NCBI GenBank assembly: GCA_036172245.1
Contig: JAYWIR010000049.1
Coordinates: 434,001-498,000, forward strand
Length of the DNA: 64,000 nucleotides
Source: Raillietiella orientalis
Taxonomy: Eukaryota
Direction of reading: 5' to 3'
Shown: positions 1 through 64,000 of the stretch, piece after piece
How positions within the stretch are numbered: the stretch's first letter is position 1
How the letters are laid out: every line of letters starts with the position of its first letter
Made by a program: the position numbers and the translations under genes
The notes under the pieces: generated by a model
The model's input: only the letters and a program-made list of their open reading frames with translations
Told to the model about the DNA's origin: nothing
Databases searched by the model: none

Positions 1-3000
1 CGAATAAACCATCAATTGTACATCGACTTGCACCTCTTCGTATCTGACTGTATGTCTCATCTATTGATGCCGTGGAGAGAATCGAAAGCTTCGACACCCC
101 GTTTGATACAATCTTGGCTTACATAAGAAATCACAGAATGGTTTCTTGCTGCAGAACGTCTAGAACCTACCTATGAAGGCCACACCTACGAAAGGTGTGG
201 CTTTAGAATCTACTTCTGAAAGCCACACCACCGTAGCCTACACCACACTGCGAATCCAGCTGTCCTTCAACCCATTATTTATCTTCTCTTTGAAACTTTC
301 TTCCATTACATGTAGCCTCCTCCTCACTATTTCCGAATAAATAACAATCGTGTAACCCGCCTTGTAAGTAAATATTGTTTCCGAAAGCGCAAGGGATCTT
401 CAGACGGGCCCTTGTGTCTCTAAGGAGGACGACCTCACCGTCATGTCTTCCTCTGTAAGCTGTCGCAGCCAGCACGCAGAGTAGCAGGAAGAGTGAATCA
501 CGTTCTTCTTTCACAGGGAGGGAGGAGGACAACAGCCTCGATGCACCATTTCCGTGTGAGAAAATCGCCAAAGCAACTTGTGTGCACAGAGGGTACTGCA
601 TCACTCTTACTACAAGAACTCCTCATCGACTTCAGGTGACAGTGGATATTATTTATCATTATCATTCTCTTTTTTTTCCGTTTTTTCTCCCCTCCTATTA
701 TTTTTTTCCCACTGGAGAGGGAAGAAGTTGCCTGAAGTTTTGGAATGCACGAGACGGGAAAACGGTGAATCACTGTTTATGGAGCTTTCGACGAAGTGTC
801 TGCGAAGCTTTTTTTCTTATCTGCAAATTTTGCAAAATTTGCAAATAAGAAAAATGCTTCAGGAGCTGGGTTCAAATCTGGCAAAAGATAATACTTTGCG
901 TCCAACATTTTTGGTCGTTTATGTCGTTTCTTTCGGAATTACGAAGAGAACTGCCCAGAATGCTAGCCATGCAGACAACGGAGATAAACGTTCCCCCCAT
1001 GAAAGCACCATCATGTGGAAGAGGAGCAAGTAGTAAAATTTCTTGAATGTGAGCATCCGTAGAATGAGGAACCCATTCTTGTCCGCTTGGAAATCGAGGA
1101 TGCTCGGAACATGGAGCGCCGATGCTGTTGTCAGCATCCCAAAACGCTTTCCTTCGGCGCAGCACTGAAATTCATACCACGCCGTCATTAGGTTCCAAGT
1201 AATTGAAAACGAGACATCTTCAATCTTTTCCGAATAAGCAGGAATAATTCATGGTGCCATCGAGAACCAAAAACGGGAGTCGTCGCTGCCGCCCAGCAAA
1301 CGAACCCTTCATGATTTCCTATGAATCCAGACGGAAACCACTGAATTTTTGTTGTCGATGCTACATCCTTCCTTCCCTTCCTTTTTTTCGATTCTGTTGT
1401 GTCAATCGCTCCCATCATGCCTCATCCGATTTCGACGTAAGTGGTCCACAGTCGGGCAGAAAAAACAAATTCTCGCAAGAATCCTCAGGGACAGATGAGC
1501 AGCAACATGCTGCAGGTTTCAGTTGTTCAGGTTTTTGTCGCGGTTCTGCTCGGTCCACGTGCAAAGATCGCCATTAGAAAGTATTTCATGTTACCACATA
1601 ACAGTCTGCTACACTTCCAGAGAGGTAGGGATGTTACTTGAAGTTATCCTTGTCGCATTTATCCTTTATTTATCCTCACCACGTTTGGGAGAATAGTTGA
1701 AAAAATGAACCTTTGCTGCACAAAGGATCGCACAAGCGAACGTTCAAGGAACGCACAAAAATCGCCTTGCACGCTTTAGAATCGACTGAAATTGTATGAA
1801 AACACATCTCCACCGACAGCATCATTGCCAATCTGGTCAAGCAAGGATTCAGTTTTTAACAGCTGGTTGACTGATGATGACTATCATCTGCTTTTCAAAA
1901 ATTTCATCTCTTTTTTTTTTTCATGCACACACACACGACAAGGCATCAGGAGGCAGAAAGCACGCTAGGATCGCCAGAACATCTTATCACTGAGTCGATC
2001 ATGGTTTCTCCTGAACTCTGACACACACAACGGATATTATCATCCTGAAGGTCTGTGTTTGAAGAAATGAGACTACCATGGCAACACTGAACTCACATAC
2101 TCTTAAAACATGCTACCCCAAAAGTTCATGGCGCAACTCTGAAGACTTTCATCCTCGTCACGGCGTTTCCTATCGAAGTTTGCATAACGCTGGGATTTGC
2201 AATTCATCTTCCTGTCACAATGTCGGAATCCGGGCAGCAAGTTTTTTTCTTTTTTCCTTATTTCCTAAAGTACGCAAGCGATGCATCCGTGCTCCACATC
2301 TTTCAAACTCTTTCGTCGTTCCGTTTATCAGCTTCTCTTCGAATTCACTTCGGCTAACCAAAGTCCTAACTGACCATTGAGAAACTGCTACCTTCGCACT
2401 GCGAGGGAACGAAGGAAACTTGGGGAGGAACTGGGGTGGAGGGAAACGAATGGAAACCGAAGCAACCAGGAATGAGCCCTCACAGAATTTCAGGCACATG
2501 GGAATTTCAAGCAGGCGATTGTAGCAGTTGTCAAGCACCCTATTTCTCTTCAGTTCATAACTTTCATCACCTTCATGTATCCTCAAGCATCAGACTGCAT
2601 CTGTAAAAGCTTCTAAACAAATTTTTTTTACATTAGAGTTTTTAGCAACATACTCACACTGTTAAACAAGTTTGATTTGTCAAAGATGTTGGTCTAAAAT
2701 GCACAAAGCATGCAGGATAAATCCACATATCTTTGCACATCTAATAAATGAATTGCATCAAAGAGAAAAGCAAATTGGAATTTTCTAGAAAAATTGCAGT
2801 AAAACCCAAGTTTACCAGAAAAATTCTTCACTGGTAATTGCACATGGCAAGCACAAAAAAAATGATAACTTCGAGGGTTTACAAGCAAGATGTAAGCAAA
2901 TGGTTGCAACATGAAAGAAACATTTTTTTTTTTGGTAAATTCAATATTTTTTAAACTTCCTTTAAAAAAAAAAAAAAAAAAGATTGTTCAACTAAAAGTC

Positions 3001-6000
3001 CATGAAGAGCATTCCCAGCAGAATTTTATGCATTGGCTGGATTTCGATACATGAGCAAAGTGTTATGTCAGTATCCATTTTTATGAAAGAACTGCATGAA
3101 CCACAGCATTTTTTTGCTTTGCGAACGGACCTTCAGGGTGCTCACCACACCATTCTTCAGGGCCGATTTGAAAACATTGTATCAGTACTACAAGAGTAAT
3201 TTGCCTTAGGAAGAAACACTGAGAAATGCATGGATGAATTCATTTCTTTTGTCTAAGTAATTCAACACATCTTCATCTGATGGTAAACAGCCAGATAATG
3301 CGTGTCTGTGTGAACACCTCAATTATGTCTTAGCCCATTTGACGATAGCAACCACCCTCTTGCTGAAGTGACGTAAGAGCTGGCGTGCTTTTTCTCGTTT
3401 CCTCAAGTTTGCATCAGCCACATCTTTCTCCAAATTATGTGCCCCACATCAGTTTTGTTTCCCCAGTGTCCTATTAGAAGGATGGGCATACACATGCATG
3501 CAAGAAAGGAACTGCTTCCACATGATTCTGAAGTACGATAGCAAATGCATACATTCTGTCCTACTTGGGAGTTATGGGTTTCAAGTGAGTGACTTTTATC
3601 CCATAGTCCAACAGCTGATCACAAGTATGCTACTTTGCTGCCTCCAATTGATTTTGTAAGTCCATTGGCTCCTTCATGGTCCACACAGCATAATCCCGCA
3701 TATCCACTTGAAATGCGCCAAGCTTCTATAAAGGAATCGCTTTTTTTTTTACCTCATCCCATATTTTGTATCTCAGGCACAATACAATGCACGTACTGCA
3801 TTCTGAATTGCTGCTGGGCAATGAGCAAAGTGCAAGGAATTCAGGGAACTCTTATGGAAGAGCGGATAAGGTTTCCTCAGATAAAAGGCTAGAAAGTGTA
3901 CGACAAATGCCGAAATTCGTCAAGCAGCAGAGGATTCACCCTGGTTACGTACGAATCTGCTGCTTCACCTACCACGAATCGAGCCACTTTCTGAAAGCCT
4001 CGCCCTACTCAAAGGAGGTTTCGATATGACTCAAAGCCGCTCTATGGTCTGCTAAACAGCAACTTCTCGATTTTTTTCGCCTCCATGAAACCTTTCCTGG
4101 TTTCGAACAGAGGTGCGTCGTTCCCACTCTCATTGCCAGCCGGGTGCACGCGTCTCCAGAGGACATAACCACCTGCAGGCAGTCGCAGCTTCCAGCTCCA
4201 GCGCAAGTAGTGGTTACTTGACAACGGCTAGCAGATCCACACAACTCGTTATTGTGTTGCCCACTGCAGATTGTACCTAAGGATTCCTCACAAAGGAATG
4301 AAGCCAGAAGTGAAGCAGTATTTAGTTATTGCTTGGCTCGGTTCAATCCCTTCGTCCGGTGAAAGCAGTCGTAAAAGAGTTCCAAGAAAACTGGTTCCAA
4401 GTTTCTTCTTCATGTTAGCAATTTGTGTTTTCTGGAAATTAGTCTTAAATTCCGAATAAAATTTTCGGTCAACGATGCTTCCTTCCGTTCCTCGTAAAGT
4501 CACTTTCAATCTCTGAGGTTCTTATTAATTCTTCAAGCAATTTAAAAAAAAAAAAAAAAACTTAACTTTTATCAAGGAAATTTCCTCTGGAAGAGATGTA
4601 CACGAGCAAAAAACATCCAGCTGATTGATACTGAATCAGCTTTCAAATCAGTTTTCACGATTGAAATTTGAACTTTGGCGGACCAAGTGATTGGATGAAT
4701 CCACAGTTCCTATCACTTGTTTCGAACTGTTACTGATCGTATACAGGAATCAAATCAAAGTGAAAAGGAGGAACTTAGGTTTAGATCAGACATACAAACA
4801 AACCTAGTTTCTTCCTTTTCCTGTTCTTGTTCTTCTTCTTGACTCTGATGAAGCCGGGGTACTCCAACTGTCGATGCAGTGAACCTTCGGAATGTTCCTG
4901 ATGGGATCCCTCACTTGACAAATCATAGAAAACGTGAAATCACAGAGCTTGGACACCAGGTTATTAGCTATCTTCCAGGTGACACGATGCTCGGTCAACT
5001 CTGCGTCCTCTGCAAAACCCGAAAAGTTGAGGCATCATTCCCTTAACAAGGCAGTTTCCGAAGCAAACTTTTGGTAAAGTAACAAGAGCAGTGGTGCAGT
5101 AGATCAGACACTGAAGTCTGCACGGCAAACTCAAAAGACACTGAAAGTTTCCTCATGTTGACTGCGGAGCTTCCGATATTCCTCCGCTTCTGCCTCCTCT
5201 TTGCTTCCAGAGAAGAAACCATGTATGCGTTTGTTACCATCTGTTCCCATTCCATTCCAGTATATATGGAGCTGTTCTAGTGTTCAGCCCTTTCTGGTGT
5301 ATGGTAGCATCACAGTTAGGCAGAAATACTCGAGACAGCATCCCGAGTGTCTCTGTGTGTTTTTACTCAAGAGTGTTAGCGTGTTCTGGTGCAACCAGTA
5401 GTTCTGCGTTGAACAGCGTTTTGAGTCAGTGATGTTTGAAGACGTGGCTCGTGATGCCTTACGCAGCAGTGGTTGTTTGCCGAATCTTTCTCGTTAGTGT
5501 GTTCCATTATACTGGTTACTCAGACTGGTTCGTTGATTAGTACTCAAAAGGATTAGTCTTTTTTTTTTTTTTTCCTTATCAAGGGTGGAAGGGCTTATGC
5601 AAATAATCGATAACCGATGATTGCTTCAACTTTTAACTATCAGCGATTGAAGCCTCCTAAGTCGAAGAGTAATATCCTGTTATTTAGACTGAGTATCGAA
5701 TAAGAAGGAAACAGGGAGAGGAGGCATTCTTCTACCGAGCGTAAAAAAAAACAAAAAAAAATGGATTCCCGATCGTTAGGAAAGCAAGTAATTATCCGCT
5801 ATTGCCGAATCTTTGGATTCAAATAAAGCAACGGTTGGACCAGTCAAAAACAAACCAAAAAGAGAGAGAGAGAGAAGCGCGGGAACAAGTATGTTAGCCT
5901 GATTTCCCTATCGGTGCAAAAAGACAGCTTTCCTGGGACAGCTTCCAGGAATGCAGCTGAAAAACACCCAGGGATCTGTATGCAAGAGAAGCAGCTACCT

Positions 6001-6619
6001 TTTAAATAGAAACCGTTGGTCAACATCAGAGTCCAACGAAGAAGATCGAAACAATCGTGAATTTTCCGCTAGAAAGGAACAGCTTAGAAGATATAGTGAT
6101 CTGTTTCCTTAACTCATTACAAAGTCAGCAGGGAGGCGAAGTGGGTTAAAAAAAGAACGAAATAATTCTCAAGACGACTGCCACAATCCCACGTGCATGA
6201 AGTTTTTCAGAGACAGTTCAACGCCGATGAGATGGGTCTGTCGCTAAGTCACAAGCAAGAGCCTGAGGCTGACACTTCCGAAAATGGGAGAAAGTTTCAA
6301 AAATGATCCCCAGCTTCCAATGAAAAAACTTGCCTTGCTTTTTTTTTCTCTTCTTCTTCTTCATAGTCCGCTGCATCAGGGAAAGAGCACGACAATCTTC
6401 ATTTTAGAGTCCAGGGTGACCAATCTCTCAGGAACCTCGAACAAGGGAAGGGGGCAGCTACCATCCCCACGCGTGAAGCCTGCTACGCCGGATGAGCGCC
6501 AAGCCAGTCCCTTCCATTAAATAAACTTGCACATGGGGAGCAGCTTTGAAACACAAGGAATGTGGGTGCGCAGCTCGGCAGCGGGAAAAAAAAAACGAAG
6601 GAAGAAAGGAGGAATGGAG

Positions 6620-6925
6620 ACGAGGGCTCACCAATGAGGATCTCTCTTACCTCCCTTTCTGCGGCACTGCCTTCCCTCAGGGAACATCTGGGCAGCGGCA
6701 TTGCGGCAAAACGGGAGGTTGATGTAAAGATCTCCGGGACGAAGAAGAGGATCGGGGAATGGAGAACGGGTCAGCTGACCAACGCTGCAACCCCGAGTAC
6801 CACCCCACATGGACACTTGCGCTAGGGTGAGTTGCCGGATGTTCCGGTGGAACACCTGAAGTGGGCCCCGGTGCTTATGAACATGCTCACCCTCCTCATG
6901 AAGTGGCAGCAATCGGCACTGATTT
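6620..6925 (+). mobile_element. L1/Tx1-type LINE, ORF2 C-terminal fragment
   Basis: Translation LSAALPSLREHLGSG...IGEWRTGQLTNAATP...LMKWQQSAL is homologous to ORF2 C-termini elsewhere in the window; cut by an antisense element 3' end at 6926. Confidence 0.75.
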
Positions 6926-8990
6926 CACACCCGGGGACGCCGGGCCGTTTATTTATCAACAAACAAACATGTGTAGGGCCATAGACCCTACAGCGTCCGA
7001 AAGTGTTCGAAGCTTTCCGAGTCACCGACGCGCATGCCGGCAAGGTTCGACTCGTCAGTGGAGGGGGAGGGGGGAAACAAAAAGAAAAACAAGAAAATCC
7101 TATTTGCAAAAGCAGGGGTGAGCTGGGGAAGGGATCACGTTCTACTGCAGACCGTCCTCCACATCCTTTCCAGGATGCCGGCAAGTTCCATCTGCAGGCG
7201 TCCCAGATGAGGCCATCCGGCTGCCGGCCTCAGGAAGCGCAGGGCGGAGAAGATGGCACCCTTATCGTTCTCTCCACCAGTGGGGTTCCTACAGTCCGCC
7301 ACAACTTCACGAAGGCACCAAAGAGCTGCAAGGGCTGCGGCAGGCACAAGAGCATCGCGCACAAAGGGGTGCTTGAAATACGTCTCTGGGAGCGTTCAAA
7401 GGTGCACCTATGGCCGTTGCAAAAAGCAATCACAGAAGCCGGAGGGCAACACAATAAATAAGCAGGTGCGGGAGGAATTACCGTGCCCCGCACCTGACAC
7501 ATTTCGGGTCTGCTGCATCCTCGTCTAGTGAGATTGGCGGGCGTTCCTGGGGAGTACTCAGTGAAATATCAGAAATACCGACTCCTGCCACTTCAGGGGG
7601 AAGGCCCGGGTATTCTTCAGCACTGGTATCCACTCGAGTTCTCCCAGCAGGATGCTCAGCGGCTCGCCCCAGCACAACAGTCCTTTCAGAGGGGCATTTG
7701 GGTTCGCAGCGTTGGTCAGCTGGCCCGTGGTCCAATCACCTAATTCCTTCGCTCCTCCTCCGATCTCACTTCGGACCTCCCATTTGGCCGGCTGACTACA
7801 GCCCAGGTGCTCCCTGAAGTAGGGCAGAGCCGCGGCTAGGGAAGTCCTCTCAGCCCATGCACGCGAGGCGGGCTGCGCAATGATGTCCTGCAGCGAGAGG
7901 CTGTTGTAAAAGGAGTACAGCGGTCGCTGCCGCAACTCCGGGCTCGCTTCCTCAATCTGGGCCCGTGTGCAAATGTTTTCCTGAAACTAGGCAGTGCCGT
8001 TCACGGACCGATCCAGGTGTTTATCCTAGTCAGCTTGATCACTCGCCTGAGCTTCAGTCCTCAGTGAAACAGGTACCGACGTTTGCGGTTCTCTAGGAAG
8101 GCAGACAGTCCCGCGCAGCCGCTGGCTCTCTGGAACAGGTATTGTGCGGACTCGCATCAGCTGGATCTCCAGAACTTCGTCACTAGTGCTAAATTCCTGA
8201 ACTGGAGCTGCATTACCAGATACTCCAGCGTCAGGAGGTCGAGGCCTCCGTCGCGATGCGGAGCGCACAAATCGTTCAGGCGGACCCAGGACCTCCCTCT
8301 GCCCCAAAGAGAGATCCTCAAGAGGTCCTTTGTCCGTCTCTTTTCACCGCAGGGTAGGGTGCAAACAAAAAGCAGATGGTGAAAAGGGATGTTCCAGCAA
8401 GAAAAACTCTCCATTCAGGAACGGGACGATAGCCTTCTCCGCCTTTTGGATGCAACTATACCACGCCTCCTCAGGAGAGTAGTCCCCCAACGTCACACCA
8501 AGGTACTTAAAGTACCTCACCGTGGGGATCTCCAAGAGAAACCAGCCCTGCTCCCCTGTCCACGACGAACCGACTGCAACCACGGACGACTTCGCCCTGT
8601 TCACCTATAGTGCTGTCGCGCGGCTTAACAGCGCGAAGAAATCTTCGAGCGCTGACACCGGGGTGGACATGGGGAGCAGCAGCAGAAGATCGCCTGCATA
8701 CGACTCCACGGTAGGGATACCCGAACACACGCTTGGTATGCGAGCTTGAGTCTCCTTGTACGCCTTCAGCACCAGTTCGAAGTAGGTGCTGAAGAGTAAG
8801 GGGCTCAGGCTGATGCCTTGCCGTATCTCGCGGAGCACCTGCACACCGAACGGCTTTCTTTCGCTGAAAGAAGCGTTGGTCAGCGCATCGCTCCAGCAAG
8901 AGCGCAGAAAGTCCATTAAAGAGACCAGGAAGCCCAAGCGCTCCAGAAGCTCCGGGAGGAGCTCCTGGTCGACGCAGTCGAATTCTTTAC
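6926..8990 (-). mobile_element. L1/Tx1-type LINE, 3' half (RT motif KAFD to 3' end), degenerate
   Basis: EFDCVDQ, IRQGISLSPLLF, YAGD (decayed YADD), FKYLGV; family 3'-terminal AATAAAC+hairpin motif at 6926-6953. Confidence 0.85.
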
Positions 8991-10020
8991 AATCGCGGGA
9001 TGGACGTGTTTTCTTGGTGCTCCTGGGTGCCAGGAACCCTCCCTTAGTGCGTAGTTTCCAGTGGTTTGGTGGTCCATCAGGCAGCAATGCCTGATACAAC
9101 CACCAGTGATTGTCAGGGGGGAACGCCTATGTCGTCCTCAGAGGCGATAGAGGTGGGGGCATCCACCTCCTCAGAATCGGTTCCCGATGCAGCATGGGCA
9201 TAGAGCGCCGTGGTCGCTGAGCCTACGCATGCAACCGCGGCAGATTCAAGTACCTACATGGAGGAGGGGTGCAACCCCTCGTTGCTCTACAAGGTAAGCA
9301 ACTTATATTCTCCGGAGAGTGCACGCGACTTTTCCAAGGCTATGCGCGCTCTTAACGTACAAGAGGGAGAACTCTGCGCGATGACCATCCGCAGCGGGGC
9401 GCAGTACGTAAAGGTGATCTGCAAACAGGCAGATCGGGCCCATCGTCTGCTCAAAACCCCCGTGGTGATGGGGAAACGCAGGTTCTTCCCATTACGGTGG
9501 ACCGCAGCATGGTGGTCCACCTGTTAGGTGTAACCGCACGGATGCGTCGGGAAATTGCACGCGCAGCGTTGGAAGAATTTGGAACAGTCCATGCGAAGTG
9601 GTCCAAACCTAGTCCCTTTGTGGACAGTACTGGACTGCAGTGTCACCTCACGACTGCACGCATCACCGTCCGAGAGGGCTGTTCTCTTCCCCACAAACTA
9701 GTGGTCGTCAGCAAAACGGTCGACATATGGTATGTGGGGAAGTCCAAATACTGCGGCTTCTGCAATGCGTCGGGCCATCTCAAGAGGACGTGCTCGAACG
9801 CGCAGTGCCAAGTATGTGGCCTAATGGGTCACACCCGCGAGTTGTGCCCAAAGGCAACCGTTCTCGTCGTGTCCGCTAAAAACGCGATAAAGCGTGCCAA
9901 ACAACTAGCTAAAAAGCGTGTGGCAAAAGCTGCCGCGAAAGATGTGCCACCCGAGCCCAAGGCTCAGGCCACATCCGAGGCCCCGAACTCTCCGCCACCG
10001 ACGACCAATCCTCAGTTGAG
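8991..10020 (+). mobile_element. Family C LINE 5' end: 5'UTR and ORF1 (ATG 9087), truncated
   Basis: Two CCHC knuckles (CGFCNASGHLKRTC, CQVCGLMGHTRELC); homologous copy at 23150-24284. Confidence 0.85.
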
Positions 10021-10022
10021 AA

Positions 10023-11576
10023 TTTTTTTTTCGCCTCTGACAAATTTTTATTACGGCACTTAAAGTATGTTTTCTCTCGCATAGAGCAGCATTCAATAAC
10101 AACGTAAAAGTTTGAAGCATTTATGTTAACACTTTCTTTGATAATTATTTGATGTTTTTTCGATTTTTTTTTGTTACATAAACAGTCTAGTCAAGGGAAC
10201 GCTCTATAGCACTCTCTGGAACTTCTATAGTCAAGGAGAAAAGTTTTTATCCACGGGGAGGGAATGCAAAGAGAAGTAAGGATGGCTACGCCTTGTCCAA
10301 GTGGGGTATTGAAATCATTTGGATTTTCATCATGAAGGATTAGAGAAGTCGGTTCGTGGACATCATGGATGTGGGAGGAGATCGAAGTTTCAGTAAGGTT
10401 TGGAGCTGTTTCCATTGTGGAGACGTGGTGGCAGTAAATATCTCTGAAAAACTAAATGGTGGCGTAGCATAAATGGGCTGCCACATCTCTTAGGGTATGA
10501 TTGTTTACTCCTAGGGATTTCAGTAGATTGTCATTAATGGGGTCCCAGCTTCCTAGAGCACCAAAGACAATAGCGTCATTGATCACGTTCAAGCCCTGGT
10601 TACGTAAGGAATTTTGTAGTCCCGAGTATTTTGTGATCTTATTCTCTCTGGCTCCTTCGAATGCAATGGGACGATCCTCAAAGGGAACAATGATATTTAT
10701 GATAATCGCTGTAGATCCATCACGCAAGAAAATCTCGGGACATAGGAAAGATTCTACTGTCTCGATTCACGTGTTCCGAGACGAAATTGGCCACGTTGGG
10801 GACAGTAACGAAAGAATGTAATCCTCTATATGATCGTGTCTTTTGGTAATGGAGCAGCTTAAATGGCGGGGACAGTGGCACAATACATGCGCTAATGTTT
10901 CTTTTTCATATCCGCAGAAACGACACTTTCCGATGAGGATGGGACGTCGACGACTTCCATTCAACACTAAGTAATTTAATCGTGCTCGGTGGATAAATCG
11001 CCAATCAGAAAATCTCATACTATCATACAGAGATAGGAAGGATATGGTCGCGGGATGAAGGCATACGCATTCTATTATTCGTCCCTGATCAGGCTATGCA
11101 AAGAGAGATTTGCATCTTTCTTCTCTTAGAAAAGTGCGAATGTTCCTTTCTATTTGCCTCCTATGTGAAGTCGACAGAATTTTCAGTAGGGGTTTTCAGT
11201 AGTTTAGAGTGGACGGAAATGGTGATGCAGTTCTCAAAACACCCTTTGATAGGCAGATGTTTCTATACTTCCCTAATCGCGGACCAAAATGTGCGTGAAT
11301 CACCACTCATGCGATTCAGGGGTTCTAGACAACACCCACTGAGTAACAGGGTAATGAGAGTAAGATCAGGAGGGGTATGGGTCTCTTGCTTCACAGCGTC
11401 TGACGTCATCATCTCTAGGTCGGCGACTCTGCTGTCTGGGCAAATAAGTTTGAAGGCGGAATCTACCGTCATGGAGGTGCTTCCTCGATAAGGAACCTGA
11501 CGCCATAGAGATATTCGTTTGATGATCCTTTTGTGAGGGAAAGGATAGACTGCTTCAGGACATCCTAAATGATTTT
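10023..11576 (-). mobile_element. 5'-truncated NeSL/Utopia-like non-LTR retrotransposon (restriction-like endonuclease type), degenerate
   Basis: Motifs AFKLI, PDQGR, DWRFIHRARLN, CRFCGYEKETLAHVLCHC, RHD, PEIF..IIVPFE..K..KY, GALGSW; AATAAA then a short poly(A) at 10023-10031 on the minus strand. Confidence 0.85.
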
Positions 11577-12651
11577 GTCGGTTCGGTGGTCCGTCAGGCA
11601 GCAATGCCACACACGACCACCAGGTGAGTGACGTGAGCGACAGGGGGTGACGGCCACGTCGCCCTCGGAGACGATGGAGGTGGGGGCATCCGGCCCCACA
11701 GAATCGCTCCCCACTGCGGTGCCAATGCAATCAAGCTGCTCTTGTGCAGCGGCTCCTCCTCACTCCCTTGTCCATCCGCAGGAAGAAAGTTTTCCCATTG
11801 CGCTGGACGAATTTTTTGTCGTGCAACCCTCAGACGTCGAGCCGGAGATCAGCGACAAACATTTGATCGACGCGTTGGCGGAATTCGCCACCGTTCACGC
11901 GTTGTGGAGGAAGCTGAGTTCCTATGAGAAATTCCCTTCCGTCCACTGCGGAATTGCTTCGGTTAACCGTTCCTAAACATCTCACGATACCTCCGCAGCT
12001 ACGGGTCAACGGCACGGTCGTTCACGTGTGGTTCGCAGGCAAAGCTCGCGCGTGCGAGCAATAGGGAAGCGCATCGAGGGATGAAGCGCAACGAATGTCT
12101 TCTCCGAAGTGCCGTTATTTCAAGGAGTCCGGGCACGATTTCAGGAATTGCCTGGATCTTGCAAAAAAGGAGGAGGCAGAAAAGCTCCGTCGCGCTCCCT
12201 TTCGCGCGGCGGAGAAGAAAGCTGTCCCTAAAAAAGAGGTGAACACGTGGGAGACCGGGAAGAAAGTGCGACGGAATGAGACCTCTCAGCAGGCTTTCTC
12301 GCCCGCAAAGTCCCGAAAAGGCAATCGCGTGACAGGATAGCCCCACCGAAGAAAGGACCCAAGGGCTCCGCGCGTACCGCCACTGCTCCGGCTTCCGAAA
12401 GAGAAACAACCGTTCCGCGAATTGGGTCAGTGAAGCCTCCTACACCGGTTCACAGCTCGATCAGGGGGATCGCGGGAGAAGGGGATCGCGATAGCGCGGG
12501 AACCATCTCTTCTAGTCCGTTGTCCATTCCAGGGGCTTCGAAGACCACACACAAAACGACGGCTGGAAGCCCGGCAACGAAAGCCTGAAAAAGCAACGGC
12601 GCGTCCTTTAAAAACACTCCGCAAACAGCCGCACCCTCCCCAACGCGGCAG
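11577..12651 (+). mobile_element. LINE ORF1 5' part: family C-like start (to ~11720) joined to family A-like ORF1; left half of host 1 of the family B insertion
   Basis: 11580-11720 matches 9063-9195 and 23222-23350; 11730-12651 matches 32645-33561; decayed knuckle CRYFKESGHDFRNC. Confidence 0.8.
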
Positions 12652-12748
12652 TTTTTCCCCTGTCCGACTTGCGGAGGGAGAATTTATTTATCTTAACACT
12701 TTAACAATGGTTACTCACTTTCAGTAATTACTCTTTTTCTTACTTTTC

Positions 12749-15700
12749 TCAATGTTCTGGAATCCTCTGGAAGATATCGCAGTACATCCAAGCTGGAATC
12801 CCTGCACAGCTTCTGATTCCAATTTCACTGTTCAGGAGACCTTTCAATATTTCCATAGCAGGCACCTGGCTCATTCCTGTCCGCATTTTGGCCCTCCTTA
12901 TTACGATCCTTTTGATAAAGAGGGCTATGGTTATGAGGACCATCGGGTTGTATCGGGGAACGTTGCCGTTCCCTTCGAACATCCCAGCGAGAATCTCCAT
13001 CTTCCTCAACGACTGCAAGTCTATCACCTGCTTTAGACTGGCCCAGTCTTGGCGCAGAGACGGGCGGATGATTACGTGAAGGGTGAGTATCTCTGATTCC
13101 ACATGCATTGCACTTCTCCTCCTGCGGATCTCCGGTCCAGTGTTTGGTTCTAGTGCCTCTCGGGATGCCACCGCGATAAAACATCAGCAGCTCATCCTGA
13201 GTGTCGGGTGGTAAGTCGCTCGTCCAGACCCTGGTTCCAACCGCCAGCGGTTCCACCTGGTGGCATCCGTATCGGTTGGCGGCCGCAGACAGAGCGCCGT
13301 CGTCGTCCGATTCCTTCATTATTGCTTCTCGTATGTTTTTCCTGGTTATCAGGCGCCAGCAGCTACATTTCTGATTGTCCAGATCTCTCGATACTTGTGG
13401 GTGAATCTTCCCACTATCTCCGTAGTTAGCCGATACAGCCGCATTTTTTGGCGATTGCCGCTTAACGCGAACTGCTCGCAGTCCTCTATGGTGATCATTG
13501 GATTCTCAAATATCCACTTCCTGGTGTCCGATGGGACGTGAAAAACCAGGGGATAATCCTAACCAGTTCGCTCTCCCGAATTTCCTTACTTCTAGGCACT
13601 ATTTTGAGGTGATGGGTGTTGACCAGTGCCTGTTTCCGTATCCAAGTAGGGTCGATGTTTCTCCACCGTCCTTGTTTGCCTATTAGGGCTAACATTAGGC
13701 CTCTCGAATTGTTGACCAACTGCAAGTAGGCTTTGTGCGCTGCATAAGGCCACTCATCCCATTTGGTGGCAAGATCAAGAATTTGTCGCACGTCCTGCAG
13801 ATCCATGAAATGCTCGAGCGATTTCATCCCGGTCCTGCCTTTGTCTCGCGGTCGGCACAAGAGTTTCAGCATGAGCCGTGGCTTAAACTCCCTCCATAGT
13901 ATTCTCCGCTGTAGTTGTTCCACCTGTTGGCACGTTTCTTCGTCCACTCGACAAAAGGCTTCTCCGAAGAGCATCTTAAAAAGGAGAACTCCGTTCCACA
14001 GGTTTGCCCTTCGCTTCAGGCAGAAGTCGAGTCGCACGTATTGTGCAACCTCTTTTCTTGTTTTCTCCAGGATTCCCTTCCACATTTCCTGCGAAGCCGA
14101 GTCATCGCCGATGTATACTCCCAGGTACTTGATGTTAGCCACTACTCGGAATCCTGCTTCCGCTAAAGCGGTAAGGTCCAGGATTCCGATGGGCAACAGT
14201 TGGGATTTCTGGGCGTTGATCTTCAAGCCCAGACCATTCGCCATCGATTGGACGAGACCAAGGGACTCATGCTGATCCTTGCCTTCCTTCAAGAAGAAGA
14301 GCAGATCATCCGCATACGCCAGGTGCGTCAATCTGTCGTCGTCAAGGCGTATTGCTTGGATACGGCCGCCATGGTGGACCAGTGACGAAACCGCTTCCGT
14401 ATAAACTACGAACAGCATCGGACTAAGGGCGTCTCCCTGACGGATTCCCCTTTCCATCCTGATGTCTGCCGTATCATTTCCGTTGATTCTTATTTTTCAG
14501 TACTGCCCTTCGAGATTCTTCTCCACGTAGTCGGCGAAGTATTCTGGCTAGCGCAGTTTCCTCAGAATCTTCATCAACATTCCATGGTCCACGGTATCAA
14601 ACGCCTTCTCCATATCCGTGCAGACCAGCACCAGGTTTTCGCCTATGTAGCGACTGTAACCTAACGTTGCTTGGACACACTTCACGTTGTCAGACATGCT
14701 GCGTCCGAGCACTGTGCTCGTCTGCATTGGAGAAATGGCGGATGGCATCGTCTTGCTTAAACGGTTAGCCCAGAGCTTGGCTAACCATTTGGCGTCCGTG
14801 GTCTTGATGGAGATGGGCCGCCATTGGATGACCTGAGTCGAGTCTCCTGCCTTAGGCAGCAGCCTCATTCGGCTCTCGTTAAACGACTCGGGAAGCTTCC
14901 GTTCTTCTTGGATGCGAAGCGTGAGCTCGCTGAACAACCGCAGGTAGGTTTCTAGGTACCGCTGGTAATGCGAGATTGGCACGCAATCAGGGCCTGCAGC
15001 CACGTCCTTGCGGAGTCCAGCGAACGTCTGCTGCACTTTTTCCATGGAGGTTTCTTCTTCTAGCCTTTCCTAGTGTTGCCGAGTGATTTGTTTCTGCAGG
15101 AATCGAAGAAAATCGTCCTGCTCGCTTCTTGACAATTCACGCCATCAAAAGTGAGGTGTAATGTTGGTAGAAGCCCTCCGCTATTGCTTCTGGCGTCTGT
15201 CGCAACTGGCCTTTGTGCTGGATGCAAAAGAGATCCGTTGAAAAATTTCTCTTCTCCTGCACCCCTATTCCCCCTTTTACGTTGCGGCAGACGTACCGGC
15301 TCTCGTACTGGCCCCAGTATTTGGAGAGCGAGAGATCCTGGATGTTTTGCACTTAGTAAGCTTTCTTCCTTATCTTCCTGTTTACGAATTGCGCGTTGCA
15401 GAATACGTGGATAGTGTGCTTTAATCTGTCCCATTCCTCGACTCTGAGGATTGTTTTTCGCGCAGGATCGTCTCGAGAAGTTCCTGGTGACAGGGAAGGG
15501 TTTCAAACCAGGAAGGCATACACATGAGTGCAGCCCTTGTACCTACTTGCTTCCGGGGGTTCTCCGTTCGCAACGTGAACTGCAGCAACGGGTGATCCGA
15601 GAGCAGAAACTGGGTGTCTCGGAATCGCTGCACGCGGTTCTCGACTTCTTGACTAAAAATTACGTGGTCGATTGGTTTGTGTTTGGCCGTTAGCCAAAGC

Positions 15701-16219
15701 AGTCCAAACTCGTCGGAGAGCTTCCGATACGCCACTTTTCCTCCGGTATCCCTGAACTGGGCACTGATTACCGGTATATTCAGATCGCCCACGATAGCGA
15801 CTATGTCCTTTGGTGCGACCTTGCAGCGCAGAAGATCCCGCACATCGATGCTTTTCCGAGTGGGGTCCGTAAACGTTGACCAGCAAAAGGTGAACTGCGC
15901 AGGACCAGGACATCCGAACTCCAACGATGCGGCCGGGCCACGGAGAAAAGGATTCCAGAACGGTGTGCGCGATCCTGTTCTTGATGAAGATCGCAACGTC
16001 CTTGGTCTGCCTCTCTCCCGGACTCAAGTACAATGTAGCATCCAGTCGCTGTTCGAGTTCGCGGCAGATCTGGTCGTCTGTTTCGTAGGTCTCTTGAAGG
16101 CAGATGATGTCCTCGCGCTCGACGTTACGCGCGATCCTTCTTTTTCCCTGGTCTCGCATCCCATTCACATTCCAGAAGGCAATCTTGACACTCCAGGAGG
16201 AAGACAGGAAGAAACACAT
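12749..16219 (-). pseudogene. B1 ORF2: APE endonuclease - reverse transcriptase - Cys/His motif, frameshifted
   Basis: WNVNG, ICLQET, VNVYGP, GDLN, IDHV, SDH; AAGPD, WRPISI, DMEKAFD, GIRQGDALSPMLF, YADD, KYLGV; CNACGIRDTH. Confidence 0.9.
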
Positions 16220-16231
16220 GGGCAATCACGT

Positions 16232-17655
16232 TTTAGGTCTTAATGTTCTGGTATTTTTCTGCTTTGGAGATCCCGTAGGCTTCTTCCAAACAAAAGTCTC
16301 CTCTCCCGTTTCGCTTCAAGACTCCACGGAATTTGTGATGTGTTCAGCTGGGGTTCCTTCTGTTATAACTACTCCGCGGCCTGCACGCTTTGTCGGCCTA
16401 AGAGAGAGCTCTTCTTGTTCCGAGGCTGCAGTTTTGGCTGTAAACGCCTCAGGGACCTCCTTTACTCGAAATTCGATGCGGTCGATTACTACCGCGGGTA
16501 AAGTTTTGCACTTCGGTGAGGACAGGAGCAACGGCTCTTCCTGTACTATCCTTTCCTCATTCTGTAAGGTGCTAAATTCCACTAGGGTGGATGCCTTTCC
16601 TTGACCCACCATTTGTTGCTTCTCCTTCTCAGTTACGCCCAATTCTTCCGACGTTGCTGAAACAGGAGAAAGTTCCTCGTTAACTTCTTTTCTCTTCCTT
16701 TTTTCTTTCTTCTTTCTTGCTTCCGTGGAGGATGCAGCCGCGCTTGTGCTGACTTCCCCTACTACTTTTTCTTCTTCTTTCCTTTGAATTGTCGGCAACG
16801 GGGAAATTCCCTGCGCATCGAGCCACTTCCAATATCTCGGGCATTCCCTCTTGACGTGTCCCGATTCCTTGCAGTGGTGACACTGCGAAGACTTCGTGCA
16901 GGCTTTGATAAAATGACCATGCTGACCACATTGGAAACAGCATGTTCTCGGACATGCACCTAGGCCAAACTGCTTACATCCAGCGCAGAATGTGGGCTGC
17001 ATACGGTATCGTACCAGCACGTGTTGAGAGTATCTATACAGACTTCTCCCGGGATCCTCGCGTCTTCAAACATCCTGATTCTGGCCATCACTTCTCCGGT
17101 GTACACTCCCGTCATTAAATGACGAAAGTAGGTCTTCTGCACTTCTCCGTATTGGGAGAAAAAATCCCACACAACCACTTGCTCCATAAAGCCACTAATC
17201 CCCGTTAAAAACACGGAGGTGTAACTGACCTCTCCCATTCTGCGCAGGTGACGTCCATTTATGACTATACCATGTTCCAGAACCATTTCCTGGAGTTCTT
17301 CATTACTAAAGTAGATTTTGAAACCGACTGAACTTGGAATGATGGCCTTAACATCGTTAAAGTTCATCTTCCTTTCTTCCTTCCTTCCTGCAACGCGACA
17401 TAAATGTCCCTGACATCCTGTATTTTAAACATGCCTGTTTTAAAGGTCACTGTGTTTACATCTGCTTCCATCTTTCACATGGGTTTTTCACTTCACTTCA
17501 ATTACGGCGGGCATTGCTCTTCTCCCCATCGTCAGTGCTGAAATGTCTGAAGTCGTTGACTGCGCCATCACCGCTGCATACGAACGGATCGGAGATGCTG
17601 CTCCGGACGCCACCGCGGTTACCTCCTTCGGCGGCCCCGGTGGGTAAGTCTGCAT
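16232..17655 (-). pseudogene. B1 ORF1 nucleic-acid-binding protein, frameshifted
   Basis: SYAAV motif, RRM-like segment, knuckles CFQCGQHGHFIKAC and CHHCKESGHVKREC, charged C-terminal tail. Confidence 0.85.
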
Positions 17656-17770
17656 GATGTTTTCCTTTGCCTCTCGGAAACGATCTCCTCGGGTCCTCCT
17701 TCTTCTTCTTAGGCGTCTGTGAGTTTGAAATGTACAAACAATTTCGGAGCACACGCAAGGTTAGCACTAC

Positions 17771-19267
17771 CTCAGCAGAAAAGCAATCTCCCGACTGCCG
17801 CGGAGGCAACGCCATTGCTGTCTTTTGAGGGCGCAGGGAAAGCTGTGCACCAGGCACTGTGAAATCAACCCCAGAGGTGCCCGCGACGAAAGTCGCGAAT
17901 CCCTCCGAGGAAAGCGACGACAGATGGACGGTTGCGGAGAGGGAGAAAGGCAAAATCTCCGGAGAATGCTGCGCATCTTCCTACCCTGAACCTTTTCAAG
18001 GCAAGGAACACTCGCGCGAAGGTTGCTTGTGCCTTAACAAAAGCCGCTGCCGTCGTCGAGTGCAACGCGAAAGCTGCGCTCACTGGGAGCGATGCTCCGG
18101 TGACCGCAAAGAAGGGAAAAACTGTGGGATCATCCACAGACACTTCCGAATCGACGCAGCATGTTAAGTGCCAATCTCTCGTGCGTCAATCAGACTCCGA
18201 AACGGAGTCCGATGCAACCGCTGACCGGCGCATCACACGAGCGGAGGCGGTAGCGCTCCGCGCTAATGCCTTCAGGCGCGAAGCTCACGCCGCGAAATAG
18301 CCAGAGGCTGCAGCTGCAAGCGACGTTACTCGGAGACGATCACTCGGTTGCGTGCAGCACCTTGGAAGACGGTGGCAACCGCGCCCTTCAACGTGTCGTG
18401 CTGCTAACTGTCCTCTGGCCCCAGGAGGTGAGCAACACGTCCCCAGTTTCCCAGCCCTGTTGCGAGGAATCGCGTCTTCTCGTCGTCTGTCCGTCGCTCG
18501 TTGGAACGTGAACGGTTTGCAGAACGACGAGAAAAGGTTTTCCCGGTGGTAGCGAACGCTTTGCGCCCTTTCGACCTCGTGTTCCTTCAGGAGACACACG
18601 TAATCTTTGGAGAGCAGGCTGGGGAAATCGAGAAGCTCGCAGGCGGAGCGCTGATTTGGAGGTGCGGGACGCACATAGTGCGGAGTTGCGTTCCTCGCAA
18701 GACAATTGGGGATGCGGTGCGTAGCGTTTGTTTGACAATGACGTACGGGTGGGCCAACTTGTCATCAAGTGACCCGAGTCCATCGCTCTCGTCGTGACGA
18801 ACATCCACGCGACGAGTGCCTCTCCCTACCTCGCCGAGAGAATAGAATTCTTTGGAGAGGTGAAGAGCCACTGGCACAACATCTCCGGTCCCAAAGTGGC
18901 GCACCTCGTAGCGAGGGACTTCAACGTCCGGCTGCTTTCTGACGATTGGGGCTTTCCCAGGGAAGGTTTGCTGGCCATCGAGATGTTGGCGATAAGTGCA
19001 CGCTGCCAACTCGAAGGTCAGCGTACTTGAGATGCCAAAATCGCCGGATCACATCTTCCTCGATGAAAACCTGCACTCTAGGGTGAAAAGGAGAGAAAGA
19101 TTTACGTCCGGACTTTCTGACCATCACAATTTGGAGTTTGCGCTCCTTCCGCCAGGCAAGGGGCCTCCCTTGAACAACTGGAGGATGCCGGCGAACTGGC
19201 TGAGCGATCCGGAGGCGGAGGAACATCTCCGTCAGCACCTACGGAGCTTCGTCATCAGCGAACTCGC
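17771..19267 (+). mobile_element. Right half of host 1 (family A-like): ORF1 end and ORF2 endonuclease
   Basis: Homologous to 41000-42500; WNVNG, FLQETH, RDFNV, PDHIF, SDH. Confidence 0.85.
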
Positions 19268-20632
19268 TTCTCACCTGGGTGCGCAGGGAGATTAATTCTT
19301 ACGAATCAAACATGGAGAATCTTTGGCTTAACCAGTGGTCCAGCCAAGAGCGAACAAACAATAGAGAACCTGCCGGCGCACCGGTTTGCAGACTGGTTCG
19401 GTCCACCGCGACAGCAGAGGGAACAGGTACAAAACAAAAAGAAAAAACAAGAAAAATAAAAAAAATAGATATAAAATAACATCTGGAGGGCACAGGAAGG
19501 GATCACAGTCTGCTGGGATGCCGTTAGATCCGCTCTAGGATGCCGGCAAGCTCTTCTTTCATTTGGGTATCCAGGTAGGGCCATCCTGTCGCTGTCCTCA
19601 AAAATTCGACGGCACATTGAAAGGCACCCTAATCGCGGAATCCTCCCGTTGCCTTGCTCCATGCCGTGACGATCCCTCGTAGACAACATAGGGCTGCTTA
19701 CGAGGCCTCAGGCTGGAGGGCGTTGCTTACGAAGAGATTTCTAATTACGTCCTGGGATTGCCGCAGGGGATCAAGATGGTCGCGGAAAAGCGGCTCCAAA
19801 GGGACCGCAGGGCAACACAATCCAATAGCAGGTGGGAAACGTAATCACGCTCGCCACACAGTAAACAATTTGGGTCGACCGCTCCCAGTACACAGTGATG
19901 ACTGCGGACGTTGCACGGGAAACCTCAGTGTAGCACCATAAGAACCGACTCCTGCCATTTTAATGGGAGGGTACTGGTGTCCATCAGCACCGGCGGCAAC
20001 ATCGCTTGTTCCAACGGAACATTTAGCAGCTCAACCCAGAGCACGAGTTAAAAAGGAGTGGTAATTTGGGTCGCAGTATCGCAGAATCTGCTCGTTTTCT
20101 ATTCCCCGATCTTTTTCTCCGTTCGGGAGACTTTCGAAAGCGCTTCCCATGCCGCCGCGGTGTTGCTATCCAGGTGTTCTACGAGGGAAGACAACATTGC
20201 AGCGAGAGGAATTCTTCTTGCCCACGCGCGTTTTTGAGGATTTTCCAGGAACTCTCGGAGCGTGAGGCGGTCGTTGCGGGCAAACAGGTGTCTTCCATCT
20301 TGATTGGCGCGTTGCTCGTTACTCCTCGCCCACGTGTAAACGGTTTCCTGCAGCCAGGCAGTTTCGTTAACAGGGCAACAGGAGAGCCATTCCACGTTCC
20401 TCCTTATCAAATCAGCCACTCATCGTACTGCAAAATGCAGTGGCCCACTTGGCGGCGACGATGGAGCTCAAGGAAGGATGACAGTCCCACCTTGCCGGTG
20501 GCCACTTTGACGAGCAGACGTGCAGGGTCGCACCAACTAGTGCTCCAATACTTTGCCACTATGGCGAGAAACCGAAACTGGAGCTGGAGCTCTAGCCGCT
20601 CCAACGTCAGAAGGCCGAAACCGCCGTCCGTG
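19268..20632 (-). mobile_element. 5'-truncated LINE (ORF2 C-terminus and 3'UTR)
   Basis: DGGFGLLTLERLELQLQFR; variant terminal hairpin at 19272-19297; 3'UTR resembles 52800-53020. Confidence 0.8.
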
Positions 20633-21133
20633 CGGAATACAAAGCGGGAGCCGAGAGTCAAGCCAGCCAATCCGAATCGGCCAGCTTGCTGGACGATCAG
20701 GGTCAAGAGCACTCGGCACTCACGCAAATTCGCGGTCTTCTGCGGTGGTTTTATTCCTCCCTGTACGCAAGAGCGCCTCCGGAACGGGATGTCTCACGAC
20801 TTCTACTTCCGGAAGGCGCTCCAGCGATCGCAGAGGAGGAGCGAAGGACCCTCGACGAGCCTTTCACGATAGGCGAGATCATCTTGTCCATCAGAAAGCT
20901 CAAGAGGCGCAAGGCTCCAGGGGAGGACGGCCTGCCTGCAAAGTTTTATGAAGCTTTCGCAGCAGAGCTTACCCCCCTGGTGCATCAATTCACCCTGCTG
21001 ATCCGCGAAACAGGTGACGTTCCTGCCTCGCTTCGCTAGGCAAAGGTGAGGCTCCTTCTAAAGGAAGGAGATCTGAGGAGCACGGACAACTGGCGTCCCA
21101 TCACAATAGTGAATGTGGACGTCAAGTTGCTAG
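20633..21133 (+). mobile_element. Family D-like ORF2 fragment (EN-RT linker, start of RT)
   Basis: KAPGEDGLPAKFY, NWRPITIVNVDVKLL; closely similar to 45800-46300. Confidence 0.85.
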
Positions 21134-23149
21134 TTGCCACCCGGTCGCGCCGGGGCGTTTATTATAAATTCCCTATGATTCGTGGTACTAGGCCTTACTA
21201 CGGCCAACACAACAGGACCTGCCGGGTCGCTGGTACGCAGACCGGCTCTACTCTCCTCCGTAACGGAAGGAGATGGGGGAAAAAACAAAAAGAAAAATAA
21301 AAACAGAAAAAAACAGAGATTTGGGAGGACGAGGAAACGATCACTGTCCACTGGGAGGAGGATCCATCCTTTTAGGATGCTCTCGAAGTCCATCCGTACA
21401 ATTGGGCTATCTGGTCGCAAGCCGCAGGTGGCGGAAAGCAAGGTCGACGGCATCCCTCTCGTGGTTTGGTCTTCTGACTTCGCTCCAGCACGTCATGATC
21501 CCTCGGACGCAGTGCTGCCAGGGCTGCGACTGGTCTCAGGACATCCTGCACGAAGAGAAGCCGAAAAACGCCTCTGGGCTGGCTGCCCACCTAGATCCGT
21601 AGGGAGGCACCAAGACGCTCCCAGAGAATTCGGAGGACAGCACAATCAACAATGAGGTGGGAGAAGGATTCCCGCTTACCACACCTGATGCAGGCGGCAT
21701 TCACTCGACCCCGTGTCTAGTGGAGGCGGCGTGAGTTGCGTAAGCGCCGACTCGTGCCACTTCAGGGGAAGGATCCTCGACCCAATTAAAACTGGCAGCC
21801 ACTTCAGGTCATCTGTCGGGATGCCGGGCAGCTCGCCCTATCTCAATAATCCTCGCGGGAGGACTCTTCGGGTCGTGGCGTGGGCCAGCTGCCCCATGGT
21901 TCAACCACTCATCAGCTTCTCTCTGCCCCCGATACGGCAGGCGACTTGCCACTGGGCAGCGCCCTCCTCAGGAAGGGCATCACCGTAGCTAGGGGGTTGT
22001 CTCTGCTTACGTGCTCCTTGCGGGACACTCCAGTATTTTCCGCAGAGTGCAGCGGGCGTAGGCGCCATGTCGCAGACAGTTCCACTTCTCGTAACTCCTC
22101 TCATTTATCTTCGTCTACGTGCCAGTTGTCTCCTCCAGCCATGCGGAGGAGTTGGCGGGCTGCATGCCATCCAGCCGTTCTCCTTAGCCAGGGTGGCTAT
22201 GCGTCCCAGGAGAAGGCCGCATCCTTTGATCTTCCGACCACGGCACAGAAGATACGACGCGAGACCTTGCGTCCCGGATACACCGCTGGCAAGGAGGCGG
22301 GCCGGAACGCAGGGGTGCTCCATAACTTCGCTGCGATGGCCATGTTGCGCCATTGCAGCTGGATCTCCATTCGCTCCAGCGTCAGGAGACCGAGACTGCC
22401 ATCCCGACACGGAGCACACAAGTCCTTCAGTGCGACTCGGGACCTCCCTCTTCTCTAAAGGCCGATCCTAGAGAGGTCCTTCGTCCGTTTCTTCAACAGG
22501 GGCGAGACGAGGCAAACAAAAAGTCGGCGGCGAAGGATGGGGGCCGCGAACGCGTTGCACACCGCAGCCCGTTCCGACAAGAGAAACTTGCCTTCCAAGA
22601 TCGGGTCGATCGCCAACTCTACTTTTCGGACACGATCTGACCAGGCTTCTGCGAGGTAGAATTCCTTCAAAGGGATGCCCAGGTACCCCAGGTACTCGGC
22701 CGCGGGGATCCTCAAGCGGATCCAGCCAGCTCGTCCAACCCACGTCGCACCAACCGCCACCACCGACGACTTTGCCTTGTTCACCCGCAGTCCGGTCCTG
22801 CGGCTTAGCAGATCAAAGAAGTCCTCGATTGCGGCTGCCAGGGTGGACATGGCAAACAAGAGCAGAACATCATCGGCGTACACCGATACGGCGGGCGAAC
22901 CGGGGCACGAGCTCGGCAAGGCAGCCAAAGTCACCCTCTACGCTCTCAGCATCAACTCGAAGTAAAGAGCTAAAGAGCACCGTATGACCCACCGCACCGG
23001 CACGCCGTAGACCATTTGACTGCTGCAATTGAAGTTTAGTCTCACACTGCGCCAGCAAGAGCTCAGATAGGTCAGTAGGGAAGGTGGGAAGCACATGCGA
23101 TCCAGGAGCTCCAGCAGAAACTCCTGGTCCACGCAGTCGACCGCCTTGC
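21134..23149 (-). mobile_element. L1/Tx1-type LINE, 3' half (KAFD motif to 3' end)
   Basis: KAVDCVDQ, YADD, YLGYLGIP; terminal motif at 21138-21163. Confidence 0.85.
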
Positions 23150-24284
23150 TTGTGTGGGGTGGACGCGTTTTTTTGATGCTCCTTGGTGCCGAAAACCCTC
23201 CCCTTAAAGCAAAGTGTTCTGTGGTTCGGTGGTCGATCAGCCAGCAATGCCTGACACGACCACAAGTGAGTTCCAGGGGGCGGCGGCAACGTCGGCCTAA
23301 GAGGCGATGGAGATAAGGGCATTCACCCCCACAGAATCGGTCCCTACTGCAGCGCGGGCGTGGAGCGCCGTCTTAGCGACACTAACGCCTGCAGCCGCAG
23401 CGGAATTGAACGCCTACGTGGAGGAGGGGTATAACCCCTCACTACTCTACAAGGTAGGCAATCTATATTGTCCCGAGAGTGCGCGCCACTTTTACAAGGC
23501 TATGCACGCTCTCAACGTACAAGAGGAAGAACTCTGCGCGATGACCATCCGCAGCGGGGCGCAGTACGTAAAGGTGATCTGCAAACAGGCAGATCTGGCC
23601 CATCGTCTGCTCAAAACCCCCGTGGTGATGGGGAAACGCAGGTTCTTCCCATTACGGTGGACCGCAGTATGGTGGTCCACCTGTTAGGTGTAACCGTACG
23701 GATGCGTCGGGAAATTGCACGCGCAGCGTTGGAAGAATTTGGAACAGTCCATGCGAAGTGGTCCAAACCTAGTCCCTTTGTGGACAGTACTGGACTGCAG
23801 TGTCACCTCACGACTGCACGCATCACCGTCCGAGAGGGCTGTTCTCTTCCCCACAAACTAGTGGTCGTCAGCAAAACGGTCGACATATGGTATGTGGGGA
23901 AGTCCAAATACTGCGGCTTCTGCAATACGTCGGGCCACCTCAAAAAGAGGTGACCCAACGTGTAGTGCCAGGTATGCGGGACAATGGGCCACACGCGAGA
24001 GGTGTGCCCACAGGCAGCTGTGCGCGTGGTGTCCGCAAGGAACGCCAAAAAACGCACCAGGCTGCTGCAAAAAAAGCTGGCGGCGAAAGCTGCCTCGAAA
24101 GCAGTGCTACCCGCACCCGAGACCCGGCGAACAACGCCGAAAAAGTCGAGGGGAACGCCCAGAAGCCTGGCTGGCAGGTGGCAACGTCCAAAAATTCGAA
24201 GAAACAACGACACTTGAAAAGAAACTCGCCTACCGAAAGAAAAACAGGAGGGTAGCGAGATCATTAAAGTATGCAGAGTCGTCG
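23150..24284 (+). mobile_element. Family C LINE 5' end: 5'UTR and ORF1 (ATG 23247), truncated
   Basis: Homologous to 8991-10020; decayed CCHC knuckles. Confidence 0.85.
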
Positions 24285-25930
24285 TTTGTTACCCCGTTGC
24301 GCCGGGACGTTTATTACTGCAAATCGTCTGGGAACTGTGTACCCAGGCAAGGGTAACAGAAGATGGGGAAGAGGGTTCCCGGCACGCAGGTCGGGCACAC
24401 TGAGCGTTCGGAACGGCAGGGAGGGGACAATAAATAAATAAATAAGATGGGTGGGTGGAGATAGGGTATGCAGTCGAGCCGTTCCGATTCTCAGAGCCCG
24501 CGGGGAATGCCGCCAATTTCCGTCCTCACTTCTGCTCCAAGGTGTGGCCACCCGGCAGCCAGTTGCAGATTGCAGGCTTCACTGTCGGGGACCGATGTTG
24601 GGACCGCTCACAGCTGCAATCCGTGGTGGGCCCTGACAATGGCGCGGACGCAGCAGATGATTGCGACGACCGCTCCCAGAGATAGACCGCCACGCGTGAA
24701 GAAGCTGTGCATCCAATCCATTGCAGTGTGTTCGGGGTGCAGGAGCGTTGAAGACAGCCGCCGCCACAGCTCCTGAAGAACACCGCATTCAAATAGCAAA
24801 TGCGGAAGCGATTCCACCGCTCCGCATTTTGCACAGTTAGGGGAAGCAACTCCCCCGGAAACCAGGTGCGCGCGCTGGCTGCAATACAGACCCCAATGCA
24901 CCAGCAGAAAAGCGTCCTGTTTCCACCGAAGGAGGAATACAGTGGCGTCCAAGCACGGAGAAGGGACGACAAGTTCTTCGGAGGGCACCCTGAGGAGCTC
25001 GCTCCACCGGAGAAATCCCTTGGCACGAATGCGAGGCGTGGCAGCGTCCGCCAGCTCGCAAGTCCTCCAGCCGCCCAGAAGTCGGGTTTCGCCTGCGATA
25101 GTGCAAGGGACGTCCCACCTCGCCGGTAGGTCACTGTCGTCTTGCTATCAGTGCAGGCAGCGCTTCGGCGAGGGGCGTAGCGGCCAGGCGCGTGCACTTG
25201 TCCTGGTTTTGCAACACCTCCCCCACTATACAGTGTGGAGAAAGGTTCACGCAACGAAGTTCCAACAGGACACTTCATTTTGCGCTACCCAGGACGATAA
25301 GGTTTCCTGCCGCCAGGCGTTAAAGTTCATCGGCCGGCAGGAGATCCACGAATGCATTCCCAGAAGCGAGACGAGCTGCCTCAGCAGGAAGCCGAATCCT
25401 CTCAGGACGCGCTCCTTGCGCAGGTGCAACGAACGCAGTCCGTCGCCGCCCGTGCAGCGCCGCAGCAGCAGGCGCGCTGGAGCACAGCGGGGAGTCGTCC
25501 AAAGCTGGGCGCAAAGTGCCAGCATGCGGAACTGCACTAGCAGCCTGATCCGCTCCAGCGTCAGGATGACCAAGCCGGCATCCCGCCGAAGAGCCTCAAA
25601 GTCCTTGAGGCGGATCCTGGACCTCCCTGGTCCTCACAGGGCGTTTCGTAACAGGCGTTTCTATTGAAGCTTGGCCGAGTAGGGAGGGGGACAAACAAAA
25701 AGAGGGGACGGAGGAGGGGGGCAACGAAAATGTTCCACACGAAGGCCCGTTTCGGCAGGGGGAACCTGCAGCCTTGGAACGGACCCAGAGCACTCTCGGC
25801 CTTGTGGAGGCAGTCCTACCACGCTTCTGCTGGACAGAAGGTGCCCAAGGGAACGCCAAGGTACTTAAGGCACCTGCCCGTGGGGATCCCCGGGCACGTT
25901 TCAACAGGCCACGCGGATACGACAGCGACA
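24285..25930 (-). mobile_element. 5'-truncated LINE (RT thumb to 3' end)
   Basis: LKYLGVPLG, ILTLERIRLLVQFR, CAKCGAVESLPHLLFEC; terminal motif at 24291-24315. Confidence 0.85.
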
Positions 25931-26693
25931 GGGGAGCCCAGGGGTTATTCCTGGGAACGTGGCAGTGCGGCTGCCGCCACCTGATCGGGAGGGACGGATG
26001 AAGGAGGGGGTGCATCCCGCACCGGTTCTCCCTCCTACATGGGGGCCGATTCTGCTGCAGGTCTCATCGGTGGGTGTGGGTGGGTATCACCGACGTCGCC
26101 TTCGAGCGAGCGGCGGAAGAGCTGGCTGCCTCGTTGCAGCCGGCCCCTTCCAAGGCTGGCAAGAAGGCAGTAAGGCGTCCGGCTTCTTCCCAAGAGTAGG
26201 TAACTTCCGACCCCGAGGCGGAGGTCGAAAGCACAGCTTCCATCACCGCGGCATTCCGCAGGAAGGCTGGACGAAAGTCCACCAAACCCCGGAAGATCCT
26301 TCCCCTAGACGAAGGGGTGGACATGGCTTCTGGGAGCGAGGGTGTCATGAGCGTGGGAGAATCGCGGAACTCGTCGCTCGAGAGACTCCCACGCTCGGAC
26401 ACGGAGGGGATGGAAGGGGTGGAGGTCGAACAGGTGCCTCATATGCCTGAGGAGGCCGAAACTCTGATTGCTATCTCATCCGCCTCGGAAGAGGCGGTTT
26501 CCCCCACACCAACAACTTCCCAGCAGTAATGCCGGGAATCTCCTCCCGCCGTCGTCTGCTCATCGCCGTTTGGAACGTCAACGGCATGACAGACGCCGGC
26601 AGGAGACGAAACAAAGCCGCCCTGCTAGGATCCTTCGACCTTGCTCTGCAGAACAAGCGCGGGAGATCGAGAGGATCTCCGGAGGGCAGCTGT

Positions 26694-26749
26694 TTGTCAC
26701 CCGGGTGCGCCGGGGCGTTTATTAAAAACTATCCGGGAACAGAGTTCCT
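26694..26749 (-). mobile_element. 56-bp 3'-terminal stub of family E
   Basis: Near-identical to 26765-26820; bounded by target copies at 26681-26693 and 26750-26764. Confidence 0.65.
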
Positions 26750-26764
26750 GGAGAGGGCGGCTGT
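26750..26764 (+). repeat. TSD GGAGAGGGCGGCTGT (partner 30474-30488)
   Basis: Exact 15-bp direct repeat at both ends of the family E element. Confidence 0.85.
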
Positions 26765-29700
26765 TTGTCACCCGGGTGCGCCGGGGCGTTTATTACAAAC
26801 TATCCGGGAACAGAGTTCCCGGACAAATGGGAAAACAAGATACGAAGGGGGTGGGATCCCCGACACGCAGGTCGGTATGCTGAAAGTCCGGAACGGGAGG
26901 GAGGGAACCACAAATACATTACTATAAAAAATAAAAATAAAAATATGGAGGGCAGGGGACAGGGGTCTTTCGTGAGTCCGTTCCTTCCTTTCAAAACCGG
27001 CGATGGATGCCGGCGATCTCTCTCCTCACGCTCTCTGGTAGGTGGGCCCACTCGGCAGCCGACGACATGTTTGCGCTGGCTAGTCCGGTGAGCTGACGAA
27101 GGATGGCCAGCTTCTCCAACTCTCGGTGGACCTTGTCGATGGCGCGGGTGCAACACACGGTTGCAACGACAGCACCCAAAGACAGGCCGCCTGGCGTGAA
27201 GAAGCGGCGCATCAAGTCTCTCGCGGTGTCCCCCTGGTGTAGGAGAGCTGAGGCCAGCCTCCGCCACAGTCCTAGGAGGGCACCGCAGTCCAGGAGCAGG
27301 TGCGGGGGCGTTTCCACTTCCCCGCACCGCTTACAGTTTCGGGAGACAACTCCCCCGGAAACACGGTTCGTCCGCTGGTTGGAGTGAAAACCCCAATGCA
27401 CCAGCATGATGACGTCCTGCTTCCACAAAAGGGGGAACACAGAAGTGTTCAAACAGGAGGGAGGGACCACAAGTTCTTCGGGGGGCACACTCAAGTGTTC
27501 ACTCCACCGAAGGAGTCCCTTCGAGATGTGGCGAGGCGTGGCGGCGTCTGCCAGCTCGCAAGTCCTCCAGCCGCCAATAGGTCGTGTTGTTCCTGCGATG
27601 GTGCAGGCGACCTCCCATCTCGCCGGTTCGCAGCTGTCATCTCTTACCCTGAGGGCTGACAGTCCGTCGGCGAGGGGGGTGAGGGCCAGGCCGGTCCACT
27701 TCTCCTGGCTGCTGCAGACCTCATCCACCGTGCAGTACGGGGAGTGGTGAACGCAACGGAGTTCCAGGAGGGAAACATCCTGGTGCTTTGCCTAGCCATA
27801 CAACGGTTCCTGCCGCCAGGCTTGAAAGTTCGTTGGGCGGCAGGAGATCCATTCCTGGGCTGCCAGGAGCCGGTAGAGGGGTTTCAAGGGGAAACCGAAA
27901 CTTGTCGTGGGGTGCTCCGTGTGCGGACGCAGCGACAGAAGTCCGTCGCTGCCGGTGCAGCGCCGCAGGAGCAGGCGCGCAGGAGCGCACCACGGAGTGG
28001 ACCAAAGGTTGGCGCACAGGGCCAACATTCGAAGCTGCACCTGCAGCTCGATTCTCTCCACCGTCAGGATGCCTAAGCCAGCATCCCGACGCGGAGCCGC
28101 CAAGTCTTTCAGGCGGATCCTGGACCTCGCAGGACCCCACAGAGCGTTTCTCAACAGGCTGTGCGCCTGGAGCTTCGCCGAGTAGGGGGGCGGGCAAACA
28201 AAAAACAGGGGGCGCAAGAGGGGGGCAACGGAGGTGTTTCATATCGCGGCCCGCTCCGACAGGAGGAACCTGCCATGCTGGAACGGGCTCAGCGCACTCG
28301 CAGCCTTCCGAAGGCAGTCCGACCACACTTCCACTGGGCTGATGTTCCCCAGCGGAACGCCAAAGTATTGGAAGGACGAAGCGGTCGGGATCCCCGGGCG
28401 GATCCAGTCGGACTGCCCCTCCCACGCCGCACCAATGGGTACGACCACGCTCTTGCTCCTGTTTACGCTCATGCCCGCTCCCCGGCGGATCAGCTCGAGG
28501 AAATCCTCGAGACTGGACGCCGAAATGGTCATGGGTAAGAGGAGAAGCAGGTCGTCAGCATATGCCGCCACGGACGGCGTTCCTGGACAAAGGCTCGGCC
28601 GGTTGGCCAGCGTCAGCCTGTACGCCCTCAGCACCAACTCAAAGAAGATGTTGAAGAGCAACGGGCTTAAACTGTCGCCCTGCCTGATGCCCCGCCGCAC
28701 CGGCACGCCGTACACGTGGCAGCCGCTGAAAGAGATGGAAATGAGCGCGTGGCGCCAGCGAGCGCGCAAATACGCCACGAGGTGCACCGGGAGACCGAGG
28801 CGTTCCAGGAGCTCCAGCAGGAGATCCTGATTTACGCAATCGAACGCCTTGCGGAGATCGACCGCGACCGCCAAGGCACCCGGCGCTTCCTCAGGCCGAA
28901 TGCAGCAACGCCTAGCCCTGGCAGCCGCAGATGCGGTTGCCTGGCTGTCGTGCGCCACGCAGCGTTGCAGCTCGAGCCACGTGCGCGCGAAGAACAGGTT
29001 CGCCTCCATGGACCGCCCGGGAACAGCGTAAGACTGCTCCGGACTTACCACGGATCCAGCGATCCTACCTAGGCGCGCGACCCAGAGCCTGGAGAACAAC
29101 TTGACGTCCGCATCCACCAAGGTGATGGGACGCCAGTTGCTTAAATGGCGCATGTCTCCGCCTTTCGGCAAGAGACGCACCCTTGCTGAGCGAAACGAGG
29201 CCGGGACATTGCCCGTCTCTCGCATCAGCGCAGAAAGCCTCAGCACCAGGGGGATGAGTTCCACCGCGAAGCACTGGAAGAACTCCGCAGGCAGACCATC
29301 CTCACCTGGCGCCTTGCGCTTCTTGAGGCCCGCTATGGCGGAAGACACTTCTTCCGCCGTGAAGGGCAAGTCAAGAGTGGAGCGTTCCTCCTCGTCGACC
29401 GCAGGGGAATCCGCCGGCAGAAGCAGCTCCGAGAGACTGAGTTCCGTCGGCTCCCTAGCATACAACGAGGAGTAGTAGCGCTTTAGGAGGCGGCGAATGT
29501 CGGCCGCGCCCGAGCACTCCAGGCCCTGGTCGTCGAGCAGACAAGCCGCTCCTGACTGCCAGACCTGGCGCTCGGCCTTGGCCTTGTACTCCGCAAGTTA
29601 CCGGACGTCCGGGCATCGGGAGAATTGGCGGGCCTGCAGAAACTCTCTGCTGTTGGCCACGCCTTCCCCGAAGCCAAGGGGAAGCAGGCGCAAGGGGAAC

Positions 29701-30473
29701 CGGCTGTAGAACTCGCGGACCGATCTTTTCAGATCGTCCCAGTCCACGAGCTCTCGGACGGCCAAGGTCCGGAGATGCTGACGGAGGTGCTCCGCAGCCA
29801 CCGGATTTCTCAGCCAGTCGGCCGGCAACCTCCAGACGTGCGTCGGAGGGCCCTTGCCAGGCAGGAGTAGCTCAAACTCCAGCCTGTAGTAGTCGGAAAG
29901 CTCGGACGGCACGGGACCTCTTCGACCCACCCGACAATGCAGGTGATCATCGAGGAACACATGGTCCGGCAAAGCACGCATCCCGGGATCGTCGGCCAGC
30001 AAATTCGAGGCGTGCACCGACGCGCACACCTCGTTCACCAGCCGTTTCTCCCGGCGACGGTGAGACTCCTCCGATAGCGCGTGGACGTTGAGGTCCCCGG
30101 CTACGAGGTGAGCCACGTCGGGGCCGGAGTTGCTGAGCCAGCGGTCGCGCAGTCTCTCGAAAAACTCCAGTTTCTCGGTGTGACGCGCGGAGCCGCTCGG
30201 CGCGTACACGTTCGTGACGACAAGGTTGATCGATTCGGACCACTTGAGAACAAGTTGGCCCACACGACCTTCCTCGTCGAAACAAACGCTCCGCACCGCT
30301 CCCGCCACCCTGCCCCGGACAAGGAATGTGACTCCGCAGGTATTCTGGGAGCCTGACCTCCAATGGAGCGTCCCGCCTGCGCGAACTAGCAGATCGGCCG
30401 CTTGCTGCTCGGAGAGTGCGTGAATCTCCTGCAGCAGGGCCAGATCGAAATCGCGCAAGACGTTGGCAACCAA
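26765..30473 (-). mobile_element. Family E LINE, 5'-truncated near the ORF2 start (3.7 kb)
   Basis: EN (LLQEIH, NVYAP, GDLN, PDHVF, SD), RT, CKRCGEVETPPHLLLDC, 3'UTR with terminal hairpin, 15-bp TSD. Confidence 0.9.
26991..30473 (-). pseudogene. Family E ORF2; the RT domain is open over 28239-29465
   Basis: KAPGEDG, WRPITL, DLRKAFD, GIRQGDSLSPLLF, YADD, FQYFGV; stops and frameshifts between segments. Confidence 0.9.
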
Positions 30474-30764
30474 GGAGAGGGCGGCTGTGGTATCGGTGTG
30501 AGACAACCAAGAGTTGCAATGTTGCCTACCTGCTTCGGCCAGCTGTTGAGGCCGCGGCGCAGGGCGTGCGGTTCGACGATCAAGGTCGTGTCAGCCAGCT
30601 GATTCTCAGGTGGTCCGACTCCATCGACCTCATCGTCACGAACGTGTACGCCGCGAGTAGCGCGGACCTGACGACCAGGAGAGAATGGAATGAATGTTTC
30701 CTTTCCCACCGGCGCGACTGGCTGAGTAAAGCAGGCTTGCGGAATGCCCATCTGTTTGCAAACG

Positions 30765-30778
30765 ATTTTAACGTTCTC
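30765..30778 (+). repeat. TSD ATTTTAACGT(TCTC); partners 32206-32219 and 45306-45315
   Basis: Direct repeats bound both family A insertions and encode (D)FNV of the host endonuclease. Confidence 0.85.
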
Positions 30779-32205
30779 CACGTCGGGATGCCGGTCTTGG
30801 CATCCTGACGATGGAGCGGAGCGGACTGCAAGCGCAGTTCCGGATACTGGCACTGTGTACCAAGCTATGGACTTCCCCCCTGTGTGCGCCTACGCGCATC
30901 CTCCTACGGAGGAGTGCCGGCAGTGTAGGAATTCTTTCCTTGTTGCCAGTCATGCGTCACAGAAAACAGGGATTTAGCTATCCTTTCAGGCAACTCGCCA
31001 CCCTGTTGGAAGCCAATACGTGGATTTCCTGCCGCCCAATGAACTACGATGCTTGGCGGCAGGAAACTATTGATTCCTGGGCTGCATTCCTAGGAATGAG
31101 CCGCGAAGATCTTCGCCTCCTGCGTCAATTTCAACCTTCGCCACTCCAAGATGTGATCCAGGACCAAGTGAAGTTTTCCTCCTTGGCCGCCACGCTCCTC
31201 GCCGAAGCATTGTCTGACCTCGAGGTTCGAGAAGACAGTAGCCAACCGGCAAGGTAAGAGTTCTCCTGCACCATCGCGGAAAGAACGGAGCTCCTCGGCG
31301 AATGGGACACGATCGAGCTGGCGGACACTGCCACTCCTCGTGCTACAGCAAACGGACTACTTCGGTGGGGAGAAGCTCTTGTTGTTGCCCACGAGGAACT
31401 GATAGTCCCTCCCTGCTATTTGGACGGTTCGGTATTTCCCCTTGCATGGAAGCAAGACGTCTTACTCTTCTTGCACTGGGGATTGCGCTACAACGAGCGG
31501 CGACACCGAGTTTCCGGTGGGGTGTCTTCTCCCTACTGTGCCCGGTGCGGGGCGACGAAGTCGTTCCTGCACCTTGTTTTCGACTGCGGTGCCCTTTAGG
31601 AACTCTGGCGGAGGTTAGCAGTAGCACTCCTACCACCAAGGGACACCGCCCTTGAAGTGCTGCGACGGTTCTTCCAACCGCAAGGACTTTCGACGGCTTC
31701 GATGATTTCCACAGTTGGTTGCATCCGCGCCATCGTCACGGTCCGAGACGTGCTGGAGAACACTGGTCAGCGATGCTGTGACACCAGGAAGGCAGCCGAC
31801 TTCATCAGTGCGGCAGCTAGGTGGCGACACTTGACCGAAAACGCAACGTAGCTCACCAGCATCCATGGTCGGATTACCTATGGTTTGGTGATCCATCTCC
31901 ATTCCCATTCCATTTCATTTTTGTTTTCGCGTCCCACCTCCCATTCGCTCCGTAGTGCTTTTGGAGCTTTTACTCTTTGTGTTTTCCGGTAACTGAGGGG
32001 CGTCACCAAAGATCCCTGGCCCATTCCTCCCATTTAGACTGTTCTTTTTTGTTTGTGGTGCCCTCCTCCCCATTCCTTCACGTTCTTCCGTTTTCCTAGC
32101 CTACGTGCCAGTGGTGTATCTCCGTTGCTGGTGTTCTTTTGTCGTTGGTTGGAAACCACTTTTTCCATCCAACGACATAAACGTCCCGGTGTGACTGGGT
32201 AAGAA
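30779..32205 (+). mobile_element. Family A LINE, 5'-truncated (1.4 kb)
   Basis: Nearly identical to 43879-45305 (offset 13100); CARCGATKSFLHLVFDC; terminal motif at 32177-32200. Confidence 0.9.
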
Positions 32206-33720
32206 ATTTTAACGTTCTCTTTCACGAGAGACGGACATGCATTTGTGTCGCTCTGCTCCTAAGCTGTTTGGTTGTGCTTGTGCGTCCCACTGCTTAGTCC
32301 TAAGGATGAGCAGTGGTGAAGACAACTTGGAAGTCGTCGAGCCAGTGGTTCCTGAACTTTCCGCAGTTGGAACGATGGCGACAACCTTTGCGAGCCCCGC
32401 GCCACCGGCCAGGAGCTTCGCGGACGTGGCAGCATCTGCAGCCGTAAAGGGGCGACTCCCCGACCAGGCAGAGTGGCAGGCATATGTAGCCCAGGGCTAC
32501 AAACCTGCTCTCCGCTATAATGTAAGTGGGGTAGGCTTAGCTGGGCAGGAGTTCGAAGACGAACTCTTCCGTGTGGGAGTGCGAGAGGAGGACCTGCTAG
32601 CCCTCATGCCTGTTCTTGCATTGGGCTATGTTAAGGTCCGATGCCATCAGGCTGCCCTTTTGCAGCGGCTCCTCCGCACTCCCTTGTCCATCCGCGGGAA
32701 GAAAGTTTTTCCCTCCGCGATGGATGGACGAGTCTTTTGTCGTTGTTCTTTCGGACGTAGAGCCGGAGATCAACGACAAACAGTTGGTGGACGCGTTGGC
32801 GAAATTCGCCACCGTTCATGCGGTGTGTAGGAAGGGGAGTTCCTACAAGAAGTTCCCTTTCTTCCACACAGGATTTGCTGCGGTTAGGATAACCGTTCCC
32901 AACCGCCGCACTCTGGCTGCTACGTTACAGGTCAAGGCACGGTCGTTCACCTGTGGTTCGCAGGCAAAGCTCGCGCGTGCGAGCAATGCGGCAGGGAAGG
33001 AGATCGGGAGCAAGAATGCCCTTCCCCGAAGTGCCGCTATTGCAAGGAGTCCGGGCACGAAATCAGGCAGTTCCCGGACATTGCAAGAAAGAAGGAGGCT
33101 GCTAGACTCCGGCGCGCCAAAAAAAGCGCAGAGTAGCAAACAGCAGTTTCTAAAAAACAAGTGGACTCGCGTAAGCTCGCGAGAAAACAGGGCAGGAACG
33201 TAGTCCCTAAGTCGGCTTCCTCTGCCGCAAAGCCCGAAAGGGCAATCGGGCGGCAGGGAAGCCTATTAAAAAAGGACGCGAGGGCTCCGCGCGTGCCGTC
33301 ACTGATCCCGCAGCCGAAGGCGGAGTTACCGCTCCGGGAATGGGGTCAGTGAAGCCAGTTACACCGTGCGACAGCGCGAAAGGGGGACACGCGAATCGCA
33401 ATTGCGCAACAACCATCTCCTTGGGCCCGTTGTGCATTTCGGGGACTTCAATAGGAAACCCAAAAAAGGCGGCTCGGAATCTGGCGAGAAAACCCAGGAA
33501 AAGCGGAGGCGCGTTACTTGAAAACACGCCGCAACCAGTCGCATCCTCCCTAACGCAGCAGTTTTCCCCAATTCCCACAAGGGGTGGGGTAATTGATTGT
33601 TCATTTATACTACATTCACATTCACTCACTCGAAACTTTTGTTCCGCACTTTTCACTTCACTTCACTTTCACTTGGGGAGTGACCGGGGGAAGTTTACCG
33701 TGGGTATGCACTTGGGAGGA

Positions 33721-36700
33721 CTACGTATGGGTTCTTCCCTGGACGCTATTTTCTATCCTACGTAGGATATACTTGTATGTCCAGAATTGCACTTTGCCGC
33801 AGTTCCATATTCCAATTTCCTTCTGGACGAGTCCTTTCAGGATGTCCATGGGGGGTGCAACCTCTCTGGAATTCTTCATCTTCCACCATCGTATCAGGAT
33901 GGCAGTGATGAAGAGGGCAATCGTCATCCTAGCCATCGGGTTGTACAGAGGTACGTCGCCGTCTCCTTCTCCGTGCTAGGACTTTCGTGATGGTAGCGTC
34001 GGGCAGTCCTATGACCCTTTTCAGGGTCTGCCAGTCCTGGCGGATGGTGGGACACGTTGGGACGTGGAGTCTTGTTTCCCGGTCACCACACGCCTTGCAC
34101 TTTCCGTCTTCCGTGTTCCCTGTAAAGTGTTGGATCCTTGAACCACTCTGAATTCCTCCATGGAAGAATCTCAGGAAATCATCCTGAGTATTCGACGGTA
34201 GGTCACTCCTCCATAGTGGCGTGCCGATCGCCAACAGGTTGATACTGTGGCGATCGGCAGCTTCTTGGAGGGCACTGATGTCTAGATTGTCCTCTTTAAT
34301 GATTTTGCGGAGGTTTTTCCTATCTATCCTGTACCACGCGAAGTTGTTGTGGTTTTTCCACAACTCGCGGGTCTTGTGGGTGCATTTTCCCAACACCATC
34401 TCGATGTACCGGAGTATACGAGAATGGTGAAGCTATCCTCCTCTTCTCCATTCCTGGATTCTTTTTAGAGTAACTCTGGGCCGCTGGTAGATCCAGCTTC
34501 TTGTGTCGGGAGGCACGTGAAGCATCCAGGGGATCACTAGGATGGACTCCTCCTGCCAGTTTCCTGCTTTGTGGTACGATCTCCAGTTGGTGTTTTCGTA
34601 CCAGCTGTTGTTTTCTTTTCCAGGTGGGATCGATGGTGTTCCACTTCCTTCTCGGCCTAGCAGCGCAGTCATCGGGCCCTTCGAGTTGTTCAGTAACAAT
34701 GAATAGGCCCTATGCGCCGCATGCGGCCAGTCATCCCAGTGGGCGGCGATCTCCAGGATTTGTCGCGTATCCATGATTTCCATGCAATGTGCAGGCGACT
34801 TCATCCCGGTCCCACCTTTCTCCTTGGGACGACATAGCGGTTTCAGTCTTGCTCTTGGTCTGTAGATGCTCCATAAGATTTTCCTTTGCAACCTCTCCAA
34901 TTCTCTGCGGGTGTTCTTGTCCATTCTGCCAAAGGCCGCCCCGAAGAGTATCTTCGGACGGATTACTCCGTTCCACGGGTTGGCCCTCCGCTTCATGTTG
35001 AAGTCCGTCCGCGTGTACTTCGTTGCTTCTTCTGCTGCCTTTCCCAGGATTTCGATCCATAGCAGCTTCGACGCGGAGTCATCACCGATGTGGACTCCCA
35101 AGTACTTGGCGCTGTCCACCGTTAGGAATGCTTTCTCCGTGAATGAGGAGAGTTCCAGGATTCCGTCGGGCAAAAGTTGACTCTTCTGGGCGTTGATTTT
35201 TAGCCCAAGTCCTTTCTCCATCATCTCCACCACATCCAGGAACGCATACGGATCTCGTTCTTCCTTGATGAAGAAGAGAAGATCGTACGCGTAGGGCAGA
35301 TGAATGAGTTTTTGATCGTCGATCTTGATCCCTCGGAGGCGTCTGCTTCTTTCAATGAATGATGTCAAAGCCTCCATGTAGTTAACAAACAGCATCGGAC
35401 TCAGCGAGTCGCCCTGGCGGACTCCTCGTTCCATCCTGATAGCTGCTGTTTCTACTCCGTTGATCTTGATACGAAAGTGTTGATCGACTAGTATCATTCT
35501 CACGAAGTTGCTGAAGTGTTCCGGGAGACCCACTTTTCCCAGAATCTTTAGCAGCATCGCGTGGTCGATGGTAACGAATGCCTTCTCCATGTCGGTGAAC
35601 ACCAGCACCAAGTTCTCGCCGACATATCGGCTGAGTCCCACGGTGGTCTGGGCACACTTGACATCGTCCGACATGTGGCGTCCGGGCACCGCGTATGTCT
35701 GGACTGGAGAGATTAACTTCGGCATGACCTTGCCTAAGCGGTTGGCCCAGATCTTTGCCAACCACTTGGCATCGAAGTTGAAGATTGAGATTGGCCTCCA
35801 TTGGGAAACTTTGGTTAGGTCTCCACCTTTCGGCAGCAATCTCATCCTGCCCTCGTAGAAGGACGCAGGTAGTCTGCCTTTTTGTCGGATGCACAGAGTT
35901 AGCTGGTGGAACAGACGCAGGTAGTCGTGTAGGTATTGCTGGTAGTAAGAGATGGGAACATTATCAGGTCCTGCCGCCACATCCTTGCGTGGTTCCGAAA
36001 ATGCAGCCTTCAATTCGAGAAATTTTCTTCCAATTTCTTTCGCTGGAGTTCATCGATCTTCTTCTCTAAGTGGCTCAGAAAAGCATTTTGTGTCGCCGGG
36101 CACAGGCGTTGGTGCCGAAAGTGTCCCGTGTAATGCCTCTGGAAGGCGCCCACGATCTCTTCCGGCGTGTGCCGGCTGTGGCCGTCGTACTGGATGCAGA
36201 AGATGTCTGTTGCCAGGTTCTTCTTCTCCAGCACGCCGACTTCCCGTTTTATGTTCTTGAAGACGTACCGGCTCTCGTACTGGTCCCAGTACTTGGAGAG
36301 GGAGCGGTCTTCGATGTTCTGCTCCCGGTACGCTTCCTATCTCAGTCGCTTGTCCCCGTACTGCATGTTGCAGAACAGATGGACTCGATGTTTCAGGCTG
36401 TCCCAGTTGGCGACTCTTTGGATGGTGCTGGTCCTCAGAATCGCCTCGATGAGTTCTTGATGACTGGGAAGCGTCTCCAACCAGGCGGGCATGCAGATGA
36501 GCACCGCCCTTGCGTTCTGCTTCCGTCGAGGATTTTCGGTTCTTAGGGAGAACTGCACCAGCGGTTGATCAGACAGCGAAGTTGGAGTGTCGCGAAAACC
36601 CCCGATGCGGTTCTCTAGCTCTCTGCTGTGTAGGACGTGGTCGATCGGCTTGTGGCTAGCTGTTCGCCACCGAAGTCCGAACTCGTCGGACAATCGCCGA

Positions 36701-37210
36701 TACGCCGTCCTTCTTCTTGCGTCCTGGGAATAGATGATGCCGTCCAGGATATTCAGATCGCCAGCAACGATCACGACTCCTTGGGTGCGACCTTCTCCCG
36801 GAGTGCTGCATGCAGCACCTCCGCGCACCGGTGTTTTTCGATGTGTGGTTCGTACACGTTCACCAAGAAAACGTAAACGGTGGGGGACCACGCCAGTCGT
36901 ACACCGATGATTCGTCCTGGTATGCGACAGAAGACTTCCAGGATTGTGGGTCCAGGTCGTTGTTCATCAGCACCGCCACTCCATCGGTGTTCCTCTGTCC
37001 CTCGCTGACGAACATTTGCATGTTGAAGCGTCGTTCCATTTGCAAGGTGATCTGATGACCCAGCTCGTGGATCTCTTGCAGACACACTTGTCCGAGGTCT
37101 TCATGGGCGATGATCCGCACGATTCTTTTCCTTTTACTCTGGTTGATCAGTCCATTAACGTTCCAGGAGGCCATGTTGATCCTCCTAGCGATGGACAACG
37201 ACGAGGCCAT
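33721..37210 (-). pseudogene. B2 ORF2 EN-RT-Cys/His, frameshifted; RT open over 34433-36013
   Basis: WNVNG, VCLQEIH, GDLN, IDHV; WRPISI, DMEKAF, GVRQGDSLSPMLF, YAYD (mutated YADD), KYLGV; CKACGDRETRLHVPTC. Confidence 0.9.
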
Positions 37211-37219
37211 AAGGGGGCT

Positions 37220-38781
37220 CACTTAGCTTTTCTGAGCTTCTTTTGTCGGGAAGAACGTTGTAATCTTCCCGACGAAGAATCGGGCTTCTCACTACCAGCA
37301 TCGCTCTCCGTGCCGGTATGATCGGTCAATTATCGGTCGTCGATTGACCGGTCGACTTTGACGACCGCCTTGCACGGGAGGGTCTCCACGTTGACCTTCT
37401 CGCAGTACGCCGCCTTGACTTCAAAAAGCTCAGTCTCCAGCTTTTTGCCCTCAGAAACCTCTACCAATCTGTTGATGTCCTCTTGGACCTCGCAGATGCG
37501 AGCCAGAATCTGTTCCTGCTGCACCGCGGTAGGCTCCTGTCGGACCTCCTCTACCAGCTTCACCACCTCCATGGTGAGCTGCAGGGTCTCTTGCGTCGCC
37601 GGGGTGGGTTCGCTAACTTCCATTTGTTCCCCATGTGGCGCGCCATCCTGCTCCGCGGCCTTCTGGGAGGGTTTCTGCTCCTGCACGAGCATACTCTTGC
37701 CGCCTTTTCGTACTTCTACAAAGCCGTCCGCCAAAACCGGAGCGGCCTCCTTCGCCTTCCTCAGCTTCTCTACTTTTTGAGGCTTTACCACTTCCGCCAG
37801 AACCTTCTCCCGCACGGTGGAGCCCACGCATGGTCCGGTAGTTTGTGAACTCCGGACAACACCATCTCGCATGCCCCGACTCTTTGCAAAAGGAGCACAC
37901 CTCGGGCATGTCGCAGCCACGCACCTGGTGTCCCTGCTTCCCACAGCGGAAGCACCGAGACCTCGGACACACGCTCATCCTATGTCCGAAATTTTTGCAA
38001 CCAGTACAGAACACCGGTTGTTGCCTATATCGGATGAAGACTTCCTGAGAGTCTCCATCGATGTGCACGATCCCTGGGATCTGCGCCTCCTTTGCCAATT
38101 TGATCTTGGCGATGACATCGCCGGAAAAGATCCTCCCCTAGAAGTTCTGGAATTTCACCTCCAGAACTTCCCCGTACCTCGACAAAAAGGCTCAGACTGT
38201 CTGCTGGGTGGTGGTGATGCCGATGCCACTGAGAAAGACGGTCGTGTACGGCATTTCGCCGATACCGCGAACCATCCGTCCTTGGATGTTGATGCCCTTT
38301 TCGGTCAGGGTCTCCCTCAAGGGTTCACTATCAGTGTACATCGTGAAGCCCGACGTGATTGGGATGATCGCTTGGATGCGATCGAAATCCACATTCTCCC
38401 TATAAAGTGTCAAGTACACTTCTTCAATATTGTCAAACTGGATTAGTCCGGTTTGGAAAGTGATTGGCTTCGATGCCGGACTGATCCGGAAGATCGGCTC
38501 GTCCACGTTCTCTATTTTCCCGCTCTCGGGCTTTCCAAATTTCCGCTGGGCATTCGAATGGACCGCGGCTACCGCCGCGTACGGAATTGGCCGCGCCGTC
38601 GCAGCGGAGGAAGATGGCGTCGCGACCTGCGAGCTCCCACCACATTGCATGCCGTAGGCTTCGCCGGGGGCGCTGCCGCGGGCGCAACCCGCAGCGACTT
38701 CGTCGCTTCGCCATCGCCGCACGATACCTCCATTCCCAGGGGGAATGTCGGTCTCTCCTCCATCGCGTGGTCTGCTTGCAT
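37220..38781 (-). pseudogene. B2 ORF1, frameshifted
   Basis: PYAAVA; three knuckles CTGCKNFGHRMSVC, CFRCGKQGHQVRGC, CSFCKESGHARWCC. Confidence 0.85.
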
Positions 38782-39005
38782 CCTGGCACTCTCTGGTTGA
38801 TGCACTCTCGCCGCCGTCGCTGTGGGACGCAAGCCCTCCTCTATGGTTCTGCTGCAGATGGTGGTAAATGTTCTCTGCCGCACTGTCCCTAGTGGTTGGC
38901 CACAGACACTGGTTTTCACTTATTCACTTCCCCGCTTGGGGCACGCAAAAATTGCCGCAGCAGTGATGGTGCTCACTGCCTTGGCGGGGTATTCGGTATA
39001 GTTTT

Positions 39006-39021
39006 TTCCTCGTCTCAGCAG
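39006..39021 (+). repeat. TSD TTCCYCGTCTCAGCAG (partner 41000-41015)
   Basis: 16-bp direct repeat with 1 mismatch flanking the deleted B1 copy. Confidence 0.85.
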
Positions 39022-40999
39022 TTTTTCCCCTGTCCGACTTGCGCAGGGGAGAATTTATTTATCTTAACACGTTTACAATGCTTTCTCACTTTCAGTATTT
39101 AATCTTTTCTCACTTTTCAATGTTCTGGAATCCTCTGCAAGATATGGTAGTATATCCAAGTTGGAATTCCTCCACAACTTCTGATTCCAATTTCACTGTT
39201 CAGGAGACCTTTCAATATTTCCATAGCAGGCACCTGGCTCATTCCTGTCCGCATTTTGGCCCTCCTTATTACGATCCTTTTGATAAAGAGGGCTATGGTT
39301 ATGAGGACCATCGGGTTGTATCGGGGAACATTGCCGTTCCCTTCGAAAATCCCAACGAGAATCTCCATCTTCCGCAACGGCTGCAAGTCTATCACCTTCT
39401 TGAGACTGGTCCAGTCTTGGCGCAGAGACGGGCAGGTGAGTACGTGAAGGGTGAGTATCTCTGATTCCACATGCATTGCACTTCTCCTCCTGCGGATCTC
39501 CGGTCCAGTGTTTGGTCCTAGTGCCGCTCAGAATGCCACTGTGATAAAACATCAGGAGCTCATCCTGAACGTCGGGTGGTAAGTCGCTCGTCCAGACCGT
39601 GGTTCCAACCACCAGCGGTTCCACCTGGTGGCATCCGTATCGGTTGGCGGTCACAGACAGAGCGTCGTCGTCGTTTGTTTCCTTCATACGTGCTTCTCCT
39701 ATGTTTCTCCTGGTTATCAGGCGCCAGCGGCTGGATTCCTGATTGGTCCAGACCTCTCGATATTTGTGGGTGAATTTTCCAACTATCTCCGTGGTTAGCT
39801 GATACAGCCGCATTTTTTGGTGAATGCCACTTAATGCGAACTGCTCTCACTCCTTTATGGTGATCCTTGGATTCTCGGATATCCATTTCCTGGTGTCCGA
39901 TGGGACGTGCAAAAACCACGGGATAATCCTCATTAGTTCGCTCTCCCAAATTTCCTTACTTCTAAGCACTATTTTGAGGTGATGGGTGTTGACCAGTGCC
40001 TGTTTCCGTATCCAAGTAGGGTCGATGTTTCTCCACCGTCCTTGTTTGCCTATTAGGGCTAACATTAGGCCTCTCGAATTGTTGACCAACTGCGAGTAGG
40101 CTTTGTGCGCTGCATAAGGCCACTCATCCCATTTGGTGGCAAGTTCCAGTTGTCGCACGTCCAGCAGATGCACGGACCGTTTGAGCGATTTCATCCCGGT
40201 CCCACCTTTGTCTCGCGGTCGGCACAGGATTTTCAGCCTGACCCGCGGCTTAAACTCTCTCCATAAAATCCTCCATTGTAGTTGTTCCACCTGCCGGCAC
40301 GTTCCATCGTCTACTCGACAAAAGGCTGCTCCGAAGAGCACCTTAGGAAAGAGAACTCTGTTCCACAGGTTTTCCCTTCGCTTCAGGCAGAAGTCTAGTC
40401 GTACGTATTTTGCTGCCTCTTCTCTTGTTTTCCCCAGGATTCCTTTCCACATTTCCTGCGAAGCCGAGTCATCGCCGATGTATACTCCTAGGTACTTGAT
40501 GTTATCCACTACTCGGAATCCTGCTTCCTCTAAGGCGGCAAGGTCCAGGATTCCGATGGGCAACAGTTGGGATTTCTGGGCGTTGATCTTCAAGCCCAGA
40601 CCATTCGCCATAGATTGGACGAAACCAAGGGACTCATGCTGATCCTTGCCTTCCTTCAAGAAGAAGAGCAGATCATCCGCATACGCCAGGTGCGTCAATC
40701 TGTCGTCGTCAAGGCGTATTGCTTGGATACGGCCGCCATGGTGGACCAGTGACGAAACCGCTTCCGTATAAACTACGAACAGCATCGGACTAAGGGCGTC
40801 TCCCTGACGGATTCCCCTTTCCATCCTGATGTCTGCCGTATCATTTCCGTATCGTCCCCGGGGGGTACGTCTCCATGTTGTTTTCCTGTGCCTCCTGGCA
40901 ACGGTCTCCTCGTATCCTCCTTCTTCTTAGTCGCCTGCTAGTATTTTTCAAAAAAAAAAAGCACAAACAATTTCGCAGCACACGCAGGCTAAGCACTAC
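39022..40999 (-). mobile_element. Family B1 internally deleted copy: ~150-bp 5' end joined to the RT-3' half at 40850/40851
   Basis: 39022-40850 matches 12652-14482; 40851-40999 matches ~17630-17770. Confidence 0.9.
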
Positions 41000-43900
41000 T
41001 TCCCCGTCTCAGCAGGAGAGGAGCGATCTCCCGACTTGCTAGGAGGCTGTGCCATTGCCGCCTTTTAAGGGTGCAGCGAAATCTGCGCACGAGGCTGTTG
41101 GGGAGGAAAGCCCGGAGACGTTCTTGACGAAAGTCGAGGAACCCTCCGAGGAAATGGACGGCTTTTGGACGGTTGTGGAGAAAGAGAGAAAAGTAAAATC
41201 TCCCAAAAATTCTCCGCAACCTACTTCCAAGAGCCTCTGTAAGATAAGCAACTTCGAGCCAAGGTTCCCTCTGACGCTGCAAAGGCCAACGCCGCTATCG
41301 CGCATAGCGCGAAAGCTGCGATCGCCGGGAGCGATGCCCCGGTGACCGCGAAAAAGGGAGTGACCGCGGTTCCACCGCGAGCACTTCCGAATCGACGCGG
41401 CAGGTGAGTCGTGAAGCGCTCGAGCGTCGATCAGACTCCGAAACGGAGTCTGATATCACCGCCGCACGTCGGATCACCCACGCGGAAGCCGTAGCGAGAC
41501 GGGCTAATGCCCTGAGGCGCACAGCGCATGCCGCGAAGGAGCGAGAGCTCACCCCGGAACATCAAGCGACGTTACCCGGAGACGAGCACTCGATTTCGTG
41601 CAGCACCTTGGAGGACGGTGGCGACCGTGATCTCCAGCCACACTGCTGCTTACTGTCCGCTCGCCGGTGAAAACGGGCAAAAAGCCGCCGACTTCCCAGC
41701 ATTAATGCGGGAAATCGCGTCTTCTCGTCGTCTGTTCGCCGCGTGTTGGAACGTGAACGGACTGCAGCACGACTAGAAGAGGCGATTGGTAGCGAACGCC
41801 CTGTGCCCCTTTGACCTCACGCTCCTGCAGGATATTCACGTAATCTACGACGAGCAGGCAGCCGATTCGAGGAACGCTCAGGCGGAACGCTACTTTGGCT
41901 GTGCGGCGGCCCATACACGTGCGGCGTCGCGTTCCTCGCAAGAGGAAAAATGGCGGAAGCGGTGCGTGGTGTTCGCTTCGACGACGACGGATGGGTGGGC
42001 CCACTTGCTGTCAAGTGGTCCGTGTCCATCGATCTCGTCGTGACGAATATCTACGCGCCGAGTGGCTCTCGCTACCTCGAAGATGGAATTGCGCTCTTCG
42101 AGGAAATGAAATGCCACTGTCTCAACAACTCCAGTTCCCAAGTGGCGCACCTAGTCTCAGAGGACTTCAACGTCCATCTGCTCTCTGACGGAAGGAGCTG
42201 CCCGAGGGAGCGCAAGTTGGCCATCGAGATTGGTCGGCGTACCTGAGATGGTCGGCGTACCTGAGATGGAAAGGTCGCCGGATCACATCTTCCTTGATGA
42301 CAACCTACACTCTTGTGTGAGAAGGAGAGACAGATTGTCGTTCGTACTTTCTAACATCACAGGTTGGAGTTCGAGCTCCTTCCTCCAGGCAAGAGGCCTC
42401 CGTTGAGAAACTGGAGGATGCCGGCGGACTGGCTTAGCCATCCGGAGGCGGCGGATCATCTTCGTCAGCACCTCCGGACCTTCGTCATCCGCGAACTCGA
42501 GGACTGGGATCATCTAAAGAGATCAGTCCGCGAGTTCTGCGAACGGTTTCCCTTGAACCGGCTTCCGCGAGGCTTTGGAGAAGGGGTCGCCAACAGCAGG
42601 ACTTTTCTGCAGGCGCGCACCTTTCCGAGACGCGCGGATGTCAGCCAGCTTGCGGAATACAAGGCCAGAGTCGAGAGCCAGGTCTGGCAGTCTGGAGTTT
42701 CATCAGGGCTTTGCGGCGGAGCTCGTCCCCCTGGTGCTTAGCCTCTCTTCGCTGATAAGGGTTTCAGGGCATCTCTCCAATTCCTTCCGCTCAGCGAGTG
42801 TGCGTCTCCTGCCTGGAGACACACGCCATCTGAACAACTGGCGTCCGGTCACCTTGGTGAACTCAGACTTCAAGTTGTTCTCCAAACTGTGGGTCGCGCG
42901 ACTAGGAAGGATCCTTGGTAAGGCCGGAGCAGACTTACGCTGTTCACGGGCGGTCCATGGACGAGAACCTCCTGTTCTCTTGCTCCTGGATGCAGCTGCA
43001 GGAGCGCGTAGCGTAGCAAAGCCGGACCGTGTCAAAGGCTGCTGCCTAAGACAGACGGTATCGGCAAAAGCGGCAGGAGGGTACGCCTGGTGCCTTGAAG
43101 GTCGCAGTCGATCTCCACAAGGGGTTCGATTGCATAAACCAAAGACTCCTCTTGGAGCTCTTGGAACGCCTCGGTCTCCCGGCGCAACTTTTGAATTACT
43201 TGCGCGCTTGCTGACGCCACGCGCTAACCTGCATTTCTTTTAGCGGCTGCCACGTGTACAGTATTCCCGTGCGCAGGGGCATCAGGCAGGGCGACAGTTT
43301 AAGCCCGTTGCTCTTCAGCATCTTCTTTTAGTTCGTGCTGAGGGCGTACAGGCTGACGCTGGAGTACCCGCCTAGCTCTTGCCCGGAAACGCTTCCCGTG
43401 GCTGCCTATGCAGATGACCTGCTTCTTCTGCTCCTCATGTGCACCCCAGCGTCCAGTATCGAAGATTTCTTCGAACTGATTCGTCGGGGAGCGGGCGTGA
43501 GCGTGAACAGGAAGAAGAGCGTGGTCGTTCCTGTGAGAGAGTCGTGAGAGGGGCAGTCCGACTGGATCTGCCTGGGGATCCCCACGGCAGGGTACTTCAA
43601 GTACCTTGTCGTTCTGCTGAGCGACCTCGGCGATGCCGAGGCGTGGTCGGACGGCCTTCATAAGACAGAGTTGGCCGCCACTCCCTTCATTAATGGCAAG
43701 TTTACCTTGACGAAACGGGAGTCTCTTTGGAACACCTTCGTGCCCCCTCTCCTCCTAAGACCCCTGTTTTTTCTCTTGGACCCCCCCTACGCGGCCAAAG
43801 AGCGGGCAAAACACCTGCTAAGGAACGCTTTCTGAGATCCGACGCGATCCAGGATCCGTCTCAGAGACCTGACGGCTCCACGTTGGGATGCCGGTCTTCG

Positions 43901-46900
43901 CATCCTGACGATGGAGCGGAGCGGACTGCAAGCGCAGTTCCGGATACTGGCACTGTGTACCAAGCTATGGACTTCCCCCCTGTGTGCGCCTACGCGCATC
44001 CTCCTACGGAGGAGTGCCGGCAGTGTAGGAATTCTTTCCTTGTTGCCAGTCATGCGTCACAGAAAACAGGGATTTAGCTATCCTTTCAGGCAACTCGCCA
44101 CCCTGTTGGAAGCCAATACGTGGATTTCCTGCCGCCCAATGAACTACGATGCTTGGCGGCAGGAAACTATTGATTCCTGGGCTGCATTCCTAGGAATGAG
44201 CCGCGAAGATCTTCGCCTCCTGCGTCAATTTCAACCTTCGCCACTCCAAGATGTGATCCAGGACCAAGTGAAGTTTTCCTCCTTGGCCGCCACGCTCCTC
44301 GCCGAAGCATTGTCTGACCTCGAGGTTCGAGAAGACAGTAGCCAACCGGCAAGGTAAGAGTTCTCCTGCACCATCGCGGGAAGAACGGAGCTCCTCGGCG
44401 AATGGGACACGATCGAGCTGGCGGATACTGCCACTCCTCGTGCTACAGCAAACGGACTACTTCGGTGGGGAGGAGCTCTTGTTGTTGCCCACGAGGAACT
44501 GATAGTCCCTCCCTGCTATTTGGACGGTTCGGTATTTCCCCTTGCATGGAAGCAAGACGTCTTACTCTTCTTGCACTGGGGATTGCGCTACAACGAGCGG
44601 CGACACCGAGTTTCCGGTGGGGTGTCTTCTCCCTACTGTGCCCGGTGCGGGGCGACGGAGTCGTTCCTGCACCTTGTTTTCGACTGCGGTGCCCTTTAGA
44701 AACTCTGGCGGAGGTTAGCAGTAGCACTCCTACCACCAAGGGACACCGCCCTTGAAGTGCTGCGACGGTTCTTCCAACCGCAAGGACTTTCGACGGCTTC
44801 GATGATTTCCACAGTTGGTTGCATCCGCGCCATCGTCACGGTCCGAGACGTGCTGGAGAACACTGGTCAGCGATGCTGTGACACCAGGAAGGCAGCCGAC
44901 TTCATCAGTGCGGCAGCTAGGTGGCGACACTTGACCGAAAACGCAACGTAGCTCACCAGCATCCATGGTCGGATTACCTATGGTTTGGTGATCCATCTCC
45001 ATTCCCATTCCATTTCATTTTTGTTTTCGCGTCCCACCTCCCATTCGCTCCGTAGTGCTTTTGGAGCTTTTACTCTTTGTGTTTTCCGGTAACTGAGGGG
45101 CGTCACCAAAGATCCCTGGCCCATTCCTCCCATTTAGACTGTTCTTTTTTGTTTGTGGTGCCCTCCTCCCCATTCCTTCATGTTCTTCCGTTTTCCTGGC
45201 CTACGTGCCAGTGGTGTATCTCCGTTGCTGGTGTTCTTTTGTCGTTGGTTGGAAACCACTGTTTCCAGCCAACGACATAAACGTCCCGGCGTGACTGGGT
45301 AAGAAATTTTAACGTCCACCGGAAACCGGATGGGCCGAATCATGAACGCGACCTGGTCAACGAAGTGTGCACGGCGGTGCACACATGTAACTTGTTGGCC
45401 AGTGAACCGGGGATGGAGGACAGCATCGATCACGTGTTCCTTGACGAGCACCTGTGCACTGGCGTGGGCAGGTGCTGCAAGTTACCGTCCAAGGTGTTCG
45501 ACCATCGCATGATCGTGCTCCAGATTCATCCGCGCGACAGGGGCCCTCCCTCGTCAGCGTGACATTTTCCAGTGGACTGGCTGAAGCTCCTTTACGCAGC
45601 GGAACAACTCCGCGCGTTCATATGGAGCATCAGGCTGCAGAAACTTCTGGATTAAGACCGCTTCAAACGGTCGGTCCAGGAGTTCTGCGACCAGTTCCCT
45701 CTGCACCACCTCCCTGCGGGATTTGGGGACGGGGTACGTAACCAGAAGTCGTATCTACAGGCCCGACGTTACGCCAGGACCCCCTACATTTGCAGGCTGG
45801 TGGAATACAAAGCGGGAGCTGAGAGGCAAGCCCGACAGTCAGGATCGGCCAGCTTGCTGGACGATCAGGGCTAGGAGCATTCGGCACCCGCTCAGATCCG
45901 CGGTCTGCTGCGGCCTTTTTATTCCTCCCTGTACGCCAGAACGCCTCCTAAGCGAGATGTCTCACGACTTCTGCTTCCGGAAGGCGCTCCAGCGATCGCA
46001 GAGGAGGAGAGAAAGACCCTCGACGAGCCTTTCACAATGGGCAAGATCATCTTGGCCATCGGAAAGCTCAAGAGGCGCAAGGCTCCAGGGGAGGACGGCC
46101 TGCCCGCGGAGTTTTATCAAACTTTCGCGGCTGAGCTTACCCCCCTGGTACATCAACTCGCCTTGCTGATCCGCGAAAGAGGTGACGTTCCCGCCTCGTT
46201 TCGTTCGGCAAAGGTGCGACTCCTCCCTAAGGGAGGAGATCTGAGGAGCATGAACAACTGGCGTTTCATCACAATAGTGAATGCGGACGCCAAGTTGCTA
46301 GCGAAGGTTTGGGCAGAGCGCTTGGGACGCCTTCATCAGCCCGGAACAGGCATATGCTGTTCCCGGGCGAAGCATGGAGGCGAACCTGCTCCACTCTTCC
46401 ACCTAGCTAGAGCTCCAACAAGAAAGGAGCTTGGTGCGCAGCCGAAATTCCGGTGCGTGCGCCGGCAAGGGGTCGGATGGTCGGGTGGGGGAGAGAGCCC
46501 TTGAGGTCGCAGTCGACTTGCGGAAAGCATTCGACTCCGTCGACCAGAATCTCCTGCTGGAGCTTCTGGAACGCTTAGGCTTCCCGGCCTCATTATTGGC
46601 CTATCTGCGCTCCAGCTGGCGCGACGCGATTATCAACCTTTCTTTCAGCAAGCAGACCGTACACGGCGTGCCTGTGCGGCGTGGGATACGGCAGGGAGAC
46701 AGGCTGAGCCCCTTGCTCTTCAGTACCTACTTTGAGTTGGTACTGAGAGCGTACAGGGAAACTCTGGCGCACCTGCCGCACGACTGCGCCGGTACGCCTG
46801 CGGCTCCAGCATACGCGGACGATCTTCTGCTGCTGCTCCCTATGTCCACCCCGGTTTCGGCGGTCGAGGAGTTCTTCGACCTGCTGAGTCGGGGAACCGG

Positions 46901-47529
46901 ACTGACGGTGAACAGGGCGAAGTCGTCCGTGATGCCAGTTGGTGCGGCGTGGGCAGGGCAGCAGGACTGGGTCCGTTTGGGGATCCACACTGTGAGGTAC
47001 TTCAAGTACTTTGGTGTGCCGTTGGAAGACTACTCCCCTGCGGAAGCGTGGTCCGGCTGCCTCCAAAAAGTAGATACGGCGATGGGCCCGTTCCGAGGCG
47101 TCAGATTTTTCCTGCCTGAACGGGCCGCGGTTTGGAACACGTTCGCGGCTCCTCTCCTCCGTTTCCTGCTTTTCGTTTGCCCCCCCACAGAGAGAATAAG
47201 GCGGGGAGGCGGGGCCTCAGGCTGTGGAAGATGAGGTGGAAGAACAACCTTCCCGCTCCTGTTTCTGCACCTTTGCTCCTGACAACGGTGCAGCAGAACG
47301 CCCACCATTACGTCGGTTGGCGACTTCTGCTGCTTGCCCTGAGGACAGGAGGCGTTGCGGCAAGGGATCTGCTGCCACCGGGGACGTCATTTCGTCCTGT
47401 CCTGAGAAACGTTTCCGAGCAGGTCGCAAAGAGCGAAGAACCTCCGGAAATTACATCCAGAGGGCTCCCCAGATCACAGCCGCCCCCTGCTGCCTAGCAC
47501 CTAGTACGTGGGAGACGAGATTTCCGAGG

Positions 47530-49300
47530 GTGGCTTCCCCGAAGCGAGGCCAGTCGCCTTAACGGGCAACCAATTCCCCGCATCTTTTGGCAGCTGCGCA
47601 GCGGCAGTAAGAGCGGTCCTTCGCTGCTAGAACAGCGCCCAAGGATGAGATGTGCAGAAACACGTGGGCTTCCAGCGGAGCTTCATGTGGAGGTCCACAA
47701 CGTGGTACACAGCTCTGATGCCCTGACGGGACGCCATCAACTCTTTCGGTCCTTCATATCTCTTTAGAGATATGAACGACTATCTTCGACCTCTAACGAC
47801 AGAGCTTTCAGCGTTCCTTGCGGCTGGCTGTTCCCTCAACCGTGCTAGTCTTAGCGTTCGAGGCTCTGAGGTCATCAACCGCTAAGCCACTGCTGCAAAT
47901 GGCTGTTCTCCATGCGCCCTCACGGGAACAGCCTCCAAGGGCCTCCAAGGCCCTTGGAGGCCCTTGGCCCCAAGGCACTTCTGGTTAATCCGTACGAGAT
48001 CGACTACGTGGCGAGCACCATCCACAAGACGCTCTCTTCCTCAGTAGCACAATCCATCGTCTAGGAAGCAACTCGGCGTCTGAAGTCAAAAGTGCCATCG
48101 AACGCCGGTGACCTGGGTTGCCTGAGTCTCCTCCCTTGTGGAGGAGACGCTTTCCAGCTGATCGAAAAAACAGGAAACAGGCGTGGCGTCTGTGTCAGCT
48201 TTGTTACCCGCAACGCCAGGGGGCTCCACTGAGTAGCTCCGATGCCAGTCTCTTGGCGCTGCCCACCCCTGGAACTTTCCGATAGCCTGGGAAATCTCTT
48301 CCAGAGTGGAAGACTCGTCATGGTGAGCAAGTTTCTCCTGCTGTATTCCAGAATCCAGCAGCCATCGTTGCTGGAAACCTCATTCCAAGGGTTTCACGTG
48401 TTTCAAAGGAGGCAAAACGCTCCCTGGCCGCAGCAGCGGGGACAGAGAAGCTGCGAGGCGTGCTCCTTCGGTAACCATGTCGTCCCAGAGTTCCAAGTCT
48501 GCCTCGCCTCTCGGCCATAGCTCCACATTCCGCCAGCCGACAGACGTGTACCCGCTGCTACAGGCCGCGCGCCTGCAAGAAGTCGCTTCTGCCACCTCGC
48601 GGCCGGCCGGGAAGTGATATGTAGGGAAGACAGGTGTTCACAGGTGGCAGGAGCTCCATATCCCTCGTAACCGACCAACGACCTTTTAAGCCGTCTGCTC
48701 CCGACATGTAGGCGCAAGCAGTCATCTAAAAAGATTGGTCGGCAGAGCTCGCCATCTCGGGTTCAGAAGTGAAAAAGGTGTTCATTGTTGGTCCCGGTCT
48801 TCCTGGTTCTGAGCCAACATCTGGTGGGTGTTGAATGACCTGGAATCTAATGCAGTGAGCCACTGAACACGCAAGACACCCGGAGAGCGTAAGTATTCAT
48901 CACGGCTGGGTCAGTCGAGTTGGACCACTTGATGGTCAATCCGGACGTCCACGGGGGGCTGCGTGGAGAAGGCCTCGTTTCACCAACGCACGTGGGCGAT
49001 AGTTGCACGACGAAAGTGGTCTGCGAGGTCACGGACTTCGCGTCCACGAGGACTGCGGCTCTTCTTGGTAGGACAAAAGGCTTTTCCCACGGCTGCTGAC
49101 CGCTCTTTGGCAGTCCGCGCAAACGGCATCCTCCGGCGCGACCCGGCTGCTGCCTCAGCGGCAGCTCACTGCGGGTTCTTGCTGGCGACCCAGCGCGATC
49201 TCCCGTTGGCGCGGTCAGCGGCGCCACTTCTGCGAGTGCTAAAGGCCGAAGGCGTCGCTGTCCGGCTGTGATGAGCTGCGGCTGCAAAAGTCCGCCGTGA
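47530..49300 (-). mobile_element. Highly degenerate LINE ORF2 (EN to RT)
   Basis: LTIKWSNSTDPAVMNTYA (EN-like) and RLSESSRG...QWSPLAL (RT-like) remnants. Confidence 0.55.
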
Positions 49301-49351
49301 ACACCCGAAAAACCGGTGGCTGCCAAAATCCCGAAATCACGGAGGATACTA

Positions 49352-50850
49352 AGAAATAAACACATATGTGCTCATTTCACATTTGTTCATGTACACATGT
49401 GTCTTAATACGTACAGTAATTCACATGTATTATAACAAACATAGTATGATTAACCAAGAGATTATTTGAACGCCTGTATCCATTATGATTCAGTGGCATG
49501 GATTCCATGAATATACTTAATAAGTTGTTGATTATATTGTTAATATTTACCATGAAATCATGAAAAATAAATACATATCCATACACGTATTTTTATGTAA
49601 AGATCAATATGTGGATTAGTATATGTCATGAAGATTATAAAAAATAAACATATGTGCTTGTTATAAGCACTGATATATATTGAAGATCAATATATGGATT
49701 AAGGTATATCACAAAGATTATAATAAATAAATGTATGCGCTTATTAGATATACTGATATATCTACTGATATACAAATTAATAACATAAATAAACCTACAT
49801 GCTTTTTCTACACATATTGACATCAAAATTCATTTTAATATGCACAACTATTCACTTTTATTAATGTACACATTATGAACAACAGTATTATGGAAAAGAT
49901 ATATTTTGTCAAGATTCATGCTTTTTATTCATAAAATTAATAAGTCGTATTGTTAATAAATATATTATAGATTATAAAAAATAAATACATTTGCTTGTTA
50001 TATACATCAATATTTATAGATGATATAAATATGTATATGCACACATATATATAGAAATACGTGTATTAATATGTATATCGATATACATGCAATGAGCATG
50101 TGTATGTCTTTTTTATAATCTTCATGATCTTTATCAATCTATACATTGATCTTTAAATACATACATATCATAATCTTCACAATAAATACCCATAATATAA
50201 TCAATAACTTATTAATTTTATTAATAAAGAGCATGTCAATGAATCATAAAAAATATATATATTCAAATAACGTTGCTGTTGATAATGCGTGTGTTAATAC
50301 TCATGAAAAACTGCATATATTAAAAAAGATATGTACATTTATCTATATGGAATGAGAAGGTATATTTTTTTAATAATGTTCACAGTATATACTAATCTAT
50401 ATATCGATATATCTAATAAGCACGTTTTTATTATAATCTTTTTGATGTACATTAATCCATGTATTATTCTTTATATATAGATCAATGCATACAGTAAGCA
50501 CAAATGTTTATTTTTTCTAATCTTCATAATATATATTAGTCCACTGATTGATCTTTACATAGATACACATATGAATATACATTTATTGTTCATAATCTTC
50601 ATAGTAAATATCAGTAATGTAATATATGTGAATGCATATATATCGTTCATAATATTTAATAATAGATATGTATATACATCAACAATATAATCGACAGGTT
50701 GTTGGTTTTCTGAATAAAATGTATGTCAGTGAATCTTAAATAATGTGCTCAAACAATAATATTACTATTAATCATGTGCATGAATAACTGTGAATAAAAG
50801 GAATATATGTGTATATCAATCCATGTAGACAAGCGCATGCTCATTTATTA
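49352..50850. repeat. AT-rich foldback-like segment with long imperfect inverted arms and internal ~80-bp subrepeats
   Basis: Reverse complement of ~50395-50810 aligns to ~49400-49770 (shared tatgtaaagatcaat, atgaagatta, aaagattataataaa, gcttattagatata). Confidence 0.7.
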
Positions 50851-51104
50851 TGATCTTTCCGCATTTCTGCCTTGACACTGCGTTTTGGACCGACCCCCCT
50901 TGAAAACAACCTGCTCGACCTCTTCCCGACGCTGCTCTTTCTAGCGGAAAAGATCTGGTAGCACTGACGGCCGCGATCCACGCCTGGAGAGCGTTCGACC
51001 CCGCGTGGACTACATGGGGCTCCTGTCCCGTACCTGCGCGCGCCTCTGAGTGGCGACATGGTGGACATCGCCCCCTGCGGCCTCTGCTCGTGCAGTGCTC
51101 CGGT

Positions 51105-51718
51105 CAGGGTTGCCAACTTTGCGGCTTCCCCGCTAGATCTAGCGTTTGGGGAAACCCCGTCTGGCGGCTGCAAAATTTTTCATCCTGCTGAGCGGGAATT
51201 CCAGCGGCTTTCAAATCGCTGGCCGCCGAAGTTTGCGGGTTTTCCATGGACGCAAGGAAAACATTCAATCATGGACGTTGCAAATAGTCTTAAATAATAG
51301 AGGTCCGGATATTTGATCCACCTCTGTTTCAACCTTGGCAGATGTGGAGTCGCATGAATAAATTTTTGCATTCTCGATGAAGACCGCCGAGGGAAACGAC
51401 TCTTTTGTTTTTAAATTATTTTGATGTTTGAATTGTGGCTGTTGCAATGCAGCGGAGCTCGTTTGCCTCTTTCATTACAATTTGCAGACAGCTTTAACGT
51501 TTCCTTCGAACTATGGGTAACATAAATTTCACGTGATCGACAATTGCTTGTTAGCTTGTGTTTCATTTCTGTACTATTGAATCTGAAGATTAAATAACAT
51601 TACATGATTTAATAGTAATAATAAATTCCTAGGTATTCAAATCTGGGGATTTTTTTTTTTTTGAGAAAATCGCGGATTTTCGAAGGCCATCTAGAGGGAA
51701 CTTCTGTTGGCAACCCTG
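51105..51718. mobile_element. Putative MITE / non-autonomous DNA transposon (614 bp)
   Basis: Perfect 13-bp terminal inverted repeat CAGGGTTGCCAAC / GTTGGCAACCCTG with subterminal inverted similarity; no coding capacity; no TSD seen. Confidence 0.55.
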
Positions 51719-51759
51719 GAGCCAGTGCGGCGCGAGCCGAGATGACCATGGAGCGATTC

Positions 51760-53020
51760 TCTTCAGCGCCTGTTTCTGTCTGGAGCTGGGAGCGCGCTGA
51801 TTTCGGCCCACTGTGCTGCCGTCCACTCGCCCTTCCGCTCCTGCCGCAGCGACCAGCGAAGGCGGTCCACTTCTTCCGAACATGAGCATCCAGGCCGAAC
51901 CGCTTCGAGCTGGTGCCGTGGCCAATCTCACGAGGAAATACACGGGATGGATCTCCTGCCGCCCCGAGGACGGTAGTGCCTGATTACAGGAAACCACTCG
52001 CACGTGGGCAAGGATCCAGAAGCAACGCACGGAACAAATGCGTCGGTTCCTGTTCGCGAGCAACAACTGCTACATGCCTCGAAAGATCCTGGAGGATCTC
52101 AGAAAAAGTGTGTGGGCAGGAAGAGCTTCCCTCGCCGCAGCATCGTGGCGAAATGGAAAGTGAAGGCAATCTCCGGAAGGGAGAAAGGATGGGCGGATGG
52201 AAGATGGGCCAGCTCGACGACGCTGCGACCCCGAGTGCACCACCCCACTGACTCCTGTGCTGGGGCGAGCTACTGGATGTTCCGTCGGAACACCTGAAGT
52301 GGTCCGATGCTCATGGACAACTACACCCTCCCCCTGAAGTGGCAGGAGTCAAAGCTTTTGGTGCTGCACTGGGGTCTCCCCTGCAACGCCCACCGTCATC
52401 ACGGGATGCGGGGGTGCGTGGATTCCAACTGTCAGGTGCGAGGAGAGTGAATCCTTCTCCCACCTGCTAGTGAAGTGTTTCCCTCCGACCCCTGTGGAAA
52501 CTCATTGCCTCGGCCCTGAGAACCACGGAGGCAGCTCTAGGGACGCTTTGGAACCCCTCTTCGTTCGCGAAGCCCTTTGGCCAGTGGCCTCGCTGGTGGT
52601 TCTGCGCTGAGTACGCGGGATCGTCGCTGCATGGAGCAAAGCGACGGGAGGAACCAGCGACAGGGATGCCATCCACTTCTCCTGCCCTTTTCATCAGGTT
52701 GGCGACGTGATGGCCTCACCTGGAAAACAACATGCAGCAACACCTTGCCGACATCTTACAGAGGAAGGACAGCACCGCCACCAGCAGAATGCATTCCTTC
52801 CAGCACCCCCCAAAGTGTATCTATTTTTATTTTTTTTGTTTCTGTTTTTTTCTTTTTGTTTGCCCTCTTCCCTCTGCTGCCGTGGTGGACCGCGCCGGTC
52901 TGTGACCCGGCGACCCGGCAGGTCTCCTTTAAATTAGGCATGGTTGAACCGTTGGTCCAGCCATAATTCCTGTAATATGTTTGCTTTCAAAATAAACCTC
53001 TCGGCGCACCCGGGTGAAAA
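51760..53020 (+). mobile_element. 5'-truncated LINE (ORF2 C-terminus and 3'UTR)
   Basis: GGWKMGQLDDAATP, PLKWQES; terminal AATAAACCTCTCGGCGCACCCGGGTGAAAA at 52991-53020. Confidence 0.8.
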
Positions 53021-53290
53021 TCGAGTTGATGCCGCGCGGCGCCGGAATGAAAGTCGGCGAGTGAGAAGCTGGCGGTCGCCTTCACAGGTGCGGCGTGGAC
53101 TGCGGGCAGCCCGGCTGCATCCGCTTGGGGATCCTCATGAGCAGCACAGTGAAATAATTTGGGATGTGCCCTCGGAAGTAGTGGCCTGTCCTAGTTCCGG
53201 ATGTTCTGTCACTTACGAGCAGCAGCAACTGCCAAAATGGTGGATGGAGGGCACAGTCCCCCTGCCCTACGCGGGCCTTCGGGAATTAAG
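53021..53290 (+). mobile_element. Degenerate RT fragment (host of the preceding element)
   Basis: ELMPRGAGMKV...CIRLGI resembles ELIRRGAGMSVN...WIRPGIP of family E. Confidence 0.55.
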
Positions 53291-56200
53291 TGAAGATGAT
53301 TCATCCCATTCCCTATTATTTGTCGGTCCTTCCTCCTCTCTCTTTTCACTCGTCCCCAGCTCTGTCGCCAGCCAGAGTAGCCTTTTTGGGTTCGGGAGCA
53401 CGCACGACGGCCCTTTCCTGACCACGACAGTGCAATTTGATTTGATTTGATTTTAAATTAAATATCTCCCTGGTTACCCGGGATGAGTGGTCATATTGAG
53501 GCGTTTGTTTTAGAAAAAACAAAAACTGCAGCATATGAAAAAAAGAAAGAGAGTTTCTTGTAAATTCTTCCCCCAAAAACGTTCAAATAGGAGGACTCGC
53601 AGGTCAGCTGGAAGTGACAGTTCAGAGCATTGGTGGAATCGAGGGCATGACGAAATAGCTGGTAGACAGAGAGTAGGGGATTACGGGACTGCTACACCAC
53701 TCCTACGGCATGCGCAAGATGCTGGAGATCTCCTGCGTCGATCCCTTGTTCGGGTGGTTTTCCCTGTGGAGTAGACAGCAATGAAGATGGCCACAGCTCT
53801 CTCGCTGAAGCTGCGGCAACTTGCGACGGGCTGTTGTCACGTCGCAGGTGCTGTACACGACCATGAGATCATGGCGGCGACATGCAAGACGCCTCTCGCG
53901 TGACGACCGACGCAGCTCTCCAATCGGCGCGGCACACAGCAGCGCCAAAGCCGGATGTCCACGCAGCCGACCGACAACGCCCGCAGTTCACCGGGCGCCC
54001 TCCGTGAGGTAGCGCAAACGTTCCTTGCGGGGCAGACGAGCAGAGCATCACTAAGCCACGTTGTCAGCTGGGGAGGAAGCACGGTCCTCCCGGAAAGACC
54101 ACCCCAGTTTCCTCCCACTGGCTCTATCCTTTCGCCTGAATTTATGGCGTGGCCAGTCCTGTCGTCCGGCACTTCCGCGTTGCGCTTGCCTAGGAGCTCT
54201 CCCCACTCTTCGGATGGCATGGGTTATCTCGCTGGTGGGCAGCTGACGTCTCTTTCTCACAGGAAGGTCTGCGTCGCTGCCAAAGGTGTGCCGGAAGCAC
54301 CAATCCATTTGGTTGGTCCTTCGACCGTCTTCTGCAGGGACGCCCTGTCGAACCGTTGGACCGGGACGAGATCCTCGCGGTTGATGCTGGTCGAGCGTGG
54401 AGGTAAGCGCAGGAGTTACCAGGGTAACCAACGATTCGTTGGATTCCAGGAGGAGTTCTGCTGCTGTTCCGGGGGAGTCACGAGATCTGCATCCATTTCC
54501 GGTCGCGGACAAGGAGGAGGTACTCAAGTCCCTTGCAACGGCCGTCCGCCGCGGGATGTGGCGAACTGGCAGGCAAGCAACAGGCGCCGATTTCGTTCCC
54601 AGATGGCAGGTGGCAGGCCTGTTTTGCTGCAGTGCGCCTCTGTTTGGAATCCCTTGGTTGCCTCCCTTCTGCTGCCTCTTCTTTTGATTTTGATCCGCCA
54701 CACGAGGCCAGACGCAGGGGACCGACGGCTTCGTTTCCTTTATTTATTTTTTTAATTGTTTATTTTTCCGTGCTTTCGTTCATTCGGAGTTCACCTGCGC
54801 GAGTGCTCAAGAGGCTGCCTACTGCGTCGCTGGGCGACGTGGTAGGCCGCTTCTCTCGGTGTGCAAGATTGGCCTCCTCTTCCCTGTACCCCGCGGACGT
54901 GCCCGAGCGAGCGTGCCTCCCGCAGGATTGGTGGTAGTGCATCCAGAGAACCGACCTCAAGTTACCTCCAAGACAAATGTGTGCCTTGGAGACCTCGCTG
55001 ATCCACGAAGAGATGCATGAGCATCACCACCGGCCGGATGCAGATAGATGTGAATCCCGGACGCAGGAAACACGACACCACGAAAACTATCCAATACCTT
55101 CTCCCAGAATGCGACCTTGCCTCTGATACAGTCAGCTCACCCGTGTCCTTGCTTCTTATCGCCAGCTGGTCCGTTGGCCAGCTTGTACGGACTTCCGAGA
55201 GGCTGTCGTTTCTTTTCCTTGCAGTAACAGACACCAAGTGGCACATCGACCACACATACAAGGACGAATGAGGCAGGACGCGGTGCGCTAGGGCTGCATG
55301 AGTGAAAGCCTCTGCTCTGATCCATTTCCAGGCAAACTGGACTCCGTCCGTTTCTCCTTCGCCTTCACAGGATTTATTTATTTATCCATCTTTCCCGGTT
55401 CTGGGACCCCCTCGCTGGTTCCCGGTGAGTATCCAATCTGCGAGATGGCGGACTTGTGCCGCCGGAGACTACAAAATTCGCTTGTCTGTTCTCCTATGTG
55501 GAATAGATAAAAAGACCCGGTACGGCCGGGTGGAAAAGATCTCCTCCTGGAAATGAGATGGACCACTTAGAGACGGACGAGGTGGACAATGATAATTTCC
55601 AAGTTGGTGTTGTTGATATGGCGGAAGGCAAAGAGTACCGCTCGCCTCCTCATGCAACGGGCAAATTAAAGGAATTGGGTAATAGCAGATCTTCCTGATA
55701 ATGGAGTTCTCTAAATGAGCTACATCTAACCAGGAAGACTGCTTTAAAAACGTACAAACACACACACACATCTTCTAGTCTTAAATTCCCTTAGATAACA
55801 CGGCAGGCATCCGAAATCTTGATGGATTTCCTGTCTGCCAACATGATCTTATCAGTTTGTTCCTCATTTTGATATACCACCCAATCTCAAAAGTTTGCGT
55901 GCCATGCACACAAACTCTTGAGATTGGATATATCTTATTGTACCCAAACTCTTGAGCTTGGATGTCATCATCAGGTATTTTCTTTCGGCTTGAGATTCAT
56001 GTTTAGCAAACAAAACTCCAACTACATGACTCCAACCTGGAAAAATAAAAAAAAAAAAAAGGAAAAGAAAAGCTATCCCAAGAAAACTATTCATAAAAAT
56101 AATTTTGCCTTCTCTCCCTCCTCCCCCTCCATTTCGAGGATCCACAAAAAGATAGAAGGTAATTTTCGTCGACGGAGACCTGCTGTTTTCCCTATCTGGC

Positions 56201-56964
56201 AAAATAAGGAACACATGGAAGTTTTTCGAAGTGCTTCTTGCAAGGCCAGCAGAACGGCTTTGTTTTTCAGAAATTCAGACAACGAGCATGCCTTGATGAG
56301 TGAAATAGGAATAATATGCACGGAACTGGAGCATGTTCACCATTCATCATGGTCGGAACAAAAGTTCTCATTGACCAAGCAGCCACTGCAGTTACTTCGC
56401 AGTGTGGAAACAGGCTGGAAGCATTCTGTTTATTTTTTGTTCCCCCCCCCCCCCCTATCGCAAGTGCAGTTCTCACTTGTGAGCAGAATTTCTTTTTTTT
56501 GCTTCATCATAGAAGGAACCCCAAATGGAGGTCAACAGTCACAACGAAGCGGTACTGCGCCGGGGGCCCCCAGCGGTTGCGCGGAGTCGCGCACGGGTTC
56601 AGGGCTGCTGCATGAGGGTGTAGGCTGTGTGGGAGCTGTGCAGACTGGAGAAAAAAAAAAACAGGGAAAAAGTCTGGAAAGGAACGGATGCAGTACCTGT
56701 CTGAATTCAGAATAACGCAGGGTCTGGTCGGAGCAAGTGGAATATGTGTGGAATGTGTTTTCGTTTTTCCTCCCACTGAATCTTAAAGATCCTCACATCA
56801 AAAACATCAAAATTCTCAAGCTGAAATTTGAAGCCAAGTCATCACATCGATCACTGGATAAATTTGTTATAAAATGGTCAGTGGGACAAATGTTGAGCGG
56901 GAAAGCATGGAACAGCGAAATTGAGAAGTGACGACGAACTTACGAATTGTCTGGAATGTGCGGA

Positions 56965-57491
56965 CAGCAATGTGTGCTTACACCCTTTTGGTGGACTTAA
57001 CGGAGCCCGGAACAACCATCACTACGCTGTGAAACACTTTCAAAGCTGCGGCGTGCCACTGAGAACCGACGACGTGGAATTCTGAGATCAGGAATTCTCC
57101 TACACGACAACGCGCTCCTTGGCAACACATGCTGTCCGCACATTCCAGACAATTCCCAAGTTCAAATGGGAACTTTTCTCATCACCCACCCTACAGCCCT
57201 GACCTCGCGCCCAGTGACTGCCACGTCTTCCTTCCTGCACCTCAAGAAGTGAAAAGGGGAAAGGGAGGAGTTGCAATGCTGCTGAACTGGCTGAGCTCCC
57301 AGGTGGCGGAATTTCATGCAAAGGCTTTCAAAAAGCTTCTTCCACGGTATCAAAAGTGTTTGGAAGAAAATGGTGACTACGTAGAAGAATGACGTGGGAA
57401 TGCACGTGTTTAGAACCACCAATACATCACTTTTGTTTCTCTCATTTGTTCTTCATATCCGATCGGTCCTTACTTATGAAATGCACCTCGT
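56965..57491 (+). mobile_element. Mariner (Tc1/mariner) transposon 3' remnant with right TIR
   Basis: LLHDNA, HPPYSPDLAPSDCHVF, RYQKCLEENGDYVEE* (stop 57392); TIR-like GTCCTTACTTATGAAATGCACCTCGT at 57466-57491. Confidence 0.9.
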
Positions 57492-59299
57492 TTATCGTTG
57501 CTTTGATTACTTAAGACAAGTTTGGAGCATGGTTTGTTCGGAATGTTTTTTAAAAGCTCCAGAGTCTGCTCGTTGATTAATGAACAGCCTTGTTTTCCAT
57601 CGTTGAAGGCTATGCTGTATCGAAATCTCTGTGGTGACTTTGGAACTCTGTGCTCCTTGATTGCTGGAGGTTGTGAGGGCATGCTGTCTGGAACGGGAGC
57701 CGAAGATCGCATCTTCCTGAACAGTTGATTCTACAGGATGCACTGAAATGAAAAAAAAACGACGTCGTATACATTGTATACGGAAAGCAGTGTTATTTCA
57801 AGGATGGTTTTGATTAGTATGAGAGTTGGCAGCCGTGATGAATTGGGCATATGCTTGGGGCATGGGAAAAGATTTTCAGAAAGATTCTTTTGGACGTGAT
57901 CTCAGTTTCGATCAACGCGAGGCAGATTCCTTTCTGTCTGTTAATTGTGATGAAGATGGGAACATCTTGGAAACTTGAAACAGTGTTTAACCTAAGAGAA
58001 TCTAAGGTGTGTTGATCATGCAGAGGTTTCAGCTGGCCATGGTGCTTTTGAGCATGAGTCGATCTGGAAGATTTTAGGTAGTGTGCATCGGCGTGAGGGT
58101 CATCACCATATGCACAGTGAAGTGAAGATTGTTGTTGCCCGCATTCTTTCATATCAATCTGATGTGGGGGGAGCATAAGCAGGCACGTTTGTGGGTGTCA
58201 CCGGCAAGATGCCTACAGGATGGAACCGAAGTCCACCGACTCGCACGTTAGCTGTGTGTAGAAAAAAGCAAGGGAAGAAGGTAAAGGAAAGTGCAAGGGA
58301 TGCAACGGATGTGAAAAATGTCAACTTCCAAAGTCAAATACCCCGAGTAATTAGGGGAGGCGAAAAACGAGTACATCGGGCACCCACTCTCGCATTCAAC
58401 TGTCTTGTGTTGCATGCAAAAGCCCCTTCCCCCTGACTTTGCTGCTCGCGATGCGACCATCGGGCCACACCTGTCTCCACAAATCGACCACAGCATGCTG
58501 TCTCCGCCAAGCACACTCAGCACAGAGTGAGGGAATAGGCCGTCCAAGGCGTCTTCCGACCGGAAGATAGCGGCGTAACAAGTTTGCCGGGGAGTGTCCC
58601 AAAGTGAAGAAGAGTCTCCCCGACGTGCCCGGAAGGGAATTGCAATGGAGAAGCAGGCGCCAGATGGTCAGGGCTTCTTCAGTTTGTCCGCAGCTGCAGA
58701 AGAAGTGCCTGCGCCTTTAATAATGGCGACGATGGTCGCACATCAGCCCACAGTGAGGAGGTAACTGTTCCACGCGGCTACAGCCTCTCTGCGGAGGTCG
58801 CGTCCGACGTCTTGCTCGTCATTCTGCGCCCTCCTTTGCGGAGTCTGGTTGTTCCTGCAGTTTCCCTTTTGCTTTCTGTGCACCCTCCTCCAGAGCTTTT
58901 CCTGCAAACATTCGTATTGTAATAATAAAAAAAAGAGAAGCAACACGAATCTGCCAGTTGGCACAGAAACTCACACTGCTGCTGTTCCTCTGGGTGGAGC
59001 GTGCAACGGATGTACGCGCACGCATTCTTGTTGCCTCGCAACAGTTTCTTTAGCAGAAACCATTTTTAGGTGACCAGCGGTACCTAAATGTACCGGGAAG
59101 ACGTCGGAAATCTGCACTCAGGATACTTGCGGAACCCCGCTTCCCAGTTGGGGAAGTTTGCAGGAAATTCAAGGGTTCCTCTAACTGGGAAGTCACGAGG
59201 CGCGAAGGAGAGCCGAGAAGGCTGCATCCTACATCGTTTGCGCGAAAAGGGGACGTCAGTCGTTATCCTCGAAAAGCATTCCAGAATACGCGATGCAAG

Positions 59300-60550
59300 A
59301 ATGGTTTGACTTTTGGTGATTTGCCTACTTGTTGCTAATGGGCAGTCCAAGATTCTCCCCTTCATGGGTGAAGAGGGTGCAGCTCAGCACTAGCTGTTCC
59401 TCAAATTCAGGACCAACTGTTGCGGGGAATCGTGTAGATACCATAGCGGTGACTGGAAAGGAAATTCCCGAGATATCTCTGAGAAAATCGAAAGGAAGAC
59501 GCACTCGACGATCTCTGCGAAAAGAGAGGCAAACCCTAACGATGGAAACTGCAAGCCTCGAAGCTTGAAAAAAGACTGGAAAAAAGCTTCCTGGAGGAAA
59601 CCGAGTTGAGAGAGCGAGAATGCCAGGTGACGACAGGCAAAAAGAAAGAATGCGCAGAAATAGGAAAGGAAGGAGAGCCACGGCGAAGCGAGAGAGAACA
59701 CGAGATCGTCGGGTACCTCTGGAATGCAAAGCGGAGATCGATACCTAGCAAGGCAACCGCCTTTTCAAGGTCTTCGCTCACTCGGCAGGAACGCCACACG
59801 TCGCGAGAATCGGTGCAGTCCACGTTAGTAGCCGCGTGGATACCCAGAGTTTCGTGTTCGAATCCCCACGTGGAGGGTCGACTCCGGGAGGAATGTGCGT
59901 CGTGGGTTTCGAGCACTCGTAGAATGGCGCTAGTTGACCTGTAGGCTGCGGAAGCGGCAATGATGGAAGCCGGAAACCGGATGATCCGTTGTCTGGCCGG
60001 AAATAGAAGTTGACATTCCGGGCTCTTTCCGGAAATCAAGGAGTCCTCCGATTGTGAAAATGGAGCCCTCCCCTTCTCGAAAAGAATACTCCATCGTGTA
60101 CCCTAGAACTGGTTGATGCACCCTTTGGAGGGTTGTCTCTAGAATGTCAGAGGACCACCTCTGCCTTCGGGGTTCTCTTAAGAAAAGGAAAGCAAGGGCG
60201 GTTTCCTTGCGATTTCCTCTGGAGAAGAAATTCCAGGAGCAGATTCTTTCCGCGCACCTTTGAAGAAGGAAATTGGGGCGGACTCCTCCAGGAAGTCCCT
60301 CCGGAGGTATTAAGGTTTCCACCGTTGGTTCAGGGACCTTGGTTTCAAGAAGTAACCTCAATTCAGAGGACAGCGTTCTCTGGATACAAAAATGGCCAAT
60401 ACAAATAGAACTCCATTGGGATGACCACCTGCTCGCAGGCCGGTCCCTTGAAAAATTTGGGAACAGAGAAGGGGACAATGAATACATAAAAAGACGGGAG
60501 AGTAGGAACAAGGTTCTTTGGTTTCATTCGTTTCTTTCCTACGACAAGAG
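59300..60550 (+). mobile_element. Very degenerate LINE ORF1 tail and ORF2 endonuclease
   Basis: EIVGYLWNAK...RQERH and RVP*NWL resemble WNVNG...QETH and RLPADWL. Confidence 0.45.
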
Positions 60551-60559
60551 GCTGCATAT

Positions 60560-61860
60560 GGTGGCGATCTCACTGATGACTTCTTGCTGATGAGGCTACC
60601 TTGCGTCTGTCCTCATGAAGTCGGCTGCCATGTTGGTGACCTCTCCTCTCTCCAAACGAGACTCCAGCGCATGGCGAACTGTCACCATGAAGCGGATGCA
60701 ACAGCCGGTTGCGATCGCCTCCTCCGCCTTCATCCCACCTTGAGTAAAGAAATGCCTCAGAAAATTAGGAGAGGAGGTGGTCCTGCGGTCAGTGGAGCGC
60801 CAAAGGGGGATTCCGCCACATGTTTTCAAGGGCATTGCAGTCCAGCAGGAGCTTGGTTCGAAGAGACACCTGTTTCTTCGAACTAAGGTGCTGCGCTGGT
60901 TACACTGAAGTCCCCGGTGCAGAACATCCCTTTTCCATGATAGAGGCAGCACTGTAGTGTCTGCGAAGAGGATGAGGACCACGAGTTCTTCGGACACCTA
61001 AAGAGCAGGTCACTCTACCAAAATTGTCCTTTCTCTTGTGAACGAGGAGCGACGCCTTCTATCAAGCGCTCGACTCGCAGCCATATAGAAGTTTCTTGAC
61101 GCTTGCAGATTTGTTGGAGATCTCCCATCCTGCTAGTTGGACGCTATCATCGTTCGCGCTAAAAGTCGAATGTGCTGTGGCAAGGGCTGATAGATACATG
61201 ACACCAGTGCAAAGGTCAGATCTTCCAGCGACTTGCATAGGTGCTTCCGCAGTGTATTCAGTTGCTCTGAGCGAACTTCAAAAGTGGCTACTCAGGATCC
61301 CGACGCCTGTTGCTGTCAAGCGTGCCAGTTTTATAGGAAGCCGGTAATCCACGACCGAGCTACCAGCAGTGAGGAAAAATGTCTTCAAGGGTAGACAAAT
61401 CAAGTTCTCCCATGTTGACTGCGAGGCAGGAGAGAAAGAAGTACTGCACTCCCAACGCATTACTGGTGGATGGACGATGTCGGAGCACACCATTGACAAG
61501 TCCACGACTTCTTACAAAGAGTCAAAAGTCGAAATTGTGCAGGTCTACTTTGTCCAATATCAGGATGCCTGAACCACCATGCCTAAACCGCGAAGCGTCA
61601 CCAAATCTTCTAGGCGGATCATGAGCATTGCAGCGTCCCACAGGACTGTCCTCAATTAGACCCTCACCAAATATGGGGGAGGACAAACAAAAAACCAGGG
61701 ACGAAGCAGAGGACAACAAACGTGTTTCAAACAGCGGTCCTCACCGGCAAGAACTTGCCTTGCCTCGAGGAACGGGCTGAGAGCCATATCAGCCTTTAAA
61801 AAACACCTAAAGCTCTCGGTCCGTTCCTGGAAGACAGGTTCCACCTGCTGGAGCAGGCCT
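60560..61860 (-). mobile_element. Degenerate LINE ORF2 C-terminal part
   Basis: EELVVLILFADTTVLPLSWKRDVLHRGLQCNQR; LRPWFFVCPPPY. Confidence 0.65.
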
Positions 61861-61869
61861 CGATCTAAA

Positions 61870-62750
61870 ACTCTTTCGTGGCTTTTCTCTTCCGTCCGCT
61901 TATTTTTGTTTGTTGCCCACCCGCCGAGGCGAGACAACGGGCAGACGGATTTCTAAGAAAGGACCCCAGGGAACGTTGCAACCCTGCGTGAGCCTTAAAG
62001 ACATTTCTGCACCTCGGAGGGATGCCGGACTCGGCATCCTCACCCTGGAAAGACGAGAGCTACAGCTTTATTTTCGAAGACTCGCCCTGATAGAGAGGAC
62101 ATAGAACCAGCAGTGGTTTCTGCCACTCTCCACATTTTGGAGTGGACATCCGGTTGCGAGGGACTAACATCCCTGCTTTTTCGCAACCGGAAATAACAGA
62201 CACTTTTGAAGTTTATCCTGAGACAGCTTGTCTCCCCGCTGAAATTCAACGAGAGGATCTCTTGACGCCCTGTGAGCTTGAATGCTTGGCGACAGGAATC
62301 TGTGGGCTCGGCTCTCTGGAACCACATCTTGTTTCGGCTCAAAGGATCTCAGTCGTCTTTAAGGATGCCCCTGAAGGGAATTGTCGACGAACCTACCAAG
62401 TGGACTGCTGCATCCTCCACATCTTTCGCCGCAGCGCTGTCTAACCTATAGGAAAGCAATGACAGTGGGCTACTGGCTAGTTGGGATTTCCCCCGCAACG
62501 TCGATGGAGCCGAAAAACTCCTAGGCCGATTCTTTTCGAAAATGCTGGCTGACGCAGCTACGCCCTGCCTGCAAGCGAAGGGGCCTACCCGGTGGACCAA
62601 CACTTGAAGTGCGCTCCCGGAAGAACTTTATGCCTCTCCTGTGTGTTGAGATTTTTTTGTCCTCCCTCTTCGGTGGCAACACGAAATGGTGCTTTTCGTT
62701 CATTGAAGGCTTTCCTGCAACGAGCGCATGCACCGATTGAAGAGTGGGAG
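61870..62750 (+). mobile_element. Degenerate LINE ORF2 C-terminal part
   Basis: SLKDISAPRRDAGLGILTLERRELQLYFR. Confidence 0.7.
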
Positions 62751-63720
62751 TGCCACCCGCTCACGCCGGGGCGTTTATTAAAAACACTGTACATTCGTGG
62801 CACAAGACCCAACTACGGCCAATACATCTCGGGACCTGCCGGGTCGCCGGTATGTAGACCGGCACGTCTCTCCTCGGTAGCGGAGGTAGATGGGGGAAAA
62901 GAGAAAATGTGAAAGGAAACAAAAAAAGAAACACTTGGAGAGTCTGGAAGGGATCACAGTACGCTGGAGGGAGCGTGCATCCTTTGCAGGATGCCGTCGA
63001 GGTCCCTCTGCATACTTCCCAGATGGGGACATCCAATCTCGATTCGCAGGTAGCGACATGCGTGTACGATGGCGTCCCTTTCGCTGCTTCCTCTGTTGGC
63101 TGCACTACACGCAGACTATAGGAAAGCACACACCACGCACCCACAATCCCTCGGAGGCAGCAGAGCGCTGCTAGGGCTGATGCTGGTTGCAGGGCGTCTC
63201 GCACGAAGCCACACAGCGTCTCTGGAGGGACTGCCGACCGGCATCCGGAAGGTCGTAGCAAAACATTCGCATAAGGGCCGGAGGGCAGCGCAGTCCACTA
63301 ACAGGTTGAGGAGGGATTACTTCTCCCCGCACACTGCACACTTCTGTCCCACCTTCCCCAACGTCCAGTGGTGGCAGCGCGCGTTGCAGGGGAGACCCCT
63401 GTGCAACAGCAGGAAAGCCGACTCCTGCCACTTGAGGGGGAGGGTGGATGAGTCTGTAAACACCGGGAACCACCTTAGGTCATCCGATGGGATGCCCAGC
63501 AGCTCGCACCATCTCTGTATTCCTCGCGGAAAGACGCTCGAGGTCGCGGCGTCAGCCAGCTCCCTCATGGTCCAATTGCTTAATGTCTTCTCCCTGCCTG
63601 CTATCCGGCAGGAGACTTGCCACTTCAGTGTTCGGCTGCTGCCAAGTGTCCTTCTGAAGCAGGGCAGCGCCGTGGTCAGTAGGGTCGTCTCTGCCCACGT
63701 GCTCCTGGCGGGACACTCGA
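62751..63720 (-). mobile_element. 5'-truncated LINE (ORF2 end and 3'UTR), related to 21134-23149
   Basis: LPLKWQESAFLLLHRGLPCNARC...CAVCGEK; terminal motif at 62754-62779; similar 3'UTR. Confidence 0.85.
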
Positions 63721-64000
63721 ACATCTTTCGCAGCGACTACACGCTGGGAAGGGTGTATCCATACTGTGCCAGGTGTGGGAAACGGGAATCCCACCCTCAT
63801 TTGCTACTCGACTGTGCTGCCCTCTGGCCCTAGTAAGAACGTCTTCAAACTTCCCTACGGATCCCGGTTGGCAGTTCCCCCAGGGACGTTTTTCAGGTTC
63901 TCTTCCTGCAGGATGCCCTGCGACCAATCGCAGCCCTGGCAGCACTTTGCTGCGTCTGGGGGATCGTGGCTGCGTGGAGCGAAGTCAGAGAACCAGAAAA
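63721..64000 (+). mobile_element. LINE ORF2 Cys/His motif fragment running off the window
   Basis: CARCGKRESHPHLLLDCAALW. Confidence 0.75.

Follow-up and report, generated by a model that had tools for sequence, protein, structure and literature searches.

Two copies of a LINE family, termed A here, are interrupted by antisense members of a second LINE family, termed B, and the three B elements all adjoin their hosts at the same place. Does this arrangement point to a LINE that uses a defined site in another LINE as its target, or did it arise in some other way? The window in which we address this question is the whole stretch of DNA that was analyzed, 64 kb in length. In our judgment, B is probably an autonomous LINE of the L1 superfamily whose integration machinery recognizes one defined site in the related LINE A; the sample behind this judgment consists of three insertions in that one 64-kb window.

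All three B elements are encoded on the minus strand. Of these, B1 (12652-17770) is of full length but decayed, as seen from Pfam matches, translation and junction sequences. A Pfam scan of 126 ORFs of at least 130 aa placed RVT_1 matches at 13498-14496 and 14551-15069, an Exo_endo_phos match (1.1e-08) at 15656-16225, hence upstream of the RVT_1 region (13498-15069) in ORF2, and a zf-CCHC match at 16319-17065, where ORF1 possesses three CCHC knuckles. The ATG of ORF1 is found near 17658, the 5' UTR is short (about 115 nt), and the element reads ...GTAGTGC at its 5' end (17770) and ...GGGGAAAAA at its 3' end (12652). B2 (33562 to about 38981) belongs to a second B lineage and is the best-kept copy, as assessed by Pfam, translation, tblastn and alignment of the 5' ends. 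Its RT ORF comprises 538 aa (34436-36049; RVT_1, 5.6e-28), and its APE (36340-37222) is 34% identical to that of B1 in tblastn; the Exo_endo_phos match (36340-36963) scores just below the curated Pfam cut-off, as does the zf-CCHC match to the three CCHC knuckles at 37616-38137. The N-terminal part of B2 ORF1 occupies 38195-38923. The 3' end of B2 reads ...GGGGAAAA at 33562; its 5' end is ambiguous and lies either at 38955, as originally annotated, or at about 38981, where homology to the 5' UTR of B1 and B3 ends. In the translations of B1 and B2, a WNVNG(L/M) motif marks the start of ORF2, which additionally carries a C-terminal Cys/His motif.

The third element, B3 (39022-40999), is a B1-type copy with an internal deletion, as revealed by sequence comparison with B1. 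Over 1825 nt, its 3' part (39022-40850) shares 92.8% identity with B1 12652-14483; its 5' 147 nt (40853-40999) correspond to B1 17632-17770 at 79% identity, and the equivalent of B1 14484-17631 is missing. An RVT_1 match is located at 39850-40926. B3 has no intact ORF; the frame that opens at its ATG ends after 11 codons. A simple 5' truncation of B3 was rejected, as the 147-nt 5' end is kept and the deletion is internal. We likewise rejected the notion that the 140-nt segment (17632-17770 / 40853-40999) is part of A, which would have made B3 a simple 5' truncation, because this segment carries the start codon of B ORF1 in a frame that runs on into B1, and because the 16-nt target-site duplication (TSD) of B3 lies outside it.

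Both site-bearing copies of the host family A are in plus orientation. The left part of A1 (11722-12651), delimited by alignment to A2, contains zinc knuckles at about 12050-12140 and ends ...CCAACGCGGCAG; its right part (17773-19266) starts with CAGCAG, followed by AAAAGCAATCTCCCGAC..., has a WNVNGL APE motif at about 18502, and is also matched by an A3 endonuclease query in tblastn. The 5' part of A2 (32216-33561) has its ORF1 ATG at 32306 and knuckles at about 32975-33077, and ends ...CCTAACGCAGCAG. The right part of A2 (41016-45315) starts GAGAGGAGCGATCTCCCGAC..., encodes an APE (WNVNGL, about 41747) and an RT (about 42521-43727), is decayed by numerous stops and frameshifts, and reaches its 3' end ...TTTTAACGT at 45315. 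Homology of A2 to A1 begins at 32638; the two hosts are 74.4% identical to the left of the inserts (A1 11722-12651, A2 32638-33561) and 75.8% identical to their right (A1 17779-19266, A2 41016-42499). From these two occupied copies we infer that the left and right parts of A were once contiguous. Of the two A copies of the window that retain the site, both are occupied and neither is empty (0/2); A3, A4 and the A-like fragments do not contain the site region. The window is dense in LINE fragments, and many diverged A-like copies are clustered nearby.

Where in A does the site lie? The earlier note had assigned it to ORF1, an assignment that was not borne out: A1 and A2 have in common a TGA in the frame of the zinc knuckles (12431 and 33350, respectively) that precedes the site by 209-220 nt. 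The frame on which that assignment was based differs from the knuckle frame; in A2 it runs through 226 codons and is broken by a single stop. As read from the frames, the site may be located in a middle ORF, in an N-terminal extension of ORF2, or in a frameshifted ORF1. The A region past the site and the tails of B1 and B2 ORF1 exhibit no significant homology, and a 'DGF..V' motif common to both was set aside as a mere resemblance.

It is at the junctions that the case for a defined target is made. All three B 3' ends join ...GCAG at one identical nucleotide position in A1 and A2, with a run of 4-5 A at the 3' junction of each of the three copies. The 3' junction strings quoted in the earlier note are present exactly as given (12637-12660, 33547-33569 and 39007-39030), and junction sequences and host alignments agree that B1, B2 and B3 lie antisense at one A position in two host copies. 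A LINE counts as target-specific when one kind of sequence is present in more than 20% of its flanks, according to the accessible text of PMC4494074; in the 64-kb window, target and position are shared by 3/3 B copies. In a heap so rich in LINE fragments, one might think of chance nesting with no target preference, an idea to which we assign practically no credence: chance would not be expected to bring three insertions to one nucleotide, all turned the same way, within two copies of a several-kb element, and the identity of the junctions refutes such nesting.

The TSDs vary in length. That of B3 (TTCCYCGTCTCAGCAG) is found at 39006-39021 and 41000-41015, and its left copy (TTCCTCGTCTCAGCAG) agrees with the right copy (TTCCCCGTCTCAGCAG), identified by sequence comparison, at 15/16 positions. 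It takes in 10 nt of non-A sequence from the side of B2. Since this TSD matches the left flank of A2 at 10/16 positions only, B3 entered after B2; the reverse order was rejected on the same ground. The TSD candidates of B1 and B2 are short (6-8 nt): B1 is flanked by CGGCAG (12646-12651) and CAGCAG (from 17773), a 6-nt candidate, and CGCAGCAG is found at both B2 junctions (33554 and 38956). Of the duplications proposed previously, the 16-mer of B3 with its one mismatch stands, whereas the 'exact' TSD of B2 may be an internal motif of the 5' UTR, because B1 and B3 carry CGGAGCAC / CGCAGCAC at an equal distance from their 5' ends. Between the homologous 5' end of B2 and the CAGCAG site lies a unique stretch of 34 nt (38982-39015, the first 24 of which occupy 38982-39005) that has no second match in the window; it may either have been added at the 5' junction or mean that B2 extends further at its 5' end.

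Are these three separate events? B1 and B3 are 92.8% identical (K2P 0.076) compared with 74-76% for the hosts A1 and A2 (K2P of the flanks 0.30-0.32), and the identity of the host flanks is not higher beside the junctions. B1 and B2 can be aligned over the RT only (65.8% at the nucleotide and 55% at the amino acid level), in keeping with the two well-diverged subfamilies that had been proposed. Their RT mismatches per codon position amount to 0.31 / 0.26 / 0.49, with pN 0.265, pS 0.67 and dN/dS about 0.19, so that most differences are synonymous; from this bias it follows that the two lineages diverged as functional elements with the same target. An alternative would be that one ancestral B insertion was copied together with its host A by DNA duplication, with the B parts gene-converted afterwards. 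Duplication at the DNA level has indeed occurred in this region, as a 1.44-kb segment of A2 is present twice (30776-32215 and 43876-45315, 99.2% identity), and the A1/A2 mismatches lack codon periodicity while stops are held in common, so that both hosts could derive from one dead copy. However, B1 and B3 are far closer to each other than their hosts are, B1 and B2 are much less alike and their divergence is biased toward synonymous changes, A2 contains two B elements with separate junctions, one of which (B3) has its own 16-nt TSD, and the hosts are no more similar beside B than elsewhere. For the first two of these reasons, the scenario that the earlier note had named as fatal to its reading, namely a single ancestral insertion duplicated with its host and neutral B1/B2 divergence, fails; the duplication explanation is thus largely refuted, and we regard it as very unlikely.

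Still a little less probable, to our minds, is a scenario in which B passes from occupied to empty A copies through homologous recombination or conversion, without targeted nicking. The many diverged A-like copies close by in the cluster would offer partners for such exchanges, but A flank would then have traveled along with B, and identity between the A sequences that border B1 and B3 stays at only about 75% even immediately beside the junction; moreover, the TSD of B3 includes non-A sequence, and the short A-tail of B sits at the junction. Within the window, the sequence comparisons show that the three B insertions are independent events, contributed by two lineages whose divergence took place under selection.

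A further question is how much sequence B needs to see. Sensitive blastn and tblastn searches bore out the claim that the 64 kb contain no further B; in this window, it is placed solely at two homologous A positions and at a regenerated copy of one of them. The window contains 91 instances of CAGCAG and eight of CGCAGCAG; six of these eight are not at the B2 junctions and are without B. These short motifs are insufficient to account for the placement of B. One may nevertheless propose that B recognizes a short or degenerate motif (e.g., GCAG with purine-rich sequence after it), or else another multicopy sequence that is also present in A, in which case most B copies in the genome would reside outside A. 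Such a proposal could draw on the shortness of the conserved stretch at the nick (about 8-20 nt across the three events), on the left context of B3, which is non-A sequence, and on the difference between A1 and A2 directly 3' of the nick (AAAAGCAATC vs GAGAGGAGCGATC). Set against this are the A right flank present in 3/3 insertions, the 91 CAGCAG and six unoccupied CGCAGCAG sites that have attracted no B, and the use of the same position by two B lineages despite their saturated synonymous divergence; on balance, we consider a short-motif specificity unlikely.

Searches for B or its junctions outside the window, and for Rfam families and host genes within it, added little. A metagenome scan with the 20-nt 3' end of B1/B3 gave one match (L001), limited to a 21-nt seed and attributable to chance, and a genome-contig scan with a 22-nt junction word gave 0 matches. 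Rfam detected 0 families in the whole window, with no rRNA or tRNA, and a Pfam search for a host gene in 126 ORFs of 70-129 aa outside the LINEs produced nothing informative; two weak sub-cut-off matches were obtained (UAA at 5162-5398 and zf-RVT at 10770-11093), and the UAA match was dismissed as a host gene on account of its unconvincing translation.

If B recognizes a defined site in A, as we favor, its integration can be envisioned as follows. The first nick would be placed on the A sense strand directly after ...CGC(A/G)GCAG^ and before (A/G)A(A/G)AG..GC(A/G)ATCTCCCGACT, and the freed 3'-OH would prime reverse transcription of the B RNA (target-primed reverse transcription). The A runs at the three 3' junctions and the 16-nt TSD of B3 are hallmarks of this process. 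Nicking and priming on the A sense strand would place B always antisense to A, with its short A-tail against GCAG. Pairing of a read-through 3' RNA (..AAAAACUGCUG) with the nicked ...CAGCAG end may assist this step. The second-strand cut would be variable, yielding TSDs from about 6 nt (B1, probably B2) to 16 nt (B3), and the TSD would rebuild CAGCAG plus the right-flank half of the site at the 5' junction of the element, so that a second element could enter there. In A2, B2 inserted first and B3 then at the 5' junction of B2, giving the tandem pair. Because the left context of B3 was non-A sequence, recognition would take place mainly to the right (A-downstream) of the nick. By analogy with what has been published for Tx1L, target specificity would reside in the B endonuclease.

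To what kind of LINE do A and B belong? B combines a zinc-knuckle ORF1 with an ORF2 consisting of an N-terminal APE endonuclease followed by the RT. Type I ORF1 proteins consist of an RRM and CCHC zinc knuckle(s), as stated in the accessible part of PMC5203782; in B ORF1, Pfam found no RRM, and an AlphaFold model of the N-terminal part of B1 ORF1 was unusable (pLDDT 36). Among solved structures, the best match of both the B2 RT (2.8e-41 vs 2e-21 for R2) and the A3 RT (4e-38 vs 2e-18 for R2) is human L1 ORF2p, a coarse comparison, as L1 and R2 are the sole LINE RTs among the matches. In a limited RT tree, a quick reconstruction from 55 rows with composition warnings, A and B cluster as sisters in a clade of their own (SH-aLRT 98), apart from the plant, vertebrate and fungal L1-like rows. 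Judged by these domain and RT comparisons, both A and B are L1-like, and B can be classified as an APE-type non-LTR retrotransposon of the L1 superfamily. The Tx1 clade is found in animals, according to the available text of PMC4494074. A search of a large protein database for labeled Tx1/L1 references returned only unnamed or generic RTs with at most 33% identity to B2, and a Protein Atlas search returned generic RT clusters only.

Site-specific LINEs described so far target multicopy host genes, microsatellites, telomeres, DNA transposons and LTR elements; they serve as models for how a mobile element finds a safe site, and as starting points for programmable insertion tools. The targeting of another mobile element by a LINE is hence a known strategy, and a LINE as the target is apparently unreported. 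Our finding is a well-supported local observation with the 64-kb window as its scope. If true, a LINE whose safe site is a related LINE would add a new class of target. It would moreover offer a naturally occurring case of one retrotransposon family holding another in check, as well as a small target on which to examine how specificity arises in an L1-type endonuclease. A more far-reaching reading, possible but in our eyes doubtful, is that B is an obligate parasite of a parasite, drawn from the same LINE stock as A, in a long specialized association in which it inactivates A and may depend on or provoke antisense A transcription. The long association is suggested by the two B lineages, which have kept one A site over a saturated synonymous divergence. 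Were this so, B would split A between the zinc-knuckle ORF and the endonuclease, always in antisense, and thereby inactivate each copy that it enters; having so short a 5' UTR, B might rely on antisense transcription of A or else trigger it, and a LINE-on-LINE arms race would be taking place within one genome.

The literature that we searched, including the accessible text of PMC4640811, PMC4494074 and PMC5203782 and with Repbase Reports outside its range, contained no site-specific LINE with a LINE as its target; a prior report may exist. The closest parallels to the preferred reading of B as a site-specific LINE are Tx1L and Tx2L of Xenopus laevis, which are likewise APE-type LINEs of the L1/Tx1 group inserted at one site of another mobile element, and whose specificity is ascribed to the endonuclease in the available text of PMC4494074 (citing Christensen et al. 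2000). Their targets are the non-autonomous DNA transposons Tx1D and Tx2D (Tx1D being of the piggyBac type), whereas the target of B is an autonomous-type LINE from an apparent sister lineage. The same text lists piggyBac, Mariner and Harbinger transposons as well as LTR retrotransposons as targets of Tx1-clade LINEs (PMC4494074); in crocodilians, the Tx1-Mar families and SINEU-3 insert into Mariner-N4_AMi, Tx1-8_Crp and Tx1-4_AMi into LTR retrotransposons, and Tx1-9_AMi into Harbinger. As described there, these crocodilian families resemble B in their fixed position and orientation inside another TE family, in insertion opposite to the direction of the target at one site, and in a 16-bp TSD and tandem copies that sandwich the TSD, as at B2/B3; they are represented by hundreds of copies with no non-LTR target listed in that text, in contrast to three copies and a LINE target for B (PMC4494074).

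R1 and R2, in the 28S rDNA, share with the B insertions a strict site specificity and the reuse of one site, and their internally deleted, non-autonomous derivatives keep both ends, as B3 does (accessible text of PMC3414825). R2 differs in having a restriction-like endonuclease, R1 belongs to another APE clade, and the target is a host gene; the B RT is closest to L1 ORF2p. Finally, the Zepp and ZeppL elements of green algae are L1-type LINEs in nested clusters comparable to the region analyzed here. Zepp nests in copies of itself. This is not the situation at our locus, where A sequence follows all three nick sites: unlike in Zepp, the nick site of B is sequence of the different family A, and self-insertion is seen only in the form of B3, at the A site rebuilt beside B2.

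The DNA of the window is eukaryotic and rich in LINEs, and comparison of the window with itself, together with a more sensitive repeat, revealed the same arrangement at two loci. At the first, the left part of a copy of the target LINE family A (copy A1; 11722-12651) is followed by a 5.1-kb insert (B1; 12652-17770) and by the right part of A from 17773 onwards. At the second, the left part of copy A2 (32638-33561), preceded by A2's own 5' part from 32216, is followed by two inserts (B2, 33562 to about 38981; B3, 39022-40999), and the right part of A begins at 41016. Between the two loci, the left flanks of A have 74.4% identity and the right flanks 75.8%. Pfam searches of 126 open reading frames of at least 130 amino acids, together with translations, revealed that the inserts are minus-strand LINEs (family B), with three CCHC zinc knuckles in ORF1 and an APE-type endonuclease, a reverse transcriptase (RT) and a C-terminal Cys/His motif in ORF2. 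Family A is likewise a LINE, with zinc knuckles to the left of the insertion site and APE and RT to its right; A-like ORF2 parts that are better preserved than those of A1 and A2 are present at 28242-30590 (A3; minus strand) and 45305-47231 (A4; same orientation as A2).

The earlier note had proposed that B inserts site-specifically, and antisense, into ORF1 of A; the three 3' junction strings quoted there are present in the sequence in exactly this form, and blastn and tblastn searches corroborated the absence of B elsewhere in the 64 kb. On the plus strand, A sequence ending in GCAG is followed at once by TTTT(T)CCCC, which represents a short A-tail and the 3' end of B in reverse complement. 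The site region of A is kept only in A1 and A2 and is occupied in both; an empty site was not found within the window. The occurrence of B in A is real, and chance is excluded as its cause. What best explains it, and is in our view likely, is that B inserts into A site-specifically; B might then act as a hyperparasite of A and give rise to antisense RNA against it, as the earlier note suggested. The main rival of this explanation holds that the true target is shorter or different. The window contains 91 copies of CAGCAG and eight of CGCAGCAG, and six of the latter lie away from the B junctions and carry no B.

The B copies might also have been duplicated together with their host or spread by conversion, and the identity of the hosts, which is not elevated beside the inserts, speaks against both. 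An alignment of 1825 nt gives 92.8% identity between B1 and B3 (K2P 0.076), and the K2P distance of their hosts is 0.30-0.32. Mismatches between A1 and A2 exhibit no codon periodicity, so that the host copies look old and neutrally decayed. The differences between B1 and B3 are spread evenly over the three codon positions (0.098, 0.089 and 0.112), as expected of decay after insertion. In the RT, amino-acid identity between B1 and B2 is only 55%; their differences are enriched at third positions (0.31, 0.26 and 0.49), and over 497 codons pN is 0.265 and dN/dS about 0.19, and with pS at 0.67 synonymous sites are nearly saturated. This third-position bias and low dN/dS show that the two B lineages split long ago as functional elements, and both still use the identical nucleotide of A. 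The outcome of this comparison, which the earlier note had put forward as a possible refutation of its own claim, favours independent, targeted insertion.

ORF1 of A2 starts with an ATG at 32306, in the same frame as the knuckles (about 32975-33077), and its translation passes three premature stops before a TGA at 33350; A1 has this TGA too, at the aligned position 12431. From this shared TGA of the knuckle frame, the B site is 209 nt downstream in A2 and 218 nt downstream in A1, and it precedes the APE motif WNVNGL (18502 in A1, 41747 in A2) by about 730 nt; insertion into ORF1 is therefore not established, and the reading frame originally invoked for it is other than that of the knuckles. 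Across the reconstructed empty site of A2, that other frame runs through 226 codons with only one stop, and because a near-open frame of this length has an estimated chance probability, at this base composition, of about 0.003 for one frame, the B site is probably coding. From these two decayed copies, the candidate placements are an ORF1 continued after a frameshift, a middle ORF, or an N-terminal extension of ORF2. It is established that B splits A between the zinc-knuckle ORF and the endonuclease. A1 and A2 share this TGA (12431-12433 and 33350-33352) plus other aligned stops (19 over 2.4 kb, all frames), and may stem from one already dead A copy via DNA duplication rather than from separate retrotranspositions.

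At B1 the flanking 6-nt words are CGGCAG and CAGCAG, which differ at one position. The exact 8-mer target-site duplication (TSD) reported for B2, CGCAGCAG, is indeed present at 33554 and 38956, but its right-hand copy may be an internal 5'-UTR motif, since CGGAGCAC in B1 and CGCAGCAC in B3 are likewise placed 18 nt inside the 5' end of the element; judged from this alignment, B2 may reach about 38981. In plus-strand reading, a target-like word is thus found 18 nt from the 5' end in all three B 5' UTRs (CGCAGCAG at 38956-38963 in B2, CGCAGCAC in the region of 40987-40994 in B3, and CGGAGCAC in the region of 17758-17765 in B1). The word is similar to the left half of the A target, a likeness that could be coincidental or could be left over from flank capture. 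Nothing else in the window matches the adjoining 34-nt stretch (38982-39015).

B3 lacks an equivalent of B1 14484-17631. It is not a 5'-truncated copy, as it retains a 147-nt 5' end with the ORF1 start codon, the frame of which meets a stop after 11 codons; either B3 is a non-autonomous derivative with a deletion, or the deletion occurred once the copy was inserted. These 147 nt (40853-40999) are only 79% identical to B1 17632-17770, versus 92.8% for the 3' part; recombination between two B sublineages may have produced B3, or the 5' UTR may change at a much higher rate. The sequences on either side of B3, TTCCTCGTCTCAGCAG (39006-39021) and TTCCCCGTCTCAGCAG (41000-41015), match at 15 of 16 positions. 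By manual count, only 10 of the 16 positions agree with the A2 left flank, CTCCCTAACGCAGCAG, and B3 was hence not the first insertion into A2. In the simplest history, B2 would have entered the A2 site, its TSD would have regenerated CAGCAG beside the A2 right flank, and this regenerated site would then have been nicked to receive B3, whose TSD would consist of CAGCAG plus 10 nt of whatever stood at the B2 5' junction. Since the left-hand context of B3 is not A sequence, we infer that CAGCAG and the A sequence on the 3' side of the nick probably contribute most to recognition.

Between about 6.6 and 47 kb, A-like LINE pieces in either orientation are piled up throughout; the DNA on both sides has a lower GC content (39-47%), and no gene was recognised there. 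Directly upstream of the A2 5' end, 30776-32215 is a 1.44-kb copy of the A2 3' part (43876-45315; 99.2% identical), joined at 32215/32216 (...TTTTAACGT|TCTC..) without an A-tail. With A2 it forms a head-to-tail partial tandem, although A2 is heavily decayed; the tandem could have arisen through recent duplication at the DNA level, through conversion or through an insertion mode that forms tandems. A4, 5'-truncated inside the endonuclease, begins right at the A2 3' end (45315), so that A-like LINEs abut head to tail here, a hint that A may itself favour the termini of A copies already in place. At the 5' edge of A3, a 113-nt inverted repeat (30196-30308 and 30545-30657; 78% complementary) and a plus-strand endonuclease-like fragment detected by tblastn (30263-30775) look like a rearranged or head-to-head junction; near the expected A3 3' end, a 71-bp unit is tandemly duplicated (26682-26823; 95% match). 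Two further pairs of LINE fragments are 76% (8223-9961 and 22374-24121) and 88% (20634-21133 and 45802-46301) identical.

Among solved structures, human L1 ORF2p is the best match of both the B2 and A3 RTs, which are 30% identical to each other. A protein database of 5.8 billion entries yielded nothing above 33% identity to the B2 RT (24 and 22 hits). A quick maximum-likelihood RT tree of 55 rows (50 database hits plus B1, B2, A2, A3 and A4) grouped A with B (SH-aLRT 98), apart from plant, vertebrate and fungal L1-like rows; its comparators were chosen by similarity to B2 or a frog hit and include no labelled Tx1 row, and two A rows deviate in amino-acid composition. Membership of A and B in the L1 superfamily is supported. 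A non-LTR element as the target of a LINE was not found in the literature searched, the scope of which excluded Repbase Reports, subscription reviews and the supplements of PMC4494074. Transposons are named among LINE targets (PMC4640811), and Tx1 sits in the piggyBac-type Tx1D (Kojima 2015, PMC4494074). The same source describes Tx1-Mar families and SINEU-3 whose positions in Mariner-N4_AMi are fixed, with the opposite direction in one case, and reports a 16-bp TSD and tandem copies that sandwich a TSD; Harbinger transposons are the target of Tx1-9_AMi, and LTR retrotransposons those of Tx1-8_Crp and Tx1-4_AMi (PMC4494074). Given these published transposon and LTR targets, the strategy itself is already known.

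Follow-up and report, generated by a model that had tools for sequence, protein, structure and literature searches.

The window analysed here, a continuous stretch of 64 kb, contains a 21-kb nest of dead LINEs in which every newcomer is present twice, at the identical spot inside an older LINE (Table 1), a pattern suggesting that the elements target one another and not host genes. Our preferred interpretation, to which we assign a probability of roughly 0.6, is that target-primed reverse transcription inserts at least some of these families at a single defined sequence within another LINE family. Site-specific targeting is strongly supported for family B only, where sequence comparison points to independent events in two hosts. 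For families A and E, each with one D host site in this single 64-kb window, duplication at the DNA level could instead explain the second copy, and the original prediction of site targeting is not established for these two.

A three-level nest with double occupancy

As originally described, B lies in A, A lies in D and E lies in D, with tandem double occupancy at 3 of the 3 occupied sites. When the inserts were removed (the E stub together with E, and A1 together with A2 carrying B1 and B2) and one TSD was kept per join, the ORF2 of D was rejoined, which agrees with the earlier claim that excision restores a collinear frame. The three joined pieces of D aligned with the ORF2 of E in one tblastn HSP (aa 25-475, 51% identity, expect value 2e-141), which runs in a single frame, gap-free and with no indel at either join, and a second HSP covered aa 471-766. 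Even when rejoined, this ORF2 is degenerate: it contains 4 stops, and its frame changes at least twice. Right of the nest, no continuation was found of D beyond aa 766, only a decayed antisense LINE at 47211-48339, and none of the A-like copy H2 beyond 24284. We considered D and the neighbouring E-like copy E' as one twin-primed, 5'-inverted insertion and rejected this reading, as identity reaches only about 72% where their RT segments overlap.

Table 1. Features of the 21-kb nest and of the homologous B site outside it (window coordinates).
Feature	Position	Strand	Description
Family D piece 1	25945..26692	+	5'-truncated ORF1 tail, then ORF2 start, ends at codons GGQL; 5' limit uncertain (25896-26090)
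D ORF2 ATG	26529		overlaps D ORF1 stop as TAATG
E TSD copy 1	26682..26692		GAGGGCAGCTG
E stub	26693..26752	-	60 bp, terminal part of E-type 3' end
E TSD copy 2	26753..26763		GAGGGCGGCTG
Family E	26764..30476	-	ORF2 without about the first 25 codons; APE, RT and C-terminal CCHC
E TSD copy 3	30477..30487		GAGGGCGGCTG
Family D piece 2	30488..30774	+	APE domain, W.. to ..ANDFNV
A TSD copy 1	30765..30778		ATTTTAACGT (D codons (D)FNV) + TCTC, the 14-bp repeat flanking A1
A1	30779..32205	+	5'-truncated family A, 1427 bp; ORF2 C-terminus and 3' UTR
A TSD copy 2	32206..32219		ATTTTAACGTTCTC; final 4 nt overlap the start of A2
A2 left part	32216..33555	+	5' end and ORF1 (ATG 32306), stops at B site
A2 ORF1 CCHC knuckles	around 32960-33080
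B1	33556..39015	-	full-length family B, decayed; ORF1 with CCHC knuckles, ORF2 with APE and RT; 3' end ..GGGGAAAACTGCTG
B2	39016..40850	-	5'-truncated family B, subfamily other than that of B1
Extra nucleotides after B2	40851-40852		2 nt (AT)
A2 right part	40853..45305	+	remaining ORF1 region, ORF2 (ATG about 41706), 3' UTR ending ..GGGTAAGAA
A TSD copy 3	45306..45315		ATTTTAACGT
Family D piece 3	45316..47210	+	remaining APE and RT, to ORF2 aa 766 (47186), against an antisense LINE fragment; D end about 47186-47210
A' left part (outside nest)	11580..12645	+	74% to A; ends at same B site
B' (outside nest)	12646..17631	-	full-length family B at homologous site of A'
A' right part (outside nest)	17632..19266	+	cut at ORF2 aa 246 by antisense E-like J

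Element class and 3' ends

Judged by their predicted proteins, the elements are APE- and RT-bearing LINEs of the L1/Tx1 kind. Pfam models matched E (Exo_endo_phos, 1.2e-10; RVT_1, 1.8e-21), and RVT_1 was also found in B1, B2 and D; the zf-CCHC match in the ORF1 of B1 (8.7e-4) is weaker than the Pfam cut-off, and CCHC spacing is visible in the A and B1 translations. In a comparison restricted to solved structures, human L1 ORF2p was the best match to ORF2 (1e-39), with R2 at 4e-17. The best named relative was the Tx1-annotated P0031, at no more than 32% identity over 34% of ORF2 (expect value 2.4e-36), and the protein atlas returned generic RT clusters only. The ORF2 of E spans 1164 codons with 3 stops and no frameshift; no intact, potentially active LINE copy was seen in the window.

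A1, B2, E and the E stub are all 5'-truncated. Zepp has a poly(A) tail; the 3' ends here are without one and carry family-specific hairpins, ending in ..GGGTAAGAA (A), ..AAACTGCTG (B) and ..GGGTGACAAA (E). Family A has TSDs of 10 and 14 bp and family E of 11 (or 14) bp, as against at most 2 bp for B; the description of the inserts as TSD-bounded fits A and E but is not clearly borne out for B. Every insert with an identifiable host lies in another family, with the exception of A1, which lies at the D/A2 junction.

Family B at one position of two hosts

All B copies in the window (3/3) occupy one position of the A-family ORF1. Reading across the junctions, ..CCCTAACG is followed by B and then CGTCCCC in A, and ..CCCCAACG by B' and then CGGCCCC in A'. 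Although they share the same position in A, B1 and B2 are only about 66% alike; identity is likewise about 66% for B1 against B' and 92.6% for B2 against B', evenly over the whole length. Between the flanking A and A' it is 74%, and it changes abruptly at the B junction. Taken against these flanks and this step, the identities argue that the B copies are separate insertions and not one duplicated block. We also tried B' and B1 as orthologues derived from one duplicated A/B/A block and rejected this; even if it held, B2 would be an independent event at the same site. The B copies have no convincing TSD, with the dinucleotide CG repeated at most. Both A and A' are decayed around the B site in ORF1, and no empty B site lies within the 64-kb window; in unoccupied form, the A-type target site would read ..CCCTAACGTCCCCGG.

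Families A and E in family D

Exact copies of ATTTTAACGT occur in the 64 kb only at 30765, 32206 and 45306, and both A-type 3' ends (2/2) are joined to this sequence of D. A1 is flanked by the 14-bp repeat ATTTTAACGTTCTC; its 5' junction is truncated and has a CTC microhomology, and the 14-bp TSD takes in 4 nt of the 5' end of A2, as re-insertion into the D/A2 junction would give. A1 and A2 are 99.2% identical, with 12 differences and two in-frame stop codons in common, and on this account A1 could be a DNA-level copy, formed by unequal exchange between the TSDs followed by deletion, or A1 and A2 could have been homogenised by gene conversion. The paralogous DFNV codons in A2 and A' (GACTTCAACGT) and in E (GACCTCAACGT) are mismatched at 2 nt and contain no insert. 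The D-type target sites would read ..GATTTTAACGTCC and ..GGAGGGCAGCTGTGG in unoccupied form.

For E, copies of the motif GAGGGCRGCTG are confined in the 64 kb to positions 26682, 26753 and 30477, and E and its stub both sit at the site of D between GGQL and W. TSD copy 3, at the 5' junction of E, together with the preceding GGA, matches copy 2, beside the stub, over 14 nt. The stub and the next TSD copy form an exact 71-bp tandem repeat, which could be explained by replication slippage too. Other 3' ends of the E superfamily (E', G2, J and a J relative) lie at differing places, one copy each; E-type specificity, if real, would hold per subfamily. Pattern scans of metagenomes gave 0 loci for the E-type 3' end and 0 for the B 3' end with the A flank.

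The rest of the window

About 45 of the 64 kb are LINE-derived. Beyond the nest, the E-like J is inserted in A' and the E-like E' in H2, both hosts being A-like, and conversely the A-like H is inserted in the E-like G; the 'targeting hierarchy' first proposed is therefore not established, and the nesting relations form a reciprocal network, not a hierarchy. Junctions of LINE fragments fall at ORF2 aa 246, 298, 464, 552, 683, 766 and about 1030-1050. The G/H composite is present twice with the same junction, and gene conversion is seen in the region as a 500-bp patch of about 99% identity in a pair that is otherwise 70-75% identical. The CpG observed/expected ratio, 0.75-1.06, is unlike that of a vertebrate. 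Rfam and tRNA scans of the 64-kb window found nothing, and a Pfam search of 91 ORFs from its non-LINE parts returned 0 families.

Proposed mechanism and alternative explanations

In the mechanism we propose, the endonuclease would nick the identical phosphodiester bond every time, with a staggered second nick at a distance of 10-14 bp (A and E) or about 0-2 bp (B). This second nick would rebuild the recognition sequence beside the insert, and a later RNA, often partly copied, would land at the same bond, producing head-to-tail pairs. We infer that it is the endonuclease, and not RNA-target pairing or chromatin, that sets the site; A and E would presumably be as specific as B, and the gain to the elements may be a safe haven or the sabotage of a rival. 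More tentatively, and with rather less confidence than in targeting itself, we suggest that five or more L1/Tx1-type LINE lineages living side by side (A/H-like, B, D, E and G/J-like) would form a guild, the APE of each retargeted to a 10-14-bp sequence in another lineage. The targets would often be conserved codons of catalytic motifs, namely DFNV in the endonuclease and AFDCV in RT motif A, and the guild would constitute a parasite-of-parasite network, reciprocal and mostly antisense, where each hit is both a harmless landing and a disabled rival.

The near-identity of A1 and A2 with their two common stops, the 71-bp tandem repeat of the E stub, the doubled G/H composite with its 99%-identical conversion patch and the density of LINE-derived DNA would all fit a different origin. 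In it, elements home regionally to an existing LINE cluster with a loose endonuclease preference, as in Zepp, whose clusters are nested 3'-end arrays (PMC8226300), and the precise paired occupancies and recurrent junctions arise via tandem duplication, unequal exchange and gene conversion, together with segmental duplication of composite blocks. We regard this origin as unlikely, keeping in mind that B1 and B2 differ too much to be mutual duplicates and yet share one site, that B2 and B' are far more alike than the 74% hosts around them, with a sharp step at the junction, and that the truncation, microhomology and 14-bp TSD of A1 would take two DNA-level steps as against one retrotransposition.

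An assembly artefact, in which mis-joined repeats created tandem pairs that are not real, is suggested by the presence of two 1.43-kb repeats of 99.2% identity 13 kb apart. The junctions themselves (truncated A1 on D, A 3' end to TSD to A 5' end, and B2 3' end on B1 5' end) are novel joins that go beyond repeat collapse, and excision gives back the exact frame, so that we consider this explanation improbable. Least probable of all is that non-specific LINEs became nested by chance in DNA full of repeats: LINE fragments are indeed dense and their junctions fall at many ORF2 positions, but 5 same-position pairs were found among about 13 recognised 3' junctions, as against approximately 0.01 pairs expected if each pair is roughly taken to have 1 chance in several thousand, and the 10-mer and 11-mer targets are absent elsewhere in the window. 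Re-use of one nucleotide position is thus far beyond chance.

Relation to known systems

R1 and R2 of rDNA and TRAS and SART of telomeric repeats re-use one nick site, commonly leave 5'-truncated copies and share a host repeat among families. The elements described here resemble them in the repeated nick site, in frequent 5' truncation and in a host repeat common to several families; they differ in that R1/R2 and TRAS/SART hit host multicopy genes or repeats and not retrotransposons, and in that R2 uses a restriction-like endonuclease.

A closer parallel in class is the Tx1 clade, described as found in animals, which includes target-specific families and tandem inserts that sandwich a TSD and are read as sequential insertions (PMC4494074, Kojima 2015). 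Transposon targeting in this clade includes Tx1L into the piggyBac-type Tx1D in Xenopus, Tx1-Mar into Mariner-N4_AMi, and Tx1-8_Crp and Tx1-4_AMi into LTR retrotransposons (PMC4494074). Shared with the Tx1 clade are the APE-type, L1-like nature of the LINEs, insertion at a specific sequence of a repeated mobile element (here strongly supported for B), TSDs in the range of 10-16 bp and mixed multi-family piles at one target (PMC4494074). Unlike in that clade, the apparent targets here are coding sequences belonging to other LINEs, from lineages both related and unrelated, and the relations are reciprocal.

The L1 elements Zepp and ZeppL of green algae, which are nested in existing LINE copies, are likewise comparable in their nesting, in arrays rich in 5'-truncated 3' ends and in GC-rich elements that make a local GC peak (PMC8226300, PMC3446292). 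Zepp and ZeppL form a single cluster on each chromosome, at the centromere. Zepp, in contrast to the elements described here, inserts into copies of itself; here members of several families lie inside one another, at fixed nucleotide positions. The accessible part of the Chlamydomonas literature yielded no site-level detail on ZeppL insertion. Nested networks in Drosophila heterochromatin are similar as dense multi-level transposon nests but differ in that the accessible part of their description mentions no nucleotide position to which any one family is fixed (PMC1794594). Cumulatively, LINEs that target transposons and the self-nesting of Zepp are already known, and only the multi-family form, LINE into LINE coding sequence, appears to be new, no report of it having been found in a full-text literature search.

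Should the pattern reflect no more than rearrangement within a local LINE cluster, it would be an ordinary one. If it is confirmed genome-wide, the known range of LINE targets (host multicopy genes, microsatellites and DNA transposons) would widen to take in coding sequences of rival LINEs, and the nest would provide a concrete example of transposon-versus-transposon ecology. It would also offer a natural panel of closely related APE endonucleases with differing long recognition sites, which may help to decode how L1-type endonucleases read sequence and may prove relevant to targeted RNA-templated insertion of the kind pursued with R2 (PMC11371274).

Organization of the LINE nest

All results were drawn from the single 64-kb window; neither a host gene nor a tRNA or Rfam RNA was identified in it. 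Pfam placed APE-endonuclease and reverse-transcriptase (RT) domains on both strands of the nest, and a tblastn scan of the window with the ORF2 of family E, the best preserved (1164 codons, three stops, no frameshifts), recovered LINE ORF2 fragments at 6.6–47.2 kb and then at 52–64 kb. This ORF2 is L1-like, its top solved match being human L1 ORF2p (1e-39 vs. 4e-17 for R2); database relatives are remote (≤33% identity), with a Tx1-annotated protein as the best among those that are named. GC content is 52–63% in LINE-rich stretches vs. 39–47% in the flanks, and strong CpG depletion is absent (observed/expected 0.75–1.06 across the whole window).

To order the parts, the sequence was read through and the junctions were then placed by script. 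The 11-mer GAGGGCRGCTG occurs three times, bracketing E and the E stub (an E-type 3′ end), and the 10-mer ATTTTAACGT, which encodes the D codons (D)FNV, likewise occurs three times, bracketing A1 and A2; neither has a further copy elsewhere in the 64-kb window. When D was restored by omitting the inserts and retaining one target-site duplication (TSD) per site, its ORF2 aligned with aa 25–475 of E ORF2 as a single HSP in one frame (2e-141), followed by a second HSP at aa 471–766. Because D ORF2 re-aligns in frame and without gaps at both joins, the nest structure of the original prediction is correct; its claim of TSD-bounded inserts stands at the A and E sites, with three motif copies each, but not at the B site, where at most CG is repeated. 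D ORF2 itself is decayed, and the position of the 5′ edge of D is uncertain. D breaks off at aa 766, abutting a further antisense LINE fragment. The fragment, also decayed, directly adjoins the broken end and has an internal deletion, so that the nest ends on its right in a rearrangement rather than a clean insertion boundary.

Coordinates of features within the window
Feature	Position	Strand	Remark
D piece 1	~25945-26692	+	ORF2 ATG at 26529
E stub	after 26692	-	60 bp
E	26764-30476	-	
D piece 2	30488-30774	+	
A1	30779-32205	+	5′-truncated
A2 left part	32216-33555	+	
B1	33556-39015	-	full length
B2	39016-40850	-	5′-truncated
A2 right part	40853-45305	+	
D piece 3	45316 to ~47190	+	
Fragment adjoining D	47211-48339	-	RT N-terminal part ~48030-48339; ORF2 aa ~764-878 at 47530-47699
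Second B-in-A nest	11580-19266		
B′	12646-17631		full length
J	19267-20634		
J's relative	51944-53027	+	
G/H composites	8223-9961, 22374-24121		
G/H high-identity patch	9284-9784 vs ~23440-23940		
G1, G3 sites	6880-6960, 62700-62790		hosts, two diverged plus-strand LINEs
E-superfamily 3′ ends	6933, 19267, 21133, 24285, 26693, 26764, 62749	-	
E-superfamily 3′ end	53022	+	

Repeated occupation of single sites

B1 and B2 lie head to tail at a single position of A and belong to different subfamilies, being ~66% and 92.6% identical, respectively, to a third copy, B′, which occupies the homologous site in A′, outside the nest. In A the junction reads ..CCCTAACG|..|CGTCCCC; in A′ it reads ..CCCCAACG|..|CGGCCCC. 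Identity drops sharply there, from 0.85–1.00 within B2/B′ to ~0.74 in A/A′. All three B copies in the window thus use one site in two diverged hosts, and the B double hits are independent events.

The 5′ junction of A1 shows CTC microhomology, and the same 14 bp (ATTTTAACGTTCTC) lie on both sides of the element, the final 4 nt of this repeat being the beginning of A2. These flanks probably, though not certainly, record that the same nick was used again for target-primed insertion. A DNA-level route, by exchange between TSDs and then deletion, or gene conversion, is conceivable, since only 12 of 1427 positions distinguish A1 from A2, which have two in-frame stops in common, and a gene-conversion patch is seen elsewhere in the window; against it stand the 5′ truncation of A1, the microhomology and the 14-bp repeat, which fit second target-primed insertion. 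In A2, A′ and E, the paralogous DFNV codons are empty and depart at two positions from those of D.

The stub and its TSD form a 71-bp tandem repeat with three differences. Because the TSD at the 5′ junction of E matches that beside the stub over 14 nt, insertion of the stub first, then of E with a 14-bp TSD, is mildly favoured; independence of this double hit is uncertain, as for A.

The three families end in distinct tails (A, ..GGGTAAGAA; B, ..AAACTGCYG; E, ..GGGTGACAAA), each preceded by a hairpin and none carrying poly(A). Eight E-superfamily 3′ ends in the window have in common the motif AATAAAC..CCCGGCG..CGGGTG and a tail of 5 nt; their conserved hairpin shows neither covariation nor compensatory change among the seven of eight that were aligned.

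A wider insertion network

Outside the nest, a second B-in-A nest comprises A′, which is 74% identical to A and whose ORF1 holds B′ at the homologous position; J, an antisense E-like element, interrupts A′ ORF2 at aa 246. Similar short flanks, CGAGTTCGCTGATG and CGAGTTGATG, follow J (19240-19270) and its relative (53020-53040), which may have had the same target in a host now too decayed for recognition. A D-like RT is interrupted at aa 464 by G2, an antisense E-like element, and E′, also antisense, adjoins H2, an A-like ORF1. In the C-terminal CCHC-knuckle codons of their two hosts, G1 and G3 are inserted antisense at the same place to within ~13 bp. In two G/H composites, the full-length 5′ end of H (A-like, plus strand) is joined to G (E-like, minus strand), which is 5′-truncated at the RT motif AFDCV. 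The composites are 50–78% identical except for a ~500-bp patch at 98–100%, which looks like gene conversion, and they may represent one duplicated event. Counting sites rather than copies, inserts are antisense to their hosts at seven of eight distinct sites, A in D being the sole sense case; this excess is suggestive only (sign test, p ~0.035).

Two further features were also observed: two LINE RT fragments, each at ORF2 aa ~725, meet head to head at ~61800 in an inverted duplication (~61300-61960), and a 1.1-kb imperfect palindrome (49531-50623), 70% self-complementary and devoid of recognised protein families, lies in an AT-richer stretch.

Discussion

The Tx1 clade is known for LINEs targeting a piggyBac element, a Mariner family and LTR retrotransposons, and for mixed family piles and tandem insertion around a TSD (PMC4494074); Zepp/ZeppL elements nest in their own copies, building arrays of 3′ ends (PMC8226300, PMC3446292). 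In the full-text literature searched, multiple LINE families that target one another's coding sequence were nowhere reported, which is weak evidence of absence, as most subscription journals and Repbase Reports lie outside that literature.

The interpretation originally offered, of several families targeting one another in a hierarchy (B into A into D; E into D), is partly supported. The nesting order agrees with it, whereas the wider pattern, with E-like elements in A-like and D-like hosts and H against G, forms a network, not a hierarchy. Site-specific targeting is strongly supported for B and plausible for A and E.

Follow-up and report, generated by a model that had tools for sequence, protein, structure and literature searches.

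Two copies of an L1-like LINE sharing one site in a related LINE's endonuclease within a nested repeat region of Raillietiella orientalis

Within the window, by which we mean the whole 64,000-nucleotide stretch of Raillietiella orientalis DNA analysed here, a 5'-truncated and a full-length copy of one LINE (A) stand in tandem at a single site, both reading in the sense direction of a related LINE (H) whose endonuclease they interrupt at the D-F-N-V codons, as the first-pass annotation had claimed for site and orientation. We lean modestly towards reading this pair as two successive target-primed insertions of a site-specific, L1-like LINE, the second landing in the upstream one of the two target-site copies that the first had made. 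The same architecture recurs, in the same host LINE, in a pair of copies of another LINE (E).

The A pair and its host LINE

The anatomy of the locus, its junction sequences and orientations, and the restoration of the H frame can be read directly from the DNA, and its parts are as follows.

26529-26692, + strand: H, ORF2 start (MPGISSRRRLLIAVWNVNG...) and first part of the endonuclease, to ...ISGGQL (translation, tblastx)
30488-30774, + strand: H, middle part of the endonuclease, WYRCETT...AHLFANDFNV
30765-30778, + strand: target-site copy 1, ATTTTAACGT plus TCTC, the upstream copy of the 14-bp duplication
30776-32205, + strand: A-trunc, 5'-truncated A of 1,430 bp, with the C-terminal part of ORF2 including the CCHC motif, and the 3' UTR
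32206-32219, + strand: target-site copy 2, ATTTTAACGT plus TCTC, the TCTC being the first 4 nt of A-full
32216-33561, + strand: A-full, 5' segment, with 5' end TCTCTTTCACGAGAGACGG and ORF1 as far as ...AACGCAGCAG
40856-45305, + strand: A-full, 3' segment, with the remaining ORF1, endonuclease, RT, CCHC motif and 3' UTR, ending GGGTAAGAA
41786-42642, + strand: A-full endonuclease, with the DFNV codons at 42163
42521-43727, + strand: A-full RT, extending to 44216
about 44630-44690, + strand: A-full CCHC motif
45306-45315, + strand: target-site copy 3, ATTTTAACGT, then the original host CCAC
45316-47190, + strand: H, C-terminal half of the endonuclease (HRKPDG...IDHVF) and RT (Pfam RVT_1 2.4e-15)

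The first-pass annotation placed ATTTTAACGT at 30765, 32206 and 45306, and these are exactly the three matches in the 64-kb window, all on the + strand, where 0.09 would be expected by chance and three copies were reached in 0 of 100 shuffles. The 14-mer ATTTTAACGTTCTC is exact at 30765 and 32206 only, the copy at 45306 reading ATTTTAACGTCCAC. Both A copies in the window (2/2) share the site and the 3' junction, at which GGGTAAGAA runs directly into ATTTTAACGT, and the A 3' end GTGACTGGGTAAGAA occurs twice in the window, at 32191 and 45291. An earlier caveat held that the last CTC of the 14-bp repeat may be microhomology, and the CTC preceding the A truncation point is indeed found within A as well (GGCTC/CACGT); the first 3 nt of A-trunc (CTC) are ambiguous with the 14-bp duplication, and the most fitting reading of the 14-bp repeat is as the duplication made at the target by the second insertion.

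The interrupted host endonuclease (PF03372) was said to resemble that of family E, and both its reading and the tblastn halves agree. The left part of H ends ...NAHLFANDFNV and the right part reads NFNVHRKPDG...LVNEVC...IDHVF, the E counterpart being AHLVAGDLNVH...LVNEVC...PDHVF; tblastn places residues 1-169 of the E endonuclease at 30263-30775 and residues 166-329 at 45305-45790, in each case on the + strand, so that the A pair splits H at residues 166-169 (E numbering). The block 30775-45315 is 14,541 bp long, a multiple of 3, so that the H frame is restored upon its excision. The further claim that the target is the catalytic GDFN motif agrees with the alignment of the D-F-N-V codons of H with GDFN of the human L1 endonuclease, in a PDB match that is weak (E 0.05). 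The H segment at 26529-26692 has same-orientation tblastx homology to A 41690-41824 and to 18415-18653 of A2, another A-family copy, and the H RT runs to about residue 466 of P0001, a JGI metagenome ORF that is the nearest database protein, with homology lost beyond about 47190. A second H-family endonuclease was sought in 9960-11580, where no homology was found.

The claim that the repeats bound a full-length A stands as to the copy itself but not as to the whole 13 kb from 32216 to 45305, which comprise a 5.8-kb A together with two minus-strand LINEs (Y and X-trunc); A proper is 32216-33561 plus 40856-45305, or 5,796 bp. Its endonuclease (41875-42642) is 51% identical to that of E (tblastn, 1e-71) and its RT (42909-43727) 64% identical (tblastn, 5e-91), and the 3' UTR of A-full carries a terminal hairpin motif. 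Residues 482-594 of P0001 map to 30775-31116 in A-trunc. Both A copies encode YCARCGAT(E/K)SFLHLVFDC, a candidate C-terminal CCHC zinc knuckle of ORF2, which Pfam does not recognise at E <= 0.01 and which an in-frame TAG follows. Over the 1,440 bp of 30776-32215 and 43876-45315 identity is 99.17%, the differences being 12 substitutions without any indel, and two in-frame stops are common to both copies (TAA at 31255/44355 and TAG at 31597/44697); the endonuclease-RT region of A-full holds 12 in-frame stops, against 4-5 in H, and at least one frameshift. Because both copies carry the same two stops and A-full is decayed, they separated after decay, which requires that a dead A was mobilised in trans, or else gene conversion or duplication at the DNA level. 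A variant genetic code with TAA/TAG as sense was rejected in favour of decay, the 40 in-frame stops in a tally restricted to LINE alignments being 18 TGA, 16 TAG and 6 TAA and mostly replacing W.

A's own motif, which the first-pass annotation read as differing from the target, is found at 42163 as GACTTCAACGT. At D-F, H has GAT TTT, A and A2 have GAC TTC and E has GAC CTC, and the H codons could simply have decayed, by C-to-T changes, from the GAC TTC that A and A2 carry. Arguments from synonymous escape and from self-avoidance would rest on this one target.

Further same-site insertions and the structure of the nest

The E pair lies in H, and three copies of a further family (X/Y) lie in A and in A2.

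26682-26692: older 11-bp copy GAGGGCAGCTG, on the far side of the E pair, with 1 mismatch
26693-30487, - strand: E double insertion in the H endonuclease, antisense, a block of 3,795 bp (a multiple of 3)
26693-26748/52, - strand: E-mini, an E 3' end of 56 bp
26750-26763: 14-bp duplication GGAGAGGGCGGCTG, copy 1
26764-30473, - strand: E, 3,710 bp, 5'-truncated at the start of the endonuclease (RVT_1 1.8e-21, Exo_endo_phos 1.2e-10)
30474-30487: 14-bp duplication GGAGAGGGCGGCTG, copy 2, at the E 5' junction
11718-19268, + strand: A2 locus, used as control; A2 is 78% identical to A
12652-17628, - strand: X-full within A2 ORF1, at the homologous nucleotide, flanked by CGGCAG / CGGCGG
33562-39015, - strand: Y, full-length X/Y-family LINE of 5,454 bp nested in A ORF1 (RVT_1 5.6e-28)
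34436-36049, 36340-37222 and 37616-38137, - strand: Y RT, Y endonuclease and zinc knuckle of Y ORF1
39022-40850, - strand: X-trunc, 5'-truncated X-family LINE of 1,829 bp, plus a 5-nt filler at 40851-40855

The target of E lies at the GGQL/WY codons of the H endonuclease, and GGAGAGGGCGGCTG is exact at two places only in the window, namely between E and the 56-bp E 3' end and at the E 5' junction. All three X/Y-family copies in the window (3/3) share one site and one 3' junction, GGGGAAAA(A)/CTGCYGCGTT, at the same nucleotide (n=3) in two A-family copies, and they include separate insertions at the homologous site of two target copies (A and A2, with X copies 93% identical). X-trunc, which is 93% identical to X-full 12648-14483, stands in tandem with Y at one site and upstream of Y in its own orientation, and Y has the tail GGGGAAAA and flanking CAGCAG at 33556-61 and 39016-21. 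Since Y and X share only about 55% amino-acid identity in the RT, the X-trunc/Y tandem cannot be a DNA duplication. The Exo_endo_phos and zf-CCHC Pfam hits of Y are weak, and X-full has a Pfam Exo_endo_phos (PF03372) hit at 1.1e-8. An AT-rich, L1-type nick preference behind the re-hitting was rejected, the A site not being TT/AAAA on the element strand and the E and X/Y sites being GC-rich.

These elements are APE-type LINEs of L1-like kind, free of LTRs, with an endonuclease, a downstream RT, target duplications (10 and 14 bp for A, 11 and 14 bp for E, 6 bp for X-full and Y) and 5'-truncated copies (1,430 bp for A, 56 bp for E, 1,829 bp for X). Their tails are not poly(A): A ends GGGTAAGAA, E ends GGGTGACAAA, and 4-5 A close X and Y. 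Poly(A) is missing from many LINE clades, and its absence bears on the label 'L1 proper' and not on 'LINE'. At least eight elements have in common the 3'-terminal motif ATAAACGYCCCGGCG-N5-GGGT. The best PDB matches of the clade's endonuclease were human L1 endonuclease chains only, and weak (E 0.046-0.05), with R1Bm and TRAS1 endonucleases absent from the matches at E up to 10. P0001 shares 62% identity with E and 72-75% with H, no other database match exceeding 31%, and a search for relatives of P0001 returned one distant match (26% identity) in a genome contig collection and 0 loci in viral contigs. A protein atlas search gave generic RT clusters only, and a metagenome scan for the A/E 3' motif ATAAACGYCCCGGCGNNNNNGGGT gave 6 loci, none similar to the window. 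Pfam applied to 251 six-frame ORFs found LINE domains only and no host gene, Rfam over the whole window at gathering score gave 0 hits, tRNAs numbered 0, and no 5' ribozyme was found near the A junctions, where the one sub-threshold Rfam hit was irrelevant.

The nest as a whole consists of H containing E2, E-mini plus E, and A-trunc plus A, the last in turn containing Y and X-trunc; further nested 3' ends are J1 in A2, K1 in H2 and M in a J-like element, and GC is 52-62% in the nest vs 42-48% outside. Gene conversion is seen nearby in a tract, about 400 bp long and about 99% identical, within a background of about 77%, and the region also holds an odd joint, A2-J1-H2. Two insertions of the H family at one F-family RT site (F/H and F2/H3) are unsupported as independent events; outside the conversion tract both parts diverge alike, at about 74-80%.

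Origin of the second A copy

In the favoured reading A, an L1-like LINE of about 5.8 kb with an APE-type endonuclease, RT, C-terminal CCHC motif, a conserved terminal hairpin motif at its 3' end and no poly(A), would integrate by TPRT at 5'-ACG^ATTTTAACGT-3', in the D-F-N-V codons of the related H endonuclease. A full-length A would have inserted with a 10-bp target duplication whose upstream copy, keeping the original upstream flank and the 10-bp site, would still be a substrate, and a second A RNA, 5'-truncated at 1,430 bp, would have been inserted at that copy. The top-strand nick of this second event would have lain 14 bp downstream, within the resident A by 4 nt, giving the ATTTTAACGTTCTC repeat, and the 5' end of the second A would have been joined at the CTC microhomology; Y and X-trunc, from another LINE family with its own fixed site, would have entered A ORF1 later. 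This order of events is our inference from the sequence, as are the mechanism by TPRT and the sequence preference of the A endonuclease or RNP. If both copies arose by retrotransposition, insertion of the full-length copy before the truncated one is preferred: in the reverse order four matching nucleotides (T plus CTC) would be due to chance, at about 1 in 256, whereas in the preferred order TCTC would be explained as part of the 14-bp duplication.

Given E in H and X/Y in A and A2, site-specific integration is a credible common cause of the three same-site multiple insertions in the nest. The polarity of the A and E pairs, in which the newer copy would be the upstream one, fits an endonuclease that recognises about 10 bp surrounding the bottom-strand nick, as is described for the TRAS1 and Tx1L endonucleases in PMC1919474, where the endonuclease is also described as setting the specificity of site-specific LINEs; in the X/Y tandem the truncated copy is likewise upstream, its insertion order being unreadable. 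The shared 3' motif fits an RT that recognises the 3' end of its own element, and would allow truncated or defective copies to be mobilised. Against the site-specific model stand the single A target locus in the window, an inconstant stagger (10-11 bp in first events vs 14 bp in second events), the 12 differences in 1,440 positions and two common stops of the A copies, the heavier decay of A-full than of its host H, the gene conversion nearby, the sole other A-family copy, A2, whose visible 5' junction lies in an H-like ORF1 region and not in an endonuclease, and the 3' flanks of eight related elements, which all differ.

That the shorter copy might be a segmental duplicate of A was raised in the first-pass annotation, and the shared stops and the decayed state of A-full keep this alive as the main rival, one we consider somewhat unlikely. 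A decayed A would here have been tandemly duplicated through exchange or template switching between its 10-bp duplications, and a deletion between CTC microhomologies would have cost the upstream copy 4.4 kb (or more) at its 5' side, with no repeated integration needed. The near-identity of the copies and their common ORF2 stops, within an element whose unshared part has 12 stops, are as expected from such a history, as are the middle junction (tail, 10-mer, TCTC, A 5' end), the CTC at both deletion ends, and a region with a conversion tract and the A2-J1-H2 joint. It demands, however, two rare events, a very short (10-bp) homology for unequal exchange, and a deletion beginning no more than 4 nt from the 5' end of A, a coincidence that the E pair would have to repeat to within 3 nt; the X-trunc/Y tandem, which has the same layout and two different families, cannot have arisen so.

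A read-through dimer RNA from a tandem A-A donor (the 3' 1.4 kb of A, the 14-mer and a full A), inserted once in H, would yield both copies with the 14-mer between them and a single outer pair of 10-bp duplications, and is compatible with the shared defects, but a 7.2-kb RNA must then be copied in full, the T plus CTC of the left junction must match the internal TCTC by a coincidence of about 1 in 256, and the double insertion is merely shifted to the donor locus, where same-site insertion is still implied; we regard this history as very unlikely. Least probable of all is an assembly artefact in which A-trunc and its junctions come from mis-joined repeat reads, since the 12 differences are spread over 1.4 kb, the three junctions are unique and clean, there are no Ns, and the E and X/Y insertions show the same layout, even though the region is wall-to-wall repeats.

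Wider reading and known systems

A broader and rather unlikely reading of the nest is that of a guild of L1-like LINE families that would be obligate 'parasites of parasites', each homing to a short fixed sequence in another LINE's coding region, with escape only synonymous, its own motif avoided, and Russian-doll nests formed at one chromosomal place. The targets in that reading would be the D-F-N codons of H for A, the GGQL/WY codons of H for E, and A-family ORF1 for X/Y. Nucleotide-precise mutual LINE targets, one of them in catalytic codons, would be clear hyperparasitism among retrotransposons, would give a sequence-level account of how LINE-only nests, possibly centromere-like, grow, and would be a natural source of APE-type endonucleases that recognise new GC-rich sites. 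Should the second A copy instead have arisen by duplication in place, this would be an ordinary region of nested repeats.

The known targets of site-specific LINEs are host multicopy genes, telomeres, microsatellites and one DNA transposon, and green algae have Zepp clusters that nest within themselves; the A/E/X/Y nest is a variation on both themes. In Xenopus laevis, Tx1L (and Tx2L) is an APE-type LINE with a fixed target sequence within the transposon Tx1D. A resembles it, by description, as an APE-endonuclease LINE that targets a sequence within another mobile element, the specificity of A being read from 2 copies at one locus, and differs in that its target is the coding sequence of another LINE's endonuclease and not a DNA transposon. 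Transposons are listed among the targets of target-specific LINEs in a review (PMC4640811), which also describes occasional tandem insertion of Utopia-1_NVit in U2 genes. With R1/R2, TRAS/SART and Utopia/Keno (rDNA, telomeric repeats, U2 genes) the nest shares precise 3' and variable 5' junctions and occasional tandems, whereas those LINEs occupy host multicopy genes or repeats and A the catalytic-domain codons of another parasite.

In Zepp-like clusters existing copies are described as targets, giving arrays rich in 5'-truncated 3' ends (PMC8226300, PMC3446292). Like the Zepp and Zepp-like L1 clusters of Coccomyxa, Chlorella and Chlamydomonas, this nest has LINE-in-LINE insertion and local GC peaks, and nested insertion has likewise left clustered 5'-truncated 3' ends. 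The likeness is one of architecture, and this nest differs in having clear target duplications between tandem copies and several families, each with a fixed nucleotide site in another's coding region. Zepp has poly(A), whereas A and E end in the hairpin motif and a short A-rich tail.

Two A copies within a host LINE endonuclease

The first-pass annotation had placed two copies of A, an L1-like LINE, between three repeats in the endonuclease of another LINE (host H), and our searches bear out those positions: the 10-mer ATTTTAACGT has exactly three matches in the 64-kb window, starting at 30765, 32206 and 45306 and all on the + strand, against a chance expectation of 0.09 (0 of 100 shuffles gave three). 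The copies at 30765 and 32206 extend exactly to the 14-mer ATTTTAACGTTCTC, while the third reads ATTTTAACGTCCAC and is uninterrupted host sequence. The 15-mer GTGACTGGGTAAGAA from the A 3' end matches twice, and the 10-mer lies directly 3' of each, such that within the window it follows both A 3' ends, as the annotation's target model expects. Self-comparison of the window revealed 99.17% identity over 1,440 bp between 30776-32215 and 43876-45315, with 12 substitutions and no indels.

The host readings were also correct (...NAHLFANDFNV on the left, NFNVHRKPDG...LVNEVC...IDHVF on the right, and AHLVAGDLNVH...LVNEVC...PDHVF in E, a minus-strand LINE family), with the E endonuclease aligning on the + strand in two pieces, residues 1-169 at 30263-30775 and residues 166-329 at 45305-45790. 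The insert block plus one duplication copy measures 14,541 bp, which is divisible by three, so that excision restores the H frame. Of the proposed anatomy, the two repeat-bounded A copies stand, but the stretch described as full-length A actually holds nested LINEs: within 33.5-41 kb, a Pfam scan of 131 six-frame ORFs from 26-50 kb revealed minus-strand domains, comprising two of RT type, fragments of endonuclease and one zinc knuckle. The layout below was derived from junction reading and alignments.

Layout of the downstream A copy (A-full) and its nested elements
32216-33561 and 40856-45305, + strand: A proper, 5,796 bp
Domains of A: ORF1; endonuclease 41786-42642; RT 42521-43727 (alignable to 44216); CCHC motif; 3' UTR
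33562-39015, minus strand: Y, full-length LINE of 5,454 bp, CAGCAG on either side
39022-40850, minus strand: X-trunc, 5'-truncated LINE with 5-nt filler

Proposed order of insertion and competing explanations

H is a larger element and carries a second double insertion. Sequence at 26484-26692 shows homology, in + orientation, with the beginning of ORF2 in both A and A2 (a second A-family copy); it reads MPGISSRRRLLIAVWNVNG...EQAREIERISGGQL and resumes at 30488 as WYRCETTKSCNVAYLL..., from where it matches A2's EQAGEIEKLAGGALIWRCG... Between these parts E is present twice, antisense on the minus strand, at one site at codons ISGGQL|WYR (26682-30487), in a block of 3,795 bp, again a multiple of three.

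Double E insertion, in plus-strand order
26682-92: GAGGGCAGCTG, older 11-bp copy with 1 mismatch, far side
26693-26748, minus strand: E mini-copy, the 56-bp E 3' end
26750-63: GGAGAGGGCGGCTG, 14-mer between the two E copies
26764-30473, minus strand: E, 3.7-kb copy
30474-87: GGAGAGGGCGGCTG, 14-mer at E's 5' junction

These are the only two exact occurrences of GGAGAGGGCGGCTG in the window, and its final three bases match the E sequence immediately upstream of the mini-copy start (TCCG vs TCCA). On the simplest reading of the pair, the mini-copy would have inserted first with an 11-bp duplication, and E would then have entered the upstream duplication copy, its 14-bp duplication extending 3 nt into the mini-copy.

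If the A copies arose by retrotransposition, their order can be read from the 14-bp repeat. A-full, whose 5' end starts TCTCTTTCACGAG, would have gone in first, and a second event would have duplicated ATTTTAACGT together with the first four bases of A-full, the truncated cDNA joining at CTC; had the upstream truncated copy (A-trunc) preceded it, T plus CTC would match by chance alone, at odds of about 1 in 256. With the orders so inferred, the newer copy lies upstream in both pairs, and after a first insertion the upstream duplication copy alone retains the original upstream flank plus the first 10-11 bp. The polarity thus points to recognition of approximately this stretch, which agrees with the ~10 bp around the bottom-strand nick reported for the TRAS1 and Tx1L endonucleases (PMC1919474). 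The truncated copy is also upstream in the X/Y tandem, where the junctions give no order.

Both A copies carry the same two in-frame ORF2 stops (TAA 31255/44355 and TAG 31597/44697, the latter in a stretch locally shifted relative to E). The endonuclease-RT part of A-full is decayed, its in-frame stops numbering 12 (compared with 4-5 in H and 2 in E) and its frameshifts one or more, so the copies parted after decay. Such a late separation fits trans-mobilization of a defective A (plausible in view of the 3' motif that elements share), as well as later gene conversion or duplication at the DNA level. DNA-level duplication draws support from the two common stops and from gene conversion seen 7-20 kb away, where 9330-9740 and 23490-23900, in two H-family 5' regions, share ~98-100% identity over ~400 bp against a background of ~75-80%, a tract that probably reflects conversion between copies 14 kb apart. 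That route, however, requires both an exchange between two 10-bp duplications and a deletion beginning no more than 4 nt from the A 5' end; it would demand an equal coincidence, within 3 nt, for the E pair, and it cannot produce the X-trunc/Y tandem. Given these requirements, we somewhat favor repeated insertion of A at one site, hold DNA-level duplication to be a less probable though credible source of the second copy, and consider a read-through dimer RNA improbable and a misassembly more improbable still.

A probable fixed X/Y site in A-family ORF1

The X and Y elements, minus-strand LINEs with a short A tail and CCHC in ORF1, occupy 12646-17634 and 33556-40855, with Y and X-trunc in tandem in A.

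The A2 locus
11718-12651 and 17635-19268: A2, 78% identical to A
12652-17628, minus strand: X-full, splitting A2 where Y and X-trunc split A, at the homologous nucleotide

The A2 junctions read ...AACGCGGCAG, X, CGGCGG CCCCGGTGGG, and those of A read ...AACGCAGCAG, Y, CAGCAG, X-trunc, CCCCGGGGGG; on the elements' strand all three 3' junctions are GGGGAAAA(A) followed by CTGCYGCGTT. Because identity is 93% between X-full and X-trunc but 78% between the copies that host them, and the RTs of Y and X agree at only ~55% of amino acids, at least two insertions, and probably three, struck one nucleotide independently. This site is the strongest evidence in the window that LINEs of this genome can target other LINEs site-specifically.

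APE-type target-specific LINEs are known, such as Tx1L inserting in transposon Tx1D (PMC1919474); PMC4640811 lists transposons as LINE targets and tandem insertion at one target as occasional, and PMC8226300 and PMC3446292 describe nested clusters of Zepp and Zepp-like L1 formed by targeting of existing copies. An open-access keyword search, which is not proof of absence, found no report of a LINE with a fixed site in another LINE's endonuclease catalytic codons.

Catalytic motif, shared 3' ends and surrounding copies

The A site falls inside the D-F-N-V codons of the H endonuclease, residues known to be catalytic. In the alignment with human L1 endonuclease chains, the sole PDB matches and weak ones (E-values 0.046-0.05), the GDLN of E stands opposite GDFN; the domain itself is Pfam PF03372. 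Motif codons were compared across six endonucleases in the window.

Codons at the catalytic motif
H: GAT TTT AAC GT
A, A2: GAC TTC AAC GT
E: GAC CTC AAC GT
X, Y: GAT CTG AAT AT

H alone among the six carries the 10-mer. The annotation had proposed targeting of a constrained catalytic motif with self-avoidance by A, but H is decayed (N instead of G before D, several stops), and since in-frame stops in the window fall mostly at W (TGG to TGA or TAG), its GAT TTT may represent two C-to-T changes of GAC TTC, such that the 10-mer need not be a functional H consensus. Moreover, the visible 5' junction of A2 lies within an H-like ORF1 region and the 3' flanks differ among all eight elements sharing a 3' end, so the window yields no family-wide site rule. 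These points weaken the motif inference, and the annotation's interpretation overall is partly supported.

The terminal motif ATAAACGYCCCGGCG-N5-GGGT, trailed by a short A-rich tail, is common to eight or more elements (A, E, E2 and the further LINE copies J1, J2, K1, K2 and M), and the 56-bp E mini-copy retains it too.

Shared 3' ends
6923-6977, 19268-19322, 21134-21188, 24285-24339, 26764-26818, 45251-45305, 52966-53020, 62751-62805

RNAalifold predicted a 5-bp terminal stem there, a structure that is not proven because the alignment holds no compensatory pair.

Pfam found no host gene among 251 ORFs scanned, and tRNA and Rfam searches gave no matches in the window. GC is 52-62% in the nest and 42-48% at the window edges, and CpG observed/expected (0.74-1.06) lacks strong depletion. 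The LINE protein alignments contain 40 in-frame stops (18 TGA, 16 TAG, 6 TAA), most opposite a query W; a variant genetic code was rejected, as the pattern indicates transition-driven decay. The nearest database protein is a metagenome ORF (62% identical to E, 72-75% to H), and all remaining matches are at most 31% identical.

E2 (24285-25975, minus strand), whose 5' truncation falls inside the RT, is flanked on both sides by sequence resembling H ORF1 and has no clear target duplication; it is ~77% identical to E by global alignment and 71% by BLAST. H RT homology ends abruptly at ~47190, after ...LLFVCPP; the following 0.9 kb (47190-48050) matches nothing else in the window, and neither the H C-terminal third nor the H 3' end was found. 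At 8223-9990 and 22374-24150, minus-strand RT fragments (F and F2) are cut near KAFDCVDQ and directly adjoin 5' sequence of an H-family copy. Both parts diverge alike outside the conversion tract, so the arrangement goes back either to segmental duplication long ago or to an old insertion at one site; a minus-strand RT fragment at 48051-48167 may be the other half of F.

NCGAGTT stands directly after each of the two J-family copies (19261-19268, 53021-53027), which share ~66% identity, and is possibly a shared target motif. J1 lies antisense within the endonuclease C-terminal linker of A2, and at 19268-21134 an odd joint runs from A2 endonuclease (to residue ~282) through J1 (minus) to the beginning of an H-family RT (20634-21133; 87.6% identity with H) standing where A2's own RT is expected; the host is chimeric, or else sequence was deleted or rearranged. 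On the minus strand, K1 splits this H-family RT at 21134, and the homologous H site (~46302) is empty.
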